From a virus, in IMG/VR virus record IMGVR_UViG_3300040960_001746: a DNA stretch of 64,000 bases; one strand, given 5' to 3'. Positions 1 to 64,000 of this stretch are shown piece by piece; positions within the stretch are counted from its first letter, which is position 1; the number at the start of each line of letters is the position of its first letter. Under the pieces are notes generated by a model. The model had not been told where the DNA came from. It searched no databases and saw only the letters and a list, made by a program, of their open reading frames with translations. Position numbers and translations under genes: made by a program.

Positions 1-1
1 C

Positions 2-1498
2 GAAGAATGTTAATAATAAACATATTATCGTATATAGTGGGTTAAAATTAGTGTCTATTCTATTGGTTGGGAATTTATTTACACCTTCAGCATTTATAAT
101 ATCTTTTATACCTATAAAACCTCTCGCCTCATCATTTTTGATTTTTTGCATTCTACCTATATACTGTTTTACGGTATATACTTTTTTCCATCTAAATGGA
201 AAAAATTCTTCTAAATAATTATACTGATTAGTAACGTCATCTTCATAAGGTGTACCTATAGTTATATCACTAAGTTGTTCATTTTTAGTAAATATTTGTT
301 TTTCCTTAAGTTCTTTTTGAGTGTATTCACCAAAATTAAAATTGTTGTTTGTGTTAGGAACTAAATATTTTGCCCTTTCTCTAAGTCTTTTATCATTAGA
401 TGTGGCATCCATAGATATTCTAAATCTATAATCACCTTCAGTTGCGACTCCTTTAATACCATCAGGTGAAGGTACTAAATTACCAAATTCATCGGTAACT
501 ACTTTTCTTAGGTTCATTGGTACTAAAATTGACCAATTACCATTATCATCTATTGAGTCTTCTTTAAAATTAAATATTTCTACATTACCGTCAACAGTTC
601 TCCTTATCGCCTCTAACTTACCACCACCCGTAATAACCTCATTAAGTTTACCCATCTCTCTGGCGGGCTTACAATTTTTATTTAATGAATCTTTTTCGTC
701 ATCAGAAAAAATACTACCCATAAAAATAGATGTCGGTACGACTTCAAAATTAGGTTCAATATCATATCTATTAATACCTAACGCACTACCAACACTTAAA
801 CTATCACACCAATAGGGTTCGACTGTTATTGGAATATTTTCTGAAAATATCTGTGGAAGACTGTCTAAATTATTAGAACCTTTAAATTTAAATTTACTCT
901 TAAAAAGATTATCACTATATCCTTGATCAATTAATTCAAAAGGTCTAGTCGAAATGAATCCAATGTCACTAACATCCATATCATAATGTAAGAAGTGTTC
1001 ACCTACAGGTACACCAAATAAAATATAATCACCAGATTCGTTAGTTGTGGTAGTATACTTATAATATTTTTCGTAAATTTCTAAAGTAGTCCTGTCATCT
1101 AATATTTCTCTCTTCTTAGGGAATGTACCAACAGGAGTATGGTCTAATTTCTGTTGGTTTTTAGGTAAAACATTATATCTTAAACCATTAGAATTCTTTT
1201 GATCAGGAAATGGTTCTGTATATGGATATATAGATGACCTTACAGGATCTTGTAAATCCGAATCTTCTACAGGTACAAATATAGATACTTTTACATTAGG
1301 TACACCAAAACCACCATTTACTATTACTCTACCCGCAACAACACCATAATCCGCACAGAAATTCTGATAATCGTCTTTTTGTGATATTTTTAAACTTAAT
1401 ATTTCTAAGTGATCATAGTTTTGATTAAGATCAACATTAACTTTTAAATATCCATTGTCTTCACCTGGCGTTGTCCTAATTCTATATGACTTAGACAT
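2..1498 (-). CDS. Large virion/baseplate-associated protein, 3' end truncated by window edge (missing from the ORF track)
   Basis: ATG at 1498 opens MSKSYRIRTTPGEDNGYLKVNVDL..., read without a stop to the window start. Contains a carboxypeptidase-regulatory/Ig-like segment (TTTTNESGDYILFGVPVGEHFL) and a hydrophobic stretch at the edge (PLYTIICLLLTFF). Lies downstream of gp25/gp6. Confidence 0.75.
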   Translation of the reverse strand, partial: MSKSYRIRTTPGEDNGYLKVNVDLNQNYDHLEILSLKISQKDDYQNFCADYGVVAGRVIVNGGFGVPNVKVSIFVPVEDSDLQDPVRSSIYPYTEPFPDQKNSNGLRYNVLPKNQQKLDHTPVGTFPKKREILDDRTTLEIYEKYYKYTTTTNESGDYILFGVPVGEHFLHYDMDVSDIGFISTRPFELIDQGYSDNLFKSKFKFKGSNNLDSLPQIFSENIPITVEPYWCDSLSVGSALGINRYDIEPNFEVVPTSIFMGSIFSDDEKDSLNKNCKPAREMGKLNEVITGGGKLEAIRRTVDGNVEIFNFKEDSIDDNGNWSILVPMNLRKVVTDEFGNLVPSPDGIKGVATEGDYRFRISMDATSNDKRLRERAKYLVPNTNNNFNFGEYTQKELKEKQIFTKNEQLSDITIGTPYEDDVTNQYNYLEEFFPFRWKKVYTVKQYIGRMQKIKNDEARGFIGIKDIINAEGVNKFPTNRIDTNFNPLYTIICLLLTFF

Positions 1499-1518
1499 AA
1501 TTTAATTATCATTTTTTT

Positions 1519-1893
1519 TTACTTATTATCGTATACTTCAATATCTTCAATATCCTTAGTTACATATTCTTTAGTTTTACTGAATTGTTTTTCTCTTTTT
1601 TTCAATTGTCTTTTTACTTTAAATTCCGCATATTTACTAAATATACCCATTAAAAAACCTTTAAACTTATTACTAACTTTATCTAGTTTTTTTGGTAAAA
1701 AGAATGCAAAAAACATTTGTCCTACTAACACTAGTATAACTAAAGGTATTGCAATTACTATAACAAAAAACGCAATTAATCTAAATAAAAAACTACTTCC
1801 TGTTAAATCTGAAGGTAATAATTTTAATGTTTCTTCTGAAGGTATATCACTCACTACACCCGAATTTGATTGTTTGCACGTACTACATCCCAT
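1519..1893 (-). CDS. Small membrane protein with N-terminal CxxC
   Basis: MGCSTCK start; one long hydrophobic segment LIAFFVIVIAIPLVILVLVGQMFFAFFL; basic C-terminus. Confidence 0.7.
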   Translation of the reverse strand: MGCSTCKQSNSGVVSDIPSEETLKLLPSDLTGSSFLFRLIAFFVIVIAIPLVILVLVGQMFFAFFLPKKLDKVSNKFKGFLMGIFSKYAEFKVKRQLKKREKQFSKTKEYVTKDIEDIEVYDNK

Positions 1894-1942
1894 AACTTTA
1901 ATTTTTATTATAAAACTAACTCATTTTTTAAAAAAGTAATTA

Positions 1943-3772
1943 TTATGAAGTAGAAATTGTTACTTTAATATCTTTATTAGGGTATTTTATTTCAAACATA
2001 CCATTAGGTTCACCAAATAATGTATATCTACCTAAAAGATCAATTTGTCTTGTTTCTTCATCAATATATGGTTGAGCGATTTCATTTAAAGAATATTTAC
2101 CATTTTCATTAACTTTGTTAAATACCCTTAAATCTGTTACGTTTAATACACCTCCCACATTATTAATGTTTTCAACTAACTGAGAAATATAGATATTGTC
2201 CCCCATATCCCACCTGTTGATATCGAAATAATTTTTAACACTATTAATAACACCACTAATCACATCTCCTTTAGGTACTGACTTATCCGCAAAAACATCT
2301 ATTTCAAAACCTAAATTAAAGACTTTACCATTTTTGATGGTTACATAGTCATTAATCATCCTAAAATCTGCTAAATATTCTGCAATATTTTGTTTTAACG
2401 TTGACGTAGATTGTGTTGTAAGTTTACCATTCGCATCTAACGCTAAAATAGAAACATTAATTTTATTTCTTTCTTCCCAAACGCCAGTCCTAAATGGTAC
2501 ACCAAATTTACCAGGCATTAGAGGTATTCTACTTTGATAATCTTTTATCGTAACACATCTTTCTTGTGCGGAAAAATTGTATTTTACTAAATTTCTTATT
2601 TCTTCTATTGATGGTTCTTCTTTACCCCCTAACGCTGGTATTGGATTATTAACACTAATACTATTCCTTATAACTCTATTTATATCTTCATCATCTCCAT
2701 TAACAACAGAACTAATAACACCTAACCCATTAATAGTATTTGGACCTATATTAGTATCTTCACCACCACCAACTCTATATCTCACATATAATGTATTGTT
2801 TGGTGATGGTATTTCACCTAAAGAAAGGTTGTTAACTATATTCCCAATTCTATCTATTTGTCCTCTACAACCAACAAATTCGTTTAATTCTGAAATATCT
2901 TCATCTCCCGCACCAAAAGTTATTTTACAGAAACCGTTATCAGTATATTCTTTAATGAATCTTTGTGGTGCGTTTTTCCATTTACCCACTACGATACCTT
3001 CATTGTCAGAAACAGTATTTTCATCAACTGTGTATACTTCACCTTGTGCTAATGCTGGTACTTCATACCAATTTAAGTCGAAGTCACTAAATTCTTCTTC
3101 CGTAGGTGTTGTAGTTAAATTTGTACCTTCTTTAGTTATAATATTTTCAATAGACAATACATTATCTTCAGGTAAAATAACCTCTAAAAATGGTTTAAAA
3201 TCAGGAGCCCCTAAAGTCTTTTTATATATTTTAGTAAATCCATTTAACATTATCTCTCTTTTAGTAAGTGAATAACTTTGGATTATACCATTACCATCAA
3301 TATTAGGTATGATAAGTCTATTAGGTATCCCACCTGTTGCAAATGGTGATGAGAAGTCACAATCCTCTAACAACTCAAATATTTTACCCGCCCCTGATGC
3401 TTGTGAACCTTTTAATATTTTAGGTGCGTAACTTTCATCAAAAGTATCACCCTTTACTGGTATATTAGTAACTGTCCAATCTACTAAAGTAATACTAGGT
3501 CTTTTACCCGGAATATTTAAACCAAAAGTTCTAGCTAATTCTAATAATGATGATCTCTCTTGCGCATAATTAATCTGAGTTTCATTAAACATTCTATCAG
3601 TATGGAAACTTAACATATCACCTACCGCAGCGTTTAATTCTAATAACATCATACCTACTGACGCATCGTTAAAATCTGAAAACGTTTCTGGATAATATTT
3701 TTTAATGAACTCTACAAGTTGTTGTCTAACATCTGAGAAATTCCTAGCATTATAATCTATCTTTTTCGCCAT
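1943..3772 (-). CDS. Baseplate wedge protein (T4 gp6 / baseplate J-like)
   Basis: IDYNARNF...DFNDASVGMMLLE...ETQINYAQERSSL N-terminus, YRVGGG..NI, GGKEE..IEEIR, AQERCVTIKDY motifs; follows gp25. Confidence 0.9.
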   Translation of the reverse strand: MAKKIDYNARNFSDVRQQLVEFIKKYYPETFSDFNDASVGMMLLELNAAVGDMLSFHTDRMFNETQINYAQERSSLLELARTFGLNIPGKRPSITLVDWTVTNIPVKGDTFDESYAPKILKGSQASGAGKIFELLEDCDFSSPFATGGIPNRLIIPNIDGNGIIQSYSLTKREIMLNGFTKIYKKTLGAPDFKPFLEVILPEDNVLSIENIITKEGTNLTTTPTEEEFSDFDLNWYEVPALAQGEVYTVDENTVSDNEGIVVGKWKNAPQRFIKEYTDNGFCKITFGAGDEDISELNEFVGCRGQIDRIGNIVNNLSLGEIPSPNNTLYVRYRVGGGEDTNIGPNTINGLGVISSVVNGDDEDINRVIRNSISVNNPIPALGGKEEPSIEEIRNLVKYNFSAQERCVTIKDYQSRIPLMPGKFGVPFRTGVWEERNKINVSILALDANGKLTTQSTSTLKQNIAEYLADFRMINDYVTIKNGKVFNLGFEIDVFADKSVPKGDVISGVINSVKNYFDINRWDMGDNIYISQLVENINNVGGVLNVTDLRVFNKVNENGKYSLNEIAQPYIDEETRQIDLLGRYTLFGEPNGMFEIKYPNKDIKVTISTS

Positions 3773-3775
3773 ACT

Positions 3776-4159
3776 TTAAAATGTTAATGTTACTGTATCA
3801 GAACTTTGGAATGTTCCATCTGTCACAGTATAAGTTAATTCTACAATTATTAATTCTTCAATGTCATCGTTCCTAAAATTAATACTATTAACTATTAAAT
3901 TAGGTATATATCTAGATATACTATCATTCAAACTTTTTTTAATATCATCGTGTGTTATACTATCATTAGGTTCAAATATGAACTTTCTCAAATCACTACC
4001 AAAATCAGGTAAGTATAATCTATCACCTTTATTAGTTAACAATAAATGTAATAAATCCGCCCTAATTGCATCTCGATCTGTTTGATTTAGTTCGAAATAA
4101 AAACCTTTTTTACTATCTTTAAAAGGGAAATCAATATTTTTATATCTAGTCTTTGCCAT
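3776..4159 (-). CDS. Baseplate protein gp25-like (GPW/gp25)
   Basis: IDFPF...LLLTNKGDRLYLPDFGSDL..FIFEP signature. Confidence 0.92.
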   Translation of the reverse strand: MAKTRYKNIDFPFKDSKKGFYFELNQTDRDAIRADLLHLLLTNKGDRLYLPDFGSDLRKFIFEPNDSITHDDIKKSLNDSISRYIPNLIVNSINFRNDDIEELIIVELTYTVTDGTFQSSDTVTLTF

Positions 4160-4212
4160 TTGTATATAAATATTGTACTATATATTTTTTTAAAAGAAAT
4201 GGTAAAATAAAA

Positions 4213-4236
4213 AAAGTCAGAACTTAGTCTGACTTT
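4213..4236 (-). terminator. Intrinsic terminator ending the replication/NrdJ operon
   Basis: AAAGTCAGA-acttag-TCTGACTTT perfect stem, followed on the minus strand by a T-run. Confidence 0.75.
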
Positions 4237-4262
4237 GTTAAATACTTTATAAGGTTTTAAAC

Positions 4263-4478
4263 TTACTTTGTTATATTAGTATTTCCTCTTTTGTGTTTTG
4301 GATCATACGGACAATGTAAACAACCATTACCACAACATCTACCTCTTCTTATATGATATGATTCAGTCATAACCATTCTACCATCTTTGTCGTAGTAATA
4401 ATCAGAAGGAAGGAGTTTGTTTCCAAACTCCCTCACATATAATTGTTGTACCCAATCGTTAGTAGCATTTACTGTCAT
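4263..4478 (-). CDS. DUF5522-like small Cys-rich protein
   Basis: YY..DGRMVMTESYH.RRG.CCGNGCLHCPY motif. Confidence 0.8.
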   Translation of the reverse strand: MTVNATNDWVQQLYVREFGNKLLPSDYYYDKDGRMVMTESYHIRRGRCCGNGCLHCPYDPKHKRGNTNITK

Positions 4479-4481
4479 AAC

Positions 4482-6341
4482 TTAAACTATTTCACAAGCC
4501 CCACCTGCACAAGCAACTTCTCCAGATAGGTTAGTATTATCTTGTAATTCGATAACCTTAGTTAAATCAACACTACTTAATGAATTCATCATTGTGTTAT
4601 ATGTTTCTTCATCACAATCCTCAAATGGTGCTTGTTGATAAGTTCCTCCATTATAAGGTAAAACTGATAAACCATTATAATGTTCTCTATTATTCCACAT
4701 CCATTCCCCTGCAAGTTCCCAATCTTCCTCTTTTAAAGAAATTGTTGCAGATACGTTATGCGTATTTTGTCCACCTCTATGTCCAAACTTAATCCATTCT
4801 TTAGAAACCTTTTTAACTCTCTCTAATAATTCAAAAGGTGACTCATATCTTAAAATAGAACCTTCTGGTGACTTCTGTGGAATAGATATAACTGCAGTGT
4901 CATGTGGACGGAAAATTTCATCCTCAACCAACTCTGGATGGTTAATAGATAAATAAGTGTAAATTGCTTCATTCTTACCAACTCTGATTCTTCTGATATA
5001 ATAATCATTATGCCACGCATGAATTCCAGAAGATGTCCCTAAAACTAAAGATGACGTACCTGATGGTTTAACTGTAGTTGTTCTAGCAGCTTTATTAATA
5101 CCTATCAACTTAGCAACTCTTTGATTTTCTTCTTTAACCGCTTTCGCGGCAGATTTCATATCATAACCTAATACTACACCTGATCCGATACCTGTCATAC
5201 CTACACCGATTAATGCGTCTTTTTGTGTAGTTCTTTTCCACACATCTCTAAGATAATGGAAGTCTGTGTAACCCGCTTGTAATGTTCCAATAAACGCTGC
5301 ACCTTTAACTCTTTTTTCAAAGTCTTCTTGTGACTCTATATCTGAAGCATTTACTTCACATAGGTTACAGAACTGATAAGGTCGTAAACCTATCTCACAA
5401 CATGGATTAGTACCCCAATCTTTATCATTAGAGAAATAAATTCCTGGTTCACCTGCACCACTTAGTTCAATTCTTTTCCATAAATCTAAGAAAAACTCTT
5501 TAGTTACTTTATGTCTTAGTAATACCGCTGAATTGTTAGCTCTACCTCTTTGTGGGTTAAGTTCCCACCACGCACCTGACTTACAAGAAATCATTTCATC
5601 ATCATCTGCACTAAATAAACTAATCAACGCCGCTCTACGGATACCACCCGCTAAAACTGCGTCTGCAATATGACATATAATATCATGTGTCTCAATAGGT
5701 GTAAGTTTATCTCCATCTGATTTTGCATCTAATACCTTTTTAATATTATGAATACAATCTTTTAGTGGTTGAGGTCCCGGTGCTTTACCACCTGAAGTAA
5801 CCAACAACGCACCTTTTTGTCTAATATCTGAAAAGTCAAATATAGGTGTAGATGATTTAACACCGAAATAAGACTCTACCAATACTTTAATTGCGTCTGC
5901 CCATCCTTCAATAGAATCACCTATTAGATATCTTCGACTTCTATTTGGGTTTGGTTTCTTAATGTCAGGTAAAGACTCAACGTGATGTCTCTGTACTGAA
6001 AACCCTACGCCTGTACCACCTAATAATAAAAACATTGTTTCTGAAAATGCGTCAACATGATCAATAGGTAAATATGCGCAATTATAAACCCTATTAGGTG
6101 AAATCTCTATCGGTTTACCACCAAACTGTAAACTTCTCATAGATGGTAAAATTTTCTTATCATATACCATCTTATACACCTCTTCAATTTCATCCTTAAT
6201 CTTAGGATATTTTCTTTGGTGCATTTCTTTATTTCTAGTTACTAACTCTTCCCATGTCTCCCTTCTATTTTCTTTTGGGAGATATTTGGCGTATTTCATA
6301 TACACCGTAATGTCTGATAAAATTTTGTTTGATAACTCCAT
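4482..6341 (-). CDS. nrdJ: Class II (adenosylcobalamin-dependent) ribonucleotide reductase, monomeric type
   Basis: RRETWEE, PSMRSLQFGG, YNCA, GTGVGFSV, TNPCCEI, KPSGTSS and C-terminal ACAGGACE cysteine pair; no NrdB gene adjacent. Confidence 0.93.
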   Translation of the reverse strand: MELSNKILSDITVYMKYAKYLPKENRRETWEELVTRNKEMHQRKYPKIKDEIEEVYKMVYDKKILPSMRSLQFGGKPIEISPNRVYNCAYLPIDHVDAFSETMFLLLGGTGVGFSVQRHHVESLPDIKKPNPNRSRRYLIGDSIEGWADAIKVLVESYFGVKSSTPIFDFSDIRQKGALLVTSGGKAPGPQPLKDCIHNIKKVLDAKSDGDKLTPIETHDIICHIADAVLAGGIRRAALISLFSADDDEMISCKSGAWWELNPQRGRANNSAVLLRHKVTKEFFLDLWKRIELSGAGEPGIYFSNDKDWGTNPCCEIGLRPYQFCNLCEVNASDIESQEDFEKRVKGAAFIGTLQAGYTDFHYLRDVWKRTTQKDALIGVGMTGIGSGVVLGYDMKSAAKAVKEENQRVAKLIGINKAARTTTVKPSGTSSLVLGTSSGIHAWHNDYYIRRIRVGKNEAIYTYLSINHPELVEDEIFRPHDTAVISIPQKSPEGSILRYESPFELLERVKKVSKEWIKFGHRGGQNTHNVSATISLKEEDWELAGEWMWNNREHYNGLSVLPYNGGTYQQAPFEDCDEETYNTMMNSLSSVDLTKVIELQDNTNLSGEVACAGGACEIV

Positions 6342-6425
6342 TTTTTTACTTTTTTCCTTTTTTTTAGGGGTGAGAATTCCCTAATGACTTATCATCTAAA
6401 CCATCAAAAAATCTTCCCTATTTAA

Positions 6426-7814
6426 TTAATTATTATTTACCGAACTCCTCTTCTTCTCTATCGTTTGTGCGATAAAATCAGACGTTTTCTTTTTCTGTCC
6501 TTTTTCGTGTTGTAAAAGTGTTACGTCAGTACTTTCGCTTGTGTCGATAGTCAATGTTCCATTGTCAAATACAATGTCGTCAAAAACAACTCCGTCCCTA
6601 CCAAATCGAGATTTTAAGATGGCTAATGTTGCTCTCCCCTCTTCTTTTTGATCTAATGTCTTAGCAACTGACAATATAAAGTGTCCGATTTGTCCTTTCT
6701 TAATAGAACCACCCATCATATTCGCCTCTACTAAGTCCGCACCAATTGCACTTCTGTTACCTTGTACCGCAGTCCACCCAGCAATATCTAACTCCGATAA
6801 CATAGTTTCAAATTGTCTCATCACATTTCCTTCACCACTATACTCATCTTTGAATTGTTTAGTGGGTTGAATACAATCAATGTAATCAACGAATACTATG
6901 TCTGGTTTAATACCACTAGAAATTAATTTACGTAGGTATTGTTTGATATGTGGGATAGTAGTACCATCACTTGACATCTTCTTAAGTATAAGATTACCTT
7001 CTAAATTTTGGAATCTAGGTAGTAGTTCTTTTACTTCTTCCTTTCTTTCTCCCAACTCACTTAGTTCTATCTCAGTAAAACATGTTAAGTGTTTTCTTTG
7101 GATAACCTTAACATTATCCTCAAAGAAAATTTGTACTACGTTTTTACCCTCTAAATACGCAGTGTTTGCCATTCTAGTAATTAATGTCGTTTTACCAACA
7201 CCAAATGCTGCTAGAATAACACCCAACTCACCTTTAGATAAACCTCCACCCATAAGGTTATCAATACCTACCAATCCTGTCGGTATAGGATCTCTAAAAT
7301 CATCAGCTAAAACTTCTTCAATAGCGTGAAAGATATCAACACCCTCGTCTTTTTCTGTTCCTACCGATATAGCCTGTTTAACTAATTCTTCACATTCATC
7401 ATATCTATCAAAATCTCCAACATCTAGAATTTTTTGGATTTTTTGAGTAGCCTTCTTAAGTTCTTGTTGTTTGCAGAACTTAATGGCAACATCTTGTGTG
7501 TGTAAACAGTCTCTATTTTCAGATTCTCTAACCTCTTTAATAAGTTCAGTAGCAGATTCTCTGGCAATTTCTCTTCTAACTTCACTCTTTACTATATTAA
7601 AGATAGTTTCATAAGACGGAATGGTTTCATATTTTTCATAGTAATCCTTTATAGATGCAACAACGAGTCTCATGTACTCGTTGTCGAAATAATTAGGATC
7701 GATAATAGAAATAATACTCTCAGAAAACTTATGATCCTCTACTAATTGTTTTACTAATTTTACTTGGAAACTATACCCTAAATAACCTAAATTTAAACTC
7801 TCATTTTTCGCCAT
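6426..7814 (-). CDS. DnaB-like replicative helicase (T4 gp41-like)
   Basis: IPTG..GID..MGGG, Walker A AAFGVGKT, Walker B VFVDYID, TAVQGNR, KSRFG. Confidence 0.92.
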   Translation of the reverse strand: MAKNESLNLGYLGYSFQVKLVKQLVEDHKFSESIISIIDPNYFDNEYMRLVVASIKDYYEKYETIPSYETIFNIVKSEVRREIARESATELIKEVRESENRDCLHTQDVAIKFCKQQELKKATQKIQKILDVGDFDRYDECEELVKQAISVGTEKDEGVDIFHAIEEVLADDFRDPIPTGLVGIDNLMGGGLSKGELGVILAAFGVGKTTLITRMANTAYLEGKNVVQIFFEDNVKVIQRKHLTCFTEIELSELGERKEEVKELLPRFQNLEGNLILKKMSSDGTTIPHIKQYLRKLISSGIKPDIVFVDYIDCIQPTKQFKDEYSGEGNVMRQFETMLSELDIAGWTAVQGNRSAIGADLVEANMMGGSIKKGQIGHFILSVAKTLDQKEEGRATLAILKSRFGRDGVVFDDIVFDNGTLTIDTSESTDVTLLQHEKGQKKKTSDFIAQTIEKKRSSVNNN

Positions 7815-7826
7815 TCTTTATCTGAT

Positions 7827-8303
7827 TTAGTTATTAATAAATATGTCGTCAAGTTGATAACCGCAATAATTTTTTGTATAATTTTTATCACTCAACCCCT
7901 GTTGCAAATAATCGATGATTTTAGGTATAATTTTTCTTATGTCGACATCATATCTAACATTAGGTGGGTAGTCATTACCACTAAAAATTCTTTCCGCAAC
8001 CACTCTACCTTTATACTTAATCTGTATAGAAAAGAAATCTTCATTTTCGTAAATGTCTACATTTTTTGTTTCTTCTTCAGTACTAGTAGAATAATAATTA
8101 CTATATCTTTCCATATAATCGTAGGTACGTTCTTTGAACAAATTTCTAATCATATCTGATACCCCACTAACTAGTTCCTTTATTTCATAAGATTTTAAAG
8201 ACTCTTTATTGAAATTGTTTACTGGGAAATTTCTTCCAACAATAGGGTTTCCATTAATCATAAACAGAAATTCATAAGGGTAACTTTTATACTTCTTTTT
8301 CAT
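7827..8303 (-). CDS. Hypothetical protein in replication operon
   Basis: 158-aa ORF tightly packed between exonuclease and helicase. Confidence 0.75.
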   Translation of the reverse strand: MKKKYKSYPYEFLFMINGNPIVGRNFPVNNFNKESLKSYEIKELVSGVSDMIRNLFKERTYDYMERYSNYYSTSTEEETKNVDIYENEDFFSIQIKYKGRVVAERIFSGNDYPPNVRYDVDIRKIIPKIIDYLQQGLSDKNYTKNYCGYQLDDIFINN

Positions 8304-8306
8304 ATT

Positions 8307-9350
8307 TTATACATTTACTTTTTTATAATAATTTTTCTCTTTTTTAATTATAGATAGGAATGGTTGTAAAAAATTTATATAACCTTCTCTACCACCTGGT
8401 ATTGCCCACATTAACCCATCCTCTATCATCATATTAATCACATTCTTAGTGTCTCTACCTTCAGGATCCATAGTAGTACTAAATAAGTGATCTAATTCTG
8501 TTTTAGACTCTTCAGTTAATAGTGGATTAGATAAGTCTATTAATTTTTCGTTCACCTCATAAATCATTTCTTTTTGTGATCCTTTGGTAACTTTATTTAA
8601 TATGTTATCTAATGTTTTCAATCTTGTTTTCCTTTCTTTTTGTATTTCTTCAATTTTACTAAAAATATATTCCAAAGTCAAAGTTTTTTCCATTATTTCA
8701 GGAAAAAATTTCACCAATGTTTTTTCACTTACACCAACAATACCTTTAATGTTATCACTAACATCTCCAGTTATCATTTTTATAAGTTTTAAATTTGATG
8801 GGTGGTGATCGAAATCTACTAAATAGTTTTCTTCTGTAACTATCTTTTTAAGATTTAAATCGTAAACTGAAACTTTTTCATTGATTAGTTGACAAAGATC
8901 TCTATCTCTTGTCATAATAACCACTCTTTCGTCCTCAGAGATATTATTTACATAATAACCTATAGAATCATCCGCCTCAACAATATCATCTCTGTATTGT
9001 CTTATAAATAACTCTTCAAGATAAGAATATAATCTTTCTTTCTGTAAATATAAATCTATTTCTGATGGTGGTTGTTCGTTATAGAAATCTTTGTCTCTAT
9101 TAGACTTATAGTCTTTGTATATATCGTATCTTAGTCTACCACTAAATTGTCCATCCCAAAATACATATACTCTGTCGAATTTGTTTTCATTCAACATTTT
9201 ACGAACCATAGTTAAGAATTGAAAAATACCACCTATATGGGTTTCTTTATAGTAAAGATTTTTAGCCCCATGATAGGCGGTTTTTAACAACGAGTCTCCG
9301 TCAACTAATAATGTTCTTTGGATTCTTTTTTTCTTACTTGGAATTCTCAC
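8307..9350 (-). CDS. 5'-3' exonuclease / flap endonuclease (T4 RNase H / Pol I N-domain family)
   Basis: LLVDGDSL, VFWDG, YKSNR, VEADD, TRDRDLCQL, GDVSDNIKGIVGV motifs. Confidence 0.92.
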   Translation of the reverse strand: MRIPSKKKRIQRTLLVDGDSLLKTAYHGAKNLYYKETHIGGIFQFLTMVRKMLNENKFDRVYVFWDGQFSGRLRYDIYKDYKSNRDKDFYNEQPPSEIDLYLQKERLYSYLEELFIRQYRDDIVEADDSIGYYVNNISEDERVVIMTRDRDLCQLINEKVSVYDLNLKKIVTEENYLVDFDHHPSNLKLIKMITGDVSDNIKGIVGVSEKTLVKFFPEIMEKTLTLEYIFSKIEEIQKERKTRLKTLDNILNKVTKGSQKEMIYEVNEKLIDLSNPLLTEESKTELDHLFSTTMDPEGRDTKNVINMMIEDGLMWAIPGGREGYINFLQPFLSIIKKEKNYYKKVNV

Positions 9351-9375
9351 TCATCATTGATTAAACGTTAAACAA

Positions 9376-10428
9376 TCAATTATCTGAATAATCAACGGGT
9401 GTTTCAATTGCGTCTCCTTCTACGATATCAAAAGACATAACATCATCACCTACTGAGTCGAAAACTTCTGCCCAATAATCTTTATAATCACTTTTATATT
9501 GATCAATCGCTTTCTTATCGTCTTCAACAAACCCATGAGTAGTTGCGAGAATTTTACAATCTGCATAACCCAAACCATTCATATGGTTTTTATGGATACC
9601 TACTTTAGTTCTTATCGCAAAATTAACTTTTCTACCCTTATTAGTCGCATTTAGTTTTGAGACCCCTGAACTTTTTTGGTTTCCGAATAAGAATACTAAA
9701 GCACAAGATAAGTAAATTGACTGACCCCCCTTTGGTTGTATTCTAGGTTGTCCAAATGGGTTATCAGGCAACTCTACCCAAGGTTGGTTTACAAATACCA
9801 TAGTATTGGTATAGTCTGATGTTACTTTACGAGAAGACGTTATTCTCTGTGCCATACCCATACCCCATTTTTCTGATATGATTCTAGCAGTATGTTGGTT
9901 TCCTCCTTTTCCATTATATGACATTTCACAAGGAATAGTCCCAATAGAATCCCAACAAAAAACAATATCGTGTGGTATTTCACCATTTTTTTGGGCGTTT
10001 AGAACTTCTGTTACATAGTCAAATGCTTGTTCAATATAATCAAACCCTAACTTATATAATAAAAATCCATCCCAATAACCGATAACCTCACCTGTTTCTT
10101 CATCAACCTCTTCAACGTAGTTAGTTTCTAAACCCATTTGTTTAGCGTGTTCAAAACTAAATTTTTGCTCTGTAATGATAAAAACAGGTAAGATACCTTT
10201 TCTTTGTGCATCAACCGCAGTTTTGATTAATGCGGTTGTTTTTCCAGTATCTGAGTGTCCTAAAAGCATATTAATCTGACCCATAGCAGGACCTGGTATT
10301 CCTGTCGCCTTCTGAAAGGCTTCCCCTAGATCAAAGTACTTTTGTTCTTTGTACTTATCACTAGAGGAGAACTTCTTTCTTATAGACGAAAAATCAGATG
10401 CTTTTTTCTTTAGTGGTTGTTTCGCCAT
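9376..10428 (-). CDS. uvsX: RecA/UvsX-like recombinase
   Basis: Walker A GHSDTGKTT, WDSIG, VFVNQ, PKGG; between SSB and exonuclease. Confidence 0.88.
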   Translation of the reverse strand: MAKQPLKKKASDFSSIRKKFSSSDKYKEQKYFDLGEAFQKATGIPGPAMGQINMLLGHSDTGKTTALIKTAVDAQRKGILPVFIITEQKFSFEHAKQMGLETNYVEEVDEETGEVIGYWDGFLLYKLGFDYIEQAFDYVTEVLNAQKNGEIPHDIVFCWDSIGTIPCEMSYNGKGGNQHTARIISEKWGMGMAQRITSSRKVTSDYTNTMVFVNQPWVELPDNPFGQPRIQPKGGQSIYLSCALVFLFGNQKSSGVSKLNATNKGRKVNFAIRTKVGIHKNHMNGLGYADCKILATTHGFVEDDKKAIDQYKSDYKDYWAEVFDSVGDDVMSFDIVEGDAIETPVDYSDN

Positions 10429-10436
10429 ATTATCAA

Positions 10437-11339
10437 TTAGAATGGTAATTCATCGTCATCATCTAAGGATGATACCTCAACATCATTATCAATATCTTCA
10501 TCATCATTGTTATAATCAGACTCAAAAGATTTTGTAGTTTCAGTTCTCATCATATTGATTTCTTCTGACAATGAAGCAGTTTCCTTCTCTTCTTTATCCT
10601 CTTCCGCAACAAACTTCTTTTGTTCAGAATCCCAAATAGGAGTTTTATTTGTTGCAACGATTTCTAAATATTCATTAGATTTCTTAGCATATACATCCTT
10701 ATAGGTTTCTTCATTATTAAACCATTCGTTTGCATATTCTTTATTCTCAGTAAGAATAGTTACATCATCCGCCATAATAGAATTAACTACACTATGACCT
10801 TTATCATTCCTACCTGAAGTAATAATGATATCCCTACCCTCTCTAGGATCAGTGATATCACCTTTAAGTTTAAACACAGGGATTAGTTTATCCATTACAC
10901 CATCTCCTGTCTTTTTGTGTTTAAATCTCCAAAACTTAACTCCGTGATCCTCATTCTCTCTATCAATTCCTTTAACTACATAGAATTTTCTAGGGATGAA
11001 TTCTTTCGCCAAAGCTTTCGCTTTCTCAGAACCATCTTCATATAAAGCGTCTTTTGCTTCACATAATGGACAATGTTCACCATCATTTAAATGGTTACAA
11101 TAGATTTTTTCCCATTTTCCGTTTACATTTTTTTCGTGATAGTAAACTTCAGTAAATGGAGACTTACCATCTTTAGTAGGTAAGATTCTGAAAGTTTTTG
11201 TTTGTGTTTTTACCCCTTTAGGTAATTTTTCTGTGAAATACTTTTTAAGTCTGTCTTCATTCGACATTTTGTTTCCACTTTTAGTTGGTTCAGTGTTTTT
11301 TTCATACTGAGCCAAAATAGCATCTAAACTGTTACTCAT
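10437..11339 (-). CDS. Single-stranded DNA-binding protein (gp32-like)
   Basis: FRILP, C..H...HCPLCE Zn motif, DITDP..GRD, acidic tail ending DDDDELPF. Confidence 0.88.
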   Translation of the reverse strand: MSNSLDAILAQYEKNTEPTKSGNKMSNEDRLKKYFTEKLPKGVKTQTKTFRILPTKDGKSPFTEVYYHEKNVNGKWEKIYCNHLNDGEHCPLCEAKDALYEDGSEKAKALAKEFIPRKFYVVKGIDRENEDHGVKFWRFKHKKTGDGVMDKLIPVFKLKGDITDPREGRDIIITSGRNDKGHSVVNSIMADDVTILTENKEYANEWFNNEETYKDVYAKKSNEYLEIVATNKTPIWDSEQKKFVAEEDKEEKETASLSEEINMMRTETTKSFESDYNNDDEDIDNDVEVSSLDDDDELPF

Positions 11340-11368
11340 TGTATATATTTTTTAATTAATAATATACA

Positions 11369-11397
11369 ATATTACGTATAATTTCCCAAAAAGTCAA
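11369..11397 (-). promoter_or_regulatory. Early/middle promoter for the ssb-recA-exo-helicase-nrdJ operon
   Basis: TTGACT-N17-TAATAT (also reads TTG-N20-TAATATTG) directly after a terminator. Confidence 0.65.
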
Positions 11398-11412
11398 TAG
11401 GTGATAAAAAGA

Positions 11413-11436
11413 AAAACCCCACTTATGTGAGGTTTT
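11413..11436 (-). terminator. Intrinsic terminator
   Basis: Minus strand AAAACCTCAC-ataa-GTGGGGTTTT then T-run; near-identical to the terminator after the sheath gene. Confidence 0.8.
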
Positions 11437-11463
11437 AATTAAATATTTTATAATAAATTATTT

Positions 11464-12210
11464 TTATTCTTCTTTTTCTGAACCAAAGGACGCTCTTATT
11501 TCTTTTTCATCAAAATTATCAACATCACTTTGTGTTAATGTGAATTCTTCTTCCTCCTCTGTTTCATCATAACCTTCTTTATCTTTCCAATAATCAGTTA
11601 ATTTAACACTGTAAGGGAATGAATCCATCGATCTCATTTCTAACCTCTCCACAGGTGTAGGATTTCGTCTTTCGATTTCTTTTTCTAAGTCATCGATTTT
11701 ATTGATAACGTTATCCATTCCTGAAACTTGTGACTCTAATTCAGATAATTTAGCTAATAAATCATCCATCTTAGTACTAACACCATCAACAGAATTTTTT
11801 GTTTCTTCAGTTTTATCAACAATATCTGTTACATCTACTTCTACTGTATCTTCACTACCTAATGGTTCTTCAGTTGCAAATTCATCTTCTAACTCAGTAT
11901 CACCGAAAGGATCGGTTTCACCCTCAGTATCTGCACCTAACTCTGTTTCACCTTCAACGTCACCAAATGGGTCTTCTAAAGTTTCTTCTTCAGTGTCTGT
12001 AGTAGTATCCTCTACTTCTTCTGGTGTCTCTTCAGTATCTGCAAAAGGATCTTCTTCTTCCGCAGGTGGATCTTGTTCTGTTAACATATCGTCCAAAAGT
12101 AAATCACCATTAACATCTTTAGGGTCATCTTCTTCTGGTACATAGAAAGTATATTCCAATAACTGTCTATATCTTTTTAAATCTTCGGATAATAAATTTT
12201 TCTTACTCAT
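11464..12210 (-). CDS. Highly acidic coiled-coil protein, possible prohead core/scaffold or internal head protein
   Basis: N-terminal LLSEDLKRYRQLLE leader, long D/E-rich linker, heptad coiled coil. Confidence 0.6.
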   Translation of the reverse strand: MSKKNLLSEDLKRYRQLLEYTFYVPEEDDPKDVNGDLLLDDMLTEQDPPAEEEDPFADTEETPEEVEDTTTDTEEETLEDPFGDVEGETELGADTEGETDPFGDTELEDEFATEEPLGSEDTVEVDVTDIVDKTEETKNSVDGVSTKMDDLLAKLSELESQVSGMDNVINKIDDLEKEIERRNPTPVERLEMRSMDSFPYSVKLTDYWKDKEGYDETEEEEEFTLTQSDVDNFDEKEIRASFGSEKEE

Positions 12211-12211
12211 A

Positions 12212-12397
12212 TTACATTAATAGTTGTCTACCATCATTAGTCTTATAAACTTTGTTTACTCTCTCAACGATTTCTTTTCCATCATTAATCATACACTCTT
12301 CACCTTCACACTCCTTTTGTGTATTAGTGTCGTTAAGAAAATTATCTAATTTATTTCCCAAAGTTTCTTTTTCTTTAGTATCTTTTTTAGTTTCCAT
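12212..12397 (-). CDS. Hypothetical small protein
   Basis: 61-aa ORF preceded by the late motif at 12411-12419. Confidence 0.65.
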   Translation of the reverse strand: METKKDTKEKETLGNKLDNFLNDTNTQKECEGEECMINDGKEIVERVNKVYKTNDGRQLLM

Positions 12398-12426
12398 AAT
12401 ACTTTTTATTTATAAATATTAAGAAA

Positions 12427-12837
12427 TTAGGAAAAATCTCTATTAATTGTCAATATTTTTAATTCTTCATTTTTAATAATTAACATTTTATTTTGATAAT
12501 TATCCCAATCTATTTTTACATCTTGATGATTTATGTTCCCACTATCTGTATCACTTATAATTTCAATTAATTGATTAAGTGCATTGATCGTATAGAAACA
12601 TTCTCCTTTTTTATGTACAATAATCGTAGATGGGTAAAATGAACTTGTATCAACTCTTTGTCCTTGATTTAACCTAACCATAAAGGTTAAAATCTTTTTG
12701 TCTTCTTCGTTAAAAGTATATTGGAAAATATTTTTATCTAATATTTTAAATCTGTTGTATAGATATTTCTTAAAACTATCTATTTTATCCAAATATACAA
12801 AAGACGCTAGCGTTATAATTTTATTGTTCGATTCCAT
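12427..12837 (-). CDS. Hypothetical phage protein
   Basis: 136-aa ORF (VHKK...YTINALN motif) overlapping the upstream gene. Confidence 0.7.
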   Translation of the reverse strand: MESNNKIITLASFVYLDKIDSFKKYLYNRFKILDKNIFQYTFNEEDKKILTFMVRLNQGQRVDTSSFYPSTIIVHKKGECFYTINALNQLIEIISDTDSGNINHQDVKIDWDNYQNKMLIIKNEELKILTINRDFS

Positions 12838-13423
12838 AAGTATAAATGTAAGGAATATATCTGTTTTTGTTTTTTATTTTATAAATAAAATCCTTACATT
12901 TATTAAATATCTCAGAATCTATCAAAGTGTTATCTGTTAAATTTTTTATGGTTTTAATAACTTTTTCTTTTTTACCTTCAATTAATGATAAAACATTTAA
13001 ATCTATACCAAATATTAAGTTTTCACCATATATGTAAATCATATTATTCGGTGTTATATAAGTAGTTGGGTTTTTTAAACTCAATATTTTTCTTATAATT
13101 CTAAAGTTTACCATTTTTTTACCATATAATATATCCAAATAAACATATGGGATGTTTTCCCCAAAAGAATTATAACAAAAGGAAATAAATGAATCTAAAT
13201 CTGATTCATATTCTGATTTTCTTTCTTTTGTGGTGAAAGTCCAAAATAATTTAGAATTAATTTGTTTGTGTAAAATAGATACCCCATCTTCAACAAGTTC
13301 TTTTGTTTTTTCCCAACCAATAATTAACGTAGGTAACCTATCGTCAATGGTATCTAACTTACGACAAATCTTAAAGTTTTCTAACTCCAAATTAGAACTT
13401 GTTACTATATTTCCAACATACAT
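12821..13423 (-). CDS. Hypothetical phage protein
   Basis: 200-aa ORF (LPTLIIGW motif) directly behind a Bacteroidota-type promoter. Confidence 0.7.
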   Translation of the reverse strand: MYVGNIVTSSNLELENFKICRKLDTIDDRLPTLIIGWEKTKELVEDGVSILHKQINSKLFWTFTTKERKSEYESDLDSFISFCYNSFGENIPYVYLDILYGKKMVNFRIIRKILSLKNPTTYITPNNMIYIYGENLIFGIDLNVLSLIEGKKEKVIKTIKNLTDNTLIDSEIFNKCKDFIYKIKNKNRYIPYIYTYGIEQ

Positions 13424-13427
13424 ATTA

Positions 13428-13458
13428 CAAATATAATAATTTTTTTGTAAAAAACAAA
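13428..13458 (-). promoter_or_regulatory. Bacteroidota sigmaA-type promoter (-33 TTTG / -7 TAnnTTTG)
   Basis: Minus strand TTTG-N19-TATATTTG, 4 nt before the ATG at 13423. Confidence 0.75.
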
Positions 13459-16400
13459 TTAAGGATTAAAGAAATCAATTAGTGGTTCTCCTTCATAAGT
13501 AAATTTATTTAATACTTTTTGAAAAACTTTTGCGGATTCCTCAATACTTTTAGGTTTAAATTGTTGTGACGCCAATCTCGATTGATTAAACGAAGTAAAC
13601 GAACCTAACCTACCACCAACCTTGTTTTTTGTGTAGTCTGATCCAGTATAATCATTTTCGTCTTTAATATTTTTCCAAACTTTATAGGTTATTTCAAACT
13701 TTCTTTGGAATGTGGATTGTGTATAACTTTGTGGTGAATTAATTGCTTCTTCACCAAATAAGTCAAAATATTGTTTTCTACCTATCATATATAAGAATCC
13801 TACTGGACGATACATATATTCGTCTCCTTGAAAAATGTTATAATACTTTAAAGTATCTAATTTTGTGATTATTTTACCTTCATTATCAAACTCAACTTTG
13901 TTAAATTCTATTAAAGAAGGTGGTGTAGATCCTTGATAAAAATAAGCTATTTCTGAATTTTCAAAACTAGTTGTAGTTGCAGTAGTAGTAGGTGTATATG
14001 TGAAATATTTATTGCTTGAATCTGAGATAATATTACTACTCTCTTGATATGCTTTAGTTTCACCAGAAAACTCTACATTATTAGGATATTTAAGTTCATT
14101 ATCAGAAAATTCATCATTCGACCAATTAAAATCTTCATCTTGAAAATTGTTTGAATTAGCGAGTGCATTTGCAAAAAACATCGCAACATCTGCGTTAGTT
14201 GATCCATTTATAGTAGTTTTAATAAATTCAATATCATCATTATTTAAATTATCTGTTACCGTTTTAGGTACTCCTATACCATTTAATGTTTCAATAGTTA
14301 TCTGTCCAACCTCAAATTCTAAACCAGCCAATTCAGAATTAACACCAATACTATAAATCTGATTTGTATTATTTAAATTAGTAAACTCTATTTTAGGTAT
14401 CTCATTTGTCGCATTTAAATCGATATCAATGTCCGCAGTTATAGATGTTGTGGGTGGTGATATATATTTAGATTGTCGTACACCTTGAAAATTAGTTGTC
14501 ATATGATTAGGTGTAATACTGTGACTAACACTAGTAATCAAATATGCCCCATTAAAGAATGGTACGTTTTGTAAATCAAAATACATTAATGGTTGTATAT
14601 TCATACATCCCAACGCATCAACTTGACACGTATAGGATCTTGTTTTAAACAATCTTAATAAATCAGTACCCTGATATGTTTTTTGTGTTGCACCTCTTTT
14701 ATCAATTAAATCAGATAAAGCTCTAAAGTATTCACCCGTTTCTTTATGTTCTTGTTGATTTAATGAAACATTTTTAAATATAGTTTGGTTTTGTGCCCCA
14801 AATGCAACCCTAAACGCTACCAATGAAAAATCATCTTCAATATCACTCGCCTTATTTGTGTCTACCATATCGGGTGGTAATTCTCCATTTTTAAACGCAT
14901 AACCATCATTGTTAAAATAATAATTATTTGTTTCTTTTATATCTAAAACTTGTGATGCACCACCTACATATATACAACAATAAACTGGTCCTGATGAATC
15001 AGGTGACTCTAAAGTGGTAAAAGGTCTAAACATTTTTGCAACCTCTGTGGATTCTTTATAGTTAATGTAACTAGGTAGTATTTGGAATAAAAAGTTACTG
15101 TCTCTTAATAATTTAGACATAAAGAAATAAACACTTGTATCTTGATTATTCCCTAAACTTAAAAAACTATTTAAATTTATTGTTGCATCGCCACCAATAT
15201 CTCTCCACCCTCTATCTATAAACTTAAAGTATTGAATTAAATCTCTATCTCCTCCACCACAAACATTAAAACTTTTTTCTGTATCAGATACCCATTTGTC
15301 ATTAATATTTTTAAAATAGTTATATATTTGTAATTTTATCTCTTTTTTGTTTTTTTCACTAAGTTTTTGTTTTTCTTCCTCTACATTATTACCACTAGTA
15401 TCACTATTATCATTAGATTTTTTAGAGAAAAGTTCTGAGAATTTATTTATGTATTCATCTATATTATTAATTGTGATAAATAATTTATTTTTCCTATTTT
15501 TATCAAAAATGTTAGGATTTAATATTATAAGTTCTGTAGTTTTTGTTAATCTTTCAATTAGATAACTTTCTGTTGATCCTATATCGGTAGGTGTGTCACT
15601 AACATAATTATCTAATTCGGATTCAAACTTACCTGTCTGTGTTGAATTAAAATTAAGTTTCACCCAATCTTTAAATTTGTTTATTAATGCGTTTTTAACA
15701 CTAATAGGTAAATTTATCAATTCATCTTCTAATGGTATATCTTTAGACTCTTTAGACTTATAATAACTTATTTTAGTAGGGTAATTATCTTTACCTGTTT
15801 CAAAATTTGTATAATTCGTCCAAACTAATGGATCAGTATTTTCCTTATATCTCCATAATAATGAACCCAAGTAATAAACATATAATTCAGGTAACTTAAC
15901 AATTCTCGCCCCAACGAATTTATCATTAGGGAATAACGAATTTATAAACCCTTTTTTAAAGTCTCTATATGGAATTGTTGATAACAATAAATACCCCCTA
16001 CCAAAAATGTTTTGTTGTGCATAAAAATCATTACCCGTAAAAGTTTCTTCGTACTCTGTTTCGGTGTCATCACTAAAATATGTTTTATTCAAATATTTCC
16101 CTGTAGTGTCTCCAGTAGAAGATTTAACATCTATGTTTACTAATTTTACGTTTTCAAATTTAGTTATCTTAACATTTTTAGTGTTTAAATCTGATGCGGT
16201 ATTTGATGATTTTAATAGATTGTTACCTATTGATTCATCCCAAACATTATATATGTTATTAGTATAAAGATTATTACTTGACACATATTTAGTTTCATAT
16301 ATTAAATCACCCTCATATTCTTTCTTAGTGAATTTACTTTCGTCTTCAGGAAAAAATTTACTGTATTCAGTTGATTGCCTTATACTATCCCAAAGTTTGC

Positions 16401-19026
16401 TAGAGTTGTTTATAATGTCACTATAATTTTTACCGAATAAAATATAATCTATATTTGGGTTATCGTAATTTAACCCAAACTCAATGTCACCTATCTTTGG
16501 TTGTACCCCATCACCTTCTTTTAGTGCGTATGTTATAACACCATCATCCTCAACAACAATATTTTTAAAGAAATCTGTTTTACCTATTAAACTATTAGAC
16601 CCAAATTTATCCCCATCATTTTTTACCCTATCGATTATTTTATTGATAACTAAAACTGTTTGATTATTTACTTTTACGGATTCAAAAGCGTTAATTGCAT
16701 CAAATTTCGCATAATCACTAAATAAACCACCTGTAGTTGTATCAAAATTAGAATAATTTTGCCATAACGCAATTCTAGTTAACATTTGTTGTGTAAAATA
16801 TTCAATGATTTCTTTTTCTGTATTTAAAAATCTCAAATTTAAAAATGGATTAACATCATAATCCATAGGATTAATAGGAAACCAATTATCTGTATCAGTA
16901 CCATTATTTAATACACTAGTTTTAGTAATTTGTTGTAGTTCTTCTCTTTTTGATATGAAATTATCGAATACCCTTTCAACAAAATCATATTCAGGGAATT
17001 TATTTCTAGTGACACCTCTTACATCACCAATATAGATTTCTTTTTGCGCTTCTCCATCACTACTACTATAGAAAGAAGGCCAAGCAATAGATTTATTATT
17101 GTCTGACAAATTATTTAACAATGTATCAGGTATATCGGTTTGTTGTCTCTTAATTATATTATTTCTTTGTGAACCTAAATTTTCACTAGATTTAGTTATT
17201 TCATAAATCGTTTCAACCATTGCTTGTGTGTTATTGGATAACACTTCAAAACAAGTTTTTATTGTGGGTTTAAATTCATTTTCAGAATCATTAGATTTAT
17301 TAAATAATTTTTCGTTTAAGTCTTCTTGTACAATTTGTTGTTGTGATTTTATAATACTTTCTAAAGATTGTATTTCATTTTCAAGTTTTTCTCTAATTTC
17401 TCTAAAATCTGCAACTACTACAACTGTCTCTGGTAACATATTGTTATTAAAATATGTATTTTCACCAACTACAGTTTTAAAATTATTTATATCGAAATTA
17501 GTATTTACACTGTTACCGTCTTCATAATTTTTTTTCAAGTATATTTCATTCGTTGGTGTTGTCATATAGGATAATACCCTTTCTAATGAAAATCTTTGAT
17601 CTAAAATCAATTTATCGTTTGGTTTTTGGGAGTCAATTACAAAATTTTTCCAGTTATCTTCACTATTCTCAACTATATTAAATAACCCAATAAATTCTTT
17701 GTCTTTTGGCGTATCTAAATAATTAATAACACTATTTATCTTATTACCTAATTTACCTTGATTTTTGTCACCTACTACCTTCTTAAGATTAGTTAAACTG
17801 TCTGTATTAGTATATTGTTGGTTTCTATCGTCAGTAATATATTCATTATATTTAGTAACAATATCATTTAATGTGTTAATATAATTTTTAAAATTACCAA
17901 TAGATATACTATTAATTAAAAGATAATCCCTAATAGAAAAATAGTTAGTCCTATTAATTAATAAACTATCATTTATCCCACTAGTATCTATTTCTGTTCT
18001 ACTATTATTTATTTTTAGATAATCTTTAGTTGTTCCATCGACATTAGATTGATCGGTTGAATCAGACTCTTTGGTTATCGGTGTACCTATAAATGATTGT
18101 AATTCTTTTAGTATACTTTTTTTACCATTTAAGAATTTTAATGTTTTAAATGTATCTAAATCATCTTTTAGTGATTCTGACTCTACTTTAAGTTTTGATA
18201 TTCTTGTAAAGAAATCATCTAATTTTCTTATATTTAATTTACCTACCCTTTGTAATTCTTCTAAACTTTTACCTTCACCATTAGAACTTAAACCAAAACC
18301 ATTATTAGTCCTATTATAAATTTCATTTAATTTATTATATCCCTCTTTTGTATTAATAACACCAACAATATTTCCAATTACCATATCATTAAGAAACGCT
18401 TGTTGGAAACCTAAAAAGTTTGCACTTATATCAAAATTACCAGTAGCACCATCAAATTGAGAATTCCAATTAGTCATATGTAGACAGTAATCTACCTTTT
18501 GCCCGAAATAACCTTTAACTGAGAGTTGGAAAACAGGGTAAGGCATTTTAAAAAATATAGAGTATGGTGATTTAATATCATCATTACCTAAAACATCAAA
18601 CAATGCACTACCTCTTACATCTGTAAATGTTATATCCACTACAGGTACTAAACTAGCACTATACTTTATATTAATAGATTTAATACCAAAACCTTCTAAT
18701 ATACCAGAACTTCTAGTATCTTCACCTTTAAACCCACTTATATTTGTCCAATCAGTAGTTGCATATGTTTGTTGTGGGTTAGGATCTAACTTACCTTCAT
18801 TGTTATATCTTATTTTTGTTGATATAAAGTTAACCTCATCCTCAACACCTCTAGTCGTAAAACCTTCTCCATTATATGTTACCCTATTTCTAGGGTATGC
18901 AGAAAATTTAACATATATAAACATATCTTCAGGTGGTATAATATCATTTTGTATTGGATTTGGATCTACAACGAATACCTTACCTTTACCATTACCACTA
19001 CCAATTTCTTCTACGTTTTCTGCCAT
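13459..19026 (-). CDS. Very large baseplate hub/tail-tip protein with degenerate C-terminal GH19-like lysozyme domain
   Basis: N-terminal hub-like region (FGIKSINI..VDITFTDVRG), late-control-D-like C-terminal segment (GAYLITSVSHSI...TTNFQGVR), GH19-like remnant; follows gp53-like gene. Confidence 0.7.
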   Translation of the reverse strand: MAENVEEIGSGNGKGKVFVVDPNPIQNDIIPPEDMFIYVKFSAYPRNRVTYNGEGFTTRGVEDEVNFISTKIRYNNEGKLDPNPQQTYATTDWTNISGFKGEDTRSSGILEGFGIKSINIKYSASLVPVVDITFTDVRGSALFDVLGNDDIKSPYSIFFKMPYPVFQLSVKGYFGQKVDYCLHMTNWNSQFDGATGNFDISANFLGFQQAFLNDMVIGNIVGVINTKEGYNKLNEIYNRTNNGFGLSSNGEGKSLEELQRVGKLNIRKLDDFFTRISKLKVESESLKDDLDTFKTLKFLNGKKSILKELQSFIGTPITKESDSTDQSNVDGTTKDYLKINNSRTEIDTSGINDSLLINRTNYFSIRDYLLINSISIGNFKNYINTLNDIVTKYNEYITDDRNQQYTNTDSLTNLKKVVGDKNQGKLGNKINSVINYLDTPKDKEFIGLFNIVENSEDNWKNFVIDSQKPNDKLILDQRFSLERVLSYMTTPTNEIYLKKNYEDGNSVNTNFDINNFKTVVGENTYFNNNMLPETVVVVADFREIREKLENEIQSLESIIKSQQQIVQEDLNEKLFNKSNDSENEFKPTIKTCFEVLSNNTQAMVETIYEITKSSENLGSQRNNIIKRQQTDIPDTLLNNLSDNNKSIAWPSFYSSSDGEAQKEIYIGDVRGVTRNKFPEYDFVERVFDNFISKREELQQITKTSVLNNGTDTDNWFPINPMDYDVNPFLNLRFLNTEKEIIEYFTQQMLTRIALWQNYSNFDTTTGGLFSDYAKFDAINAFESVKVNNQTVLVINKIIDRVKNDGDKFGSNSLIGKTDFFKNIVVEDDGVITYALKEGDGVQPKIGDIEFGLNYDNPNIDYILFGKNYSDIINNSSKLWDSIRQSTEYSKFFPEDESKFTKKEYEGDLIYETKYVSSNNLYTNNIYNVWDESIGNNLLKSSNTASDLNTKNVKITKFENVKLVNIDVKSSTGDTTGKYLNKTYFSDDTETEYEETFTGNDFYAQQNIFGRGYLLLSTIPYRDFKKGFINSLFPNDKFVGARIVKLPELYVYYLGSLLWRYKENTDPLVWTNYTNFETGKDNYPTKISYYKSKESKDIPLEDELINLPISVKNALINKFKDWVKLNFNSTQTGKFESELDNYVSDTPTDIGSTESYLIERLTKTTELIILNPNIFDKNRKNKLFITINNIDEYINKFSELFSKKSNDNSDTSGNNVEEEKQKLSEKNKKEIKLQIYNYFKNINDKWVSDTEKSFNVCGGGDRDLIQYFKFIDRGWRDIGGDATINLNSFLSLGNNQDTSVYFFMSKLLRDSNFLFQILPSYINYKESTEVAKMFRPFTTLESPDSSGPVYCCIYVGGASQVLDIKETNNYYFNNDGYAFKNGELPPDMVDTNKASDIEDDFSLVAFRVAFGAQNQTIFKNVSLNQQEHKETGEYFRALSDLIDKRGATQKTYQGTDLLRLFKTRSYTCQVDALGCMNIQPLMYFDLQNVPFFNGAYLITSVSHSITPNHMTTNFQGVRQSKYISPPTTSITADIDIDLNATNEIPKIEFTNLNNTNQIYSIGVNSELAGLEFEVGQITIETLNGIGVPKTVTDNLNNDDIEFIKTTINGSTNADVAMFFANALANSNNFQDEDFNWSNDEFSDNELKYPNNVEFSGETKAYQESSNIISDSSNKYFTYTPTTTATTTSFENSEIAYFYQGSTPPSLIEFNKVEFDNEGKIITKLDTLKYYNIFQGDEYMYRPVGFLYMIGRKQYFDLFGEEAINSPQSYTQSTFQRKFEITYKVWKNIKDENDYTGSDYTKNKVGGRLGSFTSFNQSRLASQQFKPKSIEESAKVFQKVLNKFTYEGEPLIDFFNP

Positions 19027-19039
19027 AAAAAACTATTTT

Positions 19040-19363
19040 TTAAATACCATATAAAGTTTTATATTCTTCTACTTTATCTATGTATTCTTGTAAACTATCT
19101 CTAAATGGAAAGGGTACTACAATAATTTCGTCATCAGGAATATTTTCTTCTACACCACCATATTGTGGGTTTGCCAATAAAATTAACCACCCATGATATG
19201 GATTATCATAGTATATTTGACTTAGTTTATCTAATCTACTAAATTGAGATCTATAAACAACAGTTTTATCTGTAGGTTTAGTATCTAATTTTATAAACGG
19301 TAATGGTTTATATGACCCATTAACTTTAAATTTTTGATATCTATCGTAATATTCTTTTCCCAT
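19040..19363 (-). CDS. Baseplate wedge gp53 / LysM-like tail protein X
   Basis: RLDKLSQIYYDNPYHGWLILLANP motif. Confidence 0.85.
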   Translation of the reverse strand: MGKEYYDRYQKFKVNGSYKPLPFIKLDTKPTDKTVVYRSQFSRLDKLSQIYYDNPYHGWLILLANPQYGGVEENIPDDEIIVVPFPFRDSLQEYIDKVEEYKTLYGI

Positions 19364-19368
19364 CTATA

Positions 19369-22300
19369 TTAAGTTAACCCCTGACTTGTTATTGTAAACG
19401 TTTTAACTTTTCTAGTTTTACTTTTATTTTCAGTTAAAAACGCAGTAACTTTAATACTATCTTTTTTACCTTTTTTATATTCTTTTAAATCTTTTTCTTT
19501 TTCATTAAAATCTTTTTGTGCGTTTTCATATGCATCTTTATAATCTTTTGTTTTAAATGTTTTGAAATTCGTTTTTGCGGTTTCTAATGTTTGTGATGCA
19601 TCTGAAAGAGAATTTTCTAATTCTTCTAACTCATCAGGATTAACTAAATTATTAGACTCAAAATCTACATTTATATCAACAGTACTATCCGATGTTCCAT
19701 TAACATTATTTAATGTTTCATCTAAATTATTAAATTTATACCCTAATTTATTAGAAGGGTTAGGATCACTACCTTTAACAATCACATCTTTAGGTTCTTT
19801 TCCATCTTTAGTTTTAATAGTTATTTTTGATTTCCCATCACTTATTATTTCCAAAAGATCATCTCCATTACCATCTGCATCATCTGAATTGTTTTCCGCA
19901 TCTTTTTCTTGTTTTACTGTACCCTCATTTTTCAAATCTTCAACTAACTGATTCAATCCTGCTTCCCCTAAAATATCTTTTCTTATCTCACTTAATTTAA
20001 TACCATCATTTAATTTACCATCCTGTATGTAATCTGCCCTCGGTTCATATATTTCAGTATTTGCATAGTAGTTAAATGAAACTGCATTCTGTAATCTATT
20101 AATCGGACCTTCCAAAGAATGTCCACCAATTAAATCAATAGATAATTGTACAGATGCTATCATAGGTTGTACCCCAATACCTTCGGGATTCAAATCAAAT
20201 TGCGGCCCATCATAAGTTATAGATAAACTATTTATTTTAATTTTAGTGTGAAAGAAATCACCAATTCTGAGAATACATATTGGTGGTCTACCAAATGCTA
20301 AATTCTGAGGTTGTATATCTGAACCCTTATCATATATACTTGGTCCTTGTCTCATACATTGATTAAGGAATGTTAATCTACTATTTAAACCTTCAGGTGT
20401 TATACTATGAAATCCTGGTTGGAAATATTTAATCTTTTCAGAAATAGTTTTAAAGTAGTTTGGGTAATTTCCATCTATAAAATCAAAATACGCACTTTCA
20501 TCAATTAACAAACTATCTATAGCTTTAACTTCTTCAGGGTCATAAGTACCTGCTGCATTTTGTTTTTCTTCTTCTTTAGGTTCTACAGATTTAGAATTAT
20601 CGGGATCGTTTTCCCATGTAACTTCTACTATTTCTGCGTTACCTACAACTCCATTTGTTACGTATTTTATATTTTTAGTACCTATTTCTGATATTAAGTT
20701 ACTTTTTATTAAATCCGCCCTTTCTTTGGCAATTTTTTTCGATTCACTAGAATAACCATCTATAGTTATCTTGATTTCTGGGTCAGAAGAAGTTAATTGT
20801 TCTTTTAAGAATTCTTCAATTTCACTTAATATTTTATCAAGATCAGACACATTATATTCTTTGTCACTCGGTTCACATTCACTATTATCAGTAGGGCATA
20901 TATAATTTATAGTTCCCTCAGATTGTTTTTTTTCTAAGTTAGTAACCTTTTGTGATTTCTTTTCTTTAAGTTTTTTAAGGATTTCTTCTTTTGTCGATTG
21001 TGATACTGTAGAATCTAAAGACCTTAAAAAATCTTCAGGTGTAACACAACCCGCCATAAAACGTTCAATAAGATTATTACTTTTACCTCTATACCCATTA
21101 ATAACTCTTGGGTGATCGACTAATATTTTAAATGATAACGATGCACTTCTAGTTGTATTATTGTATGTATAAACAGGTTCACTTCTACCAATAAACTCAG
21201 TAGATGTCCAATTCGCATTTGAGTTCTCATCAAAGGTTAACCCATAAGGTGGGAACCACATTATTCTACCTTTATTACCACTCAAAACATCACCCGGTCC
21301 AATTTCACTAATAGGTAAATCCGCCAAATTATCCGCCCACGCTAAATTTTCTATTGAAAACATAAATTTCTTTCTAGTAGTAGTAGAGTCTAATTTAGTT
21401 GGGTGGTACTTTGGGATACCACTATCTAAAAGGACACTTTTTTCTTTTTCTGTTGTATCAGTAGAAAAACCATTAAGTCCTTCGGGTGATGTAAATAACC
21501 CAGTATTCCTTATTGCCCTTAGATAATTATATCTATCATTAACAGTCCATACTCTACAATAATTACCATTAGATTCCGCATCAATTAATAATGATTCACT
21601 AATTGCATTACCTCTACTAATTAATCTATTTTGTTTTTTATCTTTAAAGAATTTTTTAGTTTGATTTATATATACACTATCTTGGTTATTATCAACCAAT
21701 TGTTGTGTTTTATATAATAACGTTTTTTCATTAAAGTTTTGTTCACCACCAGTAGTCCAAAAGAATTTATTTGGTTCACCAAAGGGTTCTGAAATTCCCT
21801 CAATGGATGTTCTTTGTCCATTTCCCGTTGTGTCTACCTCACCATTGAAATCTGAACTATCAAAAGTTTTTGTTACTAATGCACCCCTATTAGTATTTTT
21901 TTCAGTACCAATATAATATCTACCATTAGTACCTTCATCTGATGTCCCAACAAATCTACTATCTTCATATAAAGGTCTATAAGGATTTCTATTTAATAAT
22001 TCAAATGCGAACTTAACCTGATCGATACCAGTTCTACTTAATAAAGTTTTCATTCTGATTTCAGTACCCATTGTTGGTTCTACACCTTCACCTTCATCAG
22101 TTGATCCACCATTTATTTTAGTACTAGTATTATATTCATTCCACCCAATCGCATCATTTGGTAAAGTATTAAAGAATTGGTTATTTCCTCTTAAGGTATC
22201 AACATAGTTATCTTTAACATTACCAACAGGTTCTGTAATACTAACAGTTTGATCAGTTTCAACTTGTGATATTTTATCAACAATTGTTTTTTCCAATTGT

Positions 22301-22827
22301 TGACCACCAACAAGTCCCAAAGAACTTTCTTTTTGGAAATTTAATGATTTATATTTATCAATTACATTAAATGGAAATGCAACACCTTTCTTATCACCTT
22401 TATTAATTAAATCATATCTTTCTGATGAATATGATATTGGATAAGGATTCTTTTCCTTTTCACCAAATTCCTCAGGTTGTGGTTTAGGTAATGTAGGTGG
22501 AATTGTTAATTCATAAGTAACATAATTATCATCTTGTGGAACATAAGGATTTAAATTAACATTTTGTGTAGTTCTAAAAAATGTTCCCAATCCAAACATT
22601 CTTTCATCCTCATTGTAGTGAACAGGTATATTCTCATCTCCTGTACCAAATATAGGTACATTAATAACTTTACCAATATCATCTAATTTAGATACTAATC
22701 CAGATTGTGTTAATGTTTCATTAACGGGTGGTGGTAAATTTCTACCAAGTAAATTATCTCTAAACTGTTGTGTTGATAATATACCTTGTTGATAAAATAT
22801 TCCTTGATGGTCTAATATTCCTGCCAT
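19369..22827 (-). CDS. Baseplate/tail-tube initiator-like virion protein
   Basis: WFPPY..TFDE....W....FIGRSEPVYTY..T.R..SLSF and PPICILRIGDFF...I.SLSITYD motifs of the tube-initiator fold; directly after tape measure. Confidence 0.7.
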   Translation of the reverse strand: MAGILDHQGIFYQQGILSTQQFRDNLLGRNLPPPVNETLTQSGLVSKLDDIGKVINVPIFGTGDENIPVHYNEDERMFGLGTFFRTTQNVNLNPYVPQDDNYVTYELTIPPTLPKPQPEEFGEKEKNPYPISYSSERYDLINKGDKKGVAFPFNVIDKYKSLNFQKESSLGLVGGQQLEKTIVDKISQVETDQTVSITEPVGNVKDNYVDTLRGNNQFFNTLPNDAIGWNEYNTSTKINGGSTDEGEGVEPTMGTEIRMKTLLSRTGIDQVKFAFELLNRNPYRPLYEDSRFVGTSDEGTNGRYYIGTEKNTNRGALVTKTFDSSDFNGEVDTTGNGQRTSIEGISEPFGEPNKFFWTTGGEQNFNEKTLLYKTQQLVDNNQDSVYINQTKKFFKDKKQNRLISRGNAISESLLIDAESNGNYCRVWTVNDRYNYLRAIRNTGLFTSPEGLNGFSTDTTEKEKSVLLDSGIPKYHPTKLDSTTTRKKFMFSIENLAWADNLADLPISEIGPGDVLSGNKGRIMWFPPYGLTFDENSNANWTSTEFIGRSEPVYTYNNTTRSASLSFKILVDHPRVINGYRGKSNNLIERFMAGCVTPEDFLRSLDSTVSQSTKEEILKKLKEKKSQKVTNLEKKQSEGTINYICPTDNSECEPSDKEYNVSDLDKILSEIEEFLKEQLTSSDPEIKITIDGYSSESKKIAKERADLIKSNLISEIGTKNIKYVTNGVVGNAEIVEVTWENDPDNSKSVEPKEEEKQNAAGTYDPEEVKAIDSLLIDESAYFDFIDGNYPNYFKTISEKIKYFQPGFHSITPEGLNSRLTFLNQCMRQGPSIYDKGSDIQPQNLAFGRPPICILRIGDFFHTKIKINSLSITYDGPQFDLNPEGIGVQPMIASVQLSIDLIGGHSLEGPINRLQNAVSFNYYANTEIYEPRADYIQDGKLNDGIKLSEIRKDILGEAGLNQLVEDLKNEGTVKQEKDAENNSDDADGNGDDLLEIISDGKSKITIKTKDGKEPKDVIVKGSDPNPSNKLGYKFNNLDETLNNVNGTSDSTVDINVDFESNNLVNPDELEELENSLSDASQTLETAKTNFKTFKTKDYKDAYENAQKDFNEKEKDLKEYKKGKKDSIKVTAFLTENKSKTRKVKTFTITSQGLT

Positions 22828-22958
22828 ATATAATAATTTCTTATTATATAAATATTACATCAATAAAATTCAGGAAAATTAAATAATAATTATTATACTT
22901 GTTTTTATTATTATTTATTTGAAACTTGTATAATTTCTTGTTTATACTGGTCCTTGTA

Positions 22959-22987
22959 ATAATAAGGAATTTTTATTGGAAAGTCAA
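22959..22987 (-). promoter_or_regulatory. Early/middle-type promoter in the gap after the tape measure gene
   Basis: TTGACT-N17-TATTAT; shares CTATTGACTTT with the ssb promoter. Confidence 0.55.
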
Positions 22988-23020
22988 TAGTAAAATGAAA
23001 ATAAATTAAAAAATTTTTAA

Positions 23021-25075
23021 TTAACCCATATAATCTGTTGCCTGTTTACTAGAACTTACACCACCATCTCTGAAAGATCCATTCATATGACTAATAATCA
23101 TTTTTTCAATTTGTGGTTTAATTGTTGACATATCCAAATTCATTGCAGTTCCGTTTGGTGAAACAACTTCTATTCTACCACTAATATTTAAGTTACCAAA
23201 CTCCATACGAGACGGTGTTCCTGAATTATTACCTCCACCTAATAATTTATTAGGATCACCTGCCACTACTAAATCTCTATCGTCTAACGCTAAAGAACCA
23301 AAACTACCTGTCATAACTCTACCATTAGAACCTGGTAAAGATACCATATCTTCTCCCCGCGGAATTAAATCTTCAGTACCACTACCCTCACCTCCCAAAA
23401 GATCCTCTGTCTCAGAAATTTTCTGATTTAAATTCTTAAAAGCGTTTATAGTACCGTCTTTAATTTCTTTACCTAAATCAGACATACTTTTTAAAGTTTC
23501 ATCAATTTTAGAACTACCACTTTTATCATCTAACATTTCCCCTATAAATTGTTCAGATTTATCAATAAATACGTCACCTAATTTACCAATACCTTCTTTC
23601 ATTTTTTGAAGTTGTGGTGCCATTTCATCTGCGGTTAATTCATATATATTGGTTAAACCTGCAACTCTAGCTTTCCCCCCTTCTCTCATATTCTTTATCT
23701 GTTCGGACATTACTTTAGTATTTGTCGCAATATCCCTCAAATTTTCTTCTTGTGTTTGGTTTTCTTTCATAATAGAATCTACCATACCATCAGTAACTTC
23801 GTCTAATCCTAAATCACCAAACTCCTCTGTTTCAATTACAAATCTACCATCTTTAAATTTAGCCATAGACGCTAAACTTTCTTTCATTTCATCATCCCCA
23901 ACAGAAACAAACTCAGTTTTAATTTTAGAAATCTTAGCAGATTGTCTAGACATCTTAACCATATTTTCATAGCTAAGTCCCAATTGATCAGCAGTTGCTT
24001 GTAATTGCATTCTAGCTTCTGCGGGCATATCAAACTCTCCAGTTTCCTCATTAAATTGTAACATATTTTCAGTCATCTCCCCAACTTTCTTAGCTAACTC
24101 TTCTGGTTTGTTTCTAGCTAAATACATTGTCTCAAAAGGATCACCAAATGCTTGTGCTATATCACCACCTAACATTTGTAGATTTGCTGCTGCTTCAATT
24201 GCCGCCTCTGGTTGGTAAAACTTATCTGCCATTCTTAACATTTCCCCAACATCCACTCTCAATTTAACCCCTAATTTAGCCATTTCTGTCATACCTTTAA
24301 CACCACTCGCAAATGAATATCCTTGCATCGTATCAATATTTTGTTGTAAAACACTAATAACTTTAGTGGCGTTTAATCCCATAGCCTGTGCAGATTTATA
24401 TGTTTCTAATATATTTTCTTCTATTTGTTCAGAACTTAAACCCATTAACATAAAGGATTCAGTCATTCTAGCCGCTTCTGCTGCAGACATGTTCATAGAT
24501 TGTGATATTGACCCTACCATAATTGCGTCTTCTGCAGTTAAATTACTAATTCTTCCAGACTGAGAACTTATTTCAGTAAAAATATTTCTTAAGTCACTCA
24601 TTGAACCACCCATTTCCAAAATAGCAGGTAACGAACCTTTAAAACTTTGTTCCATAAACTTAGCACCCGCACCTGTCATACCTATATCAACACCAATCTT
24701 TTTGTATTCTTTAGCCATTTGTTGAGCAAGTGCAAATTGTTTGGAAAAATCACCTAAGAACTTTTTGAATTCATTACCAGCAGCAGAAATTTGAATAAAC
24801 ATTTGTCCTGTGGCAGTACGAGCATCCTTAACATCTTTCATAAGTCTATTAAGTTGCTTTATTTGTTCTTCAGTCTTTTTAATCTCTGAATCACTAATTT
24901 CACTTTTCGCTAATGCCTCTTCTCTTTGAGCTTTTAATAATTTTAGTTGTTTTTCTAAATTATTAACTGTTTCTTTACTTATTTCAATGTTACCAATTTC
25001 TATATCTCTCGCAGTAAGTCGTAATTCATTACGAAGTTTTTCCATTTGTAGGGAAATATCATCAAGTTCTGACAT
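23021..25075 (-). CDS. Tail tape measure protein
   Basis: Helical A/M/K/E-rich protein (AIEAAANLQMLGG...DPF) between tail chaperone and baseplate genes. Confidence 0.8.
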   Translation of the reverse strand: MSELDDISLQMEKLRNELRLTARDIEIGNIEISKETVNNLEKQLKLLKAQREEALAKSEISDSEIKKTEEQIKQLNRLMKDVKDARTATGQMFIQISAAGNEFKKFLGDFSKQFALAQQMAKEYKKIGVDIGMTGAGAKFMEQSFKGSLPAILEMGGSMSDLRNIFTEISSQSGRISNLTAEDAIMVGSISQSMNMSAAEAARMTESFMLMGLSSEQIEENILETYKSAQAMGLNATKVISVLQQNIDTMQGYSFASGVKGMTEMAKLGVKLRVDVGEMLRMADKFYQPEAAIEAAANLQMLGGDIAQAFGDPFETMYLARNKPEELAKKVGEMTENMLQFNEETGEFDMPAEARMQLQATADQLGLSYENMVKMSRQSAKISKIKTEFVSVGDDEMKESLASMAKFKDGRFVIETEEFGDLGLDEVTDGMVDSIMKENQTQEENLRDIATNTKVMSEQIKNMREGGKARVAGLTNIYELTADEMAPQLQKMKEGIGKLGDVFIDKSEQFIGEMLDDKSGSSKIDETLKSMSDLGKEIKDGTINAFKNLNQKISETEDLLGGEGSGTEDLIPRGEDMVSLPGSNGRVMTGSFGSLALDDRDLVVAGDPNKLLGGGNNSGTPSRMEFGNLNISGRIEVVSPNGTAMNLDMSTIKPQIEKMIISHMNGSFRDGGVSSSKQATDYMG

Positions 25076-25080
25076 AATAT

Positions 25081-26238
25081 TTATTTAGGATAACTCATTA
25101 TTTTACCACTCCACTTTCCTTTAGGACTAATAATTTCATCTGTGGATTCATCATATACCGCAAAATATTGATCGGTTTGTGGTTTACCTATTTGTGTAGT
25201 TTCAAATCCCATAATAAAAAACCTACTACCTTTTTTTAATAAAACGGTATTATTTCTTTCATTAAATGTTTTTTGAATTTTGAACTTTTTAAGGTCGTTT
25301 GAACTAAAGAAAGGTGAAGCGGGTGGAGATGCTTTAACAGTACTACCATCCATTCCGATAGTAGTATCAGTAGAAAATTTAATTTCTATATAATCTTGTG
25401 AAGTTATTTTTTCACCAACACTTTTATTCCCACCAACCTTTTTAGTTTCATCATCTAACTTTTTATTATAACCTTTAACATCATATGCTTGTTTTAAAGT
25501 GTTAATCATATCATCCAATAAACTCTCACTTTTTTTATACCAGTCATCTAAAAAAATACAACTTTTTTCAGTTTCTTGTCTATCGTCTTTTTTTCTTAAA
25601 TTTTTACGATATTTTTTATCACAATAATTCCAAGTATTTAATAAATTTTCTTGTATAAATTCTGGTTGATCAACTATAGAAGAAATAAAAACAGTTTTAT
25701 CCATATCACCGTTTTCATCTAACCCATCATCAGTAAATGATAAACAATAACATACACTATGTTCCGCTTTTTTACCATACCTACTAATAAATCGTTTAGC
25801 GTCTATTGCTTTACCTGCAACTCTTTTTATTCTACCCAATGTACGAGGACCATATTTTAAAACTCTACCACCAACTCTAATAGTTGTTCTCCTACCTAAA
25901 ACTAATTGTTCTAATTCTTCCATAGAAACTTCATCTGAAGATAAAATAGACAATAAACCATCCTCATCAGTCGCATCCATATCTAATACTTCAATTTCAA
26001 TTTCATCCCCAACTTTAACTGAAGAGTCATATTCTTTTGCAACACTCAACTCAATATAATATTCATTTTCAGTAGTATTATTAACCTCCCCATCTGCAAT
26101 AACAATAAATTTTTGTTTTTTTGTAGGTACATCACCTTCTATGGGTGAAATTGCAATACCACCTTGTTCTAACAGATAGTCTATTGTTTTATTAATACTT
26201 TCTACTATCTTAAGAAATTTATCATTTTTTTCTAACAT
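25081..26238 (-). CDS. Hypothetical protein with NusA-N-terminal-like segment
   Basis: IVIADGEV...IELSVAKEYDSSVKVGDEIEIEV; (I/L)xE leader; late motif at 26252. Confidence 0.65.
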   Translation of the reverse strand: MLEKNDKFLKIVESINKTIDYLLEQGGIAISPIEGDVPTKKQKFIVIADGEVNNTTENEYYIELSVAKEYDSSVKVGDEIEIEVLDMDATDEDGLLSILSSDEVSMEELEQLVLGRRTTIRVGGRVLKYGPRTLGRIKRVAGKAIDAKRFISRYGKKAEHSVCYCLSFTDDGLDENGDMDKTVFISSIVDQPEFIQENLLNTWNYCDKKYRKNLRKKDDRQETEKSCIFLDDWYKKSESLLDDMINTLKQAYDVKGYNKKLDDETKKVGGNKSVGEKITSQDYIEIKFSTDTTIGMDGSTVKASPPASPFFSSNDLKKFKIQKTFNERNNTVLLKKGSRFFIMGFETTQIGKPQTDQYFAVYDESTDEIISPKGKWSGKIMSYPK

Positions 26239-26282
26239 AATATCTTTTTTATATAAATATTAAGATATTAGTAAAATAACAA

Positions 26283-26439
26283 TTAATCATTGTTTTTTGA
26301 TTTGTTATTTTCGTTGATTAGTATTCTTCTACTATATGTAGGCATAATCATAATATCAGAATATGAGTAACCAAATCTAACTAGAAAATTTATCTCTTTG
26401 TGTAAATGTAATAGAAAATCAGAGTTCAGGCCAGAAAAA
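26283..26439 (-). CDS. Frameshift extension of tail assembly chaperone (gp51/gpT-like), no start codon of its own
   Basis: The +1 frame after AAT TTT TTC reads SGLNSDFLLHLHKEINFLVRFGYSYSDIMIMPTYSRRILINE...*. Confidence 0.7.
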
Positions 26440-27192
26440 ATTCGATCCGAATCTAAGAAAGGTATCTAAGGACTCTCCCCCTTGAGTCCTTCCTTTTGTT
26501 TTAAAATCCATACCAGGTGTTATTTCGTCAATGTATTTTCTTAAAGATCTAGAATCTATAATGGGTAATTTTTTTAGTATGTTGGAAATTCTAATTTTAT
26601 CTCTTTCACCATCAATAGATTTGACTTGTTGTTCTAATTTAAACATTAATCTATTAGATACACCCTCATTATTTCTTTTTTCTTCTTTCTTTTCTTTAAA
26701 CTCTACTATTTCCTCATCTCTACCTGTTAATAAAGTAAAAGTTACTTTTTTATTAGTTTTAGGTAAAGTGTACTCAAACTCACCTTTATCATCTGGTTTA
26801 ACTGTTAATTTTTTTTGTTTTAAAGAACTTAAATCAATAGTACATTCTACAAATTCATTTTCTTCAGGATGAAAAACTAATTGTTTATATTCAGAACCAA
26901 AAGAAGTAACTCTCAAAAATAACATTATTGCGGTTCTATCACCGACTAATAAATCTTCAACACTAAAGTTTAAATCTTTGATTTTTCTTTTAAGTAATAT
27001 ATCTATCATTTTTCCACCACTAGAAATGTTAGGTGAAGTTAGAATTGATTCATCCATCGCAGTTAAATATTCTACTTTAACTGTCTTAATATTATTTCCA
27101 TAAAGAATTCCTTGTGACGGTAATTCTAAAATATCATACGGTGTCCTATACTCCTCTGGAATATAATCTGGACTTAATTGATTATCTGTCAT
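26419..27192 (-). CDS. Tail assembly chaperone / baseplate hub assembly protein (T4 gp26-like)
   Basis: ELPSQG..Y, YLTAMDE.IL, LLVGDR.AI..FLR, LP.T...V.F.LLTG.DE, DSR.LR.YI..I.PG, ends FFWPEL. Confidence 0.85.
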   Translation of the reverse strand: MTDNQLSPDYIPEEYRTPYDILELPSQGILYGNNIKTVKVEYLTAMDESILTSPNISSGGKMIDILLKRKIKDLNFSVEDLLVGDRTAIMLFLRVTSFGSEYKQLVFHPEENEFVECTIDLSSLKQKKLTVKPDDKGEFEYTLPKTNKKVTFTLLTGRDEEIVEFKEKKEEKRNNEGVSNRLMFKLEQQVKSIDGERDKIRISNILKKLPIIDSRSLRKYIDEITPGMDFKTKGRTQGGESLDTFLRFGSNFFWPEL

Positions 27193-27243
27193 AACTAAAT
27201 TATATAAAACTTTTTATAATTATAAATATTTAAAAATAATTTT

Positions 27244-29586
27244 TTAAAAATTACATAGATTTTTTTGTTTATCGTACCAATAGTTAAAAGCGTCATCCCA
27301 ATCAGTAGTAAAATTATCTATTTGTGGAAACACCGATTTGAATTGTTCATTAAATAAATCCCAGATCTGATAACTAGTCATGGTTTTTCTTTCAGGATTA
27401 GGCCTGAACATATATTGTATACCATCTTCACCTGTTGTACATTCTAATTGTACAACTTCTTCTTTCCACAAATATTCCATTAAAGATTTAACAACAGAAC
27501 TGTCTTTACCATTTTCTTGACACCAACTTTCGTAATCACTGCGTTCAAAGGCAACTTCCCCCTCATCCTCAAATTCCATTTTACAATATTCTAATATTAC
27601 TTTAGTGTAAGTATTTTGCATAATATTTATACATTCTTCTACACTATTTGCAGAACCATATAATGCTGGATTAACTTCTTGCCAATTGATATAAACTTTA
27701 CCTTTTTCATCGTTATTTAATGTTAAATATCCAGCGTCATTAAATTTTCTTAATTCCTGTAATTTTACAGGTATATCGTTATTTTGATTTAAAGTTTCAC
27801 AATTTCTTGTATTAAATGCATTAGTAACATATCCAAAAATATTATTTACCCTATCTGCAACACATTTAACATTTTGTTGTGTACAAGTTAATTTTATGAG
27901 ACCCTTAATAGACCTTGGTTTACCATCTTTAAAAAGAATGCCAGGTAATTTACCCTCTTCTTTAATAGAATTTTTAACTAAATCTTCACCGCCTTCACCT
28001 AATTCATCTATTATAAATTCTACAATTTCTACTTTTTCTATTAATTCGGTAAATTTACCTTTTAATTTTTCTTCAATTTGTTCTACTTTAGTTTCATCAT
28101 TACACTCCATACAACATTCTTTTTGTTTTTCACCACAATCATCTTTATGACAACATTCCCAATTAGGACAAATTTTTTCAAGTTCCTCACAAATCTTAAT
28201 AAGCATATCATCACCTAAACCTTTAACATTATCCTGCATAGTATCAGTTAAACTTTCAATGTAATTGATTATGGCTTTAAGTGGTCCTGCCAAACATCTA
28301 CCCATCTTAGTAAAATAAGTTTCTTCCTCAACTGCGGCATCCTCACCAAACTCCTCTTTTCTTTTTTCTATTTGTTCAGGAGTAATCCAACTTTCTTTAA
28401 ATAAAGGGCATATTACTGTATACAATAATGCACCACCTCCACCTATCGAATAAATCCAAAATTTAATTTTTCTAATTCTATTATTTGCAGTAGCCAGTTC
28501 TTTTATTTGTTTGATTGCCTCATCTAATGATTCACCATCACTAAAATCTAAACCTTTTCTTTTAAGATAATTTTTATAGGCATCTAAATCTTTTTGATTT
28601 TTAAATTGTATTAAAAATATTTCTTCACTATTAGGGTTTCTATAAATAATAGTTTTTCCCCAATCTAAATTTTTATTTTTTATTTTTTCTAAAGATATAT
28701 CAACATTTTCTATATTTCTATTCACCAATTTATTTAATTTATTTTTAAAAGAACTTTCAACTATTTTATATGAAGGATTATCTCTAAACGCTTTTTGTAT
28801 TTCTATATCTAAATTTTTGGTATCTAAACCTAAATCTTCTTTAATTCTTAACCAAGAATCATTTAAATCTTTAGCTAATTCAAAATCTAAATTTTCTAAT
28901 CCGTCTAATTCTTTAAAGGAATTTTTTAATTCATCAATTGACTCAACCCCATCTTTACCTATCAATGAAATAAAGGCATTTTTAGTGGTTTTTGATTGTC
29001 CTCCTACTAATCCCCAAGTATCAACTATTTTATTTAATTTTTCTAAATGTAAATTTATTAAATTAAGTTCCTTAATACCATTTCTCGCAATTTGTAATTG
29101 AGCTAAATTTTCCGGAGATAAAACATCTAAAAGTTCTGTAGGGTAACTTTGTCTTAACCCATTTAAATAATTTTCTATAGTGCCAATTTTAATATCAAAA
29201 CCCTTTTCTAAAGAAATCTTTCTGATTAAATCTGAAAAACTACTAACAAATTGTTTAGTTGATACTCTGAGTGAGCTAGCCGATGGTAATTCTGTTAATG
29301 CAGTTCTTAAATTAGAAGCACTTTGTATTTTTGTGAAGGCATTATCAAAATTATTTATAGTGTTATTAATGTTATCACTTTGTTTTTCTAATACTTTTAT
29401 TTCATTACTATATTTTGCTAAATCAGTACTACCAGCACTTCTTTTTGCTGCCTTTATTATCTCATCACCTATACCTTCATTAATTATATTTTTTATTTTA
29501 TTGTGAGTCTCATTAAAAGTTAATCTTTTATCCATTCTTTCCATTAAGAATTTAATTTCATTGATATTAAGATTTTTTCTTTTCAT
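27244..29586 (-). CDS. Hypothetical single-pass membrane protein with Cys-rich C-terminal half; candidate internal virion protein
   Basis: Leader ending IINEG; TM IKFWIYSIGGGGALLYTVICPLF; CPNWECCHKDDCGEKQKECCMEC. Confidence 0.7.
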   Translation of the reverse strand: MKRKNLNINEIKFLMERMDKRLTFNETHNKIKNIINEGIGDEIIKAAKRSAGSTDLAKYSNEIKVLEKQSDNINNTINNFDNAFTKIQSASNLRTALTELPSASSLRVSTKQFVSSFSDLIRKISLEKGFDIKIGTIENYLNGLRQSYPTELLDVLSPENLAQLQIARNGIKELNLINLHLEKLNKIVDTWGLVGGQSKTTKNAFISLIGKDGVESIDELKNSFKELDGLENLDFELAKDLNDSWLRIKEDLGLDTKNLDIEIQKAFRDNPSYKIVESSFKNKLNKLVNRNIENVDISLEKIKNKNLDWGKTIIYRNPNSEEIFLIQFKNQKDLDAYKNYLKRKGLDFSDGESLDEAIKQIKELATANNRIRKIKFWIYSIGGGGALLYTVICPLFKESWITPEQIEKRKEEFGEDAAVEEETYFTKMGRCLAGPLKAIINYIESLTDTMQDNVKGLGDDMLIKICEELEKICPNWECCHKDDCGEKQKECCMECNDETKVEQIEEKLKGKFTELIEKVEIVEFIIDELGEGGEDLVKNSIKEEGKLPGILFKDGKPRSIKGLIKLTCTQQNVKCVADRVNNIFGYVTNAFNTRNCETLNQNNDIPVKLQELRKFNDAGYLTLNNDEKGKVYINWQEVNPALYGSANSVEECINIMQNTYTKVILEYCKMEFEDEGEVAFERSDYESWCQENGKDSSVVKSLMEYLWKEEVVQLECTTGEDGIQYMFRPNPERKTMTSYQIWDLFNEQFKSVFPQIDNFTTDWDDAFNYWYDKQKNLCNF

Positions 29587-29599
29587 ATTATATTATTTT

Positions 29600-32500
29600 T
29601 TATACTGTAATTTTTGCAATTAAATCATCTAAACTAATTCCGCTAGTAAAACTAACACCTAATTTTTTTTCTAATACATCTTTTATTTTAGCACAATTAC
29701 CACTTGAATCCTTCAATACCTCACCGTTTCCAGAATTTACACCTTCTGAAGACAATCCAGTATTAGAAGTTAAATCTACTTCACCGATAATAGGTATATC
29801 TACAAAAGTTTTTATACCTTTTTTATTTTCGTCCATTAGTTTAACAATAAATATATTAGTTAATTTAACATCACCATTACTATCAATAGTCCAATCACCC
29901 TCTAACTTAACATATGTTAATCCTACACCTATTTCATTTGGAGTTTTAGTAGTATCGATACCCTTTTTTGAAACAATTAAATTTACATTTTTACCACCTA
30001 TAGAAATAGTTTTTGTACATGCAATTGTATCTGTTACTTTAAAATACATATTGAATACTTTCCCATCTACACCATCAAACAAATTAACTAAAAAATAGTT
30101 ATTATCCCAACTACCTTTATCTTTTGCGTATAAACCTAAAACACAATCACCACTTTTAGTATTTGGGGATTGGAATTTTAGTTTAGTGTTCGATAGGTAT
30201 TTATTATAAATTACACCTAAATTAGTACCCGCACCTAAACATAAATCTTTACTATCTGGTTTCCTGATAATATATCCTTTATCCTGTAAAAAATTTTTCG
30301 CGTCATCTTCATTATCACAAACTTCATTTATTAAATTACCATATAATCTTTCATTTGTAAATAAAGATTTAATTCTTTCTATTTCTTCATTTAATTTCAT
30401 GTTTTTATTTATTTTTTCTTCTTTTATGTCGTTAGGATTTTCTTTTAAACCATTAATGAAATCGTTAATTTCTTCTTGATCCTCATCTGTTAAATTAATA
30501 TCTCCTGTAACTAGTACCGCAGTTTTTTCTTTTTTAGATATTTTTGGTTTATCTTTACTGTCTAATTTTTTTATTGTTTCATCTATTAGTTTAACTATCT
30601 CTTCTGTTTTTGATGTTTTTACCATACTAGTAATCTCATCTAAAGAGGGTACCATAATATTTACTATAGGTTCGATATCTACTTTTTTATATCTTTTACC
30701 ATTAATAATATCTAAAAATTTTTGATATAAATCACCTAATTTATCTTTTACTTCACCATCTGTTTCTTTTCTTAATTTTATTAAAGGTTCTAAAACAGAT
30801 AAAAATAATCGGTTTTCTTCTTCATAATCACTTTCATTAACACCTAAAGAACCTATATACGAATCTACTTTTTCTTTATTAGATATTATGTCATTAAAAT
30901 TTAAAAGTCTATCTTCATCGAAATTACCACTACTACCTTTTTCACCAAAAACACCTAAAGGATCTAAACCATATTTTTCATATAAATTGTGTAATACCTT
31001 ACCTAATTCGTCACTATATACATACATACCTAAGAAAATTGTACCTTGTATTACTGCCCCTCTAACACCTTTACTATATTTATTAGTCATTTTTAATAAA
31101 TCACCACCAGACTCATCAAACAACCTTTTCATATCATCAGGTTTTAATTCTTTAAACATTTTTTCTAAAATACCTTTATTTGGATTTGGTAAATCATTAA
31201 TTTTTTTATCGATTTGATTTAAAAATTCTTTTCCACCACTGTTTTTAAGATTATTGTTGAATTTAGTAAATTCTTTATAAAGTTTTTTCTCTGCGGGAGT
31301 TAATCGATTAGTCCAATTTGCGATATCTCTTTCTAATTTAAATGCATTTTTAATTTTACCTGTATCATCAACATGTTTAGATATAATAGTGCCCAAATCA
31401 TTTAATTTATTACTAAATTTAACACCACTTTTTGCGAGTGTTAAACCTTCTCCAATCCCAAACATACCTAATGCGGTTAAACCTGCGTTAAGTTTCCAAC
31501 CTTCATCAGCTTCTATCACATAACCAATCGCACTAATAGCATCTACAATACCACTAACAACTGCACCTACAGGTCCGAATGCGTAAGCCGCAATAGAAAC
31601 GATATCTAATATGCAATGCCAGTCAGTTACACAATCTTTAACCGCATCACCGATTCTTTCAGGATCATACCACTTTCTAGTGTCACTTACTTCCGCCCAT
31701 TCATATAATTTCTTATTATGAATTACGTCCTCATTGTTTCTCGCACACATACAATATCCTTGATTACCTACCCAACCAATAGATTTAGTGTTACCCTTTT
31801 CTAATTTTCTCTCTGTGGGATATGTAAATACACCCCCCCTATTTTGACAAACGTTCTTCCAAGAAAAAGTTTTATTATATTTTACAGGTGTGTCCACAAG
31901 TACTGCCGCACCACCAGAATAATCTCTTCTTTTTTCATATCTAACACCAGTACCATACACAACATCATCACACAATTGTTCTTCTTTTTGTGAACTTTGT
32001 CCCACAATAATTAAATTATGAATATTTATAATTTCTAAAATATAAAATATTTGATTTATTTGTCTAACATCCATTAATGTGATATCATTAACCTCAAAAC
32101 CTAAAGACTTAAGTTCTTTTTTTGCGGATTCTTCTTGAGTTTTAATTTTTTGATATTCCCTCCATCTAAATATAATGTTAGGATATTTAGAGTTAAGTTC
32201 ATTTCTCTTCCTGTAGCAAGCATCAACCTCACTCTGTGAATTATAGTTTTGGTAGGTGGTTGGTTTATTATCGTTAGAATCATAATTTTTGTATGGATTA
32301 TCAACATATGTAGTACTAGCGACATATGTAGTACTAGCGACATTTACATTGTCATATTTATTTTTTATTGGTATAGGACATTCCCTTTTTAACTGCTTAT
32401 ATTTTTCTATATATTCAAAGTATTCTTTTTCTAAATCCTCATCTGATTCAAAATTAGTATAATACTTAGATATATCACGTTTTATCCAACCGCCAGTAAT

Positions 32501-33352
32501 GGTACTGACTGGATCACGACCTACATCTATGTTATCATAATTTTTAAAATATGACTGAATAGATTTTACTGCAAATCTTAAATCAATTAATAACGATTCT
32601 GGATTAATACAAGTTGATGATGATATTTGCCCTGATAATAATTTTTCTATATTATTTTGTATACTGATACTTTCATCATCAGTCCACCCAAAAGTACTCT
32701 TTAATGATCTTCTATTTTTTAACGCCTTTTTATAATTCTGATACTCACTACTGTTTCTTACATCACTCTGTATAATTTTGGCGTTAGTATAGTCTATTTG
32801 TGAGTAACCATCATACGTGGGATTTTTTTCTAACCACCCTTTAAACTCATCATCGATTTCTTTTTTTGTTCTTGAATCTATTAAATAAAATTTACCTAGT
32901 AAGTTCCAAGCGATTTTTATATAATCATTATCATAATCTCCTGATGCATCTAAAGTACCAGAAAGATTATTCTTTTTTAATTCTTTTTCAACCTTTGACA
33001 ATCTTTTTTCGTCATCACGTACCCAACGTCTAAATTTGTCACCCGATTTTTTATCTGTGATATTTTCTTTAAATTGTTTTTCTTTTTCTAATTTAATTGT
33101 TTGTTTTATTATATCAGGATCATCTTTACTTACTAAAAAATCTTTATCCATCATATTAGATGATGGATATTTTGGTGAAAATGTACCATCAGAATTTTTT
33201 TTATATATCATATTCTTTTGGACACTATCATAATCAGACCACGCGGGGTGAGTCCACATACGAATGTGTGGATTCCACATAGGGGTAACCTTTTGTTCAC
33301 TTAAAAAGACACGCCTATACTGAGATTCCGATATGATTATTTTTTTACCCAT
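29600..33352 (-). CDS. Large multidomain protein with pre-toxin (PT-TG-like) hydrophobic hairpin; candidate ejected protein
   Basis: KKIIISESQY leader; HCILDIVSIAAYAFGPVGAVVSGIVDAISAIGYVIE..NAGLTALG; second leader-like sequence at M985. Confidence 0.7.
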   Translation of the reverse strand: MGKKIIISESQYRRVFLSEQKVTPMWNPHIRMWTHPAWSDYDSVQKNMIYKKNSDGTFSPKYPSSNMMDKDFLVSKDDPDIIKQTIKLEKEKQFKENITDKKSGDKFRRWVRDDEKRLSKVEKELKKNNLSGTLDASGDYDNDYIKIAWNLLGKFYLIDSRTKKEIDDEFKGWLEKNPTYDGYSQIDYTNAKIIQSDVRNSSEYQNYKKALKNRRSLKSTFGWTDDESISIQNNIEKLLSGQISSSTCINPESLLIDLRFAVKSIQSYFKNYDNIDVGRDPVSTITGGWIKRDISKYYTNFESDEDLEKEYFEYIEKYKQLKRECPIPIKNKYDNVNVASTTYVASTTYVDNPYKNYDSNDNKPTTYQNYNSQSEVDACYRKRNELNSKYPNIIFRWREYQKIKTQEESAKKELKSLGFEVNDITLMDVRQINQIFYILEIINIHNLIIVGQSSQKEEQLCDDVVYGTGVRYEKRRDYSGGAAVLVDTPVKYNKTFSWKNVCQNRGGVFTYPTERKLEKGNTKSIGWVGNQGYCMCARNNEDVIHNKKLYEWAEVSDTRKWYDPERIGDAVKDCVTDWHCILDIVSIAAYAFGPVGAVVSGIVDAISAIGYVIEADEGWKLNAGLTALGMFGIGEGLTLAKSGVKFSNKLNDLGTIISKHVDDTGKIKNAFKLERDIANWTNRLTPAEKKLYKEFTKFNNNLKNSGGKEFLNQIDKKINDLPNPNKGILEKMFKELKPDDMKRLFDESGGDLLKMTNKYSKGVRGAVIQGTIFLGMYVYSDELGKVLHNLYEKYGLDPLGVFGEKGSSGNFDEDRLLNFNDIISNKEKVDSYIGSLGVNESDYEEENRLFLSVLEPLIKLRKETDGEVKDKLGDLYQKFLDIINGKRYKKVDIEPIVNIMVPSLDEITSMVKTSKTEEIVKLIDETIKKLDSKDKPKISKKEKTAVLVTGDINLTDEDQEEINDFINGLKENPNDIKEEKINKNMKLNEEIERIKSLFTNERLYGNLINEVCDNEDDAKNFLQDKGYIIRKPDSKDLCLGAGTNLGVIYNKYLSNTKLKFQSPNTKSGDCVLGLYAKDKGSWDNNYFLVNLFDGVDGKVFNMYFKVTDTIACTKTISIGGKNVNLIVSKKGIDTTKTPNEIGVGLTYVKLEGDWTIDSNGDVKLTNIFIVKLMDENKKGIKTFVDIPIIGEVDLTSNTGLSSEGVNSGNGEVLKDSSGNCAKIKDVLEKKLGVSFTSGISLDDLIAKITV
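32304..32343. repeat. 18-bp in-frame tandem duplication (VASTTY x2)
   Basis: acatatgtagtactagcg twice plus acat. Confidence 0.9.
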
Positions 33353-33355
33353 ATA

Positions 33356-34114
33356 TTAATTTACAGTAAATGAACCCATATCAATACCCTTAGTATTAAT
33401 TCCTTTTTTGATAGTTATTTTTTTACCATCCAATCGCATTTGATCCATTATATAATCCCTTATTCTTGGGTTAAAATACTTATTCTTTCCTATACCACCT
33501 GATTTAGAACTATCAAATATTACCTCACCTTTCTTACCTCTAAACCTATATAGGTTACCCTTAACATTTTTAATGATCATTACAACTCTACCTTTATTAT
33601 TTTTAATCTCAATTTTATCTTTATCTGCGACCTCTTTAGGTTTTTCTATTTTTAATTCCAACCAATAAATTAACTGATCAGCCTCATCACCCGCCTTAAA
33701 TATCCCTTCTTTTTGGAAAGTTTTATAATGTGTTTTTAAACACGATTCAATAGACTCAACGTCTTCAGGGTTTTCTCTTTTCCATTTTCGACTATCACCA
33801 GAACCCTCAACCTCTTTGTGTTTCTCTTTTATGTGTTTTATACAACCTCTTTTATCTAAGTTAACTTTTTCTTCTGATTTATCAGTATTTTGTTCAGTTT
33901 CTTTTGATGTGTCAGTATTTTGTTCAGTTTCTTTTGATGTGTCAGTATTTTGTTCAGTTTCGGGTTTATCGCCTGTAACTGTGATACCCTCAAGTTCTTT
34001 TGTTTCTATTTCATTTTCTTCTTGTTCCACAAGATTACCAAACATTCTTTCCTCAGTGAATAAGGACTTCATTCTGTTAAGTTCCTCATTAATGGTATTC
34101 AGTCTTTTTCTCAT
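33356..34114 (-). CDS. Hypothetical protein with leader and ETEQNTDTSK repeats
   Basis: INEELNRMKSLFTEERMFGNLVEQ leader; late motif at 34131. Confidence 0.75.
   Translation of the reverse strand: MRKRLNTINEELNRMKSLFTEERMFGNLVEQEENEIETKELEGITVTGDKPETEQNTDTSKETEQNTDTSKETEQNTDKSEEKVNLDKRGCIKHIKEKHKEVEGSGDSRKWKRENPEDVESIESCLKTHYKTFQKEGIFKAGDEADQLIYWLELKIEKPKEVADKDKIEIKNNKGRVVMIIKNVKGNLYRFRGKKGEVIFDSSKSGGIGKNKYFNPRIRDYIMDQMRLDGKKITIKKGINTKGIDMGSFTVN
33882..33961. repeat. 30-bp in-frame tandem repeat (about 2.7 copies)
   Basis: tcagtattttgttcagtttcttttgatgtg unit, encoding ETEQNTDTSK. Confidence 0.92.
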
Positions 34115-34204
34115 AATTTATGGTTTATTATATAAATATACACAAATAACAAAAAATCCCTACCAAACTAATGATAAGGATTCTTTTATAAAATTAAATA
34201 ATTT

Positions 34205-35785
34205 TTATGTTTTATGTTCATACAACCATAGTTTATTACCACAATCATATATTCTATATATTTTTCTATCGAACATAATTTGTTTTTCAGTTTTATTTTT
34301 ATCAAAACCTTCTCTAACCAACCTATTTTTTTTAAAGTTTAATCTATGATACCTCATATCATTTTTTACATACCAATAATTAGGTTTTGTTTCGTGTATA
34401 TATTTAAAACCTAAATTTTCATATAATCCACCACTAAACCATCTATTATCAGAATATGATTTTACTATTTTAGGGTTAATCTTTTTTAAGAAATACTTAA
34501 ATAATTTTGATGCCCCACCTATAACATTATAATTTATTTTATTGGAAAATCTTATTAACTCCCATTCCTCACCATTACCAATTCCATTACGTTTACCAAA
34601 AGTCATTACCGATACCAATTCATCATTGTATAACAAACCAAACTTTAATGTTGTATTTACATTACCTTGAAGATGATTTTCATCTAAAAATGTTTTACTA
34701 ATAGAAGGACTAAGTTCAACAACATCACACTTCCTACCATAAATTTTTTTATTGACAATATTAAGTCTATTTTTTAAAACAGATAAAACAATATCCTTTT
34801 TCCATAACCACTCATCTTCAAAAATATGTATTAAATCAATACCATTCTCTCTACATAGTTTTGTTTTTTCTAAATGGTAATCTTTATTAATAAAAAGTTC
34901 ATTGTGCCAATATAAACCATTAATTTCAATACCTATGTTGTGACTCGGTATAAACAAATCTATTTCTCTATTATCACCTTCTATTTTTTTATGTCTCTCA
35001 ACATCAACTCCCCACTGTGTTAATATATCATATAATTCATTTTCATATGAAGAAGATGATGACATACCAATAGGATTACAGTTTGTACATAATACATAAT
35101 TATGTTTTTTTCGTTCCCTTAATAAATTTTGGGTAATTTCATAAGAATCATTACATTTATCACAATTAATAGTTAAGGATGTTAAATCATTTGAAATATT
35201 GGTAATGTCTAACTCTTCATATCTTTCATTTATTTTTTCTTTAAGTTTTTGTCTAAACACTTCAGATTTTGAATAATTGTCTACACCATAAAGATCCATA
35301 CAAGTTTGTTTATACTTCTCAAAATTATTATATCCTATATTACCATATTTTAATAATTTAGTATGTAACATTTTTTCTTTATTATTATAATTTTCGTCAC
35401 CGTATTTTTCTTTTTTTGTATTCTTTTGTTTTTTAATGAAATCTTCAGTTTGTGTATAGTAATCTACACCATATTTTTTTTGGTTCGTATCTTTTATCCT
35501 TTTAACCATTTCAGTTTTATTACTATTGAAACAAGAAAGTGAACAAAATTCATTATACCCCCTATCTAATCTATTACTGAATTTGGTTTTTTTCCCACAA
35601 CTACAATTTGGTACTTCTGTTAGTTTATGATAATAAAACCATATCTTTTCTTTAAAGGTAGACAAGTCATAAGATGAACAATAATTTATAATCTTATTAT
35701 ATTCGTCCACATGATTTTTTGAAAACCATTTCTCATTGGTTTTATATCCTGATTTATTATCTGTAGTGAAAAAAGAAAAATCCAT
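34205..35785 (-). CDS. Hef-like free-standing homing endonuclease (Zn/KYG repeats + PD-(D/E)XK + GNAT/Mom-like C-domain), copy 1
   Basis: CSCG..FCSLSC, KKYGV repeats, EIDLFIP...IGIEINGLYWH, IHIFEDEW, ELIRF, GGASKL, RIYDCG. Confidence 0.8.
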   Translation of the reverse strand: MDFSFFTTDNKSGYKTNEKWFSKNHVDEYNKIINYCSSYDLSTFKEKIWFYYHKLTEVPNCSCGKKTKFSNRLDRGYNEFCSLSCFNSNKTEMVKRIKDTNQKKYGVDYYTQTEDFIKKQKNTKKEKYGDENYNNKEKMLHTKLLKYGNIGYNNFEKYKQTCMDLYGVDNYSKSEVFRQKLKEKINERYEELDITNISNDLTSLTINCDKCNDSYEITQNLLRERKKHNYVLCTNCNPIGMSSSSSYENELYDILTQWGVDVERHKKIEGDNREIDLFIPSHNIGIEINGLYWHNELFINKDYHLEKTKLCRENGIDLIHIFEDEWLWKKDIVLSVLKNRLNIVNKKIYGRKCDVVELSPSISKTFLDENHLQGNVNTTLKFGLLYNDELVSVMTFGKRNGIGNGEEWELIRFSNKINYNVIGGASKLFKYFLKKINPKIVKSYSDNRWFSGGLYENLGFKYIHETKPNYWYVKNDMRYHRLNFKKNRLVREGFDKNKTEKQIMFDRKIYRIYDCGNKLWLYEHKT

Positions 35786-35853
35786 ATATCTTTATTTTTT
35801 ATATAAATATACGAATTTTTTATTAGGATAAAAAGGTTATGTGAAAAAAAATT

Positions 35854-36732
35854 TTAAATTATATGTTTTTTAATTTCATCAATCACCCACTCAATATTAT
35901 TGTTGATGTCGTCTTCCCAAAACCTTAGTAAAATATAATTATTTTTTAAACACCATTCGGTTTTAATTTTATCTTTAATTAAATTATTTTTCTGATGTTC
36001 AATTACAGGTATTTTATGTTCTGTTTTTGGGTTACAGTGCCAAAAATCACCGTCAATTTCGATTAATATATTTTTTCCTTTGATTTTAAAATCGTATAAC
36101 GATTTAATTTCTCTAACGTAAAATTGTTGATAATAATCGATATTAAGATTATCCAGTAATTTACTGAAATTATTTTCTAAATTAGATATTACTGTAAATC
36201 CATTTTCTTTTATATATAAAAGTCTTTTATGACTTTGTTTTTCTTTATTCTCTTCCTTACCCCAGTATTCTCTCATACCTTCATCAAGTTTATCTAAAAC
36301 ATACTGTGGACGTTTTCTACCCTTAAGTGCCTTTGAAATTTTTTTATTCCTTTCTAAATTAGAACTTATCTTATCCCCATAATCTAACCTTTCGTCATCT
36401 TCTTTGGTTAACCCTTTATTCCATATTACAAGTTCACCTGACCCATATAACTTTCTTTGTGTATCTTTAGATTTTTTCTGTGCGTCAACATTATGCCCCC
36501 AATTATTGTTAACTCTAGACGCATGACCTCTAATATAATCTCTAAACCCTTTTTGAATTCCTAAGAATGTTGGTACCTCACCACAACCACATTTACATTC
36601 AGGTGTTTTACCTTCTAAATTATGTTTAATAAAAGTTTCTTGCGGTTTAATTTTATGTTTTTTAACATTATGAGAAGATAAACTCCATAATGTATCATAT
36701 TCCTTATCACATATTTCACATTTAAATTGCAT
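35854..36732 (-). CDS. Putative homing endonuclease: C2H2 finger + CxCGCG + NUMOD3-like + Vsr/DUF559 nuclease
   Basis: CEICD...H...H, CKCGCG, WNKGLTK, KKISKALKGR, YDF...LIEIDGDFWH, LLRFWE. Confidence 0.8.
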   Translation of the reverse strand: MQFKCEICDKEYDTLWSLSSHNVKKHKIKPQETFIKHNLEGKTPECKCGCGEVPTFLGIQKGFRDYIRGHASRVNNNWGHNVDAQKKSKDTQRKLYGSGELVIWNKGLTKEDDERLDYGDKISSNLERNKKISKALKGRKRPQYVLDKLDEGMREYWGKEENKEKQSHKRLLYIKENGFTVISNLENNFSKLLDNLNIDYYQQFYVREIKSLYDFKIKGKNILIEIDGDFWHCNPKTEHKIPVIEHQKNNLIKDKIKTEWCLKNNYILLRFWEDDINNNIEWVIDEIKKHII

Positions 36733-36739
36733 AAAAAAT

Positions 36740-36771
36740 CCCTTTTATATATAAATATATACATAAAAGGG
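36740..36771 (-). terminator. 14-bp hairpin after the tail tube gene with the late-promoter motif at its apex
   Basis: CCCTTTTATGTATA-tatt-TATATATAAAAGGG followed by ATTTTTT and the endonuclease ATG. Confidence 0.7.
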
Positions 36772-36797
36772 AAAGTCTTATATTCGATGAAGGAATC

Positions 36798-37286
36798 CTA
36801 AAATACATTTATCGCCCTATCAAACCTGAGCGTACATGTAATATCCGCCAAATCTGAAGAGGTATAATCTAATGATCCAAAATCTGCGTCATTCAATTGT
36901 GTACCTTGTAGAATCCATTTCTGAACAACAACACCTGTTGGGTCTAACATCTCTAATTCTACGTCTTTCTTATATCCCGCAGCGTAACCTTGTCTACCTG
37001 TTACTGATTCTGAGTGTAAACGTACCCATTCCATCAACGCTTGTGTTGCGGAAGGTCCAATAGGATCTCTAAATGTTACGGAAATAGATTCCCACTTAAA
37101 TCTACCAATCACATAGGTAGATGTATTTAAAAATGGAATCTCCACCTCATCACTCGTATACTTAGGTCTTGATGTTGTCGAAACCCACCATTCTTGAATC
37201 CCTAATTCATCTGGGAATCTCAAAATAAACCTATTCTTTCTTAACGGTTCGTAAGGAACAGGCATTCTCATTAATAAATCTGCCAT
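36798..37286 (-). CDS. Tail tube protein (T4 gp19-like)
   Basis: YEP.RKNRF, RP, GRFKWE.I.VTFRDPI, EW, YKKD..L.MLDP.G.VV.KW.L.G, FG.LDY. Confidence 0.93.
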   Translation of the reverse strand: MADLLMRMPVPYEPLRKNRFILRFPDELGIQEWWVSTTSRPKYTSDEVEIPFLNTSTYVIGRFKWESISVTFRDPIGPSATQALMEWVRLHSESVTGRQGYAAGYKKDVELEMLDPTGVVVQKWILQGTQLNDADFGSLDYTSSDLADITCTLRFDRAINVF

Positions 37287-37370
37287 TTTTTATAGTTTTT
37301 TAATATTTATTATTGTAAGTATCATTTTTTTTTCTTACCTTTATTAATAAATATCTTAATTTCTAAAAAA

Positions 37371-38978
37371 ATGGATTATAAAAAATTTTTTTTAACAGAT
37401 AATAAATCGGGAAATAAAACAAGAGAAGATTTTATTAAAAAAAATTATAAGGATATTTTCGATAATATTAATTTATTTGTGGAAAAAAACAAATTAAATG
37501 AAGATTTACCTTTCAAAGAAAAGGTATTTTTATTTATTCATAATATTGTAGAACAACCCAAATGTGGTAATTGTGGTAAAGAATTAAAATTTAAAAAAAG
37601 TTTAAAAGAGGGGTATGGTAGTTATTGTTCTATAAAATGTAACAATCAATCAAAAGAACAGAGAGAAAAGATAAAGAATACGTTCACAAAAAAATATGGT
37701 GGACACCCTATGAATTCTAAAAAAGTAAAAGATAAGGTTAAGAAAACAAATTTAGAAAGATATGGTGTTGATAATATGTTCAAAGACTCCAAATACATCA
37801 TAGAAAAAACTAAAGATAAATTGGGTGTTACTAATCCAAACAAGTTAGAACGTATAAAAGAAAAAAAGAGAAAAACTAATATTAGAAAATATGGGGTATC
37901 CACTAATTTAATATTAGAAAATAATAGAGAAAACAATATCTTATCAAAGTTAAAAAAATTTAATAAAAAGTATAAGTCATTAAAAATAATAAATGATAGG
38001 GGTAGTTATGTTACATTAGAATGTGATAAGTGTGAAAATAGTTATGATATCGATAGAAGTTTATTATTCTATCGTTTTGACAATAATTTAAATTGTTGTA
38101 CCATATGTAACCCTGTAAATGAATTAAGATCAATAAAGGAAAAAGAATTGTCTGATTTTATAAATGATTTAGGTTTTGATGTAACAACAAGTGATAGAGA
38201 TATATTAAATGGAAAAGAAATTGATATATTAGTTAAAGAGAAGAATATAGGTTTTGAGTTAAATGGTTTATATTATCATTGTGACTTATTCAAAGACAAA
38301 AATTATCATATTGATAAAACAAACGAGTGTAATAAAGAAGGTATACGTTTAATACATATATTTGAGGATGAATGGGACAATAAAAAAGATATTGTGAAAA
38401 GTAGAATTAAAAATCTATTGGGGTTGACAGATAATAGAATATATGGTAGAAAATGTATAATTAAAAAAGTACCTACTAAAATAAAAACTAAATTCTTAAA
38501 TGAAAATCATATACAAGGAACTGTTGGTAGTAAAATAAATTATGGTTTGTACTATGATGATGAACTTGTCTCTATAATGACATTTGGTAAAGGTCGTAAT
38601 GTTATGAATGGTTCTAACTACGAATGGGAGTTATTACGTTTTTGTAATAAAATAAACCATTCTGTTATTGGGGGTGCGTCTAAATTATTAAAACATTTTA
38701 TTAAAGAGAATAACCCAACTAATATTATTAGTTACGCTGATATAAGATGGAGTGATGGTAATCTATATAATAAATTGGGATTTGATTATAAAAACTCATC
38801 TAAACCAAACTATTACTATGTAGTTAACAAAAAAAGAGAACATAGATATAAGTTTAGAAAAGATATATTGGTTTCAGAAGGATTTGATTCAAATAAAACT
38901 GAAAAAGAAATTATGATAGAAAGAGGTTATAATAGAATATATGATTGTGGTAATTTGGTATATTCTATTTCTTTATAA
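37371..38978 (+). CDS. Hef-like free-standing homing endonuclease, copy 2 (paralogue of 34205-35785)
   Basis: Same architecture: FFLTDNKSG start, KKTNLERYGV repeats, EIDI...GFELNGLYYH, IHIFEDEW, GGASKL, RIYDCG. Confidence 0.8.
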   Translation: MDYKKFFLTDNKSGNKTREDFIKKNYKDIFDNINLFVEKNKLNEDLPFKEKVFLFIHNIVEQPKCGNCGKELKFKKSLKEGYGSYCSIKCNNQSKEQREKIKNTFTKKYGGHPMNSKKVKDKVKKTNLERYGVDNMFKDSKYIIEKTKDKLGVTNPNKLERIKEKKRKTNIRKYGVSTNLILENNRENNILSKLKKFNKKYKSLKIINDRGSYVTLECDKCENSYDIDRSLLFYRFDNNLNCCTICNPVNELRSIKEKELSDFINDLGFDVTTSDRDILNGKEIDILVKEKNIGFELNGLYYHCDLFKDKNYHIDKTNECNKEGIRLIHIFEDEWDNKKDIVKSRIKNLLGLTDNRIYGRKCIIKKVPTKIKTKFLNENHIQGTVGSKINYGLYYDDELVSIMTFGKGRNVMNGSNYEWELLRFCNKINHSVIGGASKLLKHFIKENNPTNIISYADIRWSDGNLYNKLGFDYKNSSKPNYYYVVNKKREHRYKFRKDILVSEGFDSNKTEKEIMIERGYNRIYDCGNLVYSISL

Positions 38979-39789
38979 TAATCCTTTTCTTTTTTGTATC
39001 TTTTGGATCTGAGGTATCATAAACAATAAAATTAATTTCGGGATATAAATTTTTTAATTCATCTCTAATTAAATCTTCTACCACTTCTACATTCCCTAAG
39101 TCATCGTCACTAAACCCAACACTAATACCTTCAAAATCTTCGTCATCTTTTATTTTAGATATTTGTTGTACCACTCTATCTACAAAACTCTTAAACGCAA
39201 TTTTCTTTCCTTCTTCGGGATTTGTTCCCACACTTTCTAACCCGAATTGTTTGGCGAACTCTGATGAGGATACTGGATGATAATCTTGTAGGTTTAAATA
39301 TTCGTCTATAGATAAACCATTAAGATTCTTTTCCATCTCTTTTCTTTCCACATGACTAAACGCATTATTTATGATTACTTTAATACCTTCTTTAATCGCC
39401 TGTGGTGGATTTGATCTGGCGGTGATTATAGAAAAGTCACTACCACTTATTAACGCCTCTTTAAATTTTTGGAAACTAGGTCCCATTTTATTTTGATATA
39501 ATGCTCTTTTTGTGTCTTCTATAAATGAGTCATAATCTCTGAAATCTTTAAATGATTGTGTAATATCATTATTAAGATATCTAAACTCATTACCTAACTT
39601 ATGTCTAACACTTCTAAATTGTTCTGTGGAAACTGAAACAGGTACATACGCATCCGTATTACCAATTCTATAATCTAAATGTATTCTTGTGGGCATAATT
39701 AATATGTTATCATCCCAATCAAACGAATACGCCTTTTTCTTAAATTCTTTTAATAATTTATATTGTGATTCTGTAAGTTTAATATTCAT
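38965..39789 (-). CDS. HAD-superfamily phosphatase-like protein with leader; start revised to 39789
   Basis: Motif I FDWDDNI, motif II ITAR, motif III K, motif IV GFSDDD..N; MNIKLTESQY start lies just after the late motif (39794-39801), while the longer ORF runs through a terminator. Confidence 0.75.
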   Translation of the reverse strand: MNIKLTESQYKLLKEFKKKAYSFDWDDNILIMPTRIHLDYRIGNTDAYVPVSVSTEQFRSVRHKLGNEFRYLNNDITQSFKDFRDYDSFIEDTKRALYQNKMGPSFQKFKEALISGSDFSIITARSNPPQAIKEGIKVIINNAFSHVERKEMEKNLNGLSIDEYLNLQDYHPVSSSEFAKQFGLESVGTNPEEGKKIAFKSFVDRVVQQISKIKDDEDFEGISVGFSDDDLGNVEVVEDLIRDELKNLYPEINFIVYDTSDPKDTKKKRIIIKK

Positions 39790-39813
39790 ATAATATAAAT
39801 ATTGTCGGATCAT

Positions 39814-39840
39814 AAAAAACCCCCACATAAGTGAGGGTTT
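39814..39840 (-). terminator. Intrinsic terminator after tail sheath
   Basis: Minus strand AAACCCTCAC-ttat-GTGGGGGTTTTTT. Confidence 0.8.
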
Positions 39841-39861
39841 AATTTAACTATTTTTATTTTT

Positions 39862-42732
39862 TTAGATATCATCGAAAGATGCCCCAGTGTTAGTGATGTT
39901 GAACTCAATCGAAATGAATTCTAACGATCTTGTTGGTTTAATAAAGATTCTACCATTAAGTTCGTTTCTATCAATAGACTCTGGTGTGTCATCCAATACA
40001 ACTCTAAAGTCAGTTAAACCTCTCTCTTTTCTAATGTTATCCAAAATTGGGTTAACCAAACTTAAGAACTGATTTCTTACAACATCATCATTTTGTTCGA
40101 ATAACAATCTGATTGACACCGCTGAAATAAGTTTTCTCGCTTGTAACAACAATCTTCTAACACTAATTCTATTAAGTGCGGTTTCTTTAACTTGTAAAGT
40201 TTTATTACCGAAGATTACAACTCCTACATCTGAGAATGTCGCCATTGGGTTAATTCTTCCTTCGTATAAGTCATCTCTATCATCTAATTTAAGTTTCACT
40301 CTCGCTTTGATTGCGTTTGTTGTACCTCTATTTAAACCTGCCGCTGCGAACCAAGGGAACGCTACGTTATCCGTAAGGGCGATGTTTCTCATAACTTCTA
40401 ATGTAGGTGGTAACCATACATATCTGTTATTTTCTGTATCATTCATCTGTAACCATGGCCAGTATGTAGCGGAGTAGTTAGAGTCGATTCCTGAATCTTC
40501 TATAATTTCTACCGCTTCGTCTGGTGTTAACGCTAGTCCATCATCATCAGTATCAGGCGTTGTAATTACATAAAGTGAATCCGCTCTATCAACCTCTACC
40601 ATATCTACTGCGTTTTCAATCAAACTGATATTATCTCTTAAATCAATACCTGGTGTTGCGAATACATTAATGTTAACCGCTTCAGGATTGTTATAAGTGT
40701 AAATACCATCTAAGTATGCGTAGTAGTCAGAAGTGATTCCTTGATCACCTTCAGTTGTTACAAATGATGAGAATACTCCTTTTGATTCTCCAAGAGAACC
40801 TTTAGAACCTGTTTTAGTATAATTATCTGTATTAGTTCTTTGTAGTCTATACTCATCCCATCCGTCCCATCCACCGAATGATGTGAATGTGAATTTTCTT
40901 GCCGCTAACTTCTCATAAGGTCCACCTACTAATCCTGCGTCTGATGTGAACGCCGACACACCAACTTGTAGTGTAGGTACATAAGTGTTAACTCCTAAGT
41001 CAACTGACGCACCATTTGCGTTTACATCTAAGTGGAATCCATCAGTTTTACCTGTGAAAACTCCGTTGTTAACTGCGTTTTTACCTTTGTAATCGAAGAA
41101 GTCTTGATCTACTCCGATATCTGTATTTAATCCTAAATAAGTTTTTCTTAATTTAGAAGTATTAAAATCTGTGTATTCTGTTTTATATTCGATCTTAGGT
41201 GGTAATGAAGTCCTAGAACCAATGTAAGTTCTATTCAACACACCCTCAAATCCTGCAGGGAAGTGATTAACTAAATCAGGATCATCTAAATAAGAAGCTT
41301 GAGTGTCACTATCATAGAATTCAACCATAATATACTTACTTCTTAATGGATATTCACCATCGTTAGTACCTATTTTTCTTCCAATGAATCCAGTACTATT
41401 GATATCTAAATTCAACGAAGAGAATTTTTCGATTACAGATGGATTAGCATCTGAATCATTAAATTTTCTAACTAATAAATCAAATGTTTTATCATCTGGT
41501 TTAATATTGATGATAGAGAATTTAACATCTTGGTTAGCCATATTACCATCAGATATTGTAATGAATCTAAAAAGTCTTTGTAATGTTGCACCTGTACCAG
41601 TACCTTTTAATTCTGAAAGTACCCAAGGTGATGCCGCAGATTTCCATTGTTCTTTATAGTTTGATAAATATCCACTTGAATTGGCAGTTGTATCTCCTGA
41701 AATATTGTTGAAGTCTATGTCTAAACCTCTAACTTGACTTTTAGCGATTAAGTCCTCCAATACGTTAGTATAGATTTCCTCAACCCATAATTCTGTTTCT
41801 TTGTCTTGTGTTGAACTACCGAATACTCTTGGTAAGAAATTCTTTTTAGTTCTATCCATTGACACATCATAACTAAATGAGTTACCATTACTTGCAGTAC
41901 CATTAATTGTAAATGATGCCAATGCGTTAGATTTAATACTTGTTGTGTTACTCATAATTGCGTCAGTCGCACCTGTAACATCAAATACTAAAGTCTCATT
42001 TGCGTCATAATCACCTCTTGATCTCAATGTTGCAATTACACTACCATCTATATCCGTTAAACAAGTTGCGGTGTAACTAACTACCGTACCACTTGTAGTA
42101 CCAGTAACATAAACACCACTTGTTCCTGTAGTTGCGACTTCCATATCGAAAGTTGCACCACTAAAGTCACATCCTGTTTTAACATAAATTGGGTTAGTTA
42201 CTGAAATAGTTGATCCAGTATCTAATAATCCTAATGTAGATAGTGAAAATTGTCCGTCATTGTATAACGCTTCTAAGTTAGCATTGTTCCAACTTAATGC
42301 AACTGGATTACCTGTTGTTTCTGCGGTATATGTTAATAAAGGATTACTTGTGACTGTAGATGCACTACCTACAGTTGTCGGATCTTCTGCGGAATCCAAT
42401 GTGATTGCCCACGCATTACCTGCGTCATAACCAGATAAACCTAAAACTCTACTTACATATAATTGATTAGTTTGAGTTAAAAATGATTTGGCGATATAAT
42501 TTAATTCGTATTTGTGGTAACCAGTACCCTTAAACTTCTCAGGGTTTAGTCCACCAAAATAACTAATAAATTCATCGTAGTTAGAAACAAATACAGGTTC
42601 AAACGCCGGTCCTTTAGGAGTTTCACCTAATAACCCTAACGTTGTAACACCGACTTGTCTCGTTACGAATGTTAAGTCCTTTTCTGATGTGAATACACCT
42701 GGACTTACAAAAATTCTGTCTGTTGATGCCAT
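39862..42732 (-). CDS. Contractile tail sheath protein (gp18-like)
   Basis: FVSPGVFTSEKD, GPAFEP, ATYWPW, PWFAAAG.NRG, INP, GNKTLQ, LNRI.VRRL, FEQND. Confidence 0.95.
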   Translation of the reverse strand: MASTDRIFVSPGVFTSEKDLTFVTRQVGVTTLGLLGETPKGPAFEPVFVSNYDEFISYFGGLNPEKFKGTGYHKYELNYIAKSFLTQTNQLYVSRVLGLSGYDAGNAWAITLDSAEDPTTVGSASTVTSNPLLTYTAETTGNPVALSWNNANLEALYNDGQFSLSTLGLLDTGSTISVTNPIYVKTGCDFSGATFDMEVATTGTSGVYVTGTTSGTVVSYTATCLTDIDGSVIATLRSRGDYDANETLVFDVTGATDAIMSNTTSIKSNALASFTINGTASNGNSFSYDVSMDRTKKNFLPRVFGSSTQDKETELWVEEIYTNVLEDLIAKSQVRGLDIDFNNISGDTTANSSGYLSNYKEQWKSAASPWVLSELKGTGTGATLQRLFRFITISDGNMANQDVKFSIINIKPDDKTFDLLVRKFNDSDANPSVIEKFSSLNLDINSTGFIGRKIGTNDGEYPLRSKYIMVEFYDSDTQASYLDDPDLVNHFPAGFEGVLNRTYIGSRTSLPPKIEYKTEYTDFNTSKLRKTYLGLNTDIGVDQDFFDYKGKNAVNNGVFTGKTDGFHLDVNANGASVDLGVNTYVPTLQVGVSAFTSDAGLVGGPYEKLAARKFTFTSFGGWDGWDEYRLQRTNTDNYTKTGSKGSLGESKGVFSSFVTTEGDQGITSDYYAYLDGIYTYNNPEAVNINVFATPGIDLRDNISLIENAVDMVEVDRADSLYVITTPDTDDDGLALTPDEAVEIIEDSGIDSNYSATYWPWLQMNDTENNRYVWLPPTLEVMRNIALTDNVAFPWFAAAGLNRGTTNAIKARVKLKLDDRDDLYEGRINPMATFSDVGVVIFGNKTLQVKETALNRISVRRLLLQARKLISAVSIRLLFEQNDDVVRNQFLSLVNPILDNIRKERGLTDFRVVLDDTPESIDRNELNGRIFIKPTRSLEFISIEFNITNTGASFDDI

Positions 42733-42805
42733 TTAATTTTATTTTTTAAACATTTATTATTAATTTCTTTTTATAATAAATATGCGGATATTTTTGAAAA
42801 AATTA

Positions 42806-42861
42806 TTTTTGTTGTTTTACAACAAAAAATAGTATGAATTTTATCATACTTTTGTCATACT
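42806..42861. promoter_or_regulatory. Operator-like repeats between divergent sheath and RHH genes
   Basis: Inverted repeat TTTTTGTTGT-ttt-ACAACAAAAA (42806-42828); AGTATGA-N6-TCATACT (42831-42850) plus a third TCATACT (42855-42861). Confidence 0.6.
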
Positions 42862-42877
42862 TACATATTTATAGTAT

Positions 42878-43036
42878 ATGAAAAGGGATAAAAACTTAAA
42901 AATAACACCACAAACACATAAATTATTAAAAGAGTATTGTGAGAAGAATGGTCTTAAGATGTTCGCCTTTGTAGAAAAACTTATTAGAGAAAAGTGTAAA
43001 ACTAAGACTGATATTTATGGTGATGAGATTAGTTAA
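42878..43036 (+). CDS. Small ribbon-helix-helix-like DNA-binding protein (52 aa, below ORF-track cutoff)
   Basis: MKRDKNLKITPQTHKLLKEYCEKNGLKMFAFVEKLIREKCK: beta strand, helix, G turn, helix; ATATTTATA 4 nt upstream. Confidence 0.7.
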   Translation: MKRDKNLKITPQTHKLLKEYCEKNGLKMFAFVEKLIREKCKTKTDIYGDEIS

Positions 43037-43259
43037 TCCCTAAAATATTCTTTAGTTGTTGGATTTGTTCTAGTGTTAATTTTGTGAAATCTAAATTATT
43101 CATATTGGTATCTGAGTTTATATTTGGATCTTCAAAAACAATTTCCCTAGATATTCTATTTTCAATAGTTGCTTCTTCTTCAGTTTGACAATCATGTACA
43201 TCTACATGCCAACTATCTTGACCATTTCCTTGTAATTTATATGTATATTTTGTTATCAT
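43029..43259 (-). CDS. Small protein coupled to tail fibre (possible fibre chaperone)
   Basis: TAATG stop/start overlap with the fibre gene; C-terminal LTLEQIQQLKNILG helix. Confidence 0.6.
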   Translation of the reverse strand: MITKYTYKLQGNGQDSWHVDVHDCQTEEEATIENRISREIVFEDPNINSDTNMNNLDFTKLTLEQIQQLKNILGIN

Positions 43260-45496
43260 TATAGTTCTAATTTAATTCCTACTCTAAATTGTACTGCAGT
43301 TGGGTTAGTGGTAAAAGTAGGGGTCTCTATGATTACGAAAGTTCTACCAGCATTAATATCTATTGATAAACCTGTGATTATAAATTCTTGATGTCTGCTA
43401 GTTGCAGTTACAGTCGATGACAATGTGTTACTTGTTGCTCCACCATCGGATAAAAAATTAACTGTTATATTTTCACCACTAGCAAATGTACTAGCATTAT
43501 AAACTCCAATATAAGCTTCTGTTATTGTTCCTGATGGGAGGGGTATATGAGCAACTGCATTCACACTAGTTTGTAGAGTTGTCATTTGTCCAAGATAGTA
43601 CCTAGCATTATCTGCTAATGAAGTATTTTGAACATTAAAATATGAGATTGAGATACTGTCACTGCTAGTGGTATTACCACTAACAACATAACCGTTAGAA
43701 TCTATCCCCAAAGTATTAATAGAGGTTCCTGTCCCTAAAGTTCCTATATTTACTGTACCAGTAACACCTAAATTACCATTAATTATTGTATTACCACTAA
43801 CGTCTAATTTTTCTGTCGGTGTTGTTGTACCAATACCAACATCACCATTTGGTTGAATTCTTACAACTTCTGTTGGTAGAGAATTAGATGCCCAAAAACT
43901 AAGACCAATTCTTGTATTATTAGGTCCATTATAGGGTCTAATCTCAGCATAACTAGATGTTGATCCTGCATCTAATCGTATACCATTTTCTCTAACACTA
44001 TTGATGGTAGATAAATCAGGATTAGAATTTTCAATTCTTAAAATACCTTCATCAATATGTACTTTTTGTGTGGGTGATGATGTATTCACACCAAGTCTAT
44101 TATTTATTAAATCAATGGTTACCCCACTTGTTGAACCGAAATAAACATTACCTTCGTCATTTGAGTTAATATTAAGTGGTGAACATGACTGAATATTAGA
44201 TACGTATAAATTTGTAACACAATTACCTGTATTACCTATATCACCTATAACATCTAAATTACCATTAATTGTTAAACCACTAACTTGATTAATAGTAGTA
44301 CTAAGTGAACCACCATTATCATCAGTTATAGTTAAAGTATTATTGTTATTGTATGTGAATCCTGTTGTGGTAATACCTACATCAGTTCTAATAACTTCTT
44401 GAGGTTTATCATCACCATTACCAACCCATAAATAATCTGAGGTTAAGTTTGGTAAACCAGCGGTACGTGCAGTGTTAAATATAAATAATTGACCATCAGT
44501 TGAACCAACCTTTAATACCTTAGCAATTCTTTGTATTTGTGTATTTGTTCCCGAAGGTCTGAATTTAGTTAACCCACCATCAGTTGTATTCATATATAAT
44601 ACATCATTAACCGCCCACGTCTCACCATTAGGGTTAATTGTCGATACCGTACTTGTTGTATCCACACCAACTAACTTACCAAAAGTGATTAAAGGATAAA
44701 TACCAGCGTTATCAAAATCCTCACCTGTAAATCCAATTACTGGCATTGTTGATGCGGTTGTTGCGTTTGCTAACTCAACCTCATGTATATCATCATCAAA
44801 ACCTGTAATATAAACTGGACAACCTTTATCTATTGTACCAGCAGTACCTTTTTTAGCCCATATTGTTACATTACCTGTTGATACGTATTCTTCACCAGTA
44901 ACCCACTGATTATTCGTAACATCAAAGTAAAGTAACCTACCTTGGTATGTATTGTCAGGTGTTGTAGGGATATTTGATGTTACGTCATCTAAATCAGTTA
45001 AAGTTAATCCTGTATATGTTGTGGCGGAAAGAGTGTCTACCACTAATGTACCATTAATAGTTAATCCAGTTACTGTATTTATTGTTGATGTTAAATCCCC
45101 TAATCCACCATTTCTTGATATTGTGAATGTGTTAGCGTCATTATATGTGAATCCTGTAACATAAAAGTTATCACCAGTAGAATCAATTTTAATAATATCA
45201 CCTATGGTTGTTACAGTAGTATTTGTACCACCGCTAATAGTTCTGAAATATAAATCAGTACCAGACTTACCACTGAATACTTCATTAGCACCCCCATTAT
45301 TGACACCATCCTTAACCCTATCCCAACCAATTTCTCTGATTTCTGTTGCGCCTGTTAATCCACCTGTGTAAGTGGAAAAAAGTTTTGCGTCCGCAGTATT
45401 TAAAGCTAATTCCCCTAATTGTATATCACCCAAAGAGGGTACTTTATTAACAACATTGGATCTCTTTAAAAGAAATGTGTTTTTTCTATTTGCCAT
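43259..45496 (-). CDS. Tail fibre / receptor-binding protein
   Basis: LKRS...P....LGELALNTAD.KLF N-terminal fibre motif, VTGFTY repeats, GNVGIGTTTP-type motif, distinct C-terminal tip. Confidence 0.8.
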   Translation of the reverse strand: MANRKNTFLLKRSNVVNKVPSLGDIQLGELALNTADAKLFSTYTGGLTGATEIREIGWDRVKDGVNNGGANEVFSGKSGTDLYFRTISGGTNTTVTTIGDIIKIDSTGDNFYVTGFTYNDANTFTISRNGGLGDLTSTINTVTGLTINGTLVVDTLSATTYTGLTLTDLDDVTSNIPTTPDNTYQGRLLYFDVTNNQWVTGEEYVSTGNVTIWAKKGTAGTIDKGCPVYITGFDDDIHEVELANATTASTMPVIGFTGEDFDNAGIYPLITFGKLVGVDTTSTVSTINPNGETWAVNDVLYMNTTDGGLTKFRPSGTNTQIQRIAKVLKVGSTDGQLFIFNTARTAGLPNLTSDYLWVGNGDDKPQEVIRTDVGITTTGFTYNNNNTLTITDDNGGSLSTTINQVSGLTINGNLDVIGDIGNTGNCVTNLYVSNIQSCSPLNINSNDEGNVYFGSTSGVTIDLINNRLGVNTSSPTQKVHIDEGILRIENSNPDLSTINSVRENGIRLDAGSTSSYAEIRPYNGPNNTRIGLSFWASNSLPTEVVRIQPNGDVGIGTTTPTEKLDVSGNTIINGNLGVTGTVNIGTLGTGTSINTLGIDSNGYVVSGNTTSSDSISISYFNVQNTSLADNARYYLGQMTTLQTSVNAVAHIPLPSGTITEAYIGVYNASTFASGENITVNFLSDGGATSNTLSSTVTATSRHQEFIITGLSIDINAGRTFVIIETPTFTTNPTAVQFRVGIKLEL

Positions 45497-45580
45497 ATTT
45501 ATGACTATTCTATTACTCTATTTAGAGTCTTTATTATTTAAAAGTTATATAACTTTATATATAAATATTGAAATCAATAA

Positions 45581-45607
45581 AAAAGGGAAGTCTAACTCCC
45601 CTTTTTT
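45581..45607. terminator. Terminator between fibre genes
   Basis: AAAAGGG...CCCCTTTTTT hairpin flanked by A and T runs. Confidence 0.65.
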
Positions 45608-45625
45608 ATTATTTATTATTTTTTT

Positions 45626-47563
45626 TTAATAAGTACCTCCATCTAAAATATCAAATTCGGCTAATACCCTAACACCATTAGGTGCTCCATTATTTAAATT
45701 GTTATTTCTTATTACAATATCATTTAACTGAGTAACCCAACCACGATTATTATAACCTACAAACCCACTATATTCACTTACATTTGGTATTTCACCGGGG
45801 ACAATACCTGTAAGACTTTGCATCTGACCAATAGTGAAATAAGTATCACCCGTAGTCGTACCATCACCATCTTGAATTTTAATACCAGAACCAACAGAGG
45901 TTGTGGACGTATCTCCTGTTGGGTTATAATTTAATTCTATTTGTGGATCTTCTACATAAAGTTCACTAGTAGAAATAGTAGTAGTATCACCGAAAACTGT
46001 TAAATCACCATGTACTGTTAAATCACCCACACCCGATGTTGAGGTAGAACCACCTGAACCAATCACTAAACCACCTTGACCAATATTGGCAGTTGTACCT
46101 GAAGAGTTAGTTACGTTTAAATCACCAACCGTAAGTAAGTTTGTAGTATCGTTATACTCAAATCCAGACTCATCAGTTAATTCTCCACCTGTTCCAACAT
46201 AAACAACTCTTCCTGCGGTTAGGTTAGAAATTGTTAACCCTGATACAGTGTCAATAGATGTGGTTAAATTTGGTTCACCTTCATTCCTTGAGATAGTGAA
46301 TGTGTTATTGGTTGAGTTATAAGTAAATCCTGTTACGAAAGTATCATTAACATCGATAGTACTTAAATCTACAGTAAAGTTAGAACCATCGTTTTGATCA
46401 AATGTAATTAAAGAAGTTCCGTTGTTATATGTACCTCCTGTTGTAAAAGTATCTGTATATGGTAAAGAATACGTACTAGGTGCAACATCTTGATTATATA
46501 ATAAATCTATTGACGCACTATTAGTATTATCAGTTGCGGAATTATTAGTACCACCTGTTACAAAAGTATCATTAACATCAATATTAGATAAGTCTACGCT
46601 AAATGTCGAACCGTCATTTTTATCAAAGTCTATAGATGTTGTACCTAAGTTATAAGTTCCCCCAGTTGTAAATGTATTTTGTGTTGTTATAAAATAAGGT
46701 CCACCAGCAACAGGAATGTTATAGTCTAATTGAGCACTTTGTGTATTTGTGTTATTATTAGCTGCAGTTAATGTATTACCCGTAACAAATGTGTCTGTAA
46801 CACCAGTAATATCAACAGTAACATCGTCATTTCTAGTTAATGTTATTGTATCAGTTACATCACTATATGTACCACCAGTTACAAATGTGTTTGTTGAAGG
46901 TGGGATAGAAACATCCACTCTAATAATATCACCAATGGTACTAATAGATGTGTTAGAACCACCACTTAGTGTTCTAAAATATAAATCAGTACCTGACTTA
47001 CCACTAAATATTTCTTCGGCACCACCAGAATTGACACCATTTTCAATTTTACTATCTAATTCTGTTTGTAAATTAACAACACCTGAAATTGGTATATTAG
47101 TTAAACCTGTACCATCACCATAATAAGTTATACCCGATAACACACTAATAGTTGATGTTAAATTAGGTTGTCCTTGATTTCTAGATATAGTAAATGTATT
47201 TACATCATCATAAGTAAATCCTGTTACAAATGTATCAACACCTGTGATATCTGAAATGTTTGCTAATTCAAACCCATTTGTCGTACCTGATAAGAATTTA
47301 CCTGATAAATTTGTTAAGTCATTATAATGTGTAATTTTATTTCTTACCCTTAAATCATAAAGATTCGAACCTACTTCGAAAAAATTAGATGTTGTACCTG
47401 TCCCTGCAGGTGTCCATTCTGATGTTGTTGTTGTTACACCTGAAAAGAATACTATACCATCTGCGGTATTTACTATCGGTTCACCTTTTAACAAAGAAGA
47501 CGGTAAGGGTCTACTTACAATATCCGAATTTTTTAAAATGTGTGTCGTGTTTCTTGTTGCCAT
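45626..47563 (-). CDS. Tail fibre-like protein with DTFVTGGTY/DTFVTGFTY repeats
   Basis: About eight TFxTGxT repeats, T/G/N-rich, shares modules with neighbouring fibres. Confidence 0.8.
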   Translation of the reverse strand: MATRNTTHILKNSDIVSRPLPSSLLKGEPIVNTADGIVFFSGVTTTTSEWTPAGTGTTSNFFEVGSNLYDLRVRNKITHYNDLTNLSGKFLSGTTNGFELANISDITGVDTFVTGFTYDDVNTFTISRNQGQPNLTSTISVLSGITYYGDGTGLTNIPISGVVNLQTELDSKIENGVNSGGAEEIFSGKSGTDLYFRTLSGGSNTSISTIGDIIRVDVSIPPSTNTFVTGGTYSDVTDTITLTRNDDVTVDITGVTDTFVTGNTLTAANNNTNTQSAQLDYNIPVAGGPYFITTQNTFTTGGTYNLGTTSIDFDKNDGSTFSVDLSNIDVNDTFVTGGTNNSATDNTNSASIDLLYNQDVAPSTYSLPYTDTFTTGGTYNNGTSLITFDQNDGSNFTVDLSTIDVNDTFVTGFTYNSTNNTFTISRNEGEPNLTTSIDTVSGLTISNLTAGRVVYVGTGGELTDESGFEYNDTTNLLTVGDLNVTNSSGTTANIGQGGLVIGSGGSTSTSGVGDLTVHGDLTVFGDTTTISTSELYVEDPQIELNYNPTGDTSTTSVGSGIKIQDGDGTTTGDTYFTIGQMQSLTGIVPGEIPNVSEYSGFVGYNNRGWVTQLNDIVIRNNNLNNGAPNGVRVLAEFDILDGGTY

Positions 47564-47616
47564 TTTTTAGTTTTTATTTATAAATATTAGTTATTTAGGG
47601 AAAATTATTTTTTTAT

Positions 47617-48249
47617 TTAATAAACTCCACCATTTAAAATATCATCTTGTATTATTGAATTATTTGCGGTTATGGTTCTTGTATTACCAGAACTATCTAA
47701 CCCCAGATTTAATTCAGGTGTTATAATTTTATTGGTTGATGTCCATACAGTAGAAGTTCCACTAATAGTGTTTACATCTCTAAATCTTTTAACTGGTGTC
47801 CCTAAATCGGAATCACCATCATTTAAAGGTAATAAATCATCATGTATAGTAATCGGTGAACACCCATATAAATTAGATGTGTATACGCCTGTACACGCAC
47901 TTAACACACCATTTATTGTTAACCCACTAAATTCACTTATATTAACATCAAAAGAAACACCATCATTTCTTTGAATAGTTAAATTATTTGAGTTGTCATA
48001 TGTAAATCCAGTTATGAAAGTGTTTTGTCCAGAACCCCCAAAAATATCTAATAAATTAGTACCACCACTTAAAAATACAGATGAATTAATTGTATTCGCA
48101 GATAATATATCACTATGTACGATTATGGTATCACCAGTACAAGGATAAATGTCATTAGTATAAAAACCAGTACACGCACTTAAAATATCTGTTTCAGTAC
48201 TTGTAACTATATAATTTTTTTTTATGTTAGAATTGTCGCAACTACTCAT
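47617..48249 (-). CDS. Short fibre-related virion protein
   Basis: LSACTG repeats, TFITGFTY module, C-terminal DILNGGVY like DILDGGTY of the next gene. Confidence 0.7.
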   Translation of the reverse strand: MSSCDNSNIKKNYIVTSTETDILSACTGFYTNDIYPCTGDTIIVHSDILSANTINSSVFLSGGTNLLDIFGGSGQNTFITGFTYDNSNNLTIQRNDGVSFDVNISEFSGLTINGVLSACTGVYTSNLYGCSPITIHDDLLPLNDGDSDLGTPVKRFRDVNTISGTSTVWTSTNKIITPELNLGLDSSGNTRTITANNSIIQDDILNGGVY

Positions 48250-49277
48250 AATATCGTACCAGTTATCTCAACGTCAGAAGGTAAATTAGCATCTGTTTTA
48301 TTTACTTTAATGTATAATTCATCACCATTATTAACAGTAAATGGTAATGTTTTAGTAACACCATTTACTTTAAATATCAAAGAAGTTGCGTTAGTAAAAT
48401 TAGAATCCGTATAAGTTGCATCAATTTCTATAGGAATCTTAACACTACTAACACCTCTATTAAATAAAACATCCAAACAAATAGTTTTATTTTGATCATC
48501 AACATTAATCTGATATGGTGCCCTATATAATTCTTCACTAATCTCATAAAACTGAATACCTCTACTAACCGCAGGTGTTACAACAAAGTCATCTTCATCT
48601 AAAAGATAACCCATCATCTTTATAGTGAATAATTGTACATAATATTTTCTTTCATCTAAATTAGTAATTTGACTTTCATCGCCTATACTATCTAATATAA
48701 GTGGTATGGGATGTCCATTTACTCTAATATATTTTTCTAATGCGGAAAATGAAGTCAACATTTTTCTATTCATTTTATTTAAATCCCTCATTCGATTACA
48801 GAATAGTCTTACTTCATACATAATATCTACAGATATTGGTTGAGGTATCTTATAAATGTCATAACCTTTTCTATTACCATCCCACGTAGGTATTTTCATA
48901 TATGTAAATGTCGGTCTACCAGGAATATTAAATGACCCTGCGTAGTTTGTACCTTGTTGTGCGTCAGGTTTTCTAACCACAGTTATAAAAGGTAGTTTAA
49001 TATTTTTATCTATATCAGAATATTGCCAAGTTTTACTAAATTCCGCCCATCTTTGGGCAGTTAAAAATATTACAGGTACTTTCTCACCTTCTAATGTTAA
49101 ATCAATATCATTGTTGACATAGTTTACCAATTCACCATCCATATCTTCATGAAGAATCCCTTTTGGGAGATAAGTACCTTTATTTGCAATGTCATCTAAG
49201 ATACTTTGTCTTTGTTCGAACCCTTGTTTATGTGGCGTTATTTTTAAATCTTTTCTATAGTTCTTTGGTAATCCCAT
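48246..49277 (-). CDS. Tail terminator / sheath stabiliser (gp15-like)
   Basis: VPVIF...QRW, LPFI.V.R, PQP..VDI.YE motifs; adjacent to gp14-like gene. Confidence 0.7.
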   Translation of the reverse strand: MGLPKNYRKDLKITPHKQGFEQRQSILDDIANKGTYLPKGILHEDMDGELVNYVNNDIDLTLEGEKVPVIFLTAQRWAEFSKTWQYSDIDKNIKLPFITVVRKPDAQQGTNYAGSFNIPGRPTFTYMKIPTWDGNRKGYDIYKIPQPISVDIMYEVRLFCNRMRDLNKMNRKMLTSFSALEKYIRVNGHPIPLILDSIGDESQITNLDERKYYVQLFTIKMMGYLLDEDDFVVTPAVSRGIQFYEISEELYRAPYQINVDDQNKTICLDVLFNRGVSSVKIPIEIDATYTDSNFTNATSLIFKVNGVTKTLPFTVNNGDELYIKVNKTDANLPSDVEITGTIL

Positions 49278-49279
49278 AA

Positions 49280-49801
49280 TTATCTTCCGTCAAATTCATC
49301 TAAGTCTGTAGGTACACAAGTTATTGTTCTATAGAATCCTTTATAACCTACCATTGTATGTGCGTTATCTGCAAATATTTTACCATCATTAGAAACGGTA
49401 AAGTATTTTGTTTTTGTTTCAGTTTCAGGATAACCAATATAATCACCATAACTAATATCAACACCTAATTCATCTAATTGATCTTGATACACACCTAAAG
49501 TAATATTGCCCCTCTCTAAATATCTCATTGAACCATCAGAGTTGTAGTTTTTGTTCGTTGGTGCGGCGTAATTAAAATTCACAGGAATCTCAATAGGTGG
49601 TTTAAATCTTATCTCACCCTTACCCGCTTCACCATATATATCGTCATTGGTGGTTTCAGTTCTATCTACCCTATAAAGAATAACTTTAATGTTAATATCA
49701 CCCTCTAACCATTCTCTTCCAAAATCGATGTCTAACTCAAAATCTTCTTGAGAGTAAAACTTATTTAATCTCTCAATCGGTACTCTTTTTGGTTGTGCCA
49801 T
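49280..49801 (-). CDS. Head completion/neck protein (gp14-like)
   Basis: V.LYRVD...T..DDIYGE, GDYIGY motifs. Confidence 0.7.
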   Translation of the reverse strand: MAQPKRVPIERLNKFYSQEDFELDIDFGREWLEGDINIKVILYRVDRTETTNDDIYGEAGKGEIRFKPPIEIPVNFNYAAPTNKNYNSDGSMRYLERGNITLGVYQDQLDELGVDISYGDYIGYPETETKTKYFTVSNDGKIFADNAHTMVGYKGFYRTITCVPTDLDEFDGR

Positions 49802-49857
49802 ATATCTTTTATAGATAAATATTTATTTTTAAGAAAAAAATCCTTATTATTATAATT

Positions 49858-52710
49858 ATGTTGGATGTTAAGGATATTAAAAATCTTGACAGTGAAGATT
49901 TACTCATGACATATGAGGGTAAAAACCCTTATATAAAGTACATGCGCAAAAAAAAGGAAACTGAAAAAAATTATTTTCTTACTAATAATCAGTCAAATTA
50001 TGTAAAAAATTATTTTACCTTCGAACCAAAGGTATTAAATAAAGTTATAGAACTGACTAATTATTTTTCTGAAGAATTAAAAGAAGAACATAAATTAAAA
50101 ATAACACCTAAAAAAATATTTGTGGAAACTTTATTGGCGGAATCGGACAAAGCGATACACGTTATATGTAAGTTATATAAAAACCAAAAGGACGTTAAAT
50201 TATTATGGATACCTAAAACACAAATATTAGATGATATTCATTATGAAGATATCGATGTAGATATAGACTTTGACAAATACTCTAAATTAGATAAAAGAGG
50301 ATGGAGGGCGTTTAAACATCAAGAAGATGGTATTAAGTTCTTAATGAAGAACAAAAAGTGTATTTTGGCGGACGATATGGGTTTAGGTAAGAGGATTGCT
50401 AATGATGTCCCTGTATTAACACCTAACGGTTGGGTGTTGCATGGTTCTTTAAAAGTGGGTGATTATGTTATAGGGTCAAATGGTAAGCCAACCAAAGTAT
50501 TAGCAACATATCCAAACCAATCAGATGATTATTATAATATAACCTTTACTGATGGTACTGTAGTTGAGTCTTGTGGTGAACATTTGTGGGCAGTACAAAC
50601 TACTAACCATAGAAAAAGAGGTAGTGGATTTAAAGTTAAACCACTTAAAGAGTTAAAAAATGATTTAACTTATGGTAAATATGGTAACACTAAATGGTTT
50701 ATCCCAATGGTTAATACTGTAGAATTTAATAAAAAAGATGTTGGTGTTGATCCTTATCTATTAGGTTGTTTATTGGGAGATGGTGGTATTAGTCAAAGAC
50801 ACATAACATTATCAACCGTAGACGTAGAATTATTAAATGAGTGTAGTGAAAGGTTACCTGTAGATTATTTTTTCGATAAAGTGAAGGGTAAGAATGATTA
50901 TTTATTAAAACAACAAATAACAGAACGAACTGTTGGTACTAAACATAGTGTTATTGAACATTTAAAGAATTATAATTTAATGGGTACTAGATCAGATGAT
51001 AAATTTATACCTGAAGATTACAAATATAACACTAAAGAGATTAGATTAGAAATTTTACAAGGTTTATTAGATACTGACGGATATTGTTCAAAAAAAGACG
51101 GTACAATACAATTTTATTCTGTATCAAAGCAACTTTCAGATGACGTAAAAGAATTGGTTCAGTCGTTTGGTGGAGTGGCTAGAGAAAGTACTAAAATAGG
51201 TAAATATAAAAAACCTAATGGTGAAGTGGTTCACTGTAAAATCTGTTATATATTAACTATTAATCTACCTAAAGGTATTATCCCTTTTAAATTACAACGT
51301 AAGATTAATAATATGAAATCTGATAGAAAGTATCTACCATATAGGGGTATAAAATCTATAGAGTATTCTAGAACAACTGCAGGACAATGTATATCAGTAC
51401 AAGCAGAAGATAATCTTTATGTGATAGATAAATATGTTGTTACACATAATACCTACCAGTCTATAGTTGCTGCGTTAGAAAGTGGTGCGGAAAGAGTTTT
51501 AATAATATGTCCTTCATCACTCAAAATAAATTGGATGAGAGAAGTACAAAATTTTTGTGATGACGTATCAATAATTACAGGGTCTTATTGGGATCCTGCG
51601 AGATTCACAATCATTAACTATGACATACTCAAAAATTTTCACACAGTTAAAGAAAAAAATAAAGAATACGAAGAGTGGGAATTGAGAAGAGAAATTGCAG
51701 ACTTCAATCCCGATCTATTAATATTAGATGAAGCACATTATGTTAAAAATCACAAATCTAAAAGAGGTGCAATATTAAAAGATTTATCTAAGAATTTTTC
51801 ATGTGAAAGAGTATGGTTATTAACTGGTACACCTATCGCAAATAGACCTATGGATTACTATAATTTATTATCTATTATTGATTCACCAATAACAAACAAT
51901 TGGGTTCACTACGCTAAAACTTATTGTGAAGGTAAAAGATTTAGAAAGGGTGGTAAATATGTATGGGTTACTACAGGGGCATCTAATTTAGATGAGTTAG
52001 CATCTAAAACAAAAAGAACAATATTAAGAAGAAAAAAAGAAGATGTCTTAGATTTACCCGAAAAATTGATTACCCCAGTATATTTAGAATTAGAAAATGT
52101 AGATGGTTATAAATCTGTATGGGAAGATTACTTAGCGAAAAGAAAGTTAGAAGGTAAAAAAGGTAATCCTGCGAGAGACTTAGTAGAGATGACATTACTT
52201 AGAACTTTTATTGCGATGGAAACTGTACCCTATTCTATTGAAAAGGCGGAAGAGGCGTTAGAGTTAAATAAAAAAGTTATTATATTTTGTAACTTTAATG
52301 ATGAGATGGACGCATTTAACAGACACTTCGGTAATAAGGCGGTATGCGTAAGAGGTGGTATGTCAGATAAACAAAAACAATTATCAGTAGATAGATTTCA
52401 AGAAGATGATAGTTGTAAGGTATTTGTAGGACAAATTAAGGCAGCAGGTGTGGGATTAACACTAACTAAGGCGGAGATTGTTATTATGAACTCTTTAGAT
52501 TGGGTTCCCGGAAATCACGAACAAGCGGAAGATCGTGCATATAGAATAGGACAAAAGGAAACTGTTAATATTTATTATATGTTAATGGATGATACTATTG
52601 ATACTTTAGTATGGGATATACTAAATGAAAAGAAAAAGATTATTGGAACCATTATGGGTGAAGATGATATAATAAATGAATTTATAAATAAAATAGAAGA
52701 TGAAAGTTAA
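49858..52710 (+). CDS. SNF2-family (SMARCAL1/HARP-like) helicase containing an intein
   Basis: LADDMGLGK[intein]T, IICPSSLK.NW, INYD, LDEAH, LTGTP, GLTLT.A, QAEDRAYRIGQ. Confidence 0.92.
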   Translation: MLDVKDIKNLDSEDLLMTYEGKNPYIKYMRKKKETEKNYFLTNNQSNYVKNYFTFEPKVLNKVIELTNYFSEELKEEHKLKITPKKIFVETLLAESDKAIHVICKLYKNQKDVKLLWIPKTQILDDIHYEDIDVDIDFDKYSKLDKRGWRAFKHQEDGIKFLMKNKKCILADDMGLGKRIANDVPVLTPNGWVLHGSLKVGDYVIGSNGKPTKVLATYPNQSDDYYNITFTDGTVVESCGEHLWAVQTTNHRKRGSGFKVKPLKELKNDLTYGKYGNTKWFIPMVNTVEFNKKDVGVDPYLLGCLLGDGGISQRHITLSTVDVELLNECSERLPVDYFFDKVKGKNDYLLKQQITERTVGTKHSVIEHLKNYNLMGTRSDDKFIPEDYKYNTKEIRLEILQGLLDTDGYCSKKDGTIQFYSVSKQLSDDVKELVQSFGGVARESTKIGKYKKPNGEVVHCKICYILTINLPKGIIPFKLQRKINNMKSDRKYLPYRGIKSIEYSRTTAGQCISVQAEDNLYVIDKYVVTHNTYQSIVAALESGAERVLIICPSSLKINWMREVQNFCDDVSIITGSYWDPARFTIINYDILKNFHTVKEKNKEYEEWELRREIADFNPDLLILDEAHYVKNHKSKRGAILKDLSKNFSCERVWLLTGTPIANRPMDYYNLLSIIDSPITNNWVHYAKTYCEGKRFRKGGKYVWVTTGASNLDELASKTKRTILRRKKEDVLDLPEKLITPVYLELENVDGYKSVWEDYLAKRKLEGKKGNPARDLVEMTLLRTFIAMETVPYSIEKAEEALELNKKVIIFCNFNDEMDAFNRHFGNKAVCVRGGMSDKQKQLSVDRFQEDDSCKVFVGQIKAAGVGLTLTKAEIVIMNSLDWVPGNHEQAEDRAYRIGQKETVNIYYMLMDDTIDTLVWDILNEKKKIIGTIMGEDDIINEFINKIEDES
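50392..51450 (+). mobile_element. Class 3 intein (353 aa) with LAGLIDADG homing endonuclease, inserted in the Walker A GK/T
   Basis: RIANDVPVLTPNGW...CGEHLW...YLLGCLLGDG...LQGLLDTDG...GQCISV...VVTHN/T; removal restores GLGKT. Confidence 0.92.
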
Positions 52711-52957
52711 AGTATTTTCAATGAAAGGATGTCCACATTGTGACAACTTAAAAAACCAATTAAAAGAAAGTAATATAGATTTTATTGAATTGGATGTCGA
52801 TGAACATGAAGAATTGTATGAAAAATTCTCTAAGAAAGTTAATAATGAATATCTACCTGCGATTTTAATAGAAAAGACTGCGTTTTTACCTGATAGATCA
52901 TTTCAGACAATAAATGAGGCGGTAGAGTTAGTTAAGCGTCACCTTCAGGTGCTTTAG
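52700..52957 (+). CDS. Glutaredoxin / NrdH-like redoxin
   Basis: VKVFS..GCPHC..LK, ELDVD, LPAI. Confidence 0.85.
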   Translation: MKVKVFSMKGCPHCDNLKNQLKESNIDFIELDVDEHEELYEKFSKKVNNEYLPAILIEKTAFLPDRSFQTINEAVELVKRHLQVL

Positions 52958-53282
52958 GTCCGGGACCATTTAAGTTAAAGTTATAGTTATCTTGTGATTT
53001 ATTGTCTAACATATCACCTAAAACGTTGATAACGTTATCATATCTATCACTATGTTCTGCAGCAAACCCTTCTTGTCTACCATTGTCACTTAAAAGAGAT
53101 AACCTAATACTATCTAATACTTCTCTCATTTCTTCGTCTTCACAATATTGTAAGGCAGATTCTATATCTCTAAGTCCATCAACTAAATGTTGCATCGCTT
53201 TATAAGACAATCCCAATGCAATGTCATTCTGCGTTTTATTATCGGTTTCCTCCTTTAATATTTTTTTAATAATTCTTTTCAT
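52932..53282 (-). CDS. Hypothetical protein with IIKKILKEE leader
   Basis: 116 aa; start overlaps the stop of the upstream gene. Confidence 0.65.
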   Translation of the reverse strand: MKRIIKKILKEETDNKTQNDIALGLSYKAMQHLVDGLRDIESALQYCEDEEMREVLDSIRLSLLSDNGRQEGFAAEHSDRYDNVINVLGDMLDNKSQDNYNFNLNGPGPKAPEGDA

Positions 53283-53959
53283 TATATTTTTCTTCTACCT
53301 TTATGATAAATATCATATTGTTTTCTAAATTCTCTTGGTTGACTATACCAATTATCTTTAGTATCTTCAAAATCTCTTTCTCTTTTATAGTTACCTTTAC
53401 TATCTACAGTAACCAAATCTAACTCTTCATTACTATTAAAATTATATTTATCATTTAATAATCCTATCTTACTAACATATTCTTTTGTTAATTGTTGTAT
53501 TTTTTGTTTATATTCTTTAGTAATCTGTTCTGACTCTTCGCTAAATCCTTTAATGTCATTAATTGCGTCTTTGACGTTAACATAATCGTATCTTTCCCCT
53601 TTACCTACAATTTTACCCTCTTTGTTATAATAACTTTGATCTCTATCACCCACAATATTATCTAAAATAGATTTTTGATAATCTTTATGTGGGTCATCTC
53701 CAAAACTTCCATGTCCCCTCTTATCCACATCCTCAACTTTCATATTGGCATATAAGTTCCAATGTTCAGGATTAAAATAAAATATAATTTTTTTACCAAT
53801 TTCTGGTATATATGACTCCCAACTATATTTTCTATGTGCTACATATAATTCTGTAGATGGTGAAATACTAATTTCTGGTGAGGTTAATTCATCATCGTAC
53901 TCATCAGTCCTATCTTCCGTTTCCTCAAATAATATTTTTCTAATAACATTTTTCATCAT
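53282..53959 (-). CDS. Hypothetical protein with VIRKILFEE leader
   Basis: 225 aa; late motif immediately upstream. Confidence 0.7.
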   Translation of the reverse strand: MMKNVIRKILFEETEDRTDEYDDELTSPEISISPSTELYVAHRKYSWESYIPEIGKKIIFYFNPEHWNLYANMKVEDVDKRGHGSFGDDPHKDYQKSILDNIVGDRDQSYYNKEGKIVGKGERYDYVNVKDAINDIKGFSEESEQITKEYKQKIQQLTKEYVSKIGLLNDKYNFNSNEELDLVTVDSKGNYKRERDFEDTKDNWYSQPREFRKQYDIYHKGRRKI

Positions 53960-53960
53960 T

Positions 53961-53983
53961 TAATAAATATTGCAATATTTATA
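53961..53983. promoter_or_regulatory. Back-to-back putative late promoters (ATATTTAT on each strand)
   Basis: Palindrome ATAAATATTGCAATATTTAT between divergent genes 53959(-) and 53999(+). Confidence 0.7.
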
Positions 53984-53998
53984 AATAAACATATTAAT

Positions 53999-55144
53999 AT
54001 GCCGAATTCTTTAAACGATAATTTAAAAACAGAACTATTTAACCAAATTAGACATAGGTTAGGTGCACCTGTTAGAAAAATTGAATTGGATTGGGATCAA
54101 ATGAATTCCCTTTTAGAAACTGCAATAGAAGATTATGCACAAAGAGTGCAAGATTGGTTAATTGAAAACCAATGGTCTTCTGTATTAGGTAAAGAGGCAG
54201 ACAAAGTAGACATTGCATTTGCATTAACTACAAGATCATTAGACTTTGAGAGTAACTTCTCTTATGCATATTCTAAACAAGTGGGGCTACAACAAAGAGG
54301 TCCTTGGGAACTTAAAAAGGATTATGTTACAATAGTCAAAAACCAACAAGTATATCAGATACCTGCAGGTAGAGAAATTAATGAGATATTATGGATAACA
54401 CCAAACTCTACCGATCACGCACTTTATTCGTTTGCAGGATTCGGAGATTATGGTTTTGGTGGAGGTTTTGGACAAGTACCATACGCAGGATGGGGACAAG
54501 GTGGAGGATTAGGTAATGGTGGTTTTTATGTTGCACCCGCATTTGACGTATTATTAAGAGCACAAGACTTTAGTTTGAAATCTAAATTACTTAGAAGTGA
54601 GTTAAGTCACAAAGTAACTGCAGGACCAAATGGTACTAGGTTATTACACCTTATGCCTATACCTGGAAGTAGATTATCTTTCGCAGGTGCAGGATTAGTA
54701 AATAGTCAGATTGGACTCGCAGGAACTAAAGTATGGTATCATTATTATGATGTTACAGATGATAATAGAGACCAATGTTTAGCGGATAATCCTGACATTA
54801 TTAAATTACCTAATGATGTACCTTTAAATAAACTACAATATTCAGAGTTAAACGAACCTACTAGAATATGGATAAGAAGATATCTAACTGCGTTATTTAA
54901 AGAAACATTAGGTAGAGTTAGAGGTAAGTTTCAAGGGGCACTAAAAGTACCTGATGCAGAACTCACAATGGATTATGATAGTTTACTTAGTGAAGGTAAA
55001 GAAGAACAACTTAAACTTTTAGAACAATTAGATTTAAGATTAGAAAGATTATCTAATGTTAAACAATTAGAGAATAAAGCGTTGGAGGCGGAAAACTTAA
55101 ATAAGTCATTGAACTACCGTCCTTTGGGTCTTTATGTCATATGA
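53999..55144 (+). CDS. Neck/head-tail connector protein (gp13-like)
   Basis: RLGAP...IEL...Q....E.AI.DY N-terminus; WIRRY..AL.KE.LGRVRGKF C-terminus. Confidence 0.85.
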   Translation: MPNSLNDNLKTELFNQIRHRLGAPVRKIELDWDQMNSLLETAIEDYAQRVQDWLIENQWSSVLGKEADKVDIAFALTTRSLDFESNFSYAYSKQVGLQQRGPWELKKDYVTIVKNQQVYQIPAGREINEILWITPNSTDHALYSFAGFGDYGFGGGFGQVPYAGWGQGGGLGNGGFYVAPAFDVLLRAQDFSLKSKLLRSELSHKVTAGPNGTRLLHLMPIPGSRLSFAGAGLVNSQIGLAGTKVWYHYYDVTDDNRDQCLADNPDIIKLPNDVPLNKLQYSELNEPTRIWIRRYLTALFKETLGRVRGKFQGALKVPDAELTMDYDSLLSEGKEEQLKLLEQLDLRLERLSNVKQLENKALEAENLNKSLNYRPLGLYVI

Positions 55145-58063
55145 GAATTCATCCTCTATTCCATAATCCTCAAACATATAAGTAGGAGACACACCGATAC
55201 TATTCCAGAATTCTAACTCTTCATCAGTAATAGTTAATAATTCATCTAACTTATCTTGATCCCCTTCTTTAAATGGTTGTCCAGATGTCAATTCTAATTC
55301 TTGTCGTGTATAGTATTTTCTATCAGAAGGATTAGAAACTAAAATATCATCTCTTAATGAAGGATCGAAACAAACTAATAATGGTTTAACCCTTTTATTA
55401 AATGCATCTAAGTATCTATCTATATTGTATTCTCCTGTTGCGTCTGGATTATTTTCTATTACACTATTAGGTATTAACTTACAATTAAGTGCAACTACAG
55501 ACTCCCCTAAAGATTGTCTATATGCCATATCTGTTGGTATACCCGTATTCGCCTCTTTATTTTTTGAATCTTTACGAACCCAATTATCATCTGACCAAGA
55601 CATTTCCCACCCATTCTTAAGTAAGAATCTCTTTTTCTCTTCGTAGTCATCATTTTCAGAAAAATACATTTGTATTTGGTTATCATTCCACCCCTTTTTA
55701 GGTTTGTTGATTTTTTGTACATCACCATGTGATTTCTTTGTACCTGTATTTACATAATATATTGTATCACCTAAATCTACATTTAACCCCTCACTAATAA
55801 TAAGTTCCATATGGGCTTGTTTCGCCATTGCACCTCCAGATTTATTAGTAGTCTTCATTTTCTTTTTATAATCTTCTACACTGATTCTAACTCTGGCTTT
55901 ATTTGCAATCTTTGATAAAGGTATTTCTTGATTATAAATCATTTCTACAGTTTCATAGTATTCATTTACAAAACCATACCCATCACCATCTAATAGTAAT
56001 CTAATACCATTATCGATAAATTCTGCGATGTATGTAGGCATCTTCTTAGATTTAATAGAGTTACCTACTAACTTAACTTTACCATCTATTAAGTCTGCGT
56101 AATTCTTTCTTGCGATGTTTATTGTTGCCTGACAAATTTCATCTACATCTAATCCCATAACACCCTTCATATATTTGTCATTGTATTCAGCAACAACTGC
56201 ATCCATACCTTTATATGTTTTACCTAACTTATTAAATCTGTGATTACCATTAGAAGTATAGACATATTTATCTACATCTTTAGGTACTGAGAAGTTGAAT
56301 CCATCGGTATCACCTACTAATGGTTTAAATCCTTTAGAATTAAAGAATCTAATCATATGTCTAAGGTATTGTCTACCAGTACAAGTGATTTTCTCACCCA
56401 TATCTGTATCACCCCAAGGAAATACATTAGGTGCGGATATTGATCCGAACATACCATTGTTAAGAATCTTTAATGGTAATTGTTTTTTATCATAATACGC
56501 AGATTTTTCATAATCACCTTTTTCCGCATAATCATTTTTAAGTTCTTTATATTTGTTACGATAGTCGTAGTTGTATTGTAATAGTCCTCTCATTGCACCC
56601 ATAACATCACAATCTGTAAATACATCGTGTGTTAATTGTATTGAAGGGTATAGAGACGCAAAGTCAAACTTAACTACGTTCTGACTATAACCCACCTCTA
56701 ATAAACGAGACAAACCACCAATAAATCTTCTATTATCTAATGTATGTGGTATTGCAATACCATTTCTATAGTACCAACCTAACATCAGTAATTTCCAAGT
56801 TGCTGCAGTACCCATAGTGGAAGATCTCATAAATGATGTAGGTAATACCTTAGATAAAAGATATGTAGCCTGATTAAAGATATCATCTACCTTTTCAGTT
56901 TCCCATAAATCGTCTATTAAGTATCTTTCTATAATATCACACCCTTTAAGTTTAGTAGTACCTTTAGGTAAGATATTATCTTTTATTACACCCCATTCAC
57001 CATTTTCTTCATTTAACCAGTAATCGTTTTCTTTATCTGCGTATGTCTTACCGATTTTATCGCCTTGTACATATACACGATTAGGTTTGGCGGCGTTAGA
57101 ATATTTTGTAATGTATTTAAGTCCCGCCTGTTTTATAGACGAATTGATTGCCTGTGCTCTACGAACTGCGTGATATACATCCATAATGTTATATCCCCAC
57201 ATATGAGTTTGTTCATAGTATTCCATCTCAGGACCCATCTTAAGAGTTTGTTTCTTTCTATAAAATGGTATCGGACCTAATGTCTTCGCAATCTTTTCTA
57301 TATTAATACCTAACTTCTGACATCTAACAACAAAGAAATACCAGTCAAAGTTCTCAGAATTATATCCCGATATAATTGATGGTTTTAAGTGATTGATAAT
57401 TTTAAAGAATGTAACTATCGCCTCAGATTCTCTAGCGTCTAAGTCATCATCATTATCCCCATCGATTGAAAGTACGTGTTGGAATCCTCTGTTGTCTTTA
57501 ACACCTATCTGAAATATTCTACATACGTGTGGGTCTAAACCTGTTGTCTCTAAGTCAAATGAAAGTCTATGAACTTCATTATATTCTTCCATACCTTTAA
57601 ACAATCTTTTACCTGTTTGGATTAAAAATTGTTCTGTAGGACTTATCGCTAAGAAATTATTTCTGTGTTCTTCATCATAAACACCCATACCCCCCTCTTT
57701 AAAGAAGTTAAGTAAGTCACCATATGTACCTCTACATTGTACTAAGAACTTATAACCATTTTCTAAACGAGAAACATTTTCTCCATTTTCATCTTCAGTA
57801 GATAAAGGAATAAATTTAATTTTATATTCCCTCATTTTACTTTTTAATGTTCTTCTATCACCACCATAAAATATAGTCATATCGGGTGACTTCATCCATA
57901 GAAATGGTTTAAGTTTATGTTTTTCGATAGACTTACCATTTTCAGGATCGTGAACTATTAAATGAATCTTGTTGTCTCTGTAAGAAGACTCAATCCCCAC
58001 AATATATTTTTGTTCATCATATCCTTCTAAATAGTCTCTAATTTCTTCTACGGATGCAGGCAT
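55106..58063 (-). CDS. Family B DNA polymerase with 3'-5' exonuclease; start probably 58063 (MPASVEE)
   Basis: FDLETTG, GYNSENFD, YLIDD, DFASLYPS, KILNNGMFG, VGDTDG, KNYA. Confidence 0.93.
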   Translation of the reverse strand: MPASVEEIRDYLEGYDEQKYIVGIESSYRDNKIHLIVHDPENGKSIEKHKLKPFLWMKSPDMTIFYGGDRRTLKSKMREYKIKFIPLSTEDENGENVSRLENGYKFLVQCRGTYGDLLNFFKEGGMGVYDEEHRNNFLAISPTEQFLIQTGKRLFKGMEEYNEVHRLSFDLETTGLDPHVCRIFQIGVKDNRGFQHVLSIDGDNDDDLDARESEAIVTFFKIINHLKPSIISGYNSENFDWYFFVVRCQKLGINIEKIAKTLGPIPFYRKKQTLKMGPEMEYYEQTHMWGYNIMDVYHAVRRAQAINSSIKQAGLKYITKYSNAAKPNRVYVQGDKIGKTYADKENDYWLNEENGEWGVIKDNILPKGTTKLKGCDIIERYLIDDLWETEKVDDIFNQATYLLSKVLPTSFMRSSTMGTAATWKLLMLGWYYRNGIAIPHTLDNRRFIGGLSRLLEVGYSQNVVKFDFASLYPSIQLTHDVFTDCDVMGAMRGLLQYNYDYRNKYKELKNDYAEKGDYEKSAYYDKKQLPLKILNNGMFGSISAPNVFPWGDTDMGEKITCTGRQYLRHMIRFFNSKGFKPLVGDTDGFNFSVPKDVDKYVYTSNGNHRFNKLGKTYKGMDAVVAEYNDKYMKGVMGLDVDEICQATINIARKNYADLIDGKVKLVGNSIKSKKMPTYIAEFIDNGIRLLLDGDGYGFVNEYYETVEMIYNQEIPLSKIANKARVRISVEDYKKKMKTTNKSGGAMAKQAHMELIISEGLNVDLGDTIYYVNTGTKKSHGDVQKINKPKKGWNDNQIQMYFSENDDYEEKKRFLLKNGWEMSWSDDNWVRKDSKNKEANTGIPTDMAYRQSLGESVVALNCKLIPNSVIENNPDATGEYNIDRYLDAFNKRVKPLLVCFDPSLRDDILVSNPSDRKYYTRQELELTSGQPFKEGDQDKLDELLTITDEELEFWNSIGVSPTYMFEDYGIEDEFSYDIKTQRTVVQ

Positions 58064-58090
58064 AATTATTCTGTTATTGTATTTTGTATA

Positions 58091-58121
58091 CAAATATAAT
58101 AAAAATATTCTGTTTTATCAA
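58091..58121 (-). promoter_or_regulatory. Bacteroidota sigmaA-type promoter for DNA polymerase
   Basis: Minus strand TTG-N20-TATATTTG. Confidence 0.7.
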
Positions 58122-58486
58122 TTATTTAGGACATTAATATAAAGTTCATCTCTAATTGGTGCAATTAGAGTACCTGTCCCATCTAAAAACGTTATGGTAA
58201 AATAACCATTATATCTACCTACTCTACTAGTTTGTAGTTCTGTAAATTGGTAAGATATTATATATGTTGGTGTTTCTGTATTTTCGCAGTTATTAGAAAT
58301 TATCATCTCTAAATTCGCCGCGGAACATGCAATTCTTTTAACTTTTGTGTCTACATCATACATAGTAAAAGTTATAGTAGCATTTTGTATTTTTTCGTAA
58401 AAATTACGAAAATCATTTCTACCATCATTGACTAATTCCATTTTTAACTTTGGTAATGTACTATTTTTGTTTATAAAAAATTCCAT
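58118..58486 (-). CDS. BppU-N-like small virion protein
   Basis: F.I.KN.TLP.L...L, A.ITF.M, Y.F....T...G.Y.G.F.I.F, P....L.I.V pattern; late motif at 58499. Confidence 0.65.
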   Translation of the reverse strand: MEFFINKNSTLPKLKMELVNDGRNDFRNFYEKIQNATITFTMYDVDTKVKRIACSAANLEMIISNNCENTETPTYIISYQFTELQTSRVGRYNGYFTITFLDGTGTLIAPIRDELYINVLNN

Positions 58487-58552
58487 GTGTATTTTATTTA
58501 TAAATATATTAAAATATTAAATATTTCTCAGACTTATTTAATATTTATAGAT

Positions 58553-59116
58553 ATGTCCGATAAACTAAAAGAATTAGAAATTAAAAAATTATTTAAGGAA
58601 TATGATTTTCTCCTTGTAGAAGATGATTATAAAAAAGAATTGATTGATATCAATAAAGGTGAATTTTTGAAAAAAATTAATGAAAAGAGAAATGAATTAG
58701 GGATACCACCTAAAATTGATTCCCCATTAACTAAAGAAGAAAAAGAAGTTAAAAAAGAAGAAAAAAAAATAGAGGTTAATCGTGAAACTAAGAAAAAAAT
58801 AAAGGACTTATATAGGAAAATAGTAAAAATCACACACCCTGATAAAACCAACTCTGAGAAATTAGTTAATCTTTATATTAAAGCAAAAAAATATTATGAA
58901 CAAAATAATTTATTAGAGTTGTATATGATATGTATTGATTTAAATATTATTATAGATTTAAGTGATTTTAAAATGGAAGAATTAATAAAATCAGTAGAGA
59001 AAAAAAGGGTGGAGTTAGAAAATATAGAAAGTTCCTATTTATGGTTATGGGTACATTCGAATACTGAAGAAGAAAAAGAAAAAATAATAAATTTATTTAT
59101 TGAACAAAATAGTTGA
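58553..59116 (+). CDS. J-domain (DnaJ-like) co-chaperone; start revised to 58553
   Basis: IKDLYRKIVKITHPDK with HPD motif; ATATTTATA at 58541 precedes MSDKLKE. Confidence 0.8.
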   Translation: MSDKLKELEIKKLFKEYDFLLVEDDYKKELIDINKGEFLKKINEKRNELGIPPKIDSPLTKEEKEVKKEEKKIEVNRETKKKIKDLYRKIVKITHPDKTNSEKLVNLYIKAKKYYEQNNLLELYMICIDLNIIIDLSDFKMEELIKSVEKKRVELENIESSYLWLWVHSNTEEEKEKIINLFIEQNS

Positions 59117-59117
59117 T

Positions 59118-60263
59118 ATGAAAAAAATAGGTATTACTTTAAATATAATTAATAGTTTATTCTCCAACGGGATAAACCAAAACGGAGTTTTTCTGTCAAG
59201 ACTATTAAAAAAGTGTGGTTATGATGTAGATATAATTTGTGGCAATGAGAGTACATTAGATAAAACTTCTTTGTTTGAAGACGATATCAATTTGATTACC
59301 TTAAAAAATTCTTATGATAATAAGTATGATTTATTAATACAACTAGGATTTACTATAGAGAAACGTTTTTTTGAAAAATGGAAAGAGAAAAATCCTGAAT
59401 TAAAAATGGTTGCATATGAATGTGGTAATAAGTTAATTGTTAATATGGAAAGAATATTATTTAATGGTGAAGATACTTCTAAAAACTTTCAAGATAGGGA
59501 GAATGATCAAATACCTGATCAGGTATGGTATGTACCACAACAAGAAAACACAAACCATAACTTTTTCCAATATTATAGTAAACAAGAAAAAGTTACGGTT
59601 GTACCTTTTGTTTGGGAACCTTTTCTAGTAGAAAAATTGTTTTCAGTTTCAGAAAAAAATGTTTACGAACCAAAAGAAATACGTAATTGTGGTGTTATGG
59701 AACCTAATATGTCTGTTATGAAAAACTCATTTTACCCTACCATCATTTTAGAGAAAAACCAAAAGACAAATCCTTTAGATCATATTTATCTTTTTGGTAC
59801 CGATAAAGTCAAAGACAAAAAACCTTTCATAGACTTCATTCTTTCAACAGAACTCTATAAAGATAAAAGATTGAGTGTGGAGAGTAGGTATAAGGTATCT
59901 AAAGTTTTAACAGAACACGCAGATTTTGTTCTTAGTTGGCAGTGGGAAAATAATTTAAATTATTTATGGTTAGAAATCGCTTGGATGGGTTACCCTATTG
60001 TTCACAATGGTTCTTTATGTAAAGACGTAGGTTACTATTACGATGGATTTGATGCGGACATGGCAGTCAAAAAAATAGGTGAGGTAATTTCTAAACATAA
60101 TGAAAATCACAAAATATATTTAGATAAAAACAGAGAGATAATAAAAAGATACACTAGTGAAAATGATGTTTTAGTAAAACAATACACAGAATTAATAAAT
60201 AATGTTTTAGAAAATAGATTTGAAAGGAAATCTTATAACTGGAAAGAAAATAAAATATATTAA
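59118..60263 (+). CDS. DUF2827-like putative GT-B glycosyltransferase, paralogue 1; start revised to 59118
   Basis: KIGIT..SLFSNGINQN, VPFVW.P, GVMEPN.SVMK, ADFVLSWQWENNLNYLWLEIAWMGYPIVHN..CKDVGYYY. Confidence 0.8.
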   Translation: MKKIGITLNIINSLFSNGINQNGVFLSRLLKKCGYDVDIICGNESTLDKTSLFEDDINLITLKNSYDNKYDLLIQLGFTIEKRFFEKWKEKNPELKMVAYECGNKLIVNMERILFNGEDTSKNFQDRENDQIPDQVWYVPQQENTNHNFFQYYSKQEKVTVVPFVWEPFLVEKLFSVSEKNVYEPKEIRNCGVMEPNMSVMKNSFYPTIILEKNQKTNPLDHIYLFGTDKVKDKKPFIDFILSTELYKDKRLSVESRYKVSKVLTEHADFVLSWQWENNLNYLWLEIAWMGYPIVHNGSLCKDVGYYYDGFDADMAVKKIGEVISKHNENHKIYLDKNREIIKRYTSENDVLVKQYTELINNVLENRFERKSYNWKENKIY

Positions 60264-60265
60264 AA

Positions 60266-61453
60266 ATGGAAAATTTAAAAATAGGTATAACATTAGCATT
60301 ATCATCTAATAATGAGTCTATATGGACAAATGGGATTAAACAGAATGTATTAATGTTAGCACATTTATTGAAAAATTCTGATAAAAATTATGAAGTATGT
60401 ATTTTAAATATATTTGATGTCGATTTTACTGAAAAACCATCTTACTTAAAAGATTTAGATATACACTTCTTCAATGACAAATTTATGGAAATGGATTTGA
60501 TTATTTTAATGGGTGCACAAGTTCAGGAGTCACAGTTAAAAAAGTTTAGAGAAAATGATGACAAAAAAGTAGTATCTTATAAATGTGGTAACAATTATGT
60601 TATTGCTATGGAAGAAATCATATTTAAAGGTAGTGAAGATGGTGGTGTTTATGAGCAAGAAATAGATGAGTTGTGGTATATTCCACAACAAGATGAAGTA
60701 AACAAAGGATTTTACCCTATTCTTCATAAAACTAATTCAATAATAGTTCCTTTTATTTGGCATCAAAAATTTATACAAGAAAGTATTGTTAATATCCATA
60801 ATGGTTTTATAAAAGGTAGTTATAAAAAAGATTGGATGTATGATAACAAAAAGGAGAAAAAAATTATTGGTGTTATGGAACCAAACATCAACATAGTTAA
60901 ATTTGGTTTATTACCTGCGATGTTAGTTGAAGAGTGTTATAGGGGTGAGGTTGGTAAAAAATATATAGAGGACTTAAGAATAACTAATACTCAAAAAATA
61001 AAAGATAATAAAAAATTTATTTCGTTTATAAAAACATTTGATTTATTTAAAGATAAAAAATTATCCGCAGAAAGTAGGTACCAAACGGCATTTATTTTAA
61101 CTCAGTACTTAGACGTGGTTGTTTCACACCAAATATTAAACCCACTTAATTATCTTTATTTAGATGTTGCCTATATGGGATATCCGATACTACATAATGC
61201 TGAATTATGTAAAGATTTAGGTTATTATTATGAGGGATCAGATTTACTTAAAGGCTCTAAAGTTTTAGAGGACATATTATTAAATCATGATAAAAATATT
61301 AATGAATATAATGAAAGAAATAACATAGTTTTAAATAGATATCATGCCGATAATAAAGAATTGATTAGTAATTATGATATGTTAATTAAAAATCTATGGG
61401 AAAAAGGTAATAACCATTTAATATATAACCCCAAAACGAATTTATTACAATAG
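60266..61453 (+). CDS. DUF2827-like putative GT-B glycosyltransferase, paralogue 2
   Basis: KIGIT..SIWTNGIKQN, YKCGN, VPFIW, GVMEPN.NIVK, DVVVSHQILNPLNYLYLDVAYMGYPILHN..CKDLGYYY. Confidence 0.8.
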   Translation: MENLKIGITLALSSNNESIWTNGIKQNVLMLAHLLKNSDKNYEVCILNIFDVDFTEKPSYLKDLDIHFFNDKFMEMDLIILMGAQVQESQLKKFRENDDKKVVSYKCGNNYVIAMEEIIFKGSEDGGVYEQEIDELWYIPQQDEVNKGFYPILHKTNSIIVPFIWHQKFIQESIVNIHNGFIKGSYKKDWMYDNKKEKKIIGVMEPNINIVKFGLLPAMLVEECYRGEVGKKYIEDLRITNTQKIKDNKKFISFIKTFDLFKDKKLSAESRYQTAFILTQYLDVVVSHQILNPLNYLYLDVAYMGYPILHNAELCKDLGYYYEGSDLLKGSKVLEDILLNHDKNINEYNERNNIVLNRYHADNKELISNYDMLIKNLWEKGNNHLIYNPKTNLLQ

Positions 61454-61473
61454 TAATAAATTATCGAAAAAGG

Positions 61474-61501
61474 GAAAGGGGGTCATTTACCCCCTTTCTT
61501 T
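61474..61501. terminator. Terminator between convergent GT operon and fibre gene (possibly bidirectional)
   Basis: GAAAGGGGGT-cattt-ACCCCCTTTC perfect 10-bp stem. Confidence 0.85.
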
Positions 61502-61547
61502 GTTATCACAATAAAGTGATTAAACAGTAGTACTAACTAACTCTATC

Positions 61548-63626
61548 TTAGAAAGATGGATTAGTTACTGTACCGTCAACACCATAGAACTCAACTCTAC
61601 TACCATTTGCTGGTCTTCGAACAAAAGTGTAGGTTCCGTTTGAGTGACTATAATCTTCACCTTCTCTTTGTTTTAGACCATTAAGGAATAACATGTGTGT
61701 ACCATAAAGTACGTCAGAGTCAAATTCTTTGTTAGTTCCGTCTGCAGTGTAGAATTCCATCTCACCTGGCATAACATTACCAACATAAGTAACAATCTGA
61801 TTGTCTTGACTATTAAGTGCAGTAAGAACTTCACTGAATGAATCAATAGAAGTTACATCAGTATTAGAGATGATGTCATCAACTCTACTATCTAAAGATG
61901 CGTCACCAGCTAATCTAGCGGATTCTTCTGTACTTAATCTAGTCTCTAATGAAGTATCTGCTGCAGCTCTAGCACTTTCTTCATCAGATACTCGAGAATC
62001 AATAGAAGTTACATCTCCATTAGTTGCTAAAATTTCCGCTGCTAATGCATTAGATAATACAGTGTCAACTGAATCCCTAGCACGTTCTTCCTCAGATATT
62101 CTTGTAGTCAATGAAGCGTTACTTCCTTGTGATCTACTTTCTTCTGCAGATATCCTACTATCAATAGATTCGTTAGCAGTATTGATATCTGTAGAGATTT
62201 TAGTTGCTAATGAAGCATCACCCGCAATTCTATCACTTTCTTCAGTAAATACTCGTGTATCGATAGAAGTTACGTCTGCGTTAGTTGCTGAGATTTCTGC
62301 GTTTAAGTTAAGAACTACAGATGCTACATCGTTATCATTTTCAGCATCAACTGCATTAATTAAAGATACGATTTCTGCAAATGAATCTTTATCTGCATCA
62401 GAAGCCAATAAAATCGCATCGATTTTATCTTCTTCTGTACTTAATCTAGTCTCTAATGAACTATCTGCCGCAGTTCTAGCACTTTCTTCAGTAGATACTC
62501 GTGTATCGATAGAAGTTACATCTGTATTAGTTGCTAAAATTTCCGCAGCTAATGCATTAGATAATACAGTGTCAACTGAAGCTCTAACAGATTCTTCTGC
62601 ATCAACTCGTGTATCGATAGAAGTTACATCTCCATTAGTTGCTAAAATTTCCGCTGCTAATGCATTAGATAATACAGTGTCAACTGAAGCTCTAGCACTT
62701 TCTTCAGTAGATAAATCACCCTCAACCGTAGACACACGAGAATCAATAGATGTGTTAGCAGTATTGATATCTGTAGAGATTTTAGTTGCTAATGAAGCAT
62801 CACCCGCAATTCTAGCACTTTCTTCAGTAGATAAATCACCCTCAACACCAGACACTCTAGTATCGATAGAAGTTACGTCACCCTCTAAATTAGTGATATC
62901 TGCATCAGTTGCTGCGATTTCCACAGACAAAGCGTCAGATAATACTGCATCCGCTGAAGCTCTTGCCACTAATTCAGTAGATAACGCAGCATCATTTGAT
63001 GTTTCATAATCCGATAAATCACCTTCAACACCAGATACTCTAGTATCGATAGAATTTACGTCTGAGTTAGTTGCTGAGATTTCTGCGTTTAGGTTTGAGA
63101 TTACATTCGCAACATCGTTATCATTTTCAGTATCTACTGCGTTAATTAAAGATACGATTTCTGCAAATGAATCTTTATCTGCATCAGCAGAGTCTAAGAT
63201 AGCGTCAATTCTGTCTTTCTCAGTATTGATTTTAGAGTTCAATGAACTATCTGCTGCAGCTCTAGCATCTTCTTCTTCACCAACTCGTGTATTGATAGAA
63301 GTTACGTCTGAGTTAGTTGCAGAAATTTCTGCAGCCAACCCATCCTCAACATCGTTCACACGTGTATTGATAGATGTGTTAGCAGTATTGATGTCTGTAG
63401 AGATTTTAGTCTCTAATGATTCATCACCCGCAATTCTAGCACTTTCTTCAGTACTGATGTCTGTAGCGATTTTAGTTTCTAATGAATCGTCTGCACTTGT
63501 TAATACCGATAAATCTGCAACCAATTCAGAAATATCAGATTTTGTTAAGCCTTCTGGATTTGTTATTAATGCGTTATCTAAAATCAAATCCGACTGATCA
63601 TTTAATACTATTTTAGTATTTGCCAT
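61548..63626 (-). CDS. Ser/Thr-rich repetitive coiled-coil fibre (whisker/head or tail fibre)
   Basis: Repeats STEESARIAGDASL, DVTSIDTRV, DKDSFAEIVSLINAVD x2; C-terminal LFLNGLKQREGEDY...TF...P..GS.V virion domain. Confidence 0.8.
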   Translation of the reverse strand: MANTKIVLNDQSDLILDNALITNPEGLTKSDISELVADLSVLTSADDSLETKIATDISTEESARIAGDESLETKISTDINTANTSINTRVNDVEDGLAAEISATNSDVTSINTRVGEEEDARAAADSSLNSKINTEKDRIDAILDSADADKDSFAEIVSLINAVDTENDNDVANVISNLNAEISATNSDVNSIDTRVSGVEGDLSDYETSNDAALSTELVARASADAVLSDALSVEIAATDADITNLEGDVTSIDTRVSGVEGDLSTEESARIAGDASLATKISTDINTANTSIDSRVSTVEGDLSTEESARASVDTVLSNALAAEILATNGDVTSIDTRVDAEESVRASVDTVLSNALAAEILATNTDVTSIDTRVSTEESARTAADSSLETRLSTEEDKIDAILLASDADKDSFAEIVSLINAVDAENDNDVASVVLNLNAEISATNADVTSIDTRVFTEESDRIAGDASLATKISTDINTANESIDSRISAEESRSQGSNASLTTRISEEERARDSVDTVLSNALAAEILATNGDVTSIDSRVSDEESARAAADTSLETRLSTEESARLAGDASLDSRVDDIISNTDVTSIDSFSEVLTALNSQDNQIVTYVGNVMPGEMEFYTADGTNKEFDSDVLYGTHMLFLNGLKQREGEDYSHSNGTYTFVRRPANGSRVEFYGVDGTVTNPSF
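61880..63490. repeat. Dispersed in-frame direct repeats within the fibre gene
   Basis: Blocks of 50-60 bp recur, e.g. ctccattagttgctaaaatttccgctgctaatgcattagataatacagtgtcaactgaa near 62015 and 62630. Confidence 0.85.
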
Positions 63627-63698
63627 AATTATTATGTTTTAAGTTTATTATTATGCTTTTTCGCATCAAAAAATCAAACATAGACTTTTTGTTTGGGT

Positions 63699-63831
63699 TA
63701 TAAATAGAAATATAAATAAGGTAATTAAAGATACCAAGAAATGGTATTCTTTTTTAATATAAATAGTTAATATAAATAGTTAATTTTAATATACATAAAG
63801 TAAACCTAAAAAGGTTACTTAAATATAAATA
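63699..63831 (-). promoter_or_regulatory. Cluster of five TATTTATA (late-motif) copies upstream of the fibre gene
   Basis: TATAAATA on + at 63699, 63711, 63758, 63771, 63824; includes 13-bp tandem TAATATAAATAGT x2. Confidence 0.6.
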
Positions 63832-63849
63832 TGTAGTTTTTTATGAAAG

Positions 63850-63999
63850 TTATAAATTATATAATAAATTTTTTAAATTCTTTATAGAATTTGTATATAA
63901 TAAGGGATCACAAGACGCCGATTCGGTTAAATACTGTGTAACCAAATTATCTAATTCAGTGTCTTTATCAAACTCAAAGATAACTTTATTTTTATTTTT
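63850..63999 (-). CDS. C-terminal part of a small protein (DUF5659-like), 5' end beyond window
   Basis: ...NKVIFEFDKDTELDNLVTQYLTESASCDPLLYTNSIKNLKNLLYNL*. Confidence 0.55.
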   Translation of the reverse strand, partial: KNKNKVIFEFDKDTELDNLVTQYLTESASCDPLLYTNSIKNLKNLLYNL

Positions 64000-64000
64000 G

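Follow-up and report, generated by a model that had tools for sequence, protein, structure and literature searches.

Why would proteins with no other resemblance to one another open with the same kind of short, conserved peptide? The question is posed by eight genes, all on the (−) strand, in a 64,000-nt stretch of DNA (the window) from an uncultured T4-like giant phage. An earlier note had proposed that a single N-terminal leader shared by the eight proteins is a capsid-targeting and cleavage signal. All eight N-termini on which that proposal was built are present in the sequence at their assigned starts, and the sequence-level features of the leaders all fit such a tag, although the leaders fall into three related families (A, B, and D) rather than one, and two of the eight proteins belong to none of them. 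Six proteins (1, 4, 5, 6, 7, and 8) carry a leader, protein 1 marginally so, and proteins 2 and 3 score at the null level. The reading that we favor, and hold to be somewhat probable, is that the leaders serve, like those of T4 but on a far larger scale, as capsid-targeting propeptides; the six window proteins most likely would be packaged in the phage head and have their leaders cut off inside it, in the manner of the few internal proteins of T4.

Leader membership was assessed in two ways. In the profile test, profiles lacking the start Met were seeded from one related phage record alone (G002; 254 kb, 262 proteins) and compared with 10x shuffles, whose best scores were 9.7 bits for family A and 8.0 bits each for families B and D. 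In the alignment-free test, residues 2 to 21 were compared with the N-termini of nonhomologous proteins in four relatives, and the shuffle maximum was 40. Family A leaders are of the MKIIITE-SQ type and continue with a conserved S-Q-aromatic-K-K-L/I stretch, often with a second L/I-x-E; family B leaders are of the L-x-E-E-L-x-R-I-K type and family D leaders of the K-K-I-L-K-E-E type. A profile scan found no leader-bearing genes in the window beyond the original eight. The lineage occurs in freshwater samples. The window has no megablast match among GenBank phages, an exact 41-mer taken from it does not occur in IMG/VR, and a metagenome scan yielded only contigs of 1.1 and 3.1 kb. Literature searches found no papers describing these leader families, and tblastn of a 30-aa leader against cultured phages found nothing and thus provides no link to a cultured phage with a virion proteome.

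The highest N-terminal score in the window (74) belongs to protein 5 (positions 33356 to 34114) and is a match to a nonhomologous protein of related record G001. Its family B leader (residues 1 to 30; 34025 to 34114) ends in L-V-E and scores 23.8 bits, and in comparison with G002 the protein is well conserved only in residues 1 to 32 (66% identity, versus 24% downstream). Proteins 7 and 8 (52932 to 53282 and 53282 to 53959) have family D leaders: that of protein 7 (residues 1 to 11; 53250 to 53282) ends in L-K-E and scores 20.4 bits, with an N-terminal score of 56, and that of protein 8 (residues 1 to 12; 53924 to 53959) ends in L-F-E and scores 13.2 bits, with an N-terminal score of 53 and 7 matches of at least 40. 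Protein 4 (29600 to 33352) has 1250 aa. Its family A leader (residues 1 to 19; 33296 to 33352) contains I-S-E at residues 7 to 9 and L-S-E at residues 17 to 19, scores 13.9 bits, and has an N-terminal score of 52, with 11 nonhomologous matches of at least 40. Neither Pfam nor PHROGs matched protein 4, and the mention of membrane proteins in the earlier note comes down to a single hydrophobic, transmembrane-like stretch near its residues 580 to 615 (KD19 = 1.94). For proteins 4 and 8, nothing in the ESM Atlas proved helpful, and PHROGs and Pfam gave nothing above threshold for any of the eight proteins.

The family A leader of protein 6 (residues 1 to 15; 39745 to 39789) ends in L-K-E and is borderline by profile, at 9.5 bits, just under the best shuffle, with an N-terminal score of 44. 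Most orthologues begin at exactly the same point, which supports the start at 39789, and Glu15 is invariant in 25 orthologues, whereas the first L-T-E is variable. In the AF2 model (pLDDT 83.4), the leader forms a low-confidence helix outside the folded domain. The remainder of this 274-aa protein (38965 to 39789) was not matched by Pfam and obtained only weak E-values when compared with the PDB by Foldseek; later structure comparison placed model residues 16 to 262 against the 3′ phosphatase domain of T4 Pnkp (Z of 10.4, rmsd of 3.3 Å, 131 residues aligned), with many further HAD enzymes at a Z of about 8. The D-x-D and D-D-D motifs (D24 and D26; D228 to D230) are invariant. Judged from the model, the assignment of the cargo to the HAD phosphatase fold, with D-x-D on the first strand and an acidic motif IV, holds, in agreement with the phosphatase proposed earlier.

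The remaining three proteins fare less well. Protein 1 (11464 to 12210), which is very acidic (net charge of −63), has a family B-like N-terminus (12154 to 12210) that scores 46 in the alignment-free test, and its orthologue in G006 retains an L-E-E-L-x-R-Y start. An initially strong family B profile score proved circular and disappeared upon removal of its own orthologue from the seed, leaving protein 1 a marginal candidate member. Protein 3 (27244 to 29586) matches no family profile, and its N-terminal score of 39 is at the null level; it has a conserved N-terminus of its own, outside the shared families on these tests, and its orthologue in a further relative, G003, retains the L-M-E and I-x-E-G sites. 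Protein 2 (25081 to 26238) is not a leader protein: it has no family profile match, its N-terminal score of 37 is at the null level, and its N-terminus resembles only positional homologues adjoining the baseplate hub. The NusA-like protein of the earlier proposal corresponds to a Pfam match of protein 2 at 19.5 bits, below the cutoff of 23.8.

Beyond the window, the sharing of N-termini among otherwise unlike proteins clearly exceeds what shuffled sequences produce. Of the 262 proteins of G002, 35 score at least 45 to a nonparalogue over their N-terminus (residues 2 to 21), and in G006, a complete genome of 322 kb and 315 proteins, 34 proteins have an N-terminus matching nonhomologous proteins; in both genomes the controls (internal and shuffled segments in G002) gave 0. 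Overall, leaders occupy about 13 to 15% of the proteins of relatives, or roughly one in seven. Profile matches fall almost exclusively right after the start Met: across the window and G002, there are 23 N-terminal versus 2 internal matches for family A and 12 versus 2 for family B, and 16 of the 17 family A matches in G006 are N-terminal. Codon identity at identical residues lies near the expectation from codon usage (0.62 observed versus 0.56 expected for A, 0.58 versus 0.61 for B, and 0.64 versus 0.58 for D), indicating that the leader is conserved as a peptide and not as DNA and ruling out both recent gene conversion and an element that acts as DNA or RNA. Among 10 near-full-length orthologue pairs, leader and cargo conservation did not differ significantly (0.62 versus 0.59; p = 0.16).

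Several other properties do not define the leaders. They lack the hydrophobic core of a Sec or lipoprotein signal, and genuine signal peptides cluster apart in G006. Described earlier as amphipathic, the eight N-termini exceed shuffles in helical hydrophobic moment in only two cases. Nor are leader genes marked by an upstream late motif, as had been supposed: association with the putative motif is weak (28% of leader genes versus 24% of others in G002; 38% versus 18% in G006). Leaders are absent from sheath, tube, baseplate, and replication proteins and thus are not a general feature of late genes.

The downstream parts of the eight proteins are unrelated, as first proposed: every pairwise BLASTP E-value exceeds 0.28, and phmmer detects no match. 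The roughly 40 leader proteins of G002 sum to 10,708 aa, with several over 600 aa, and most cargo parts belong to no recognizable family. The types of cargo, among them an M23 peptidase and two PG_binding_1 proteins that lack secretion signals, favor the packaging reading. Cargo is also poorly shared between genomes, with homologues in G006 for 6 of 40 cargo parts, compared with 87 of 222 other proteins (p = 0.004). Close relatives have swapped cargo cassettes at the leader boundary: DNA homology between the window and G001 stops at position 33293, 60 nt into protein 4 and at the end of its leader, and G001 has the same leader on an unrelated protein of 779 aa.

If leaders are removed in the head, they should resemble sites cut by a head protease, and in this respect the (I/L)xE sites of the original proposal stand. 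The 40 leaders contain 64 [LI]xE sites, versus 27.3 ± 4.4 in shuffles (members of a leader family are not independent, so z-scores for this enrichment are inflated), and 38 of 40 contain at least one. [LI]xxE is enriched nearly as much, [LI]xK, [LI]xD, and Ex[LI] are flat, and [SAG]xE is depleted (7 versus 13.2 ± 3.2). Some family A leaders of G006 have the first I-T-E site only. As for the gp21-like protease that the proposal calls for, the window contains no head module, but a gp21-type S77 protease is present in G002, G005, G006, and other relatives, together with a scaffold and a gp23-type capsid protein. In G002, this module comprises the protease (3.9e−23, above the Pfam Peptidase_S77 cutoff), an acidic scaffold with 14 [LI]xE sites, and the Gp23 capsid protein (1.8e−71); alignment of its protease with T4 gp21 places I-L-V-E against the N-terminal L-L-I-E, with the H and S motifs kept. 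The protease gene occupies positions 252079 to 252768 of G002 and the scaffold gene positions 250674 to 251981. The predicted maturation site of the capsid protein, just ahead of the mature start, is L-L-N-E in G002 and L-I-N-E in G006, the same form as many leader ends, and [LIVM][LI]NE is 5 to 17 times denser in the first 35 residues of proteins than elsewhere in G002, G006, and G003, though not in G001. Among long IMG/VR records with the exact family A start, 7 of 8 encode S77, including all 4 that are at least 96% complete.

These features suggest the following course of events. Once a leader-bearing protein has been synthesized, its first 7 to 30 residues would bind the scaffolding core during prohead assembly; after closure of the shell, the gp21-type (S77) protease would cut after Glu at a hydrophobic-hydrophobic-x-Glu site, for which I-T-E near residue 7 and/or L/I-x-E at residues 11 to 30 are candidates. 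The leader would then depart with the scaffold fragments, and the cargo would stay with the DNA and enter the host at infection.

The capsid-targeting sequence (CTS) of T4, whose role is described along with the diversity of T-even internal proteins (PMC3012670, PMC5694885), is the closest precedent. Like the CTS of IPII and IPIII (MKTYQEFIAE, two copies of which occur in the T4 record), the leaders are short, extreme N-terminal peptides on otherwise unrelated, polymorphic proteins; they end in hydrophobic-L/I-x-Glu, as does the CTS removed by gp21; a gp21-type protease, gp22-like scaffold, and gp23 capsid protein occur in the phage lineage (in relatives); and a conserved tag heads polymorphic cargo at one locus, as seen in the window and G001. 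There is no sequence similarity to the IPII/IPIII tag, and format alone is held in common. The leaders differ further from the CTS in comprising three or more families, in often being longer (up to ~30 residues) and having two candidate cut sites, in marking about 13 to 15% of proteins rather than a handful, in having internal copies within large proteins, and in being known from sequence alone. By its residue pattern, family A is nearer to the propeptide of T4 Alt than to the IPII/IPIII tag. Alt starts with MELITE, and its propeptide is cut at ITE-6 (PMC5694885); in family A, Met is followed by 1 to 4 residues and then hydrophobic-I/L-T/S-Glu at residues 5 to 9. Alt, a large enzyme, is packaged in the head and injected, and its gene adjoins baseplate genes (PMC5694885, PMC5512222), but Alt lacks the S-Q-aromatic-K-K-L/I extension of family A, and the cargo here is not an ADP-ribosyltransferase.

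Could the tag direct proteins elsewhere? Leaders might instead dock proteins elsewhere in the virion, for example in the lumen of the tail tube or in the baseplate, much as N-terminal packing signals do for payloads of extracellular contractile injection systems, and stay uncut by the head protease; we judge this distinctly unlikely. Genes 3 to 6 of the window lie between baseplate hub, tube, and sheath genes, with three leader genes in this tail/baseplate block; however, T4 alt, the gene of a head cargo, occupies a comparable position (PMC5512222), the block is absent from G006, where the tube and hub genes are adjacent, and most leader genes are distant from tail genes. A tail-tip or periplasm-delivered role would suit the one M23 peptidase and two PG_binding_1 proteins among the cargo, none of which has a secretion signal, but about 40 proteins would probably be too many for a tube lumen already holding the tape measure, and docking leaves unexplained both the enrichment of the T4-type cut motif and its match to the site in the capsid protein.

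Slightly less credible again is a role in setting protein level rather than location, with the leader as a protease degron, chaperone handle, or translation-start enhancer. The leader starts with Met-Lys and then hydrophobic residues, it bears a loose resemblance to ClpX N-terminal motifs, these genes lack Shine-Dalgarno sequences, an enhancer would suit Shine-Dalgarno-less Bacteroidota, and the head module of relatives contains a ribosomal bS21 gene (PMC9723584). Against such a role, conservation spans 15 to 30 residues and concerns the peptide (codon identity is close to that expected), internal leader copies occur, and late structural genes with high expression (sheath, tube, capsid protein) are leaderless; the cut-motif enrichment and the cargo swap at the leader boundary also go unaccounted for. 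It is highly improbable that no targeting is involved and that leader proteins arose from a small number of ancestral genes as paralogues that diverge rapidly, with only an N-terminal helix still recognizable. Leader genes often stand in tandem and most cargo parts have no detectable family, but the folds that can be identified (HAD phosphatase, M23 peptidase, PG_binding_1) differ, the homology breakpoint falls exactly at the end of the leader, and HAD domains are found behind a family A leader, behind a different short N-terminus ending in L-I-E (G006), and as a C-terminal domain in proteins of ~1000 aa.

Returning to packaging tags, phiKZ and SPN3US carry dozens of head-internal proteins, which are cut after Glu in a three-residue motif, with several cuts per propeptide (PMC5694885). 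The S80 protease system of these phages resembles the leaders in acting on many different proteins at a Glu-ending three-residue motif, but that motif is S/A/G-x-E, depleted in leaders here, the protease of the relatives is S77, and a widely shared leader peptide has not been described in phiKZ-like phages. Payloads of PVC-type extracellular contractile injection systems bear N-terminal packing signals, and encapsulins use cargo-loading peptides. In both, unrelated cargo is directed to a phage-derived particle by a short terminal peptide that is portable, as proposed here, but the compartment or shell is another one, there is no protease step, and the sequences are unrelated.

Should the leaders be packaging tags, the T4 internal-protein principle would extend from a few proteins to one-seventh of a proteome, sequence would directly reveal which proteins an uncultured phage injects (here about 40 genes per genome), and new portable tags would become available for loading foreign proteins into phage heads. 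These roughly 40 genes, mostly of unknown function and fast evolving, would be the likeliest source of new anti-defense and host-takeover factors. A bolder proposal, which we consider unlikely, is that the leader families, three or more in number, together make up a small sorting code, with different tags directing proteins to different places or loading/ejection classes in the head, that internal tags mark protease-cut polyproteins, and that the head is a programmable multieffector delivery device. Under such a code, dozens of proteins that are unrelated and quickly exchanged, the products of about 15% of the genes in a phage of ~320 kb, would receive an address, and the head would be comparable in scope to a bacterial secretion system. 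One candidate internal tag lies in the window itself: residues 985 to 1010 of protein 4 (30323 to 30400, (−) strand) form a family B leader-like segment with a Met-Lys start and an I-N-E end, which scores 13.3 to 14.6 bits, versus 8 to 9 in shuffles, and is kept, Met included, in the G003 orthologue.

When residues 2 to 21 of each protein of at least 80 aa were compared with every non-paralogous protein in an alignment-free test, 35 of 262 proteins scored ≥45 in the related phage G002 (253.9 kb, 79% identical, collinear with the window over 154.8–215 kb), as against none for residues 51 to 70 or for shuffled N-termini. The same test was passed by 34 of 315 proteins (controls, 0) in G006 (322.5 kb, rated complete), which is more distant from the window yet syntenic. 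Where the earlier note had proposed a single shared leader, clustering instead yields three main families, with genuine signal peptides clustering apart: family A (Met-Lys, three hydrophobic residues, Thr/Ser-Glu, and then Ser-Gln-aromatic-Lys-Lys-Leu/Ile), family B (Leu-x-Glu-Glu-Leu-x-Arg-Ile-Lys-x-Leu-Met), and family D (Ile-Lys-Lys-Ile-Leu-Lys-Glu-Glu). Met-free profiles, seeded from G002 alone and searched against six-frame translations, exceed the shuffle level almost solely right after the start Met: for the window and G002 together, family A has 23 N-terminal versus 2 internal matches and family B 12 versus 2, and in G006, 16 of 17 family A matches are N-terminal. At least 120 stretches in IMG/VR contain the exact family A start. 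A highly charged G006 protein of 438 aa with an internal repeat (90358–91674, −; locus L230) combines a leader-like start with an internal family A-like segment (12.1 bits) and a C-terminal family B-like segment (10.4 bits).

All eight N-termini quoted in the earlier note are present in the window, and the regions following them are mutually unrelated, as it had stated. Its assignment of a leader to about eight proteins holds for proteins 4 (29600–33352), 5 (33356–34114), 6 (38965–39789), 7 (52932–53282), and 8 (53282–53959; all −), which lie above the null in the N-terminal test, and marginally for protein 1 (11464–12210, −), but not for the products of 25081–26238 and 27244–29586, which remain at null level in the leader tests. 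Proteins 4, 5, 7, and 8 also exceed the profile shuffle level, and protein 6 is borderline (9.5 versus 9.7 bits); protein 1 stands out in the alignment-free test only (46, versus a shuffle maximum of 40), its profile match vanishing once its own orthologue is removed from the seed. No additional leader-bearing gene was found among the window genes. In composition, protein 1 (248 aa, 34% Asp+Glu, net charge −63, coiled-coil-like C-terminal part) is reminiscent of T4 gp67 and other acidic proteins of the prohead core; its position directly downstream of ssb is conserved in the window, in G006 and G002, and in two further relatives, G001 (128.6 kb; sheath 92% identical) and G003 (125.7 kb). The tail-fibre-like products of 43259–45496 and 45626–47563 (both −) have an N-terminal domain in common, also present in G001/G002 paralogues, and differ in their C-terminal parts; we regard this domain as a structural attachment domain, not a leader.

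Cargo (the protein part after the leader) is exchanged at the leader boundary. DNA homology between the window and G001 spans gene 5 and extends 60 nt into gene 4, breaking off precisely where the 20-residue leader ends; it returns only at the baseplate hub gene. One and the same leader precedes unrelated cargo in the two phages. In G006, the leader-gene block is absent and the tube gene adjoins the hub gene; homologues there exist for only 6 of the 40 G002 cargo parts, versus 87 of the 222 remaining proteins (p = 0.004). Three settings are seen for the HAD domain of protein 6: most relatives have it behind a family A leader, G006 has it after a distinct short N-terminal stretch that closes with L-I-E, and ~1000-aa proteins of other relatives carry it as their C-terminal domain, after an L-T-E site. 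Protein 4 and its G003 orthologue contain an internal family B copy still starting Met-Lys, which points either to two leader genes having fused or to an internal start.

In the window, three free-standing homing-endonuclease genes (two PHROG 3339 paralogues and one HNH-like) surround the tail tube gene (34205–35785, −; 35854–36732, −; 37371–38978, +); they are present in G001, with no match in G002 or G006. A SNF2-family helicase (49858–52710, +; SNF2-rel_dom, 5e-27, plus Helicase_C) is split at about residues 192–531 by a ~340-aa insertion, probably an intein, with a LAGLIDADG_3 domain (3.8e-11); this insertion is absent from the G002 orthologue (597 aa). Tandem DUF2827 paralogues (59100–60263, 2.8e-75; 60266–61453, 5.3e-95; both +) have no BLASTP counterpart in G002 or G006.

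The conserved unit is the peptide and not a DNA or RNA element: the identical-codon fraction at aligned identical residues is close to that predicted from codon usage. Enrichment of the proposed cleavage motif over shuffled N-termini was borne out: 40 leaders contain 64 [L/I]-x-Glu sites (at least one in 38), versus 27.3 ± 4.4 when each leader is shuffled individually. Control triplets are not enriched, the phiKZ-type S/A/G-x-Glu is rarer than expected, and the true preference is hydrophobic-hydrophobic-x-Glu. Among 25 orthologues of protein 6 (43 to 97% identical), Glu15, the last residue of L-L-K-E, is invariant and the first L-T-E is variable. All of these counts are of related sequences and therefore overstate independence. 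Across orthologue pairs, leaders are not significantly better conserved than cargo.

A gp21-like protease, sought on the earlier note's suggestion, is absent from the window, which lacks head genes, but G002 and other relatives encode an S77 protease. G002 has the T4 order of S77 protease, acidic scaffold, and Gp23 capsid protein; aligned with gp21 from the T4 record, its protease retains the His and Ser motifs, and its I-L-V-E aligns with L-L-I-E. L-L-N-E and L-I-N-E stand just ahead of the conserved mature core of the G002 and G006 capsid proteins, and many leaders close with a tetrapeptide of this form, whose density over the first 35 residues is, in three of four genomes, 5 to 17 times that of other positions. 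Family A shares its form with the propeptide of T4 Alt, which starts MELITE and is cut at ITE-6 (PMC5694885). S77 is encoded in seven of eight long IMG/VR records tested with the exact family A start, among them all four records of ≥96% completeness.

These sequence features make it somewhat probable, at slightly better than an even chance, that the leaders constitute a T4-type capsid-targeting and propeptide system. Less probably, they could address proteins to another virion compartment, in line with the position of three window leader genes in the tail block; this is weak evidence against a head destination, because T4 alt likewise adjoins baseplate genes (PMC5512222). Other less probable readings are that the leaders are regulatory N-terminal elements or relics of paralogy. 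Leader genes are weakly associated with the putative late motif. That diverse internal proteins share a conserved tag is a principle already known from T4 (PMC3012670); the novel aspects are the scale, the presence of several tag families and of internal copies, and the lineage, and the literature searched contained no description of families A, B, or D.

Most cargo matches no known family. The phosphatase named in the earlier note is recovered: protein 6 is a HAD phosphatase (model pLDDT 83), best matching the T4 Pnkp phosphatase domain (Z 10.4), with residues 1 to 15 forming a low-confidence helix outside the fold. Protein 4 contains a hydrophobic stretch. Among the leader proteins of G002, an M23 peptidase domain occurs in one and PG_binding_1 in two, all without a secretion signal, which is compatible with delivery from the virion but is no proof of it.

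The window (29% G+C) is a piece of a distant T4-like myovirus, with structural genes for baseplate wedge and hub, tail tube, sheath, and a gp13/14-like protein, and genes for DnaB, UvsX, ssb, exonuclease, ribonucleotide reductase, and DNA polymerase. It was not found as such in IMG/VR or among GenBank phages; many relatives are present in IMG/VR, of which the four named here were read over their full length. Upstream regions of window and G002 genes are enriched in ATATTTAT (17.8-fold) and in TAnnTTTG, recognisable as the Bacteroidota -7 box, and contain no Shine-Dalgarno sequences, which together point to a Bacteroidota host; ATATTTAT is a candidate late promoter. Within the G006 head module, a bS21-like gene (67 aa; 243319–243522, +; locus L238) lies on the opposite strand, an arrangement that is described for the freshwater Bacteroidetes phages of PMC9723584 and is their hallmark.

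Follow-up and report, generated by a model that had tools for sequence, protein, structure and literature searches.

A NusA head-like segment in a protein family encoded between chaperone-like and tape-measure-like genes of uncultured T4-like phages

The DNA analyzed here (hereafter, the window) is a stretch of 64,000 nucleotides from the virus record IMGVR_UViG_3300040960_001746 of IMG/VR. It is AT-rich (26–35% G+C), codes mostly on the minus strand, and belongs to a T4-like phage, as judged by its UvsX-like recombinase and gp32-like protein. The sheath protein is nearest to that of Microcystis phage Mel-JY01, with 33% identity. Read in the direction of the coding strand, the sheath gene is followed by a 287-aa open reading frame, the tube gene (162 aa), two endonuclease genes, and three large genes of 252, 1250, and 780 aa. 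These are followed by genes for a gp26-like protein (257 aa), the protein studied here, termed P0001, a tape-measure-like protein (684 aa), a protein of 1152 aa, a gp25-like protein (107 aa), and a protein of 1855 aa. The features in the immediate surroundings of P0001 are as follows:

26419–27192, minus strand: gp26-like "baseplate hub" protein of 257 aa in the chaperone position (phrog_150, E 1.7e-6; PF12322, E 2.9e-4)
26283–26440, minus strand: +1-frame extension of the chaperone gene, about 50 aa, with no start codon, conserved in seven of seven loci
26252–26259, minus strand (the gene strand): promoter-like TATTTATA, 14 nt upstream of the P0001 ATG
25081–26238, minus strand: P0001 gene, 385 aa, from the open reading frame call
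23021–25075, minus strand: tape-measure-like protein of 684 aa, whose start lies 5 nt past the P0001 stop

Comparison with related loci revealed that the position of the P0001 gene is fixed. Members of its family lie between the chaperone-like and the tape-measure-like genes in all seven loci, down to a family-member identity of 19%, and the family stop codon is separated from the tape-measure-like start by 5–16 nt in the relatives. The shared order comprises the tube, three genes, a gp26-like protein of 257–261 aa, an apparent gap of ~170 nt, the P0001 family, proteins of ~690 and ~1190 aa, a gp25-like protein of 108 aa, and a large protein. This wider order was read in L001/L002, L016, and L019, and the shorter loci L015, L017, and L018 agree in the parts that they cover. 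In L019, four genes rather than three separate the tube from the gp26-like gene, and the endonuclease genes stand outside the conserved order. In Flavobacterium phage immuto and in Mel-JY01, the tube gene is followed by a gp26-like homolog, a small open reading frame, and the tape measure.

The 165–185 nt "gap" that appears to precede P0001 is filled by the +1-frame extension of the gp26-like gene, with the core LHKEINFLV..GYSYSD.M.MPT.SRR. The extension was identified in the window and in L001, L015, L016, L017, L018, and L019, and the zero frame and the +1 frame overlap at a T-rich run (AAT TTT TTC TGG). This arrangement supports a programmed +1 (or −2) frameshift in the gp26-like gene, and the conserved +1-frame extension marks the gene as a two-product, frameshifting tail assembly chaperone, in keeping with the place of its homologs between tube and tape measure in the two cultured phages immuto and Mel-JY01. 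Such chaperone/tape-measure units are established for long-tailed phages, including G/GT–H of lambda, E/E'–T of P2, and gp41/42 of Mu. The P0001 locus resembles these canonical units in its tube, its two-product frameshifting chaperone, and its tape-measure-like, hub/spike, and gp25-like genes. The canonical units, in contrast, have no gene between the chaperone and the tape measure; P0001 resembles neither of these two classes, and the frameshift here is of the +1 type. To our knowledge, a gene in this position has no textbook counterpart.

The 684-aa protein is termed tape-measure-like solely on account of its position, its length, and its helical repeats; searches of Pfam, PHROGs, and NCBIfam gave no match to it, and tblastn against 50,697 phage records likewise returned nothing. 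Its central block (KFYQPEAAIEAAANLQMLGGD and the next ~60 residues) is invariant in six loci in which the protein is otherwise 41–62% identical. Further along the coding strand, the 1152-aa protein (19369–22827) would be a hub/spike protein by position, the 107-aa protein (19040–19363) gp25-like, with phrog_7145 matched at just E 0.026, and the 1855-aa protein (13459–19026) gp6/7-like. None of these three has a significant family match, so that sequence alone gives essentially no means of annotating the baseplate in this clade.

P0001 itself could not be assigned to any known tail protein family in PHROGs, Pfam, or NCBIfam. Its placement recalls the T4 hub genes, where gp28 overlaps gene 29, in that its gene has the gp26-like gene close upstream and the tape measure immediately downstream, and its length is near that of T4 gp27 (385 versus 391 aa). 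The P0001 model, however, is predominantly helical and includes a small beta domain, whereas gp27 has a barrel architecture, and comparison with T4 gp25, gp26, gp51, gp27, gp28, gp29, gp48, and gp54 revealed no relation (hhalign P 0.19–0.73 for the hub genes). We also considered P0001 as a split-off N-terminal part of the tape measure; this was rejected, as P0001 has no similarity to the tape measures of immuto and Mel-JY01 and the 684-aa protein is long enough alone.

The promoter-like TATTTATA in front of P0001 recurs 5–30 nt upstream of many minus-strand start codons, including those of the neighboring structural genes. On the plus strand, it reads as TATAAATA, which is found at 4165, 12411, 22847, 26252, 27221, 34131, and 35802, with further sites at 36750, 47579, 53980, 58499, and other positions. 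The total of 34 occurrences in the window is not above the shuffled expectation of 24.5 (sd 5.1); their positions are clearly non-random. We regard TATTTATA as a candidate late-promoter element, the orientation of which differs from that of the T4 element TATAAATA. The tape-measure-like gene has no TATTTATA of its own. A similar AT-rich sequence, as deduced from translations rather than from a DNA search, lies upstream of the P0001-family gene in the related loci. The description of P0001 as a late phage protein, which was made in the initial annotation of this stretch, agrees with the late-type promoter-like motif just upstream of it.

At the protein level, P0001 can be divided into the following parts, which are numbered by residue and given in order from the N-terminus:

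26164–26238, minus strand: amphipathic N-terminal helix (I..IN..ID.LL.E), residues 1–25, ending in a conserved LxE (alignments and low-pLDDT models)
25960–26154, minus strand: segment like the "head" of the NusA N-terminal domain (NTD), residues 29–93 (Pfam, hhalign, Atlas rows, and weak structural matches)
25897–26097, minus strand: strongly acidic stretch, residues 48–114, with 21 D/E and 2 K/R, net −19 (composition)
25759–25896, minus strand: strongly basic stretch, residues 115–160, with 15 K/R, net +13 (composition)
25474–25758, minus strand: helical region with C163, C165, C206, C227, and R220, residues 161–255 (alignment columns and model)
25084–25416, minus strand: C-terminal beta-rich domain, residues 275–385, the best-modelled part (pLDDT ~90)

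The acidic stretch thus overlaps the NusA-like segment, and the basic stretch holds an LGRR motif and is predicted to form a beta hairpin followed by a long helix (residues 131–158).

A HMMER search of 1.84 billion representative proteins placed P0001 in a family of 31 clusters, the complete members of which are 311–423 aa long, show no fused forms, and were seen on phage-like contigs only. No match to P0001 was found by tblastn among the 50,697 phage records, and PHROGs, NCBIfam, and Pfam returned no informative family for the distant members. The N-terminal helix is present in every member that has an N-terminus, the most distant ones included. C163 and C165 (in a CxC arrangement), C206, C227, and R220 are invariant in all 28 aligned members, and the C-terminal beta domain is conserved in all of them as well. 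The invariance of the four cysteines, which lie in what is predicted to be a helical bundle, points to metal binding or to a disulfide pair.

In contrast to this scaffold, the NusA-like segment is kept in ~20 of the 28 members; in the eight members that are most distant (P0160–P0170), it is either missing or can no longer be recognised, which indicates an embedded module that sits on a conserved scaffold and is dispensable family-wide. Among close homologs, VGDEIEI is invariant and forms the best-conserved stretch. Across the more distant comparison with L019, the identity is 53% for the chaperone, 41% for the tape measure, and 19% for the P0001 family, which is thus the fastest to diverge. 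The combination of fast family divergence and an invariant VGDEIEI in close members is compatible with a host-facing role or an assembly role. The member encoded in L019, a Tara contig, occupies the same genomic position (P0163; 10001–11272) and has, instead of the NusA-like module, a longer insertion that contains additional cysteines (CPNCC). The N-terminal module of the family thus appears exchangeable.

The initial annotation had proposed, from the letters of this stretch, that P0001 contains a segment like the NusA NTD, on the basis of the peptide KFIVIADGEV...EVLDMD with an LGRR following it. Both are present in the protein: the peptide corresponds to residues 43–88 (nt 25975–26112) and LGRR to residues 114–117, 26 residues past D88, while the end of the segment had been set at 26116, which is 4 nt too far. 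In our Pfam search, NusA_N (PF08529) was the best match of P0001 (E 0.0012, 19.5 bits), with residues 29–86 aligned to positions 45–96 of the 119-position profile. The score of P0001 falls below the gathering threshold of this family (23.8 bits), but three orthologs pass it, namely P0008 (28.8 bits), P0016 (26.1 bits), and P0022 (26.9 bits). PF08529 was matched by all 18 close homologs (36–92% identity) and was the best match in 16 of 28 diverse family members (E 0.1 or better). All matching members cover the same partial region of the profile, at positions ~43–99 of 119. The proposed relation to PF08529 is therefore upheld as a best match with orthologs above threshold, but for part of the domain only and with P0001 itself under the cut-off; likewise, the segment is found in orthologs, though not in the eight most distant.

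Profile–profile comparison provided further support. NusA was represented by an alignment of 31 NTDs, 35–93% identical to that of E. coli, which was obtained by a phylum-wide genome search covering Pseudomonadota only. With hhalign, the alignment of the phage family matched this NusA alignment with a score of 36 (P 2e-5 to 1e-4, probability 55–76%), pairing P0001 residues 41–82 (extending to 101 at most) with residues 59–95 of E. coli NusA (extending to 116 at most) over 33–47 columns. In the controls, the reversed NusA alignment scored 10 and 60 column shuffles scored at most 19.6; as these values are far below 36, composition does not explain the NusA match. When the family was compared with NusA residues 1–345, in which the S1 domain is included, the match was still to the NTD. 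A comparison with the lone E. coli NusA sequence, which gave a probability of 0.4%, was superseded by the 31-NusA alignment, and the probability against the single best NusA was 86%.

Taken together, the likeness to NusA_N is reproducible and above chance, but partial, as it extends over about half of the domain, and the NusA NTD-like segment of the initial annotation is real and conserved according to Pfam, hhalign, and its controls. Both NusA_N and the P0001 segment consist of a strand, a short helix (L..A), and a strand with a VGD turn, and both are acidic in character. The likeness ends with the NTD: NusA continues with an S1 domain and two KH domains, whereas no such domains follow in P0001. 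In agreement, Pfam gave neither a KH match nor a significant S1 match in P0001 family members, and P0001 scored 13.5 bits against the NusA protein model TIGR01953, the cut-off of which is 253.

Structure prediction was in line with these results, within limits. AlphaFold2 modelled the whole of P0001 with a mediocre pLDDT of 67.6, and residues 1–160 with a pLDDT of 71.6. Both models display a helix at residues 2–24, a poorly ordered linker, a strand at 39–47, a strand at 61–63, a helix at 64–67, and a strand at 79–85, past which come two short helices, then a hairpin, and finally the long helix 131–158. When the 1–160 model was searched with Foldseek, NusA chains recurred only at E 0.4–3.6, none of them significant (5lm7 at E 0.41; 1hh2 over 46 columns at an rmsd of 3.3 A). 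In the Atlas structure search with residues 25–160, NusA accounted for 10 of 10 clusters, with TM values of 0.27–0.34 over residues ~38–92; the Atlas feature search with the N-terminal part of P0001 returned nothing usable. In a further structure search with the N-terminal model, the best 50 matches were all helical and covered residues 85–160, with no NusA among those 50. The register of the weak structural matches to NusA is the same as that of the sequence alignment. The structural backing that these models provide for the NusA likeness is therefore consistent but weak. For the C-terminal domain, the Atlas structure search returned scattered families, and comparison with PDB folds gave no convincing known fold; the SH3b-like matches had a Foldseek E of 0.09 or more and an rmsd of 11 A.

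To address the origin of this likeness, the N-terminal 160 residues were used in a word-seeded profile search against 5.8 billion proteins. Apart from members of the family, this search retrieved an S1 protein (30 bits, 16 residues aligned) and one NusA (25 bits, E 4.4, aligned over 25–32 residues). As this search yielded no closer NusA, there is no sign that the segment was captured recently from a host, and the earlier suggestion of a host-derived fragment finds no support. At the level of sequence, the NusA resemblance is either remote or convergent. In its strict form, convergence would imply a beta-alpha-beta motif without common ancestry or functional meaning, since the VGDE-I/V-x-V-x-V-x-D turn also occurs in S1/OB domains. 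In keeping with this, the PDB profile search yielded just an 18-residue S1 motif (E 0.27), NCBIfam S1-type models were matched at E ~0.05, the S1 protein mentioned above was aligned over 16 residues, and the HH probability was no higher than 55–76% (86% against the best single NusA). The S1 resemblance is limited to the 16–18-residue VGDE..V.V.D turn and does not extend over the whole five-stranded S1 domain, whereas the NusA_N match spans 35–55 residues (P0001 residues 29/41–82/93 against E. coli NusA residues 59–95/108) and includes the strand KF.V and the helix L..A beyond the VGDE turn. Moreover, the NTD was preferred over S1 when the NusA alignment included both, three orthologs exceed the curated threshold of Pfam, the hhalign score stands well above the shuffled controls, and the register is identical in the sequence and structure matches. 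On balance, we consider such meaningless convergence rather improbable.

The part of NusA that is matched bears directly on what the module could bind. The NusA NTD adopts the SCOP fold alpha-beta(3)-alpha-beta-alpha, and the phage segment corresponds to its "head" sub-domain (beta2/3, alpha3, beta4; E. coli residues 59–95, at most 108). In the cryo-EM structure of a NusA-bound paused complex, the beta flap-tip helix of RNA polymerase enters a hydrophobic cavity of NTD helices alpha1, alpha2, and alpha4, the alpha4 mutants R104A and K111A abolished pause enhancement, and the NusA head touches the alpha2-CTD in this hisPEC–NusA structure (PMC5842316). In both the hhalign and the Pfam alignments, the three pocket helices fall outside the region that is aligned with the phage segment. 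If the alignment is extended further, at low confidence, R104 and K111 come to lie opposite A89 and L96 of P0001, in the acidic stretch. The LGRR motif, which had been offered as a counterpart of the one in NusA, varies within the family (GQRT, ARGT, GGPK, etc.), is unaligned to NusA, and sits in the predicted hairpin of the P0001 model. After the last head strand, P0001 has ~40 residues of other structure, unlike NusA. Since the pocket helices and R104/K111 are unmatched and LGRR is variable and unaligned, the proposed binding to the flap tip is unsupported, with only the head being matched. If anything, the alpha C-terminal domain (alpha-CTD), and not the flap tip, would by analogy be the RNA polymerase partner.

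We therefore weighed a reading in which the virion brings P0001 into the cell, where the NusA-like module would dock on the host RNA polymerase, more plausibly at the alpha-CTD than at the flap tip, and would displace NusA or redirect transcription early in infection. Several observations can be cited in its favor: the local similarity to the NusA NTD is real, the ten nearest Atlas structures for residues 25–160 are all NusA, the matched head is the part that contacts the alpha2-CTD in hisPEC–NusA (PMC5842316), and the module has the acidity of a docking surface and does not vary among close relatives. A location in the tail lumen would also permit ejection into the cell. The absence of counterparts to alpha1, alpha2, alpha4, and R104/K111, the absence of a close NusA relative, and the lack of the module in distant orthologs at the same genomic position all speak against it. 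The genomic context likewise disfavors an RNA polymerase mimic, as the gene is a fixed member of the chaperone/tape-measure block of the tail module and is not found among early or host-takeover genes. Altogether, we judge docking on RNA polymerase to be very unlikely. Its most explicit form, in which P0001 would be ejected from the tail lumen together with the tape measure and its module would compete with NusA at the alpha-CTD, altering pausing or termination from the first seconds of infection as a partial elongation-factor mimic, is considered slightly less likely still.

Delivery by the virion had also been proposed from an (I/L)xE leader. LxE is indeed conserved at residues 22–25 in the P0001 family. 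In T4-type phages, the internal proteins targeted to the capsid have a leader ending in (L/I)xE that is common to the cargo and is removed by a protease. In the case of P0001, by contrast, a profile of the first 26 residues of the family matched no other N-terminus in the window; thus, there is no recognisable leader common to P0001 and the other proposed cargo, and the LxE tripeptide alone is a weak sign of virion delivery.

An ejected internal or pilot protein with a different target is a further alternative, argued here by analogy. The tape measures of T4 and lambda are ejected proteins, and the N protein of phage Mu, which is encoded in the tail module, is injected with the DNA and binds the DNA end. 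Like Mu N, P0001 is the product of a non-canonical gene in the tape-measure/hub region, for which an ejected role is conceivable; the parallel is purely functional, and the N gene follows the tape measure, whereas the P0001 gene precedes it. According to this alternative, the basic stretch (residues 115–160) and the cysteine region of P0001 could interact with the leading end of the DNA or with the cell envelope. Such a role would be in keeping with the sharp separation of the acidic and basic blocks (net −19, then +13), the faster divergence of P0001 than of the adjoining chaperone and tape-measure genes, the conserved LxE followed by a poorly ordered linker, and the tight coupling of the gene to the tape-measure-like gene. 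On the other hand, Pfam, PHROGs, and NCBIfam revealed no DNA- or envelope-binding family, the SH3b-like fold matches of the C-terminal domain are insignificant, and the N-terminal helix differs from the leader of the other proposed cargo in the window. We thus view a pilot function of this kind as doubtful, although worth keeping in mind.

From the directly observed local similarity with its limits, the family anatomy, and the synteny, we infer a tail role, a virion location, and a function for the module. Our preferred reading, to which we assign about an even chance, is that P0001 belongs to the tail-assembly block of a group of uncultured T4-like aquatic myoviruses, is specific to this clade, and in most lineages bears an acidic module resembling the NusA head. 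Under this reading, the late-type promoter-like motif in front of P0001 would drive its expression jointly with that of the tape-measure-like gene located 5 nt downstream, and P0001 would act with the frameshifting chaperone and the tape measure in tail or hub assembly. It would probably end up inside the tail, in the lumen or close to the hub, and leave the particle at ejection. Its conserved scaffold consists of the N-terminal amphipathic helix, the helical region with the four cysteines, which may form a metal site or disulfides, and the C-terminal beta domain. Most lineages have the small, highly acidic alpha/beta module inserted after the helix, followed by the basic stretch. The module itself may serve as a protein–protein interaction unit, of remote common origin with the NusA head or convergent on it, rather than as a flap-tip mimic.

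For transcription biology, the finding would be of importance only upon proof that the module binds RNA polymerase. If P0001 is a tail-assembly-block protein as proposed, it would represent an uncharacterised accessory gene of the chaperone/tape-measure unit in large T4-like phages of aquatic origin, a clade that has received little study, which would help their annotation, and it would add another case of two normally neighboring partners separated by an intervening gene. The likeness to NusA, real but remote and confined to a sub-domain, shows that a protein of the virion module can contain a small alpha/beta unit otherwise known from NusA alone.

Follow-up and report, generated by a model that had tools for sequence, protein, structure and literature searches.

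The 64-kb window analysed here, the whole stretch of DNA under study, comes from an uncultured aquatic T4-like phage (myovirus) whose host is probably an aquatic member of the Bacteroidota. Here, we focused on a candidate cassette at 58553-63626, in which a J-domain gene and two DUF2827 genes, GTa and GTb, converge on a gene for a 692-aa repeat fibre. All four open reading frames lie at the positions given in an earlier note on this DNA, and the tightly coupled operon converging on the fibre gene that it described was borne out, as only 1 nt separates the J stop codon from the GTa start and 2 nt separate the GTa stop from the GTb start, with the fibre gene on the opposite strand. For the J gene, the orthologue alignment favoured the ATG at 58553 over an upstream GTG at 58487. 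A divergent gene (58118-58486) lies upstream of the J gene, and polB is found about 0.5 kb from the operon. The features of the locus are as follows.

58495-58502 and 58542-58549, plus strand: two copies of the motif TATTTATA ahead of the J gene
58548-58552, no strand: left edge of the inserted cassette; homology to the relatives L060 and L062 ends at 58547
58553-59116, plus strand: J-domain protein, 187 aa
59118-60263, plus strand: GTa, DUF2827 GT-B paralogue (predicted), 381 aa
60266-61453, plus strand: GTb, DUF2827 GT-B glycosyltransferase (predicted), 395 aa
61474-61498, no strand: GC-rich hairpin with a 10-12 bp stem, lying between the convergent stop codons, which are separated by 94 nt
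61548-63626, minus strand: fibre, 692 aa, convergent with the J-GTa-GTb operon
63699-63831, minus strand: fibre gene leader upstream of the start codon, with five tandem TATTTATA copies and two small hairpins

The motif, given here in gene orientation, occurs in 34 copies in the window. We found that 17 of these lie at most 100 nt upstream of gene starts, although such space makes up only ~3.4% of the sequence, indicating that the "late motif" noticed earlier ahead of the operon is real as a recurring upstream element. The copy at 58495-58502 is part of a palindrome, TATTTATAAATA, which also faces the divergent gene, and two of the five tandem copies in the fibre leader fall inside the 100-nt counting window. 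Folding of 61440-61560 gave an MFE of -36.3 kcal/mol with a z-score of -5.7, and the hairpin within this region is probably a bidirectional terminator common to the operon and the fibre gene. That both units carry this motif upstream and end at a common terminator was counted in favour of glycosylation of the fibre by the operon's enzymes.

GTa and GTb are full-length DUF2827 proteins (PF10933; E 2.7e-75 and 5.3e-95), scoring 253.9 and 318.8 bits against a 25-bit cut-off and covering profile positions 1-2 to 361-362 of 362. The AF2 model of GTb (pLDDT 97.1, pTM 0.94) gave BshA as its best Foldseek match (3.3e-10, probability 1.00), which was also the best structural match in VIA-align (Z 24.7, 325 residues aligned, rmsd 4.0). 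The top structural matches were all GT4-type retaining transferases, and other matches included T4 AGT (Z 20.8), SdgB (Z 18.5), GtfA (Z 17.5), T4 BGT (Z 16.1) and Gtf3 (Z 15.0). With high confidence, the model thus places GTb in the GT4-like GT-B glycosyltransferase fold, defined by two Rossmann-like domains and a cleft between them, as the earlier note had supposed, while for GTa the same fold is suggested only by its 35% identity to GTb. At the sequence level, neither protein matched Glycos_transf_1 (PF00534) or DUF1975 and neither falls within CAZy GT4; the only related hit was a weak Glyco_trans_4_2 match in GTa (E 0.027), and the DUF2827 family profile matched no GT by sequence among solved structures. 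In our literature search, the sole functional proposal for the family was a 2026 preprint tying it to bacterial adhesins (10.64898/2026.01.22.700529). DUF2827 would be an uncharacterised sugar-transferase family, and GTa and GTb are predicted to be cytoplasmic and nucleotide-sugar-dependent.

Conservation was computed on a 98-sequence alignment, in which the conserved residues are E205-P-N207, K212, R271, N292, N295, H310-N311 and G319-YYY (GTb numbering). The C-terminal motifs quoted in the earlier note proved to be real, corresponding to the stretch where conservation within the family is strongest (N292, N295, H310, N311 and G319-Y322). By sequence pattern alone, the place equivalent to the GT4 EX7E motif is N292-x7-[D/E]300, with N in 92/98 and an acidic residue in 98/98 sequences. 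GTb keeps all 34 columns conserved at 85% or more and GTa keeps 33/34, with one Y to W change. These observations bear on the view that the phage DUF2827 proteins lack transferase activity and serve, together with the J-protein, as fibre-specific assembly chaperones or structural parts. Phage fibres often need dedicated chaperones encoded alongside them, and the J-protein neighbour suggests a folding function. However, the residues conserved in the phage proteins are those conserved in bacterial and fused multi-GT members, and DUF2827 occurs in natural fusions to GT9, PLOD-GT, DXD GT-A, GT25 and methyltransferase domains, where the joining to bona fide GT domains argues for catalysis; we consider the loss of transferase activity very doubtful.

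The GT-J-fibre block is an insertion, an optional cassette in this phage group. In the closest relatives, L060 and L062, 94% nucleotide homology runs through polB and orf122 and is lost 6 nt before the J start codon, and these relatives are without all three gene types. None of the 19 relatives found via polB (68-96% identity) carries any of the three genes at this site, and in five long DUF2827-negative relatives GT, J and fibre were all missing. Among five DUF2827-positive records, GT was present in all (one copy in four, two in G010), as was one J gene, and the fibre lay within 8 kb in four of the five; two of these records, 281 and 380 kb long, represent genomes with 96-100% completeness.

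This distribution also bears on whether the enzymes glycosylate phage DNA to evade restriction, in the manner of T4 AGT and BGT on hydroxymethylcytosine. The fold does not tell the acceptor, as the T4 DNA alpha-glucosyltransferase scores about level with the protein O-transferases SdgB and GtfA; BGT has the same fold, the operon lies close to polB, and viral GTs hypermodifying DNA are described as widespread (Pyle 2024, cited in PMC12619734). In contrast, these genes are missing altogether from relatives whose polB is 94-96% identical and whose flanks are the same, a pattern that a base modification acting genome-wide would hardly explain. Moreover, the genes co-vary with the fibre and not with nucleotide-metabolism genes, and the bacterial homologues flank adhesins. 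No hydroxymethylase matched among the scanned ORFs of the window, a set that leaves out several small ORFs and covers 64 kb of a ~120-kb contig. DNA as the acceptor is, in our judgement, extremely improbable.

We compared gene neighbourhoods across ~200 related loci, and the GT-fibre link asserted in the earlier note emerged as strong. In GTb-type viral loci, J adjoins GT in 29/29 and the fibre lies within 0-6.4 kb in 24/29, the other five loci ending sooner. After dereplication at 70% GT identity, a rod homologue was present within 10 kb in 17/19 well-flanked DUF2827 clusters, the exceptions being L075 and L111. Conversely, DUF2827 was found in 32/42 fibre loci, while 10/42 had none within 10 kb. 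DUF2827 genes at only 35-40% identity still have a rod homologue (E 1e-24 to 1e-69) at a distance of 38-124 nt, although these homologues carry another N-terminal anchor and another C-terminal domain, stand in reversed gene order and often have no J gene nearby. The rod homologue persists despite these changes, indicating a link to the rod and not synteny alone.

The fibre itself carries at its N-terminus a conserved anchor of 28 residues, followed by an alpha-helical rod of ~590 residues and a small C-terminal beta-domain (residues 624-681). Helix is predicted almost continuously over residues 29-618, with four short breaks, and the rod carries about 10 degenerate units around TSIDTRV...EESAR...D.SL. 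The fibre had been described as built of TS/ST-rich repeats; it is indeed repetitive, but only moderately rich in these residues (S 13.3%, T 10.3%; Ser+Thr 24%). The fibre model was of low confidence (pLDDT 62), so that its oligomeric state and the exposure of Ser/Thr are assumptions. In its predicted architecture, with a short anchor at the N-terminus, a long helical rod divided into segments and a small domain at the C-terminus, the fibre resembles T4 fibritin (wac) and coiled-coil whiskers; however, among 50,697 phage records no gene annotated as fibritin or whisker showed similarity to it in sequence.

The earlier note had likened GTa and GTb to streptococcal GtfA/GtfB, with the J-protein recruiting host DnaK to keep the substrate accessible. 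The corresponding model is a heterodimer of one catalytic and one accessory or substrate-binding subunit, whose serine-rich repeat substrate would be held unfolded by DnaK and the J-protein. GtfA/GtfB act on the serine-rich repeat proteins of streptococcal and staphylococcal adhesins, and SdgA/SdgB on SD repeats; like the cassette, both are dedicated cytoplasmic GT-B enzymes beside a repetitive surface protein, and GtfA, Gtf3 and SdgB are structural neighbours of GTb. The two paralogues are adjacent and tightly coupled, and the J-GTa-GTb-fibre order recurs in L045 at ~60% identity. However, GTa and GTb belong to a different sequence family from GtfA/GtfB, both keep the conserved residues, and neither is a degenerate partner subunit. 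The difference between QWEN and QILN, previously taken to lie at the active site, sits at a position that varies across the family (E in only 52/98), and all GTb orthologues share it as a trait of their clade. In the DUF2827 tree, GTa and GTb form two old, separately supported clades and not a co-evolving pair: GTb is the orthologue of the single DUF2827 copy in nearly all related phages, while GTa has its own clade and is missing from most of them. At least two copies occur in only 9/90 viral loci, a single DUF2827 was found in 29/29 GTb-type loci, and most fibre-bearing phages have one DUF2827 only. The bacterial arrays hold three orthologous subfamilies, suggesting sequential steps, and the candidate substrate here is a predicted helical rod with 13% Ser, in contrast to the mostly-Ser repeat of the GtfA/GtfB substrate. 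With no accessory subunit, no conserved pair and no serine-rich substrate found, a GtfA/GtfB-type two-subunit O-glycosyltransferase was rejected as a candidate, and we regard the analogy as quite improbable.

Related phages carry variable sugar-tailoring genes around the core, including DXD GT-A, GT1, GT25, a GlcNAc-transferase, two sulfotransferases, a carbamoyltransferase and HtrL; this is the pattern of a glycan assembly line and counts in favour of fibre glycosylation. In relatives, Ser/Thr/Gly/Asn-rich, fibre-like "MATFITSK..." proteins lie between GT and fibre; neither these nor tailoring enzymes were found between GTb and the fibre in this window. Active DUF2827 transferases might have another acceptor, either another virion protein, for example the "MATFITSK..." proteins, or host envelope glycans, remodelled during infection so as to block superinfection or to free progeny from debris. 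In the relatives, the same interval also contains enzymes of the LPS/capsule type (GT25, sulfotransferases, carbamoyltransferase, HtrL_YibB) together with further fibre-like genes, LPS and lipid transferases appear among the fold matches alongside protein transferases, and the two clusters named above have DUF2827 without this fibre. Gene linkage as such also fits modification of another virion protein or of the host envelope. However, the "MATFITSK..." proteins and tailoring enzymes are variable or missing, whereas the rod homologue is the constant neighbour down to 35% GT identity; close relatives have lost GT, J and fibre as a set, and the bacterial homologues flank fibrous adhesins and not LPS clusters. 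We consider another acceptor rather unlikely.

The bacterial DUF2827 arrays (Burkholderia, Veillonellales and Pasteurellales; 10.64898/2026.01.22.700529) provide an independent parallel to the phage cassette. Adhesin neighbours were reported there for 327 DUF2827 homologues, and in our own set DUF2827 triplets adjoin YadA-type trimeric autotransporter adhesins in L034, L036, L041 and L042. The two systems share the family, tandem paralogues and cytoplasmic enzymes beside a long, repetitive, presumably trimeric surface fibre, as well as the proposed function, and in the tree the two phage clades fall with bacterial subfamily 1. In contrast to the secreted adhesin, the phage fibre is a presumed virion part without YadA head, stalk or anchor: no YadA_* or ESPR domain matched it, and it has no signal peptide region. 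Phages usually carry one copy, and two are present here, compared with the three subfamilies in bacteria. Moreover, the phage module adds a J-domain protein, and none in the bacterial DUF2827 loci matched that of the window.

In the J-protein, a conserved helix at the N-terminus is joined by a low-complexity linker to the J-domain (HPD at residues 95-97), and the C-terminal segment, with an invariant Trp, is again conserved. Across 21 orthologues, HPD, K85, R89 and Y109 (alignment numbering) never vary, in keeping with the signature of J-domain proteins (Hsp40 co-chaperones), where HPD stands between helices II and III and helix II is basic. The orthologue profile matched only J-domains among solved structures (best Ydj1, 2e-5, plus auxilin), which bears out the identity proposed earlier; the single sequence scored E 0.0017 and 18.8 bits against Pfam DnaJ, under the curated cut-off of 27.8 bits. 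Members of this J family are also present in 640-kb megaphages that lack DUF2827 alongside them, and in many distant pairs of DUF2827 and fibre no J gene lies close by. We infer that the J-protein acts via host DnaK on the long rod or on the enzymes. Small J-domain proteins of T4-like phages are represented by Rki of phage RB43, which binds DnaK and stabilises sigma-32 (Perrody et al. 2012, PMC3486835, as cited in PMC12619734). The likeness, which is one of description, lies in size, phage type and presumed action via host DnaK. As described in that citation, Rki is a host-takeover factor with no reported fibre or GT link, whereas the J-protein of the cassette shows translational coupling to a GT, and its occurrence varies with that of the fibre.

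Taken together, the insertion as a unit, the linkage to the rod down to 35% identity and the bacterial triplets beside adhesins make glycosylation of the fibre by the DUF2827 enzymes our best reading, held with roughly even confidence. While the GtfA/GtfB analogy fell away, the GT-B fold, the J-domain and the GT-fibre link of the earlier interpretation stand. The fibre transcription unit would yield a long fibre whose N-terminal peptide presumably docks on the virion, followed by the helical rod, presumably a coiled coil, and a small beta knob at the C-terminus. From the convergent unit would come the J-domain co-chaperone and the two DUF2827 enzymes, which most likely add sugars to the rod in the host cytoplasm, before or during assembly, probably at exposed Ser/Thr of the rod repeats. 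In this scheme, GTb would be the conserved core enzyme. GTa is predicted to be catalytically intact, given that it keeps the conserved residues, so that its most likely role is the addition of a second sugar or action at a different site, and it is unlikely to be a non-catalytic partner. The J-protein would probably bring in host DnaK, either for the rod, which is long and slow to fold, or for the enzymes.

Mycobacteriophage GTs have been shown to decorate their own virion proteins, with the glycans on C-terminal extensions of capsid and tail-tube subunits (Freeman et al. 2023, PMC10527164, as cited in PMC12619734). The present cassette, known from sequence alone, differs in that the candidate acceptor is a fibre rod, the putative enzymes belong to DUF2827, and a J-protein is attached.

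The cassette consists of a J-protein gene, two DUF2827 (PF10933) genes and a convergent fibre gene, and ORF calls returned all four exactly where the earlier note had placed them:

58553-59116, + strand: J-protein (J-domain protein), 187 aa
59118-60263, + strand: GTa, DUF2827 paralogue, 381 aa, starting 1 nt past the J-protein stop
60266-61453, + strand: GTb, DUF2827 paralogue, 395 aa, starting 2 nt past the GTa stop
61474-61498: GC-rich hairpin, within the 94-nt gap separating the convergent stop codons
61548-63626, - strand: fibre, 692 aa, on the opposite strand to J-GTa-GTb

The hairpin scored as a terminator on both strands, its region folded far better than shuffled sequence (z -5.7), and it is conspicuous against a genome of about 29% GC. 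We also looked at a recurring motif, TATTTATA in gene orientation. Overall it is only weakly enriched in the window (34 copies observed, 24.5 expected), and half of these, 17 copies, sit in the 100 nt ahead of gene starts, a space making up about 3.4% of the sequence. The earlier note had called it a late motif: it does recur ahead of the J gene, whereas the T4 late-promoter orientation, TATAAATA, lies upstream for only 6 of 34 copies and was rejected as the relevant reading. Two copies of TATTTATA precede the J gene, and others precede a baseplate-like gene and an adaptor-like gene. The fibre-gene leader (about 230 nt) carries five tandem copies at 63699-63831 together with two small hairpins. 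No other gene of the window is preceded by nearly as many copies, a hint that the fibre may be expressed very strongly or in stages. As both the J-GT unit and the fibre gene carry the motif, they probably belong to one promoter class.

Both GTa and GTb matched DUF2827 over their full length (E 2.7e-75 and 5.3e-95), and the two share 35% identity. A structure model of GTb built from a 98-sequence alignment was very confident (pLDDT 97.1, pTM 0.94). Foldseek ranked BshA as the best match to this model (3.3e-10), followed by PimB', MshA, WaaG and HepE, and VIA-align also matched BshA (Z 24.7, 325 residues aligned, rmsd 4.0). The two independent aligners therefore support placing the GTb model among GT4-type GT-B glycosyltransferases, the fold that the earlier note had proposed. 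The DUF2827 profile matched no glycosyltransferase by sequence among solved structures, so that the modelled tie to GT4 is structural only and the family is distinct at the sequence level. The C-terminal block once likened to the nucleotide-sugar-binding motif of GT4 enzymes proved to be the most conserved stretch in the family alignment, and N292-x7-[D/E]300 (GTb numbering) within this block appears, judged by pattern, to occupy the place of the GT4 EX7E motif. The structural matches are mixed in their acceptors: among them are transferases acting on lipids and sugars, protein O-transferases (SdgB, GtfA, Gtf3 and OGT) and the DNA glucosyltransferases of T4. The fold thus points to a nucleotide-sugar transferase and is silent on the acceptor. 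Glycosylation of DNA, the activity of the T4 enzymes among these matches, is unlikely. In some natural proteins DUF2827 is fused to GT9, PLOD-type GT, DXD GT-A, GT25 or methyltransferase domains, which ties the family to pathways that build glycans, and one protein carries three DUF2827 domains. By tblastn, DUF2827 had no match among 50,697 deposited phage records.

The two paralogues had been compared with the streptococcal GtfA/GtfB pair, one catalytic and one accessory. However, both retain the conserved residues: of the 34 columns with at least 85% conservation in the family, all are kept in GTb and 33 in GTa, whose single change is Y to W. The 'QWEN vs QILN' difference was rejected as a mark of catalytic and accessory roles, since this position is variable (Glu occurs in only 52 of 98 family members, and the Leu replacement is common to all GTb orthologues). 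In a quick maximum-likelihood IQ-TREE run with SH-aLRT support only, GTa and GTb fell in separate clades (support 99 each), both nesting with the same one of three orthologous subfamilies that form tandem triplets in bacteria, and a recent tandem duplication of GTb as the origin of GTa was thereby rejected. All 29 of the viral loci retrieved with GTb have one DUF2827 gene each, and two or more copies occur in only 9 of 90 viral loci; the order J-GTa-GTb-fibre was found again in one other phage, at about 60% identity. The kept residues, separate clades and mostly single copies argue against a GtfA/GtfB-like pair and indicate that GTa is an additional enzyme of older origin. GTa is probably active, and is most simply read as serving a second step or a second site.

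The fibre is composed of 13.3% Ser, 10.3% Thr, 12% Ala, 11.6% Asp and 8.7% Glu, and contains about ten degenerate repeats. Its predicted secondary structure is a helix across residues 29-618, briefly broken at four places and forming a rod of about 590 residues, followed by a beta-domain at 624-681. With this serine content and a predicted helical structure, it is not the serine-rich repeat adhesin that the comparison with GtfA/GtfB had implied as substrate. The monomer model was of low confidence (pLDDT 62), as expected of a single chain from an oligomer. Orthologues conserve the first 26 and last ~60 residues but differ in rod length, which ranges from roughly 650 to over 1500 residues. The predicted plan is fibritin-like, resembling T4 fibritin overall, but sequence similarity to fibritin is absent: searches of the 50,697 phage records gave only marginal matches, and none to fibritin or to any annotated fibre. 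A likeness of the N-terminus to T4 fibritin was considered and dropped, because the first 50 residues had no meaningful match in the same records. Against solved structures the fibre gave one weak, uninformative coiled-coil match (8qox, E 0.003). The protein atlas returned unnamed viral clusters only, and its row at 0.79, with YadA_stalk in 24% of members, is too weak to use. Just upstream of the fibre gene, nearly every one of the relatives L001-L029 encodes a 76-91-aa protein with a 'TSDLYLTAYLK' motif and then a protein of about 160 aa starting '...GG(V/I)G(I/V)MGFISPM'. These two small proteins seem to be additional constant parts of the cassette; the window shows just the 3' end of the ORF upstream of the fibre before position 64000.

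Close relatives were fetched through the neighbouring polB gene, which makes the sampling independent of the GT genes. None of the 19 loci obtained (polB identity 68-96%; about 48% for polB of DUF2827-bearing phages) carries a J, DUF2827 or fibre homologue in its flank. In two of them, L060 and L062, 94% nucleotide identity to the window spans polB and the adjacent orf122 and ends at 58547, 6 nt ahead of the J start codon, and a tail-fibre-type gene adjoins orf122 at the cassette position. Whole-record searches run with positive controls showed that GT, J and fibre are all missing in five long DUF2827-negative relatives (127-254 kb). DUF2827-positive records carry GT and one J gene in five of five cases and the fibre in four, where GT and fibre are never more than 8 kb apart. 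A single GT copy is present in each of two positive records that are 96-100% complete genomes (281 and 380 kb), and two copies in another, G010.

We further examined distant lineages in a family-wide scan that found 281 viral stretches, of which 90 loci were analysed. There, DUF2827 genes only 35-40% identical to GTb sit 38-124 nt from a homologue of the rod, which aligns to the fibre over 350-690 residues (E 1e-24 to 1e-69). This homologue has another N-terminal anchor (MAQIRSKQI...), another C-terminal domain and a same-strand gene order, and the J gene is often not nearby. After dereplication at 70% GT identity, 19 clusters had at least 7 kb on both sides; a rod homologue lay within 10 kb in 17 of these and a J-protein in 12. 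The two clusters lacking a rod homologue, L075 and L111, are both phages of much higher GC. At L111:7248-9980, two paralogues of about 453 aa lie directly upstream of the GT and are preceded by a 2188-aa protein; these may be another acceptor system for DUF2827. In the reverse search, starting from the fibre, DUF2827 was found in 32 of 42 loci with enough flank and a J-protein in 33 of 42, and in two of the ten apparent DUF2827 negatives (L141 and L142) the GT lies about 13 kb off, just beyond the flank. The survey thus bears out the linkage of GT and fibre that had been proposed, and the agreement of the presence/absence, distant-lineage and reverse tests indicates that the grouping goes beyond inherited gene order.

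The J-protein matched Pfam DnaJ at 18.8 bits, under the curated cut-off. Its J-domain identity is nevertheless supported by an alignment of 21 orthologues, in which HPD, the basic residues of helix II and a Tyr of helix III are all invariant, and by a profile of these orthologues which, run against all solved structures, matched J-domains only (Ydj1 at 2e-5, and auxilin). Outside the J-domain, an N-terminal helix and a C-terminal segment are both conserved and are candidate client-binding parts. Members of this J-protein family also turn up in megaphages of 640 kb, where no DUF2827 lies within 7 kb; the family is thus not confined to the module. We infer a role for the J-protein in the cassette, put in the earlier note as recruitment of host DnaK. 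In a distant phage (L046:6508-7707, - strand; part of G010), the J orthologue carries, as a fusion, an extra C-terminal domain (about 200 aa) whose P-loop-like motif, 'GHPRTGTG', may be sulfotransferase-like; if so, the J module would be physically tied to a tailoring enzyme. A 5.3-kb contig from a Woesearchaeota MAG bin (CAYGYN010000024.1) encodes a J-protein and a DUF2827 protein (62% to GTb) in phage gene order, and is most likely a mis-binned phage fragment.

Bacterial DUF2827 homologues (about 33% identity) are arranged as tandem triplets, and in four loci (L034, L036, L041 and L042) the triplet adjoins a YadA-type trimeric autotransporter adhesin with ESPR, head, stalk and anchor domains. 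This reproduces a 2026 preprint (10.64898/2026.01.22.700529), which reported the DUF2827-adhesin neighbourhood for 327 homologues, proposed glycosylation of the adhesins, and is the sole functional proposal for DUF2827 in the literature searched. Around the J-DUF2827 core of the phage relatives, the gene content varies: DXD GT-A genes, GT1, GT25, a PF11397 GlcNAc-transferase, two sulfotransferases, a carbamoyltransferase and an HtrL_YibB protein. A conserved initiating enzyme amid variable tailoring enzymes is the pattern expected of a glycan assembly line. Such variation suits a host-glycan target equally well. The main rival is an acceptor other than the fibre, be it a different virion protein or the envelope of the host, and we consider it rather doubtful. 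Glycosylation of the fibre by the DUF2827 enzymes is the best explanation of these genomic patterns, and we hold the chances of its being correct to be about even. Only tentatively do we extend it to DUF2827 at large, which would then be a new protein O-glycosyltransferase family specialised for surface fibres that are long and helical (coiled-coil), namely bacterial trimeric autotransporter adhesins, tailed-phage virion fibres and giant-virus fibrils, in which the phage J-protein would borrow host Hsp70 to present the rod and the window phage would build a two-step or two-site glycan through two ancient paralogues. New from the window are the form with two paralogues, an insertion boundary placed to the base by comparison with near-identical relatives, and the controlled tests of presence/absence and of distant lineages.

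If the glycosylation reading is true, the uncharacterised DUF2827, a family named in only two of the papers searched, becomes a dedicated fibre-glycosylating enzyme common to bacterial adhesins and virus fibres, and fibre, GT and J-protein make a simple, testable three-gene system. Phage virion glycosylation, for which PMC12619734 cites bench support only in mycobacteriophages (capsids and tail tubes), would reach aquatic T4-like and jumbo phages and a new structural target. Sugars coating the fibre could influence how hosts are recognised, how well proteases are resisted, adhesion to particles or grazers, and recognition by immune systems. Coupling to the J-protein would be an unusual instance in which a virus enlists Hsp70 for one particular step of modification or assembly, and the clean presence/absence polymorphism of the cassette among near-identical phages offers a natural experiment.

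Judged from its genes, the window phage is a myovirus, with T4-type replication genes for a class II RNR, a DnaB-like helicase, gp32, a RecA/UvsX-like protein and a family-B polymerase. This polymerase has 995 aa, compared with 1286-1304 aa in L060:10001-13915, L062, L064, L005:1458-5318 and L027:87-3968, and the longer form is seen even at 96% identity, which suggests that the polB of these relatives holds an intein or other insert missing from the window phage. Probable selfish endonuclease genes break up the minus-strand structural block at 34205-38978. These and other genes of the window are as follows:

34205-35785, - strand: ORF with DUF7487 and REase_MTES_1575
35854-36732, - strand: DUF559 ORF
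37371-38978, + strand: ORF with DUF7487 and a Mom-family match (E 5.9e-6, just under the cut-off)
39862-42732: tail sheath gene
49858-52710, + strand: 950-aa protein, PHROG terminase large subunit/primase at 115-533 and strong DNA-helicase at 522-936

The ORF at 37371-38978 is a possible DNA-modification enzyme, and the product of 49858-52710 is probably a primase-helicase whose P-loop domain cross-matches terminase models.
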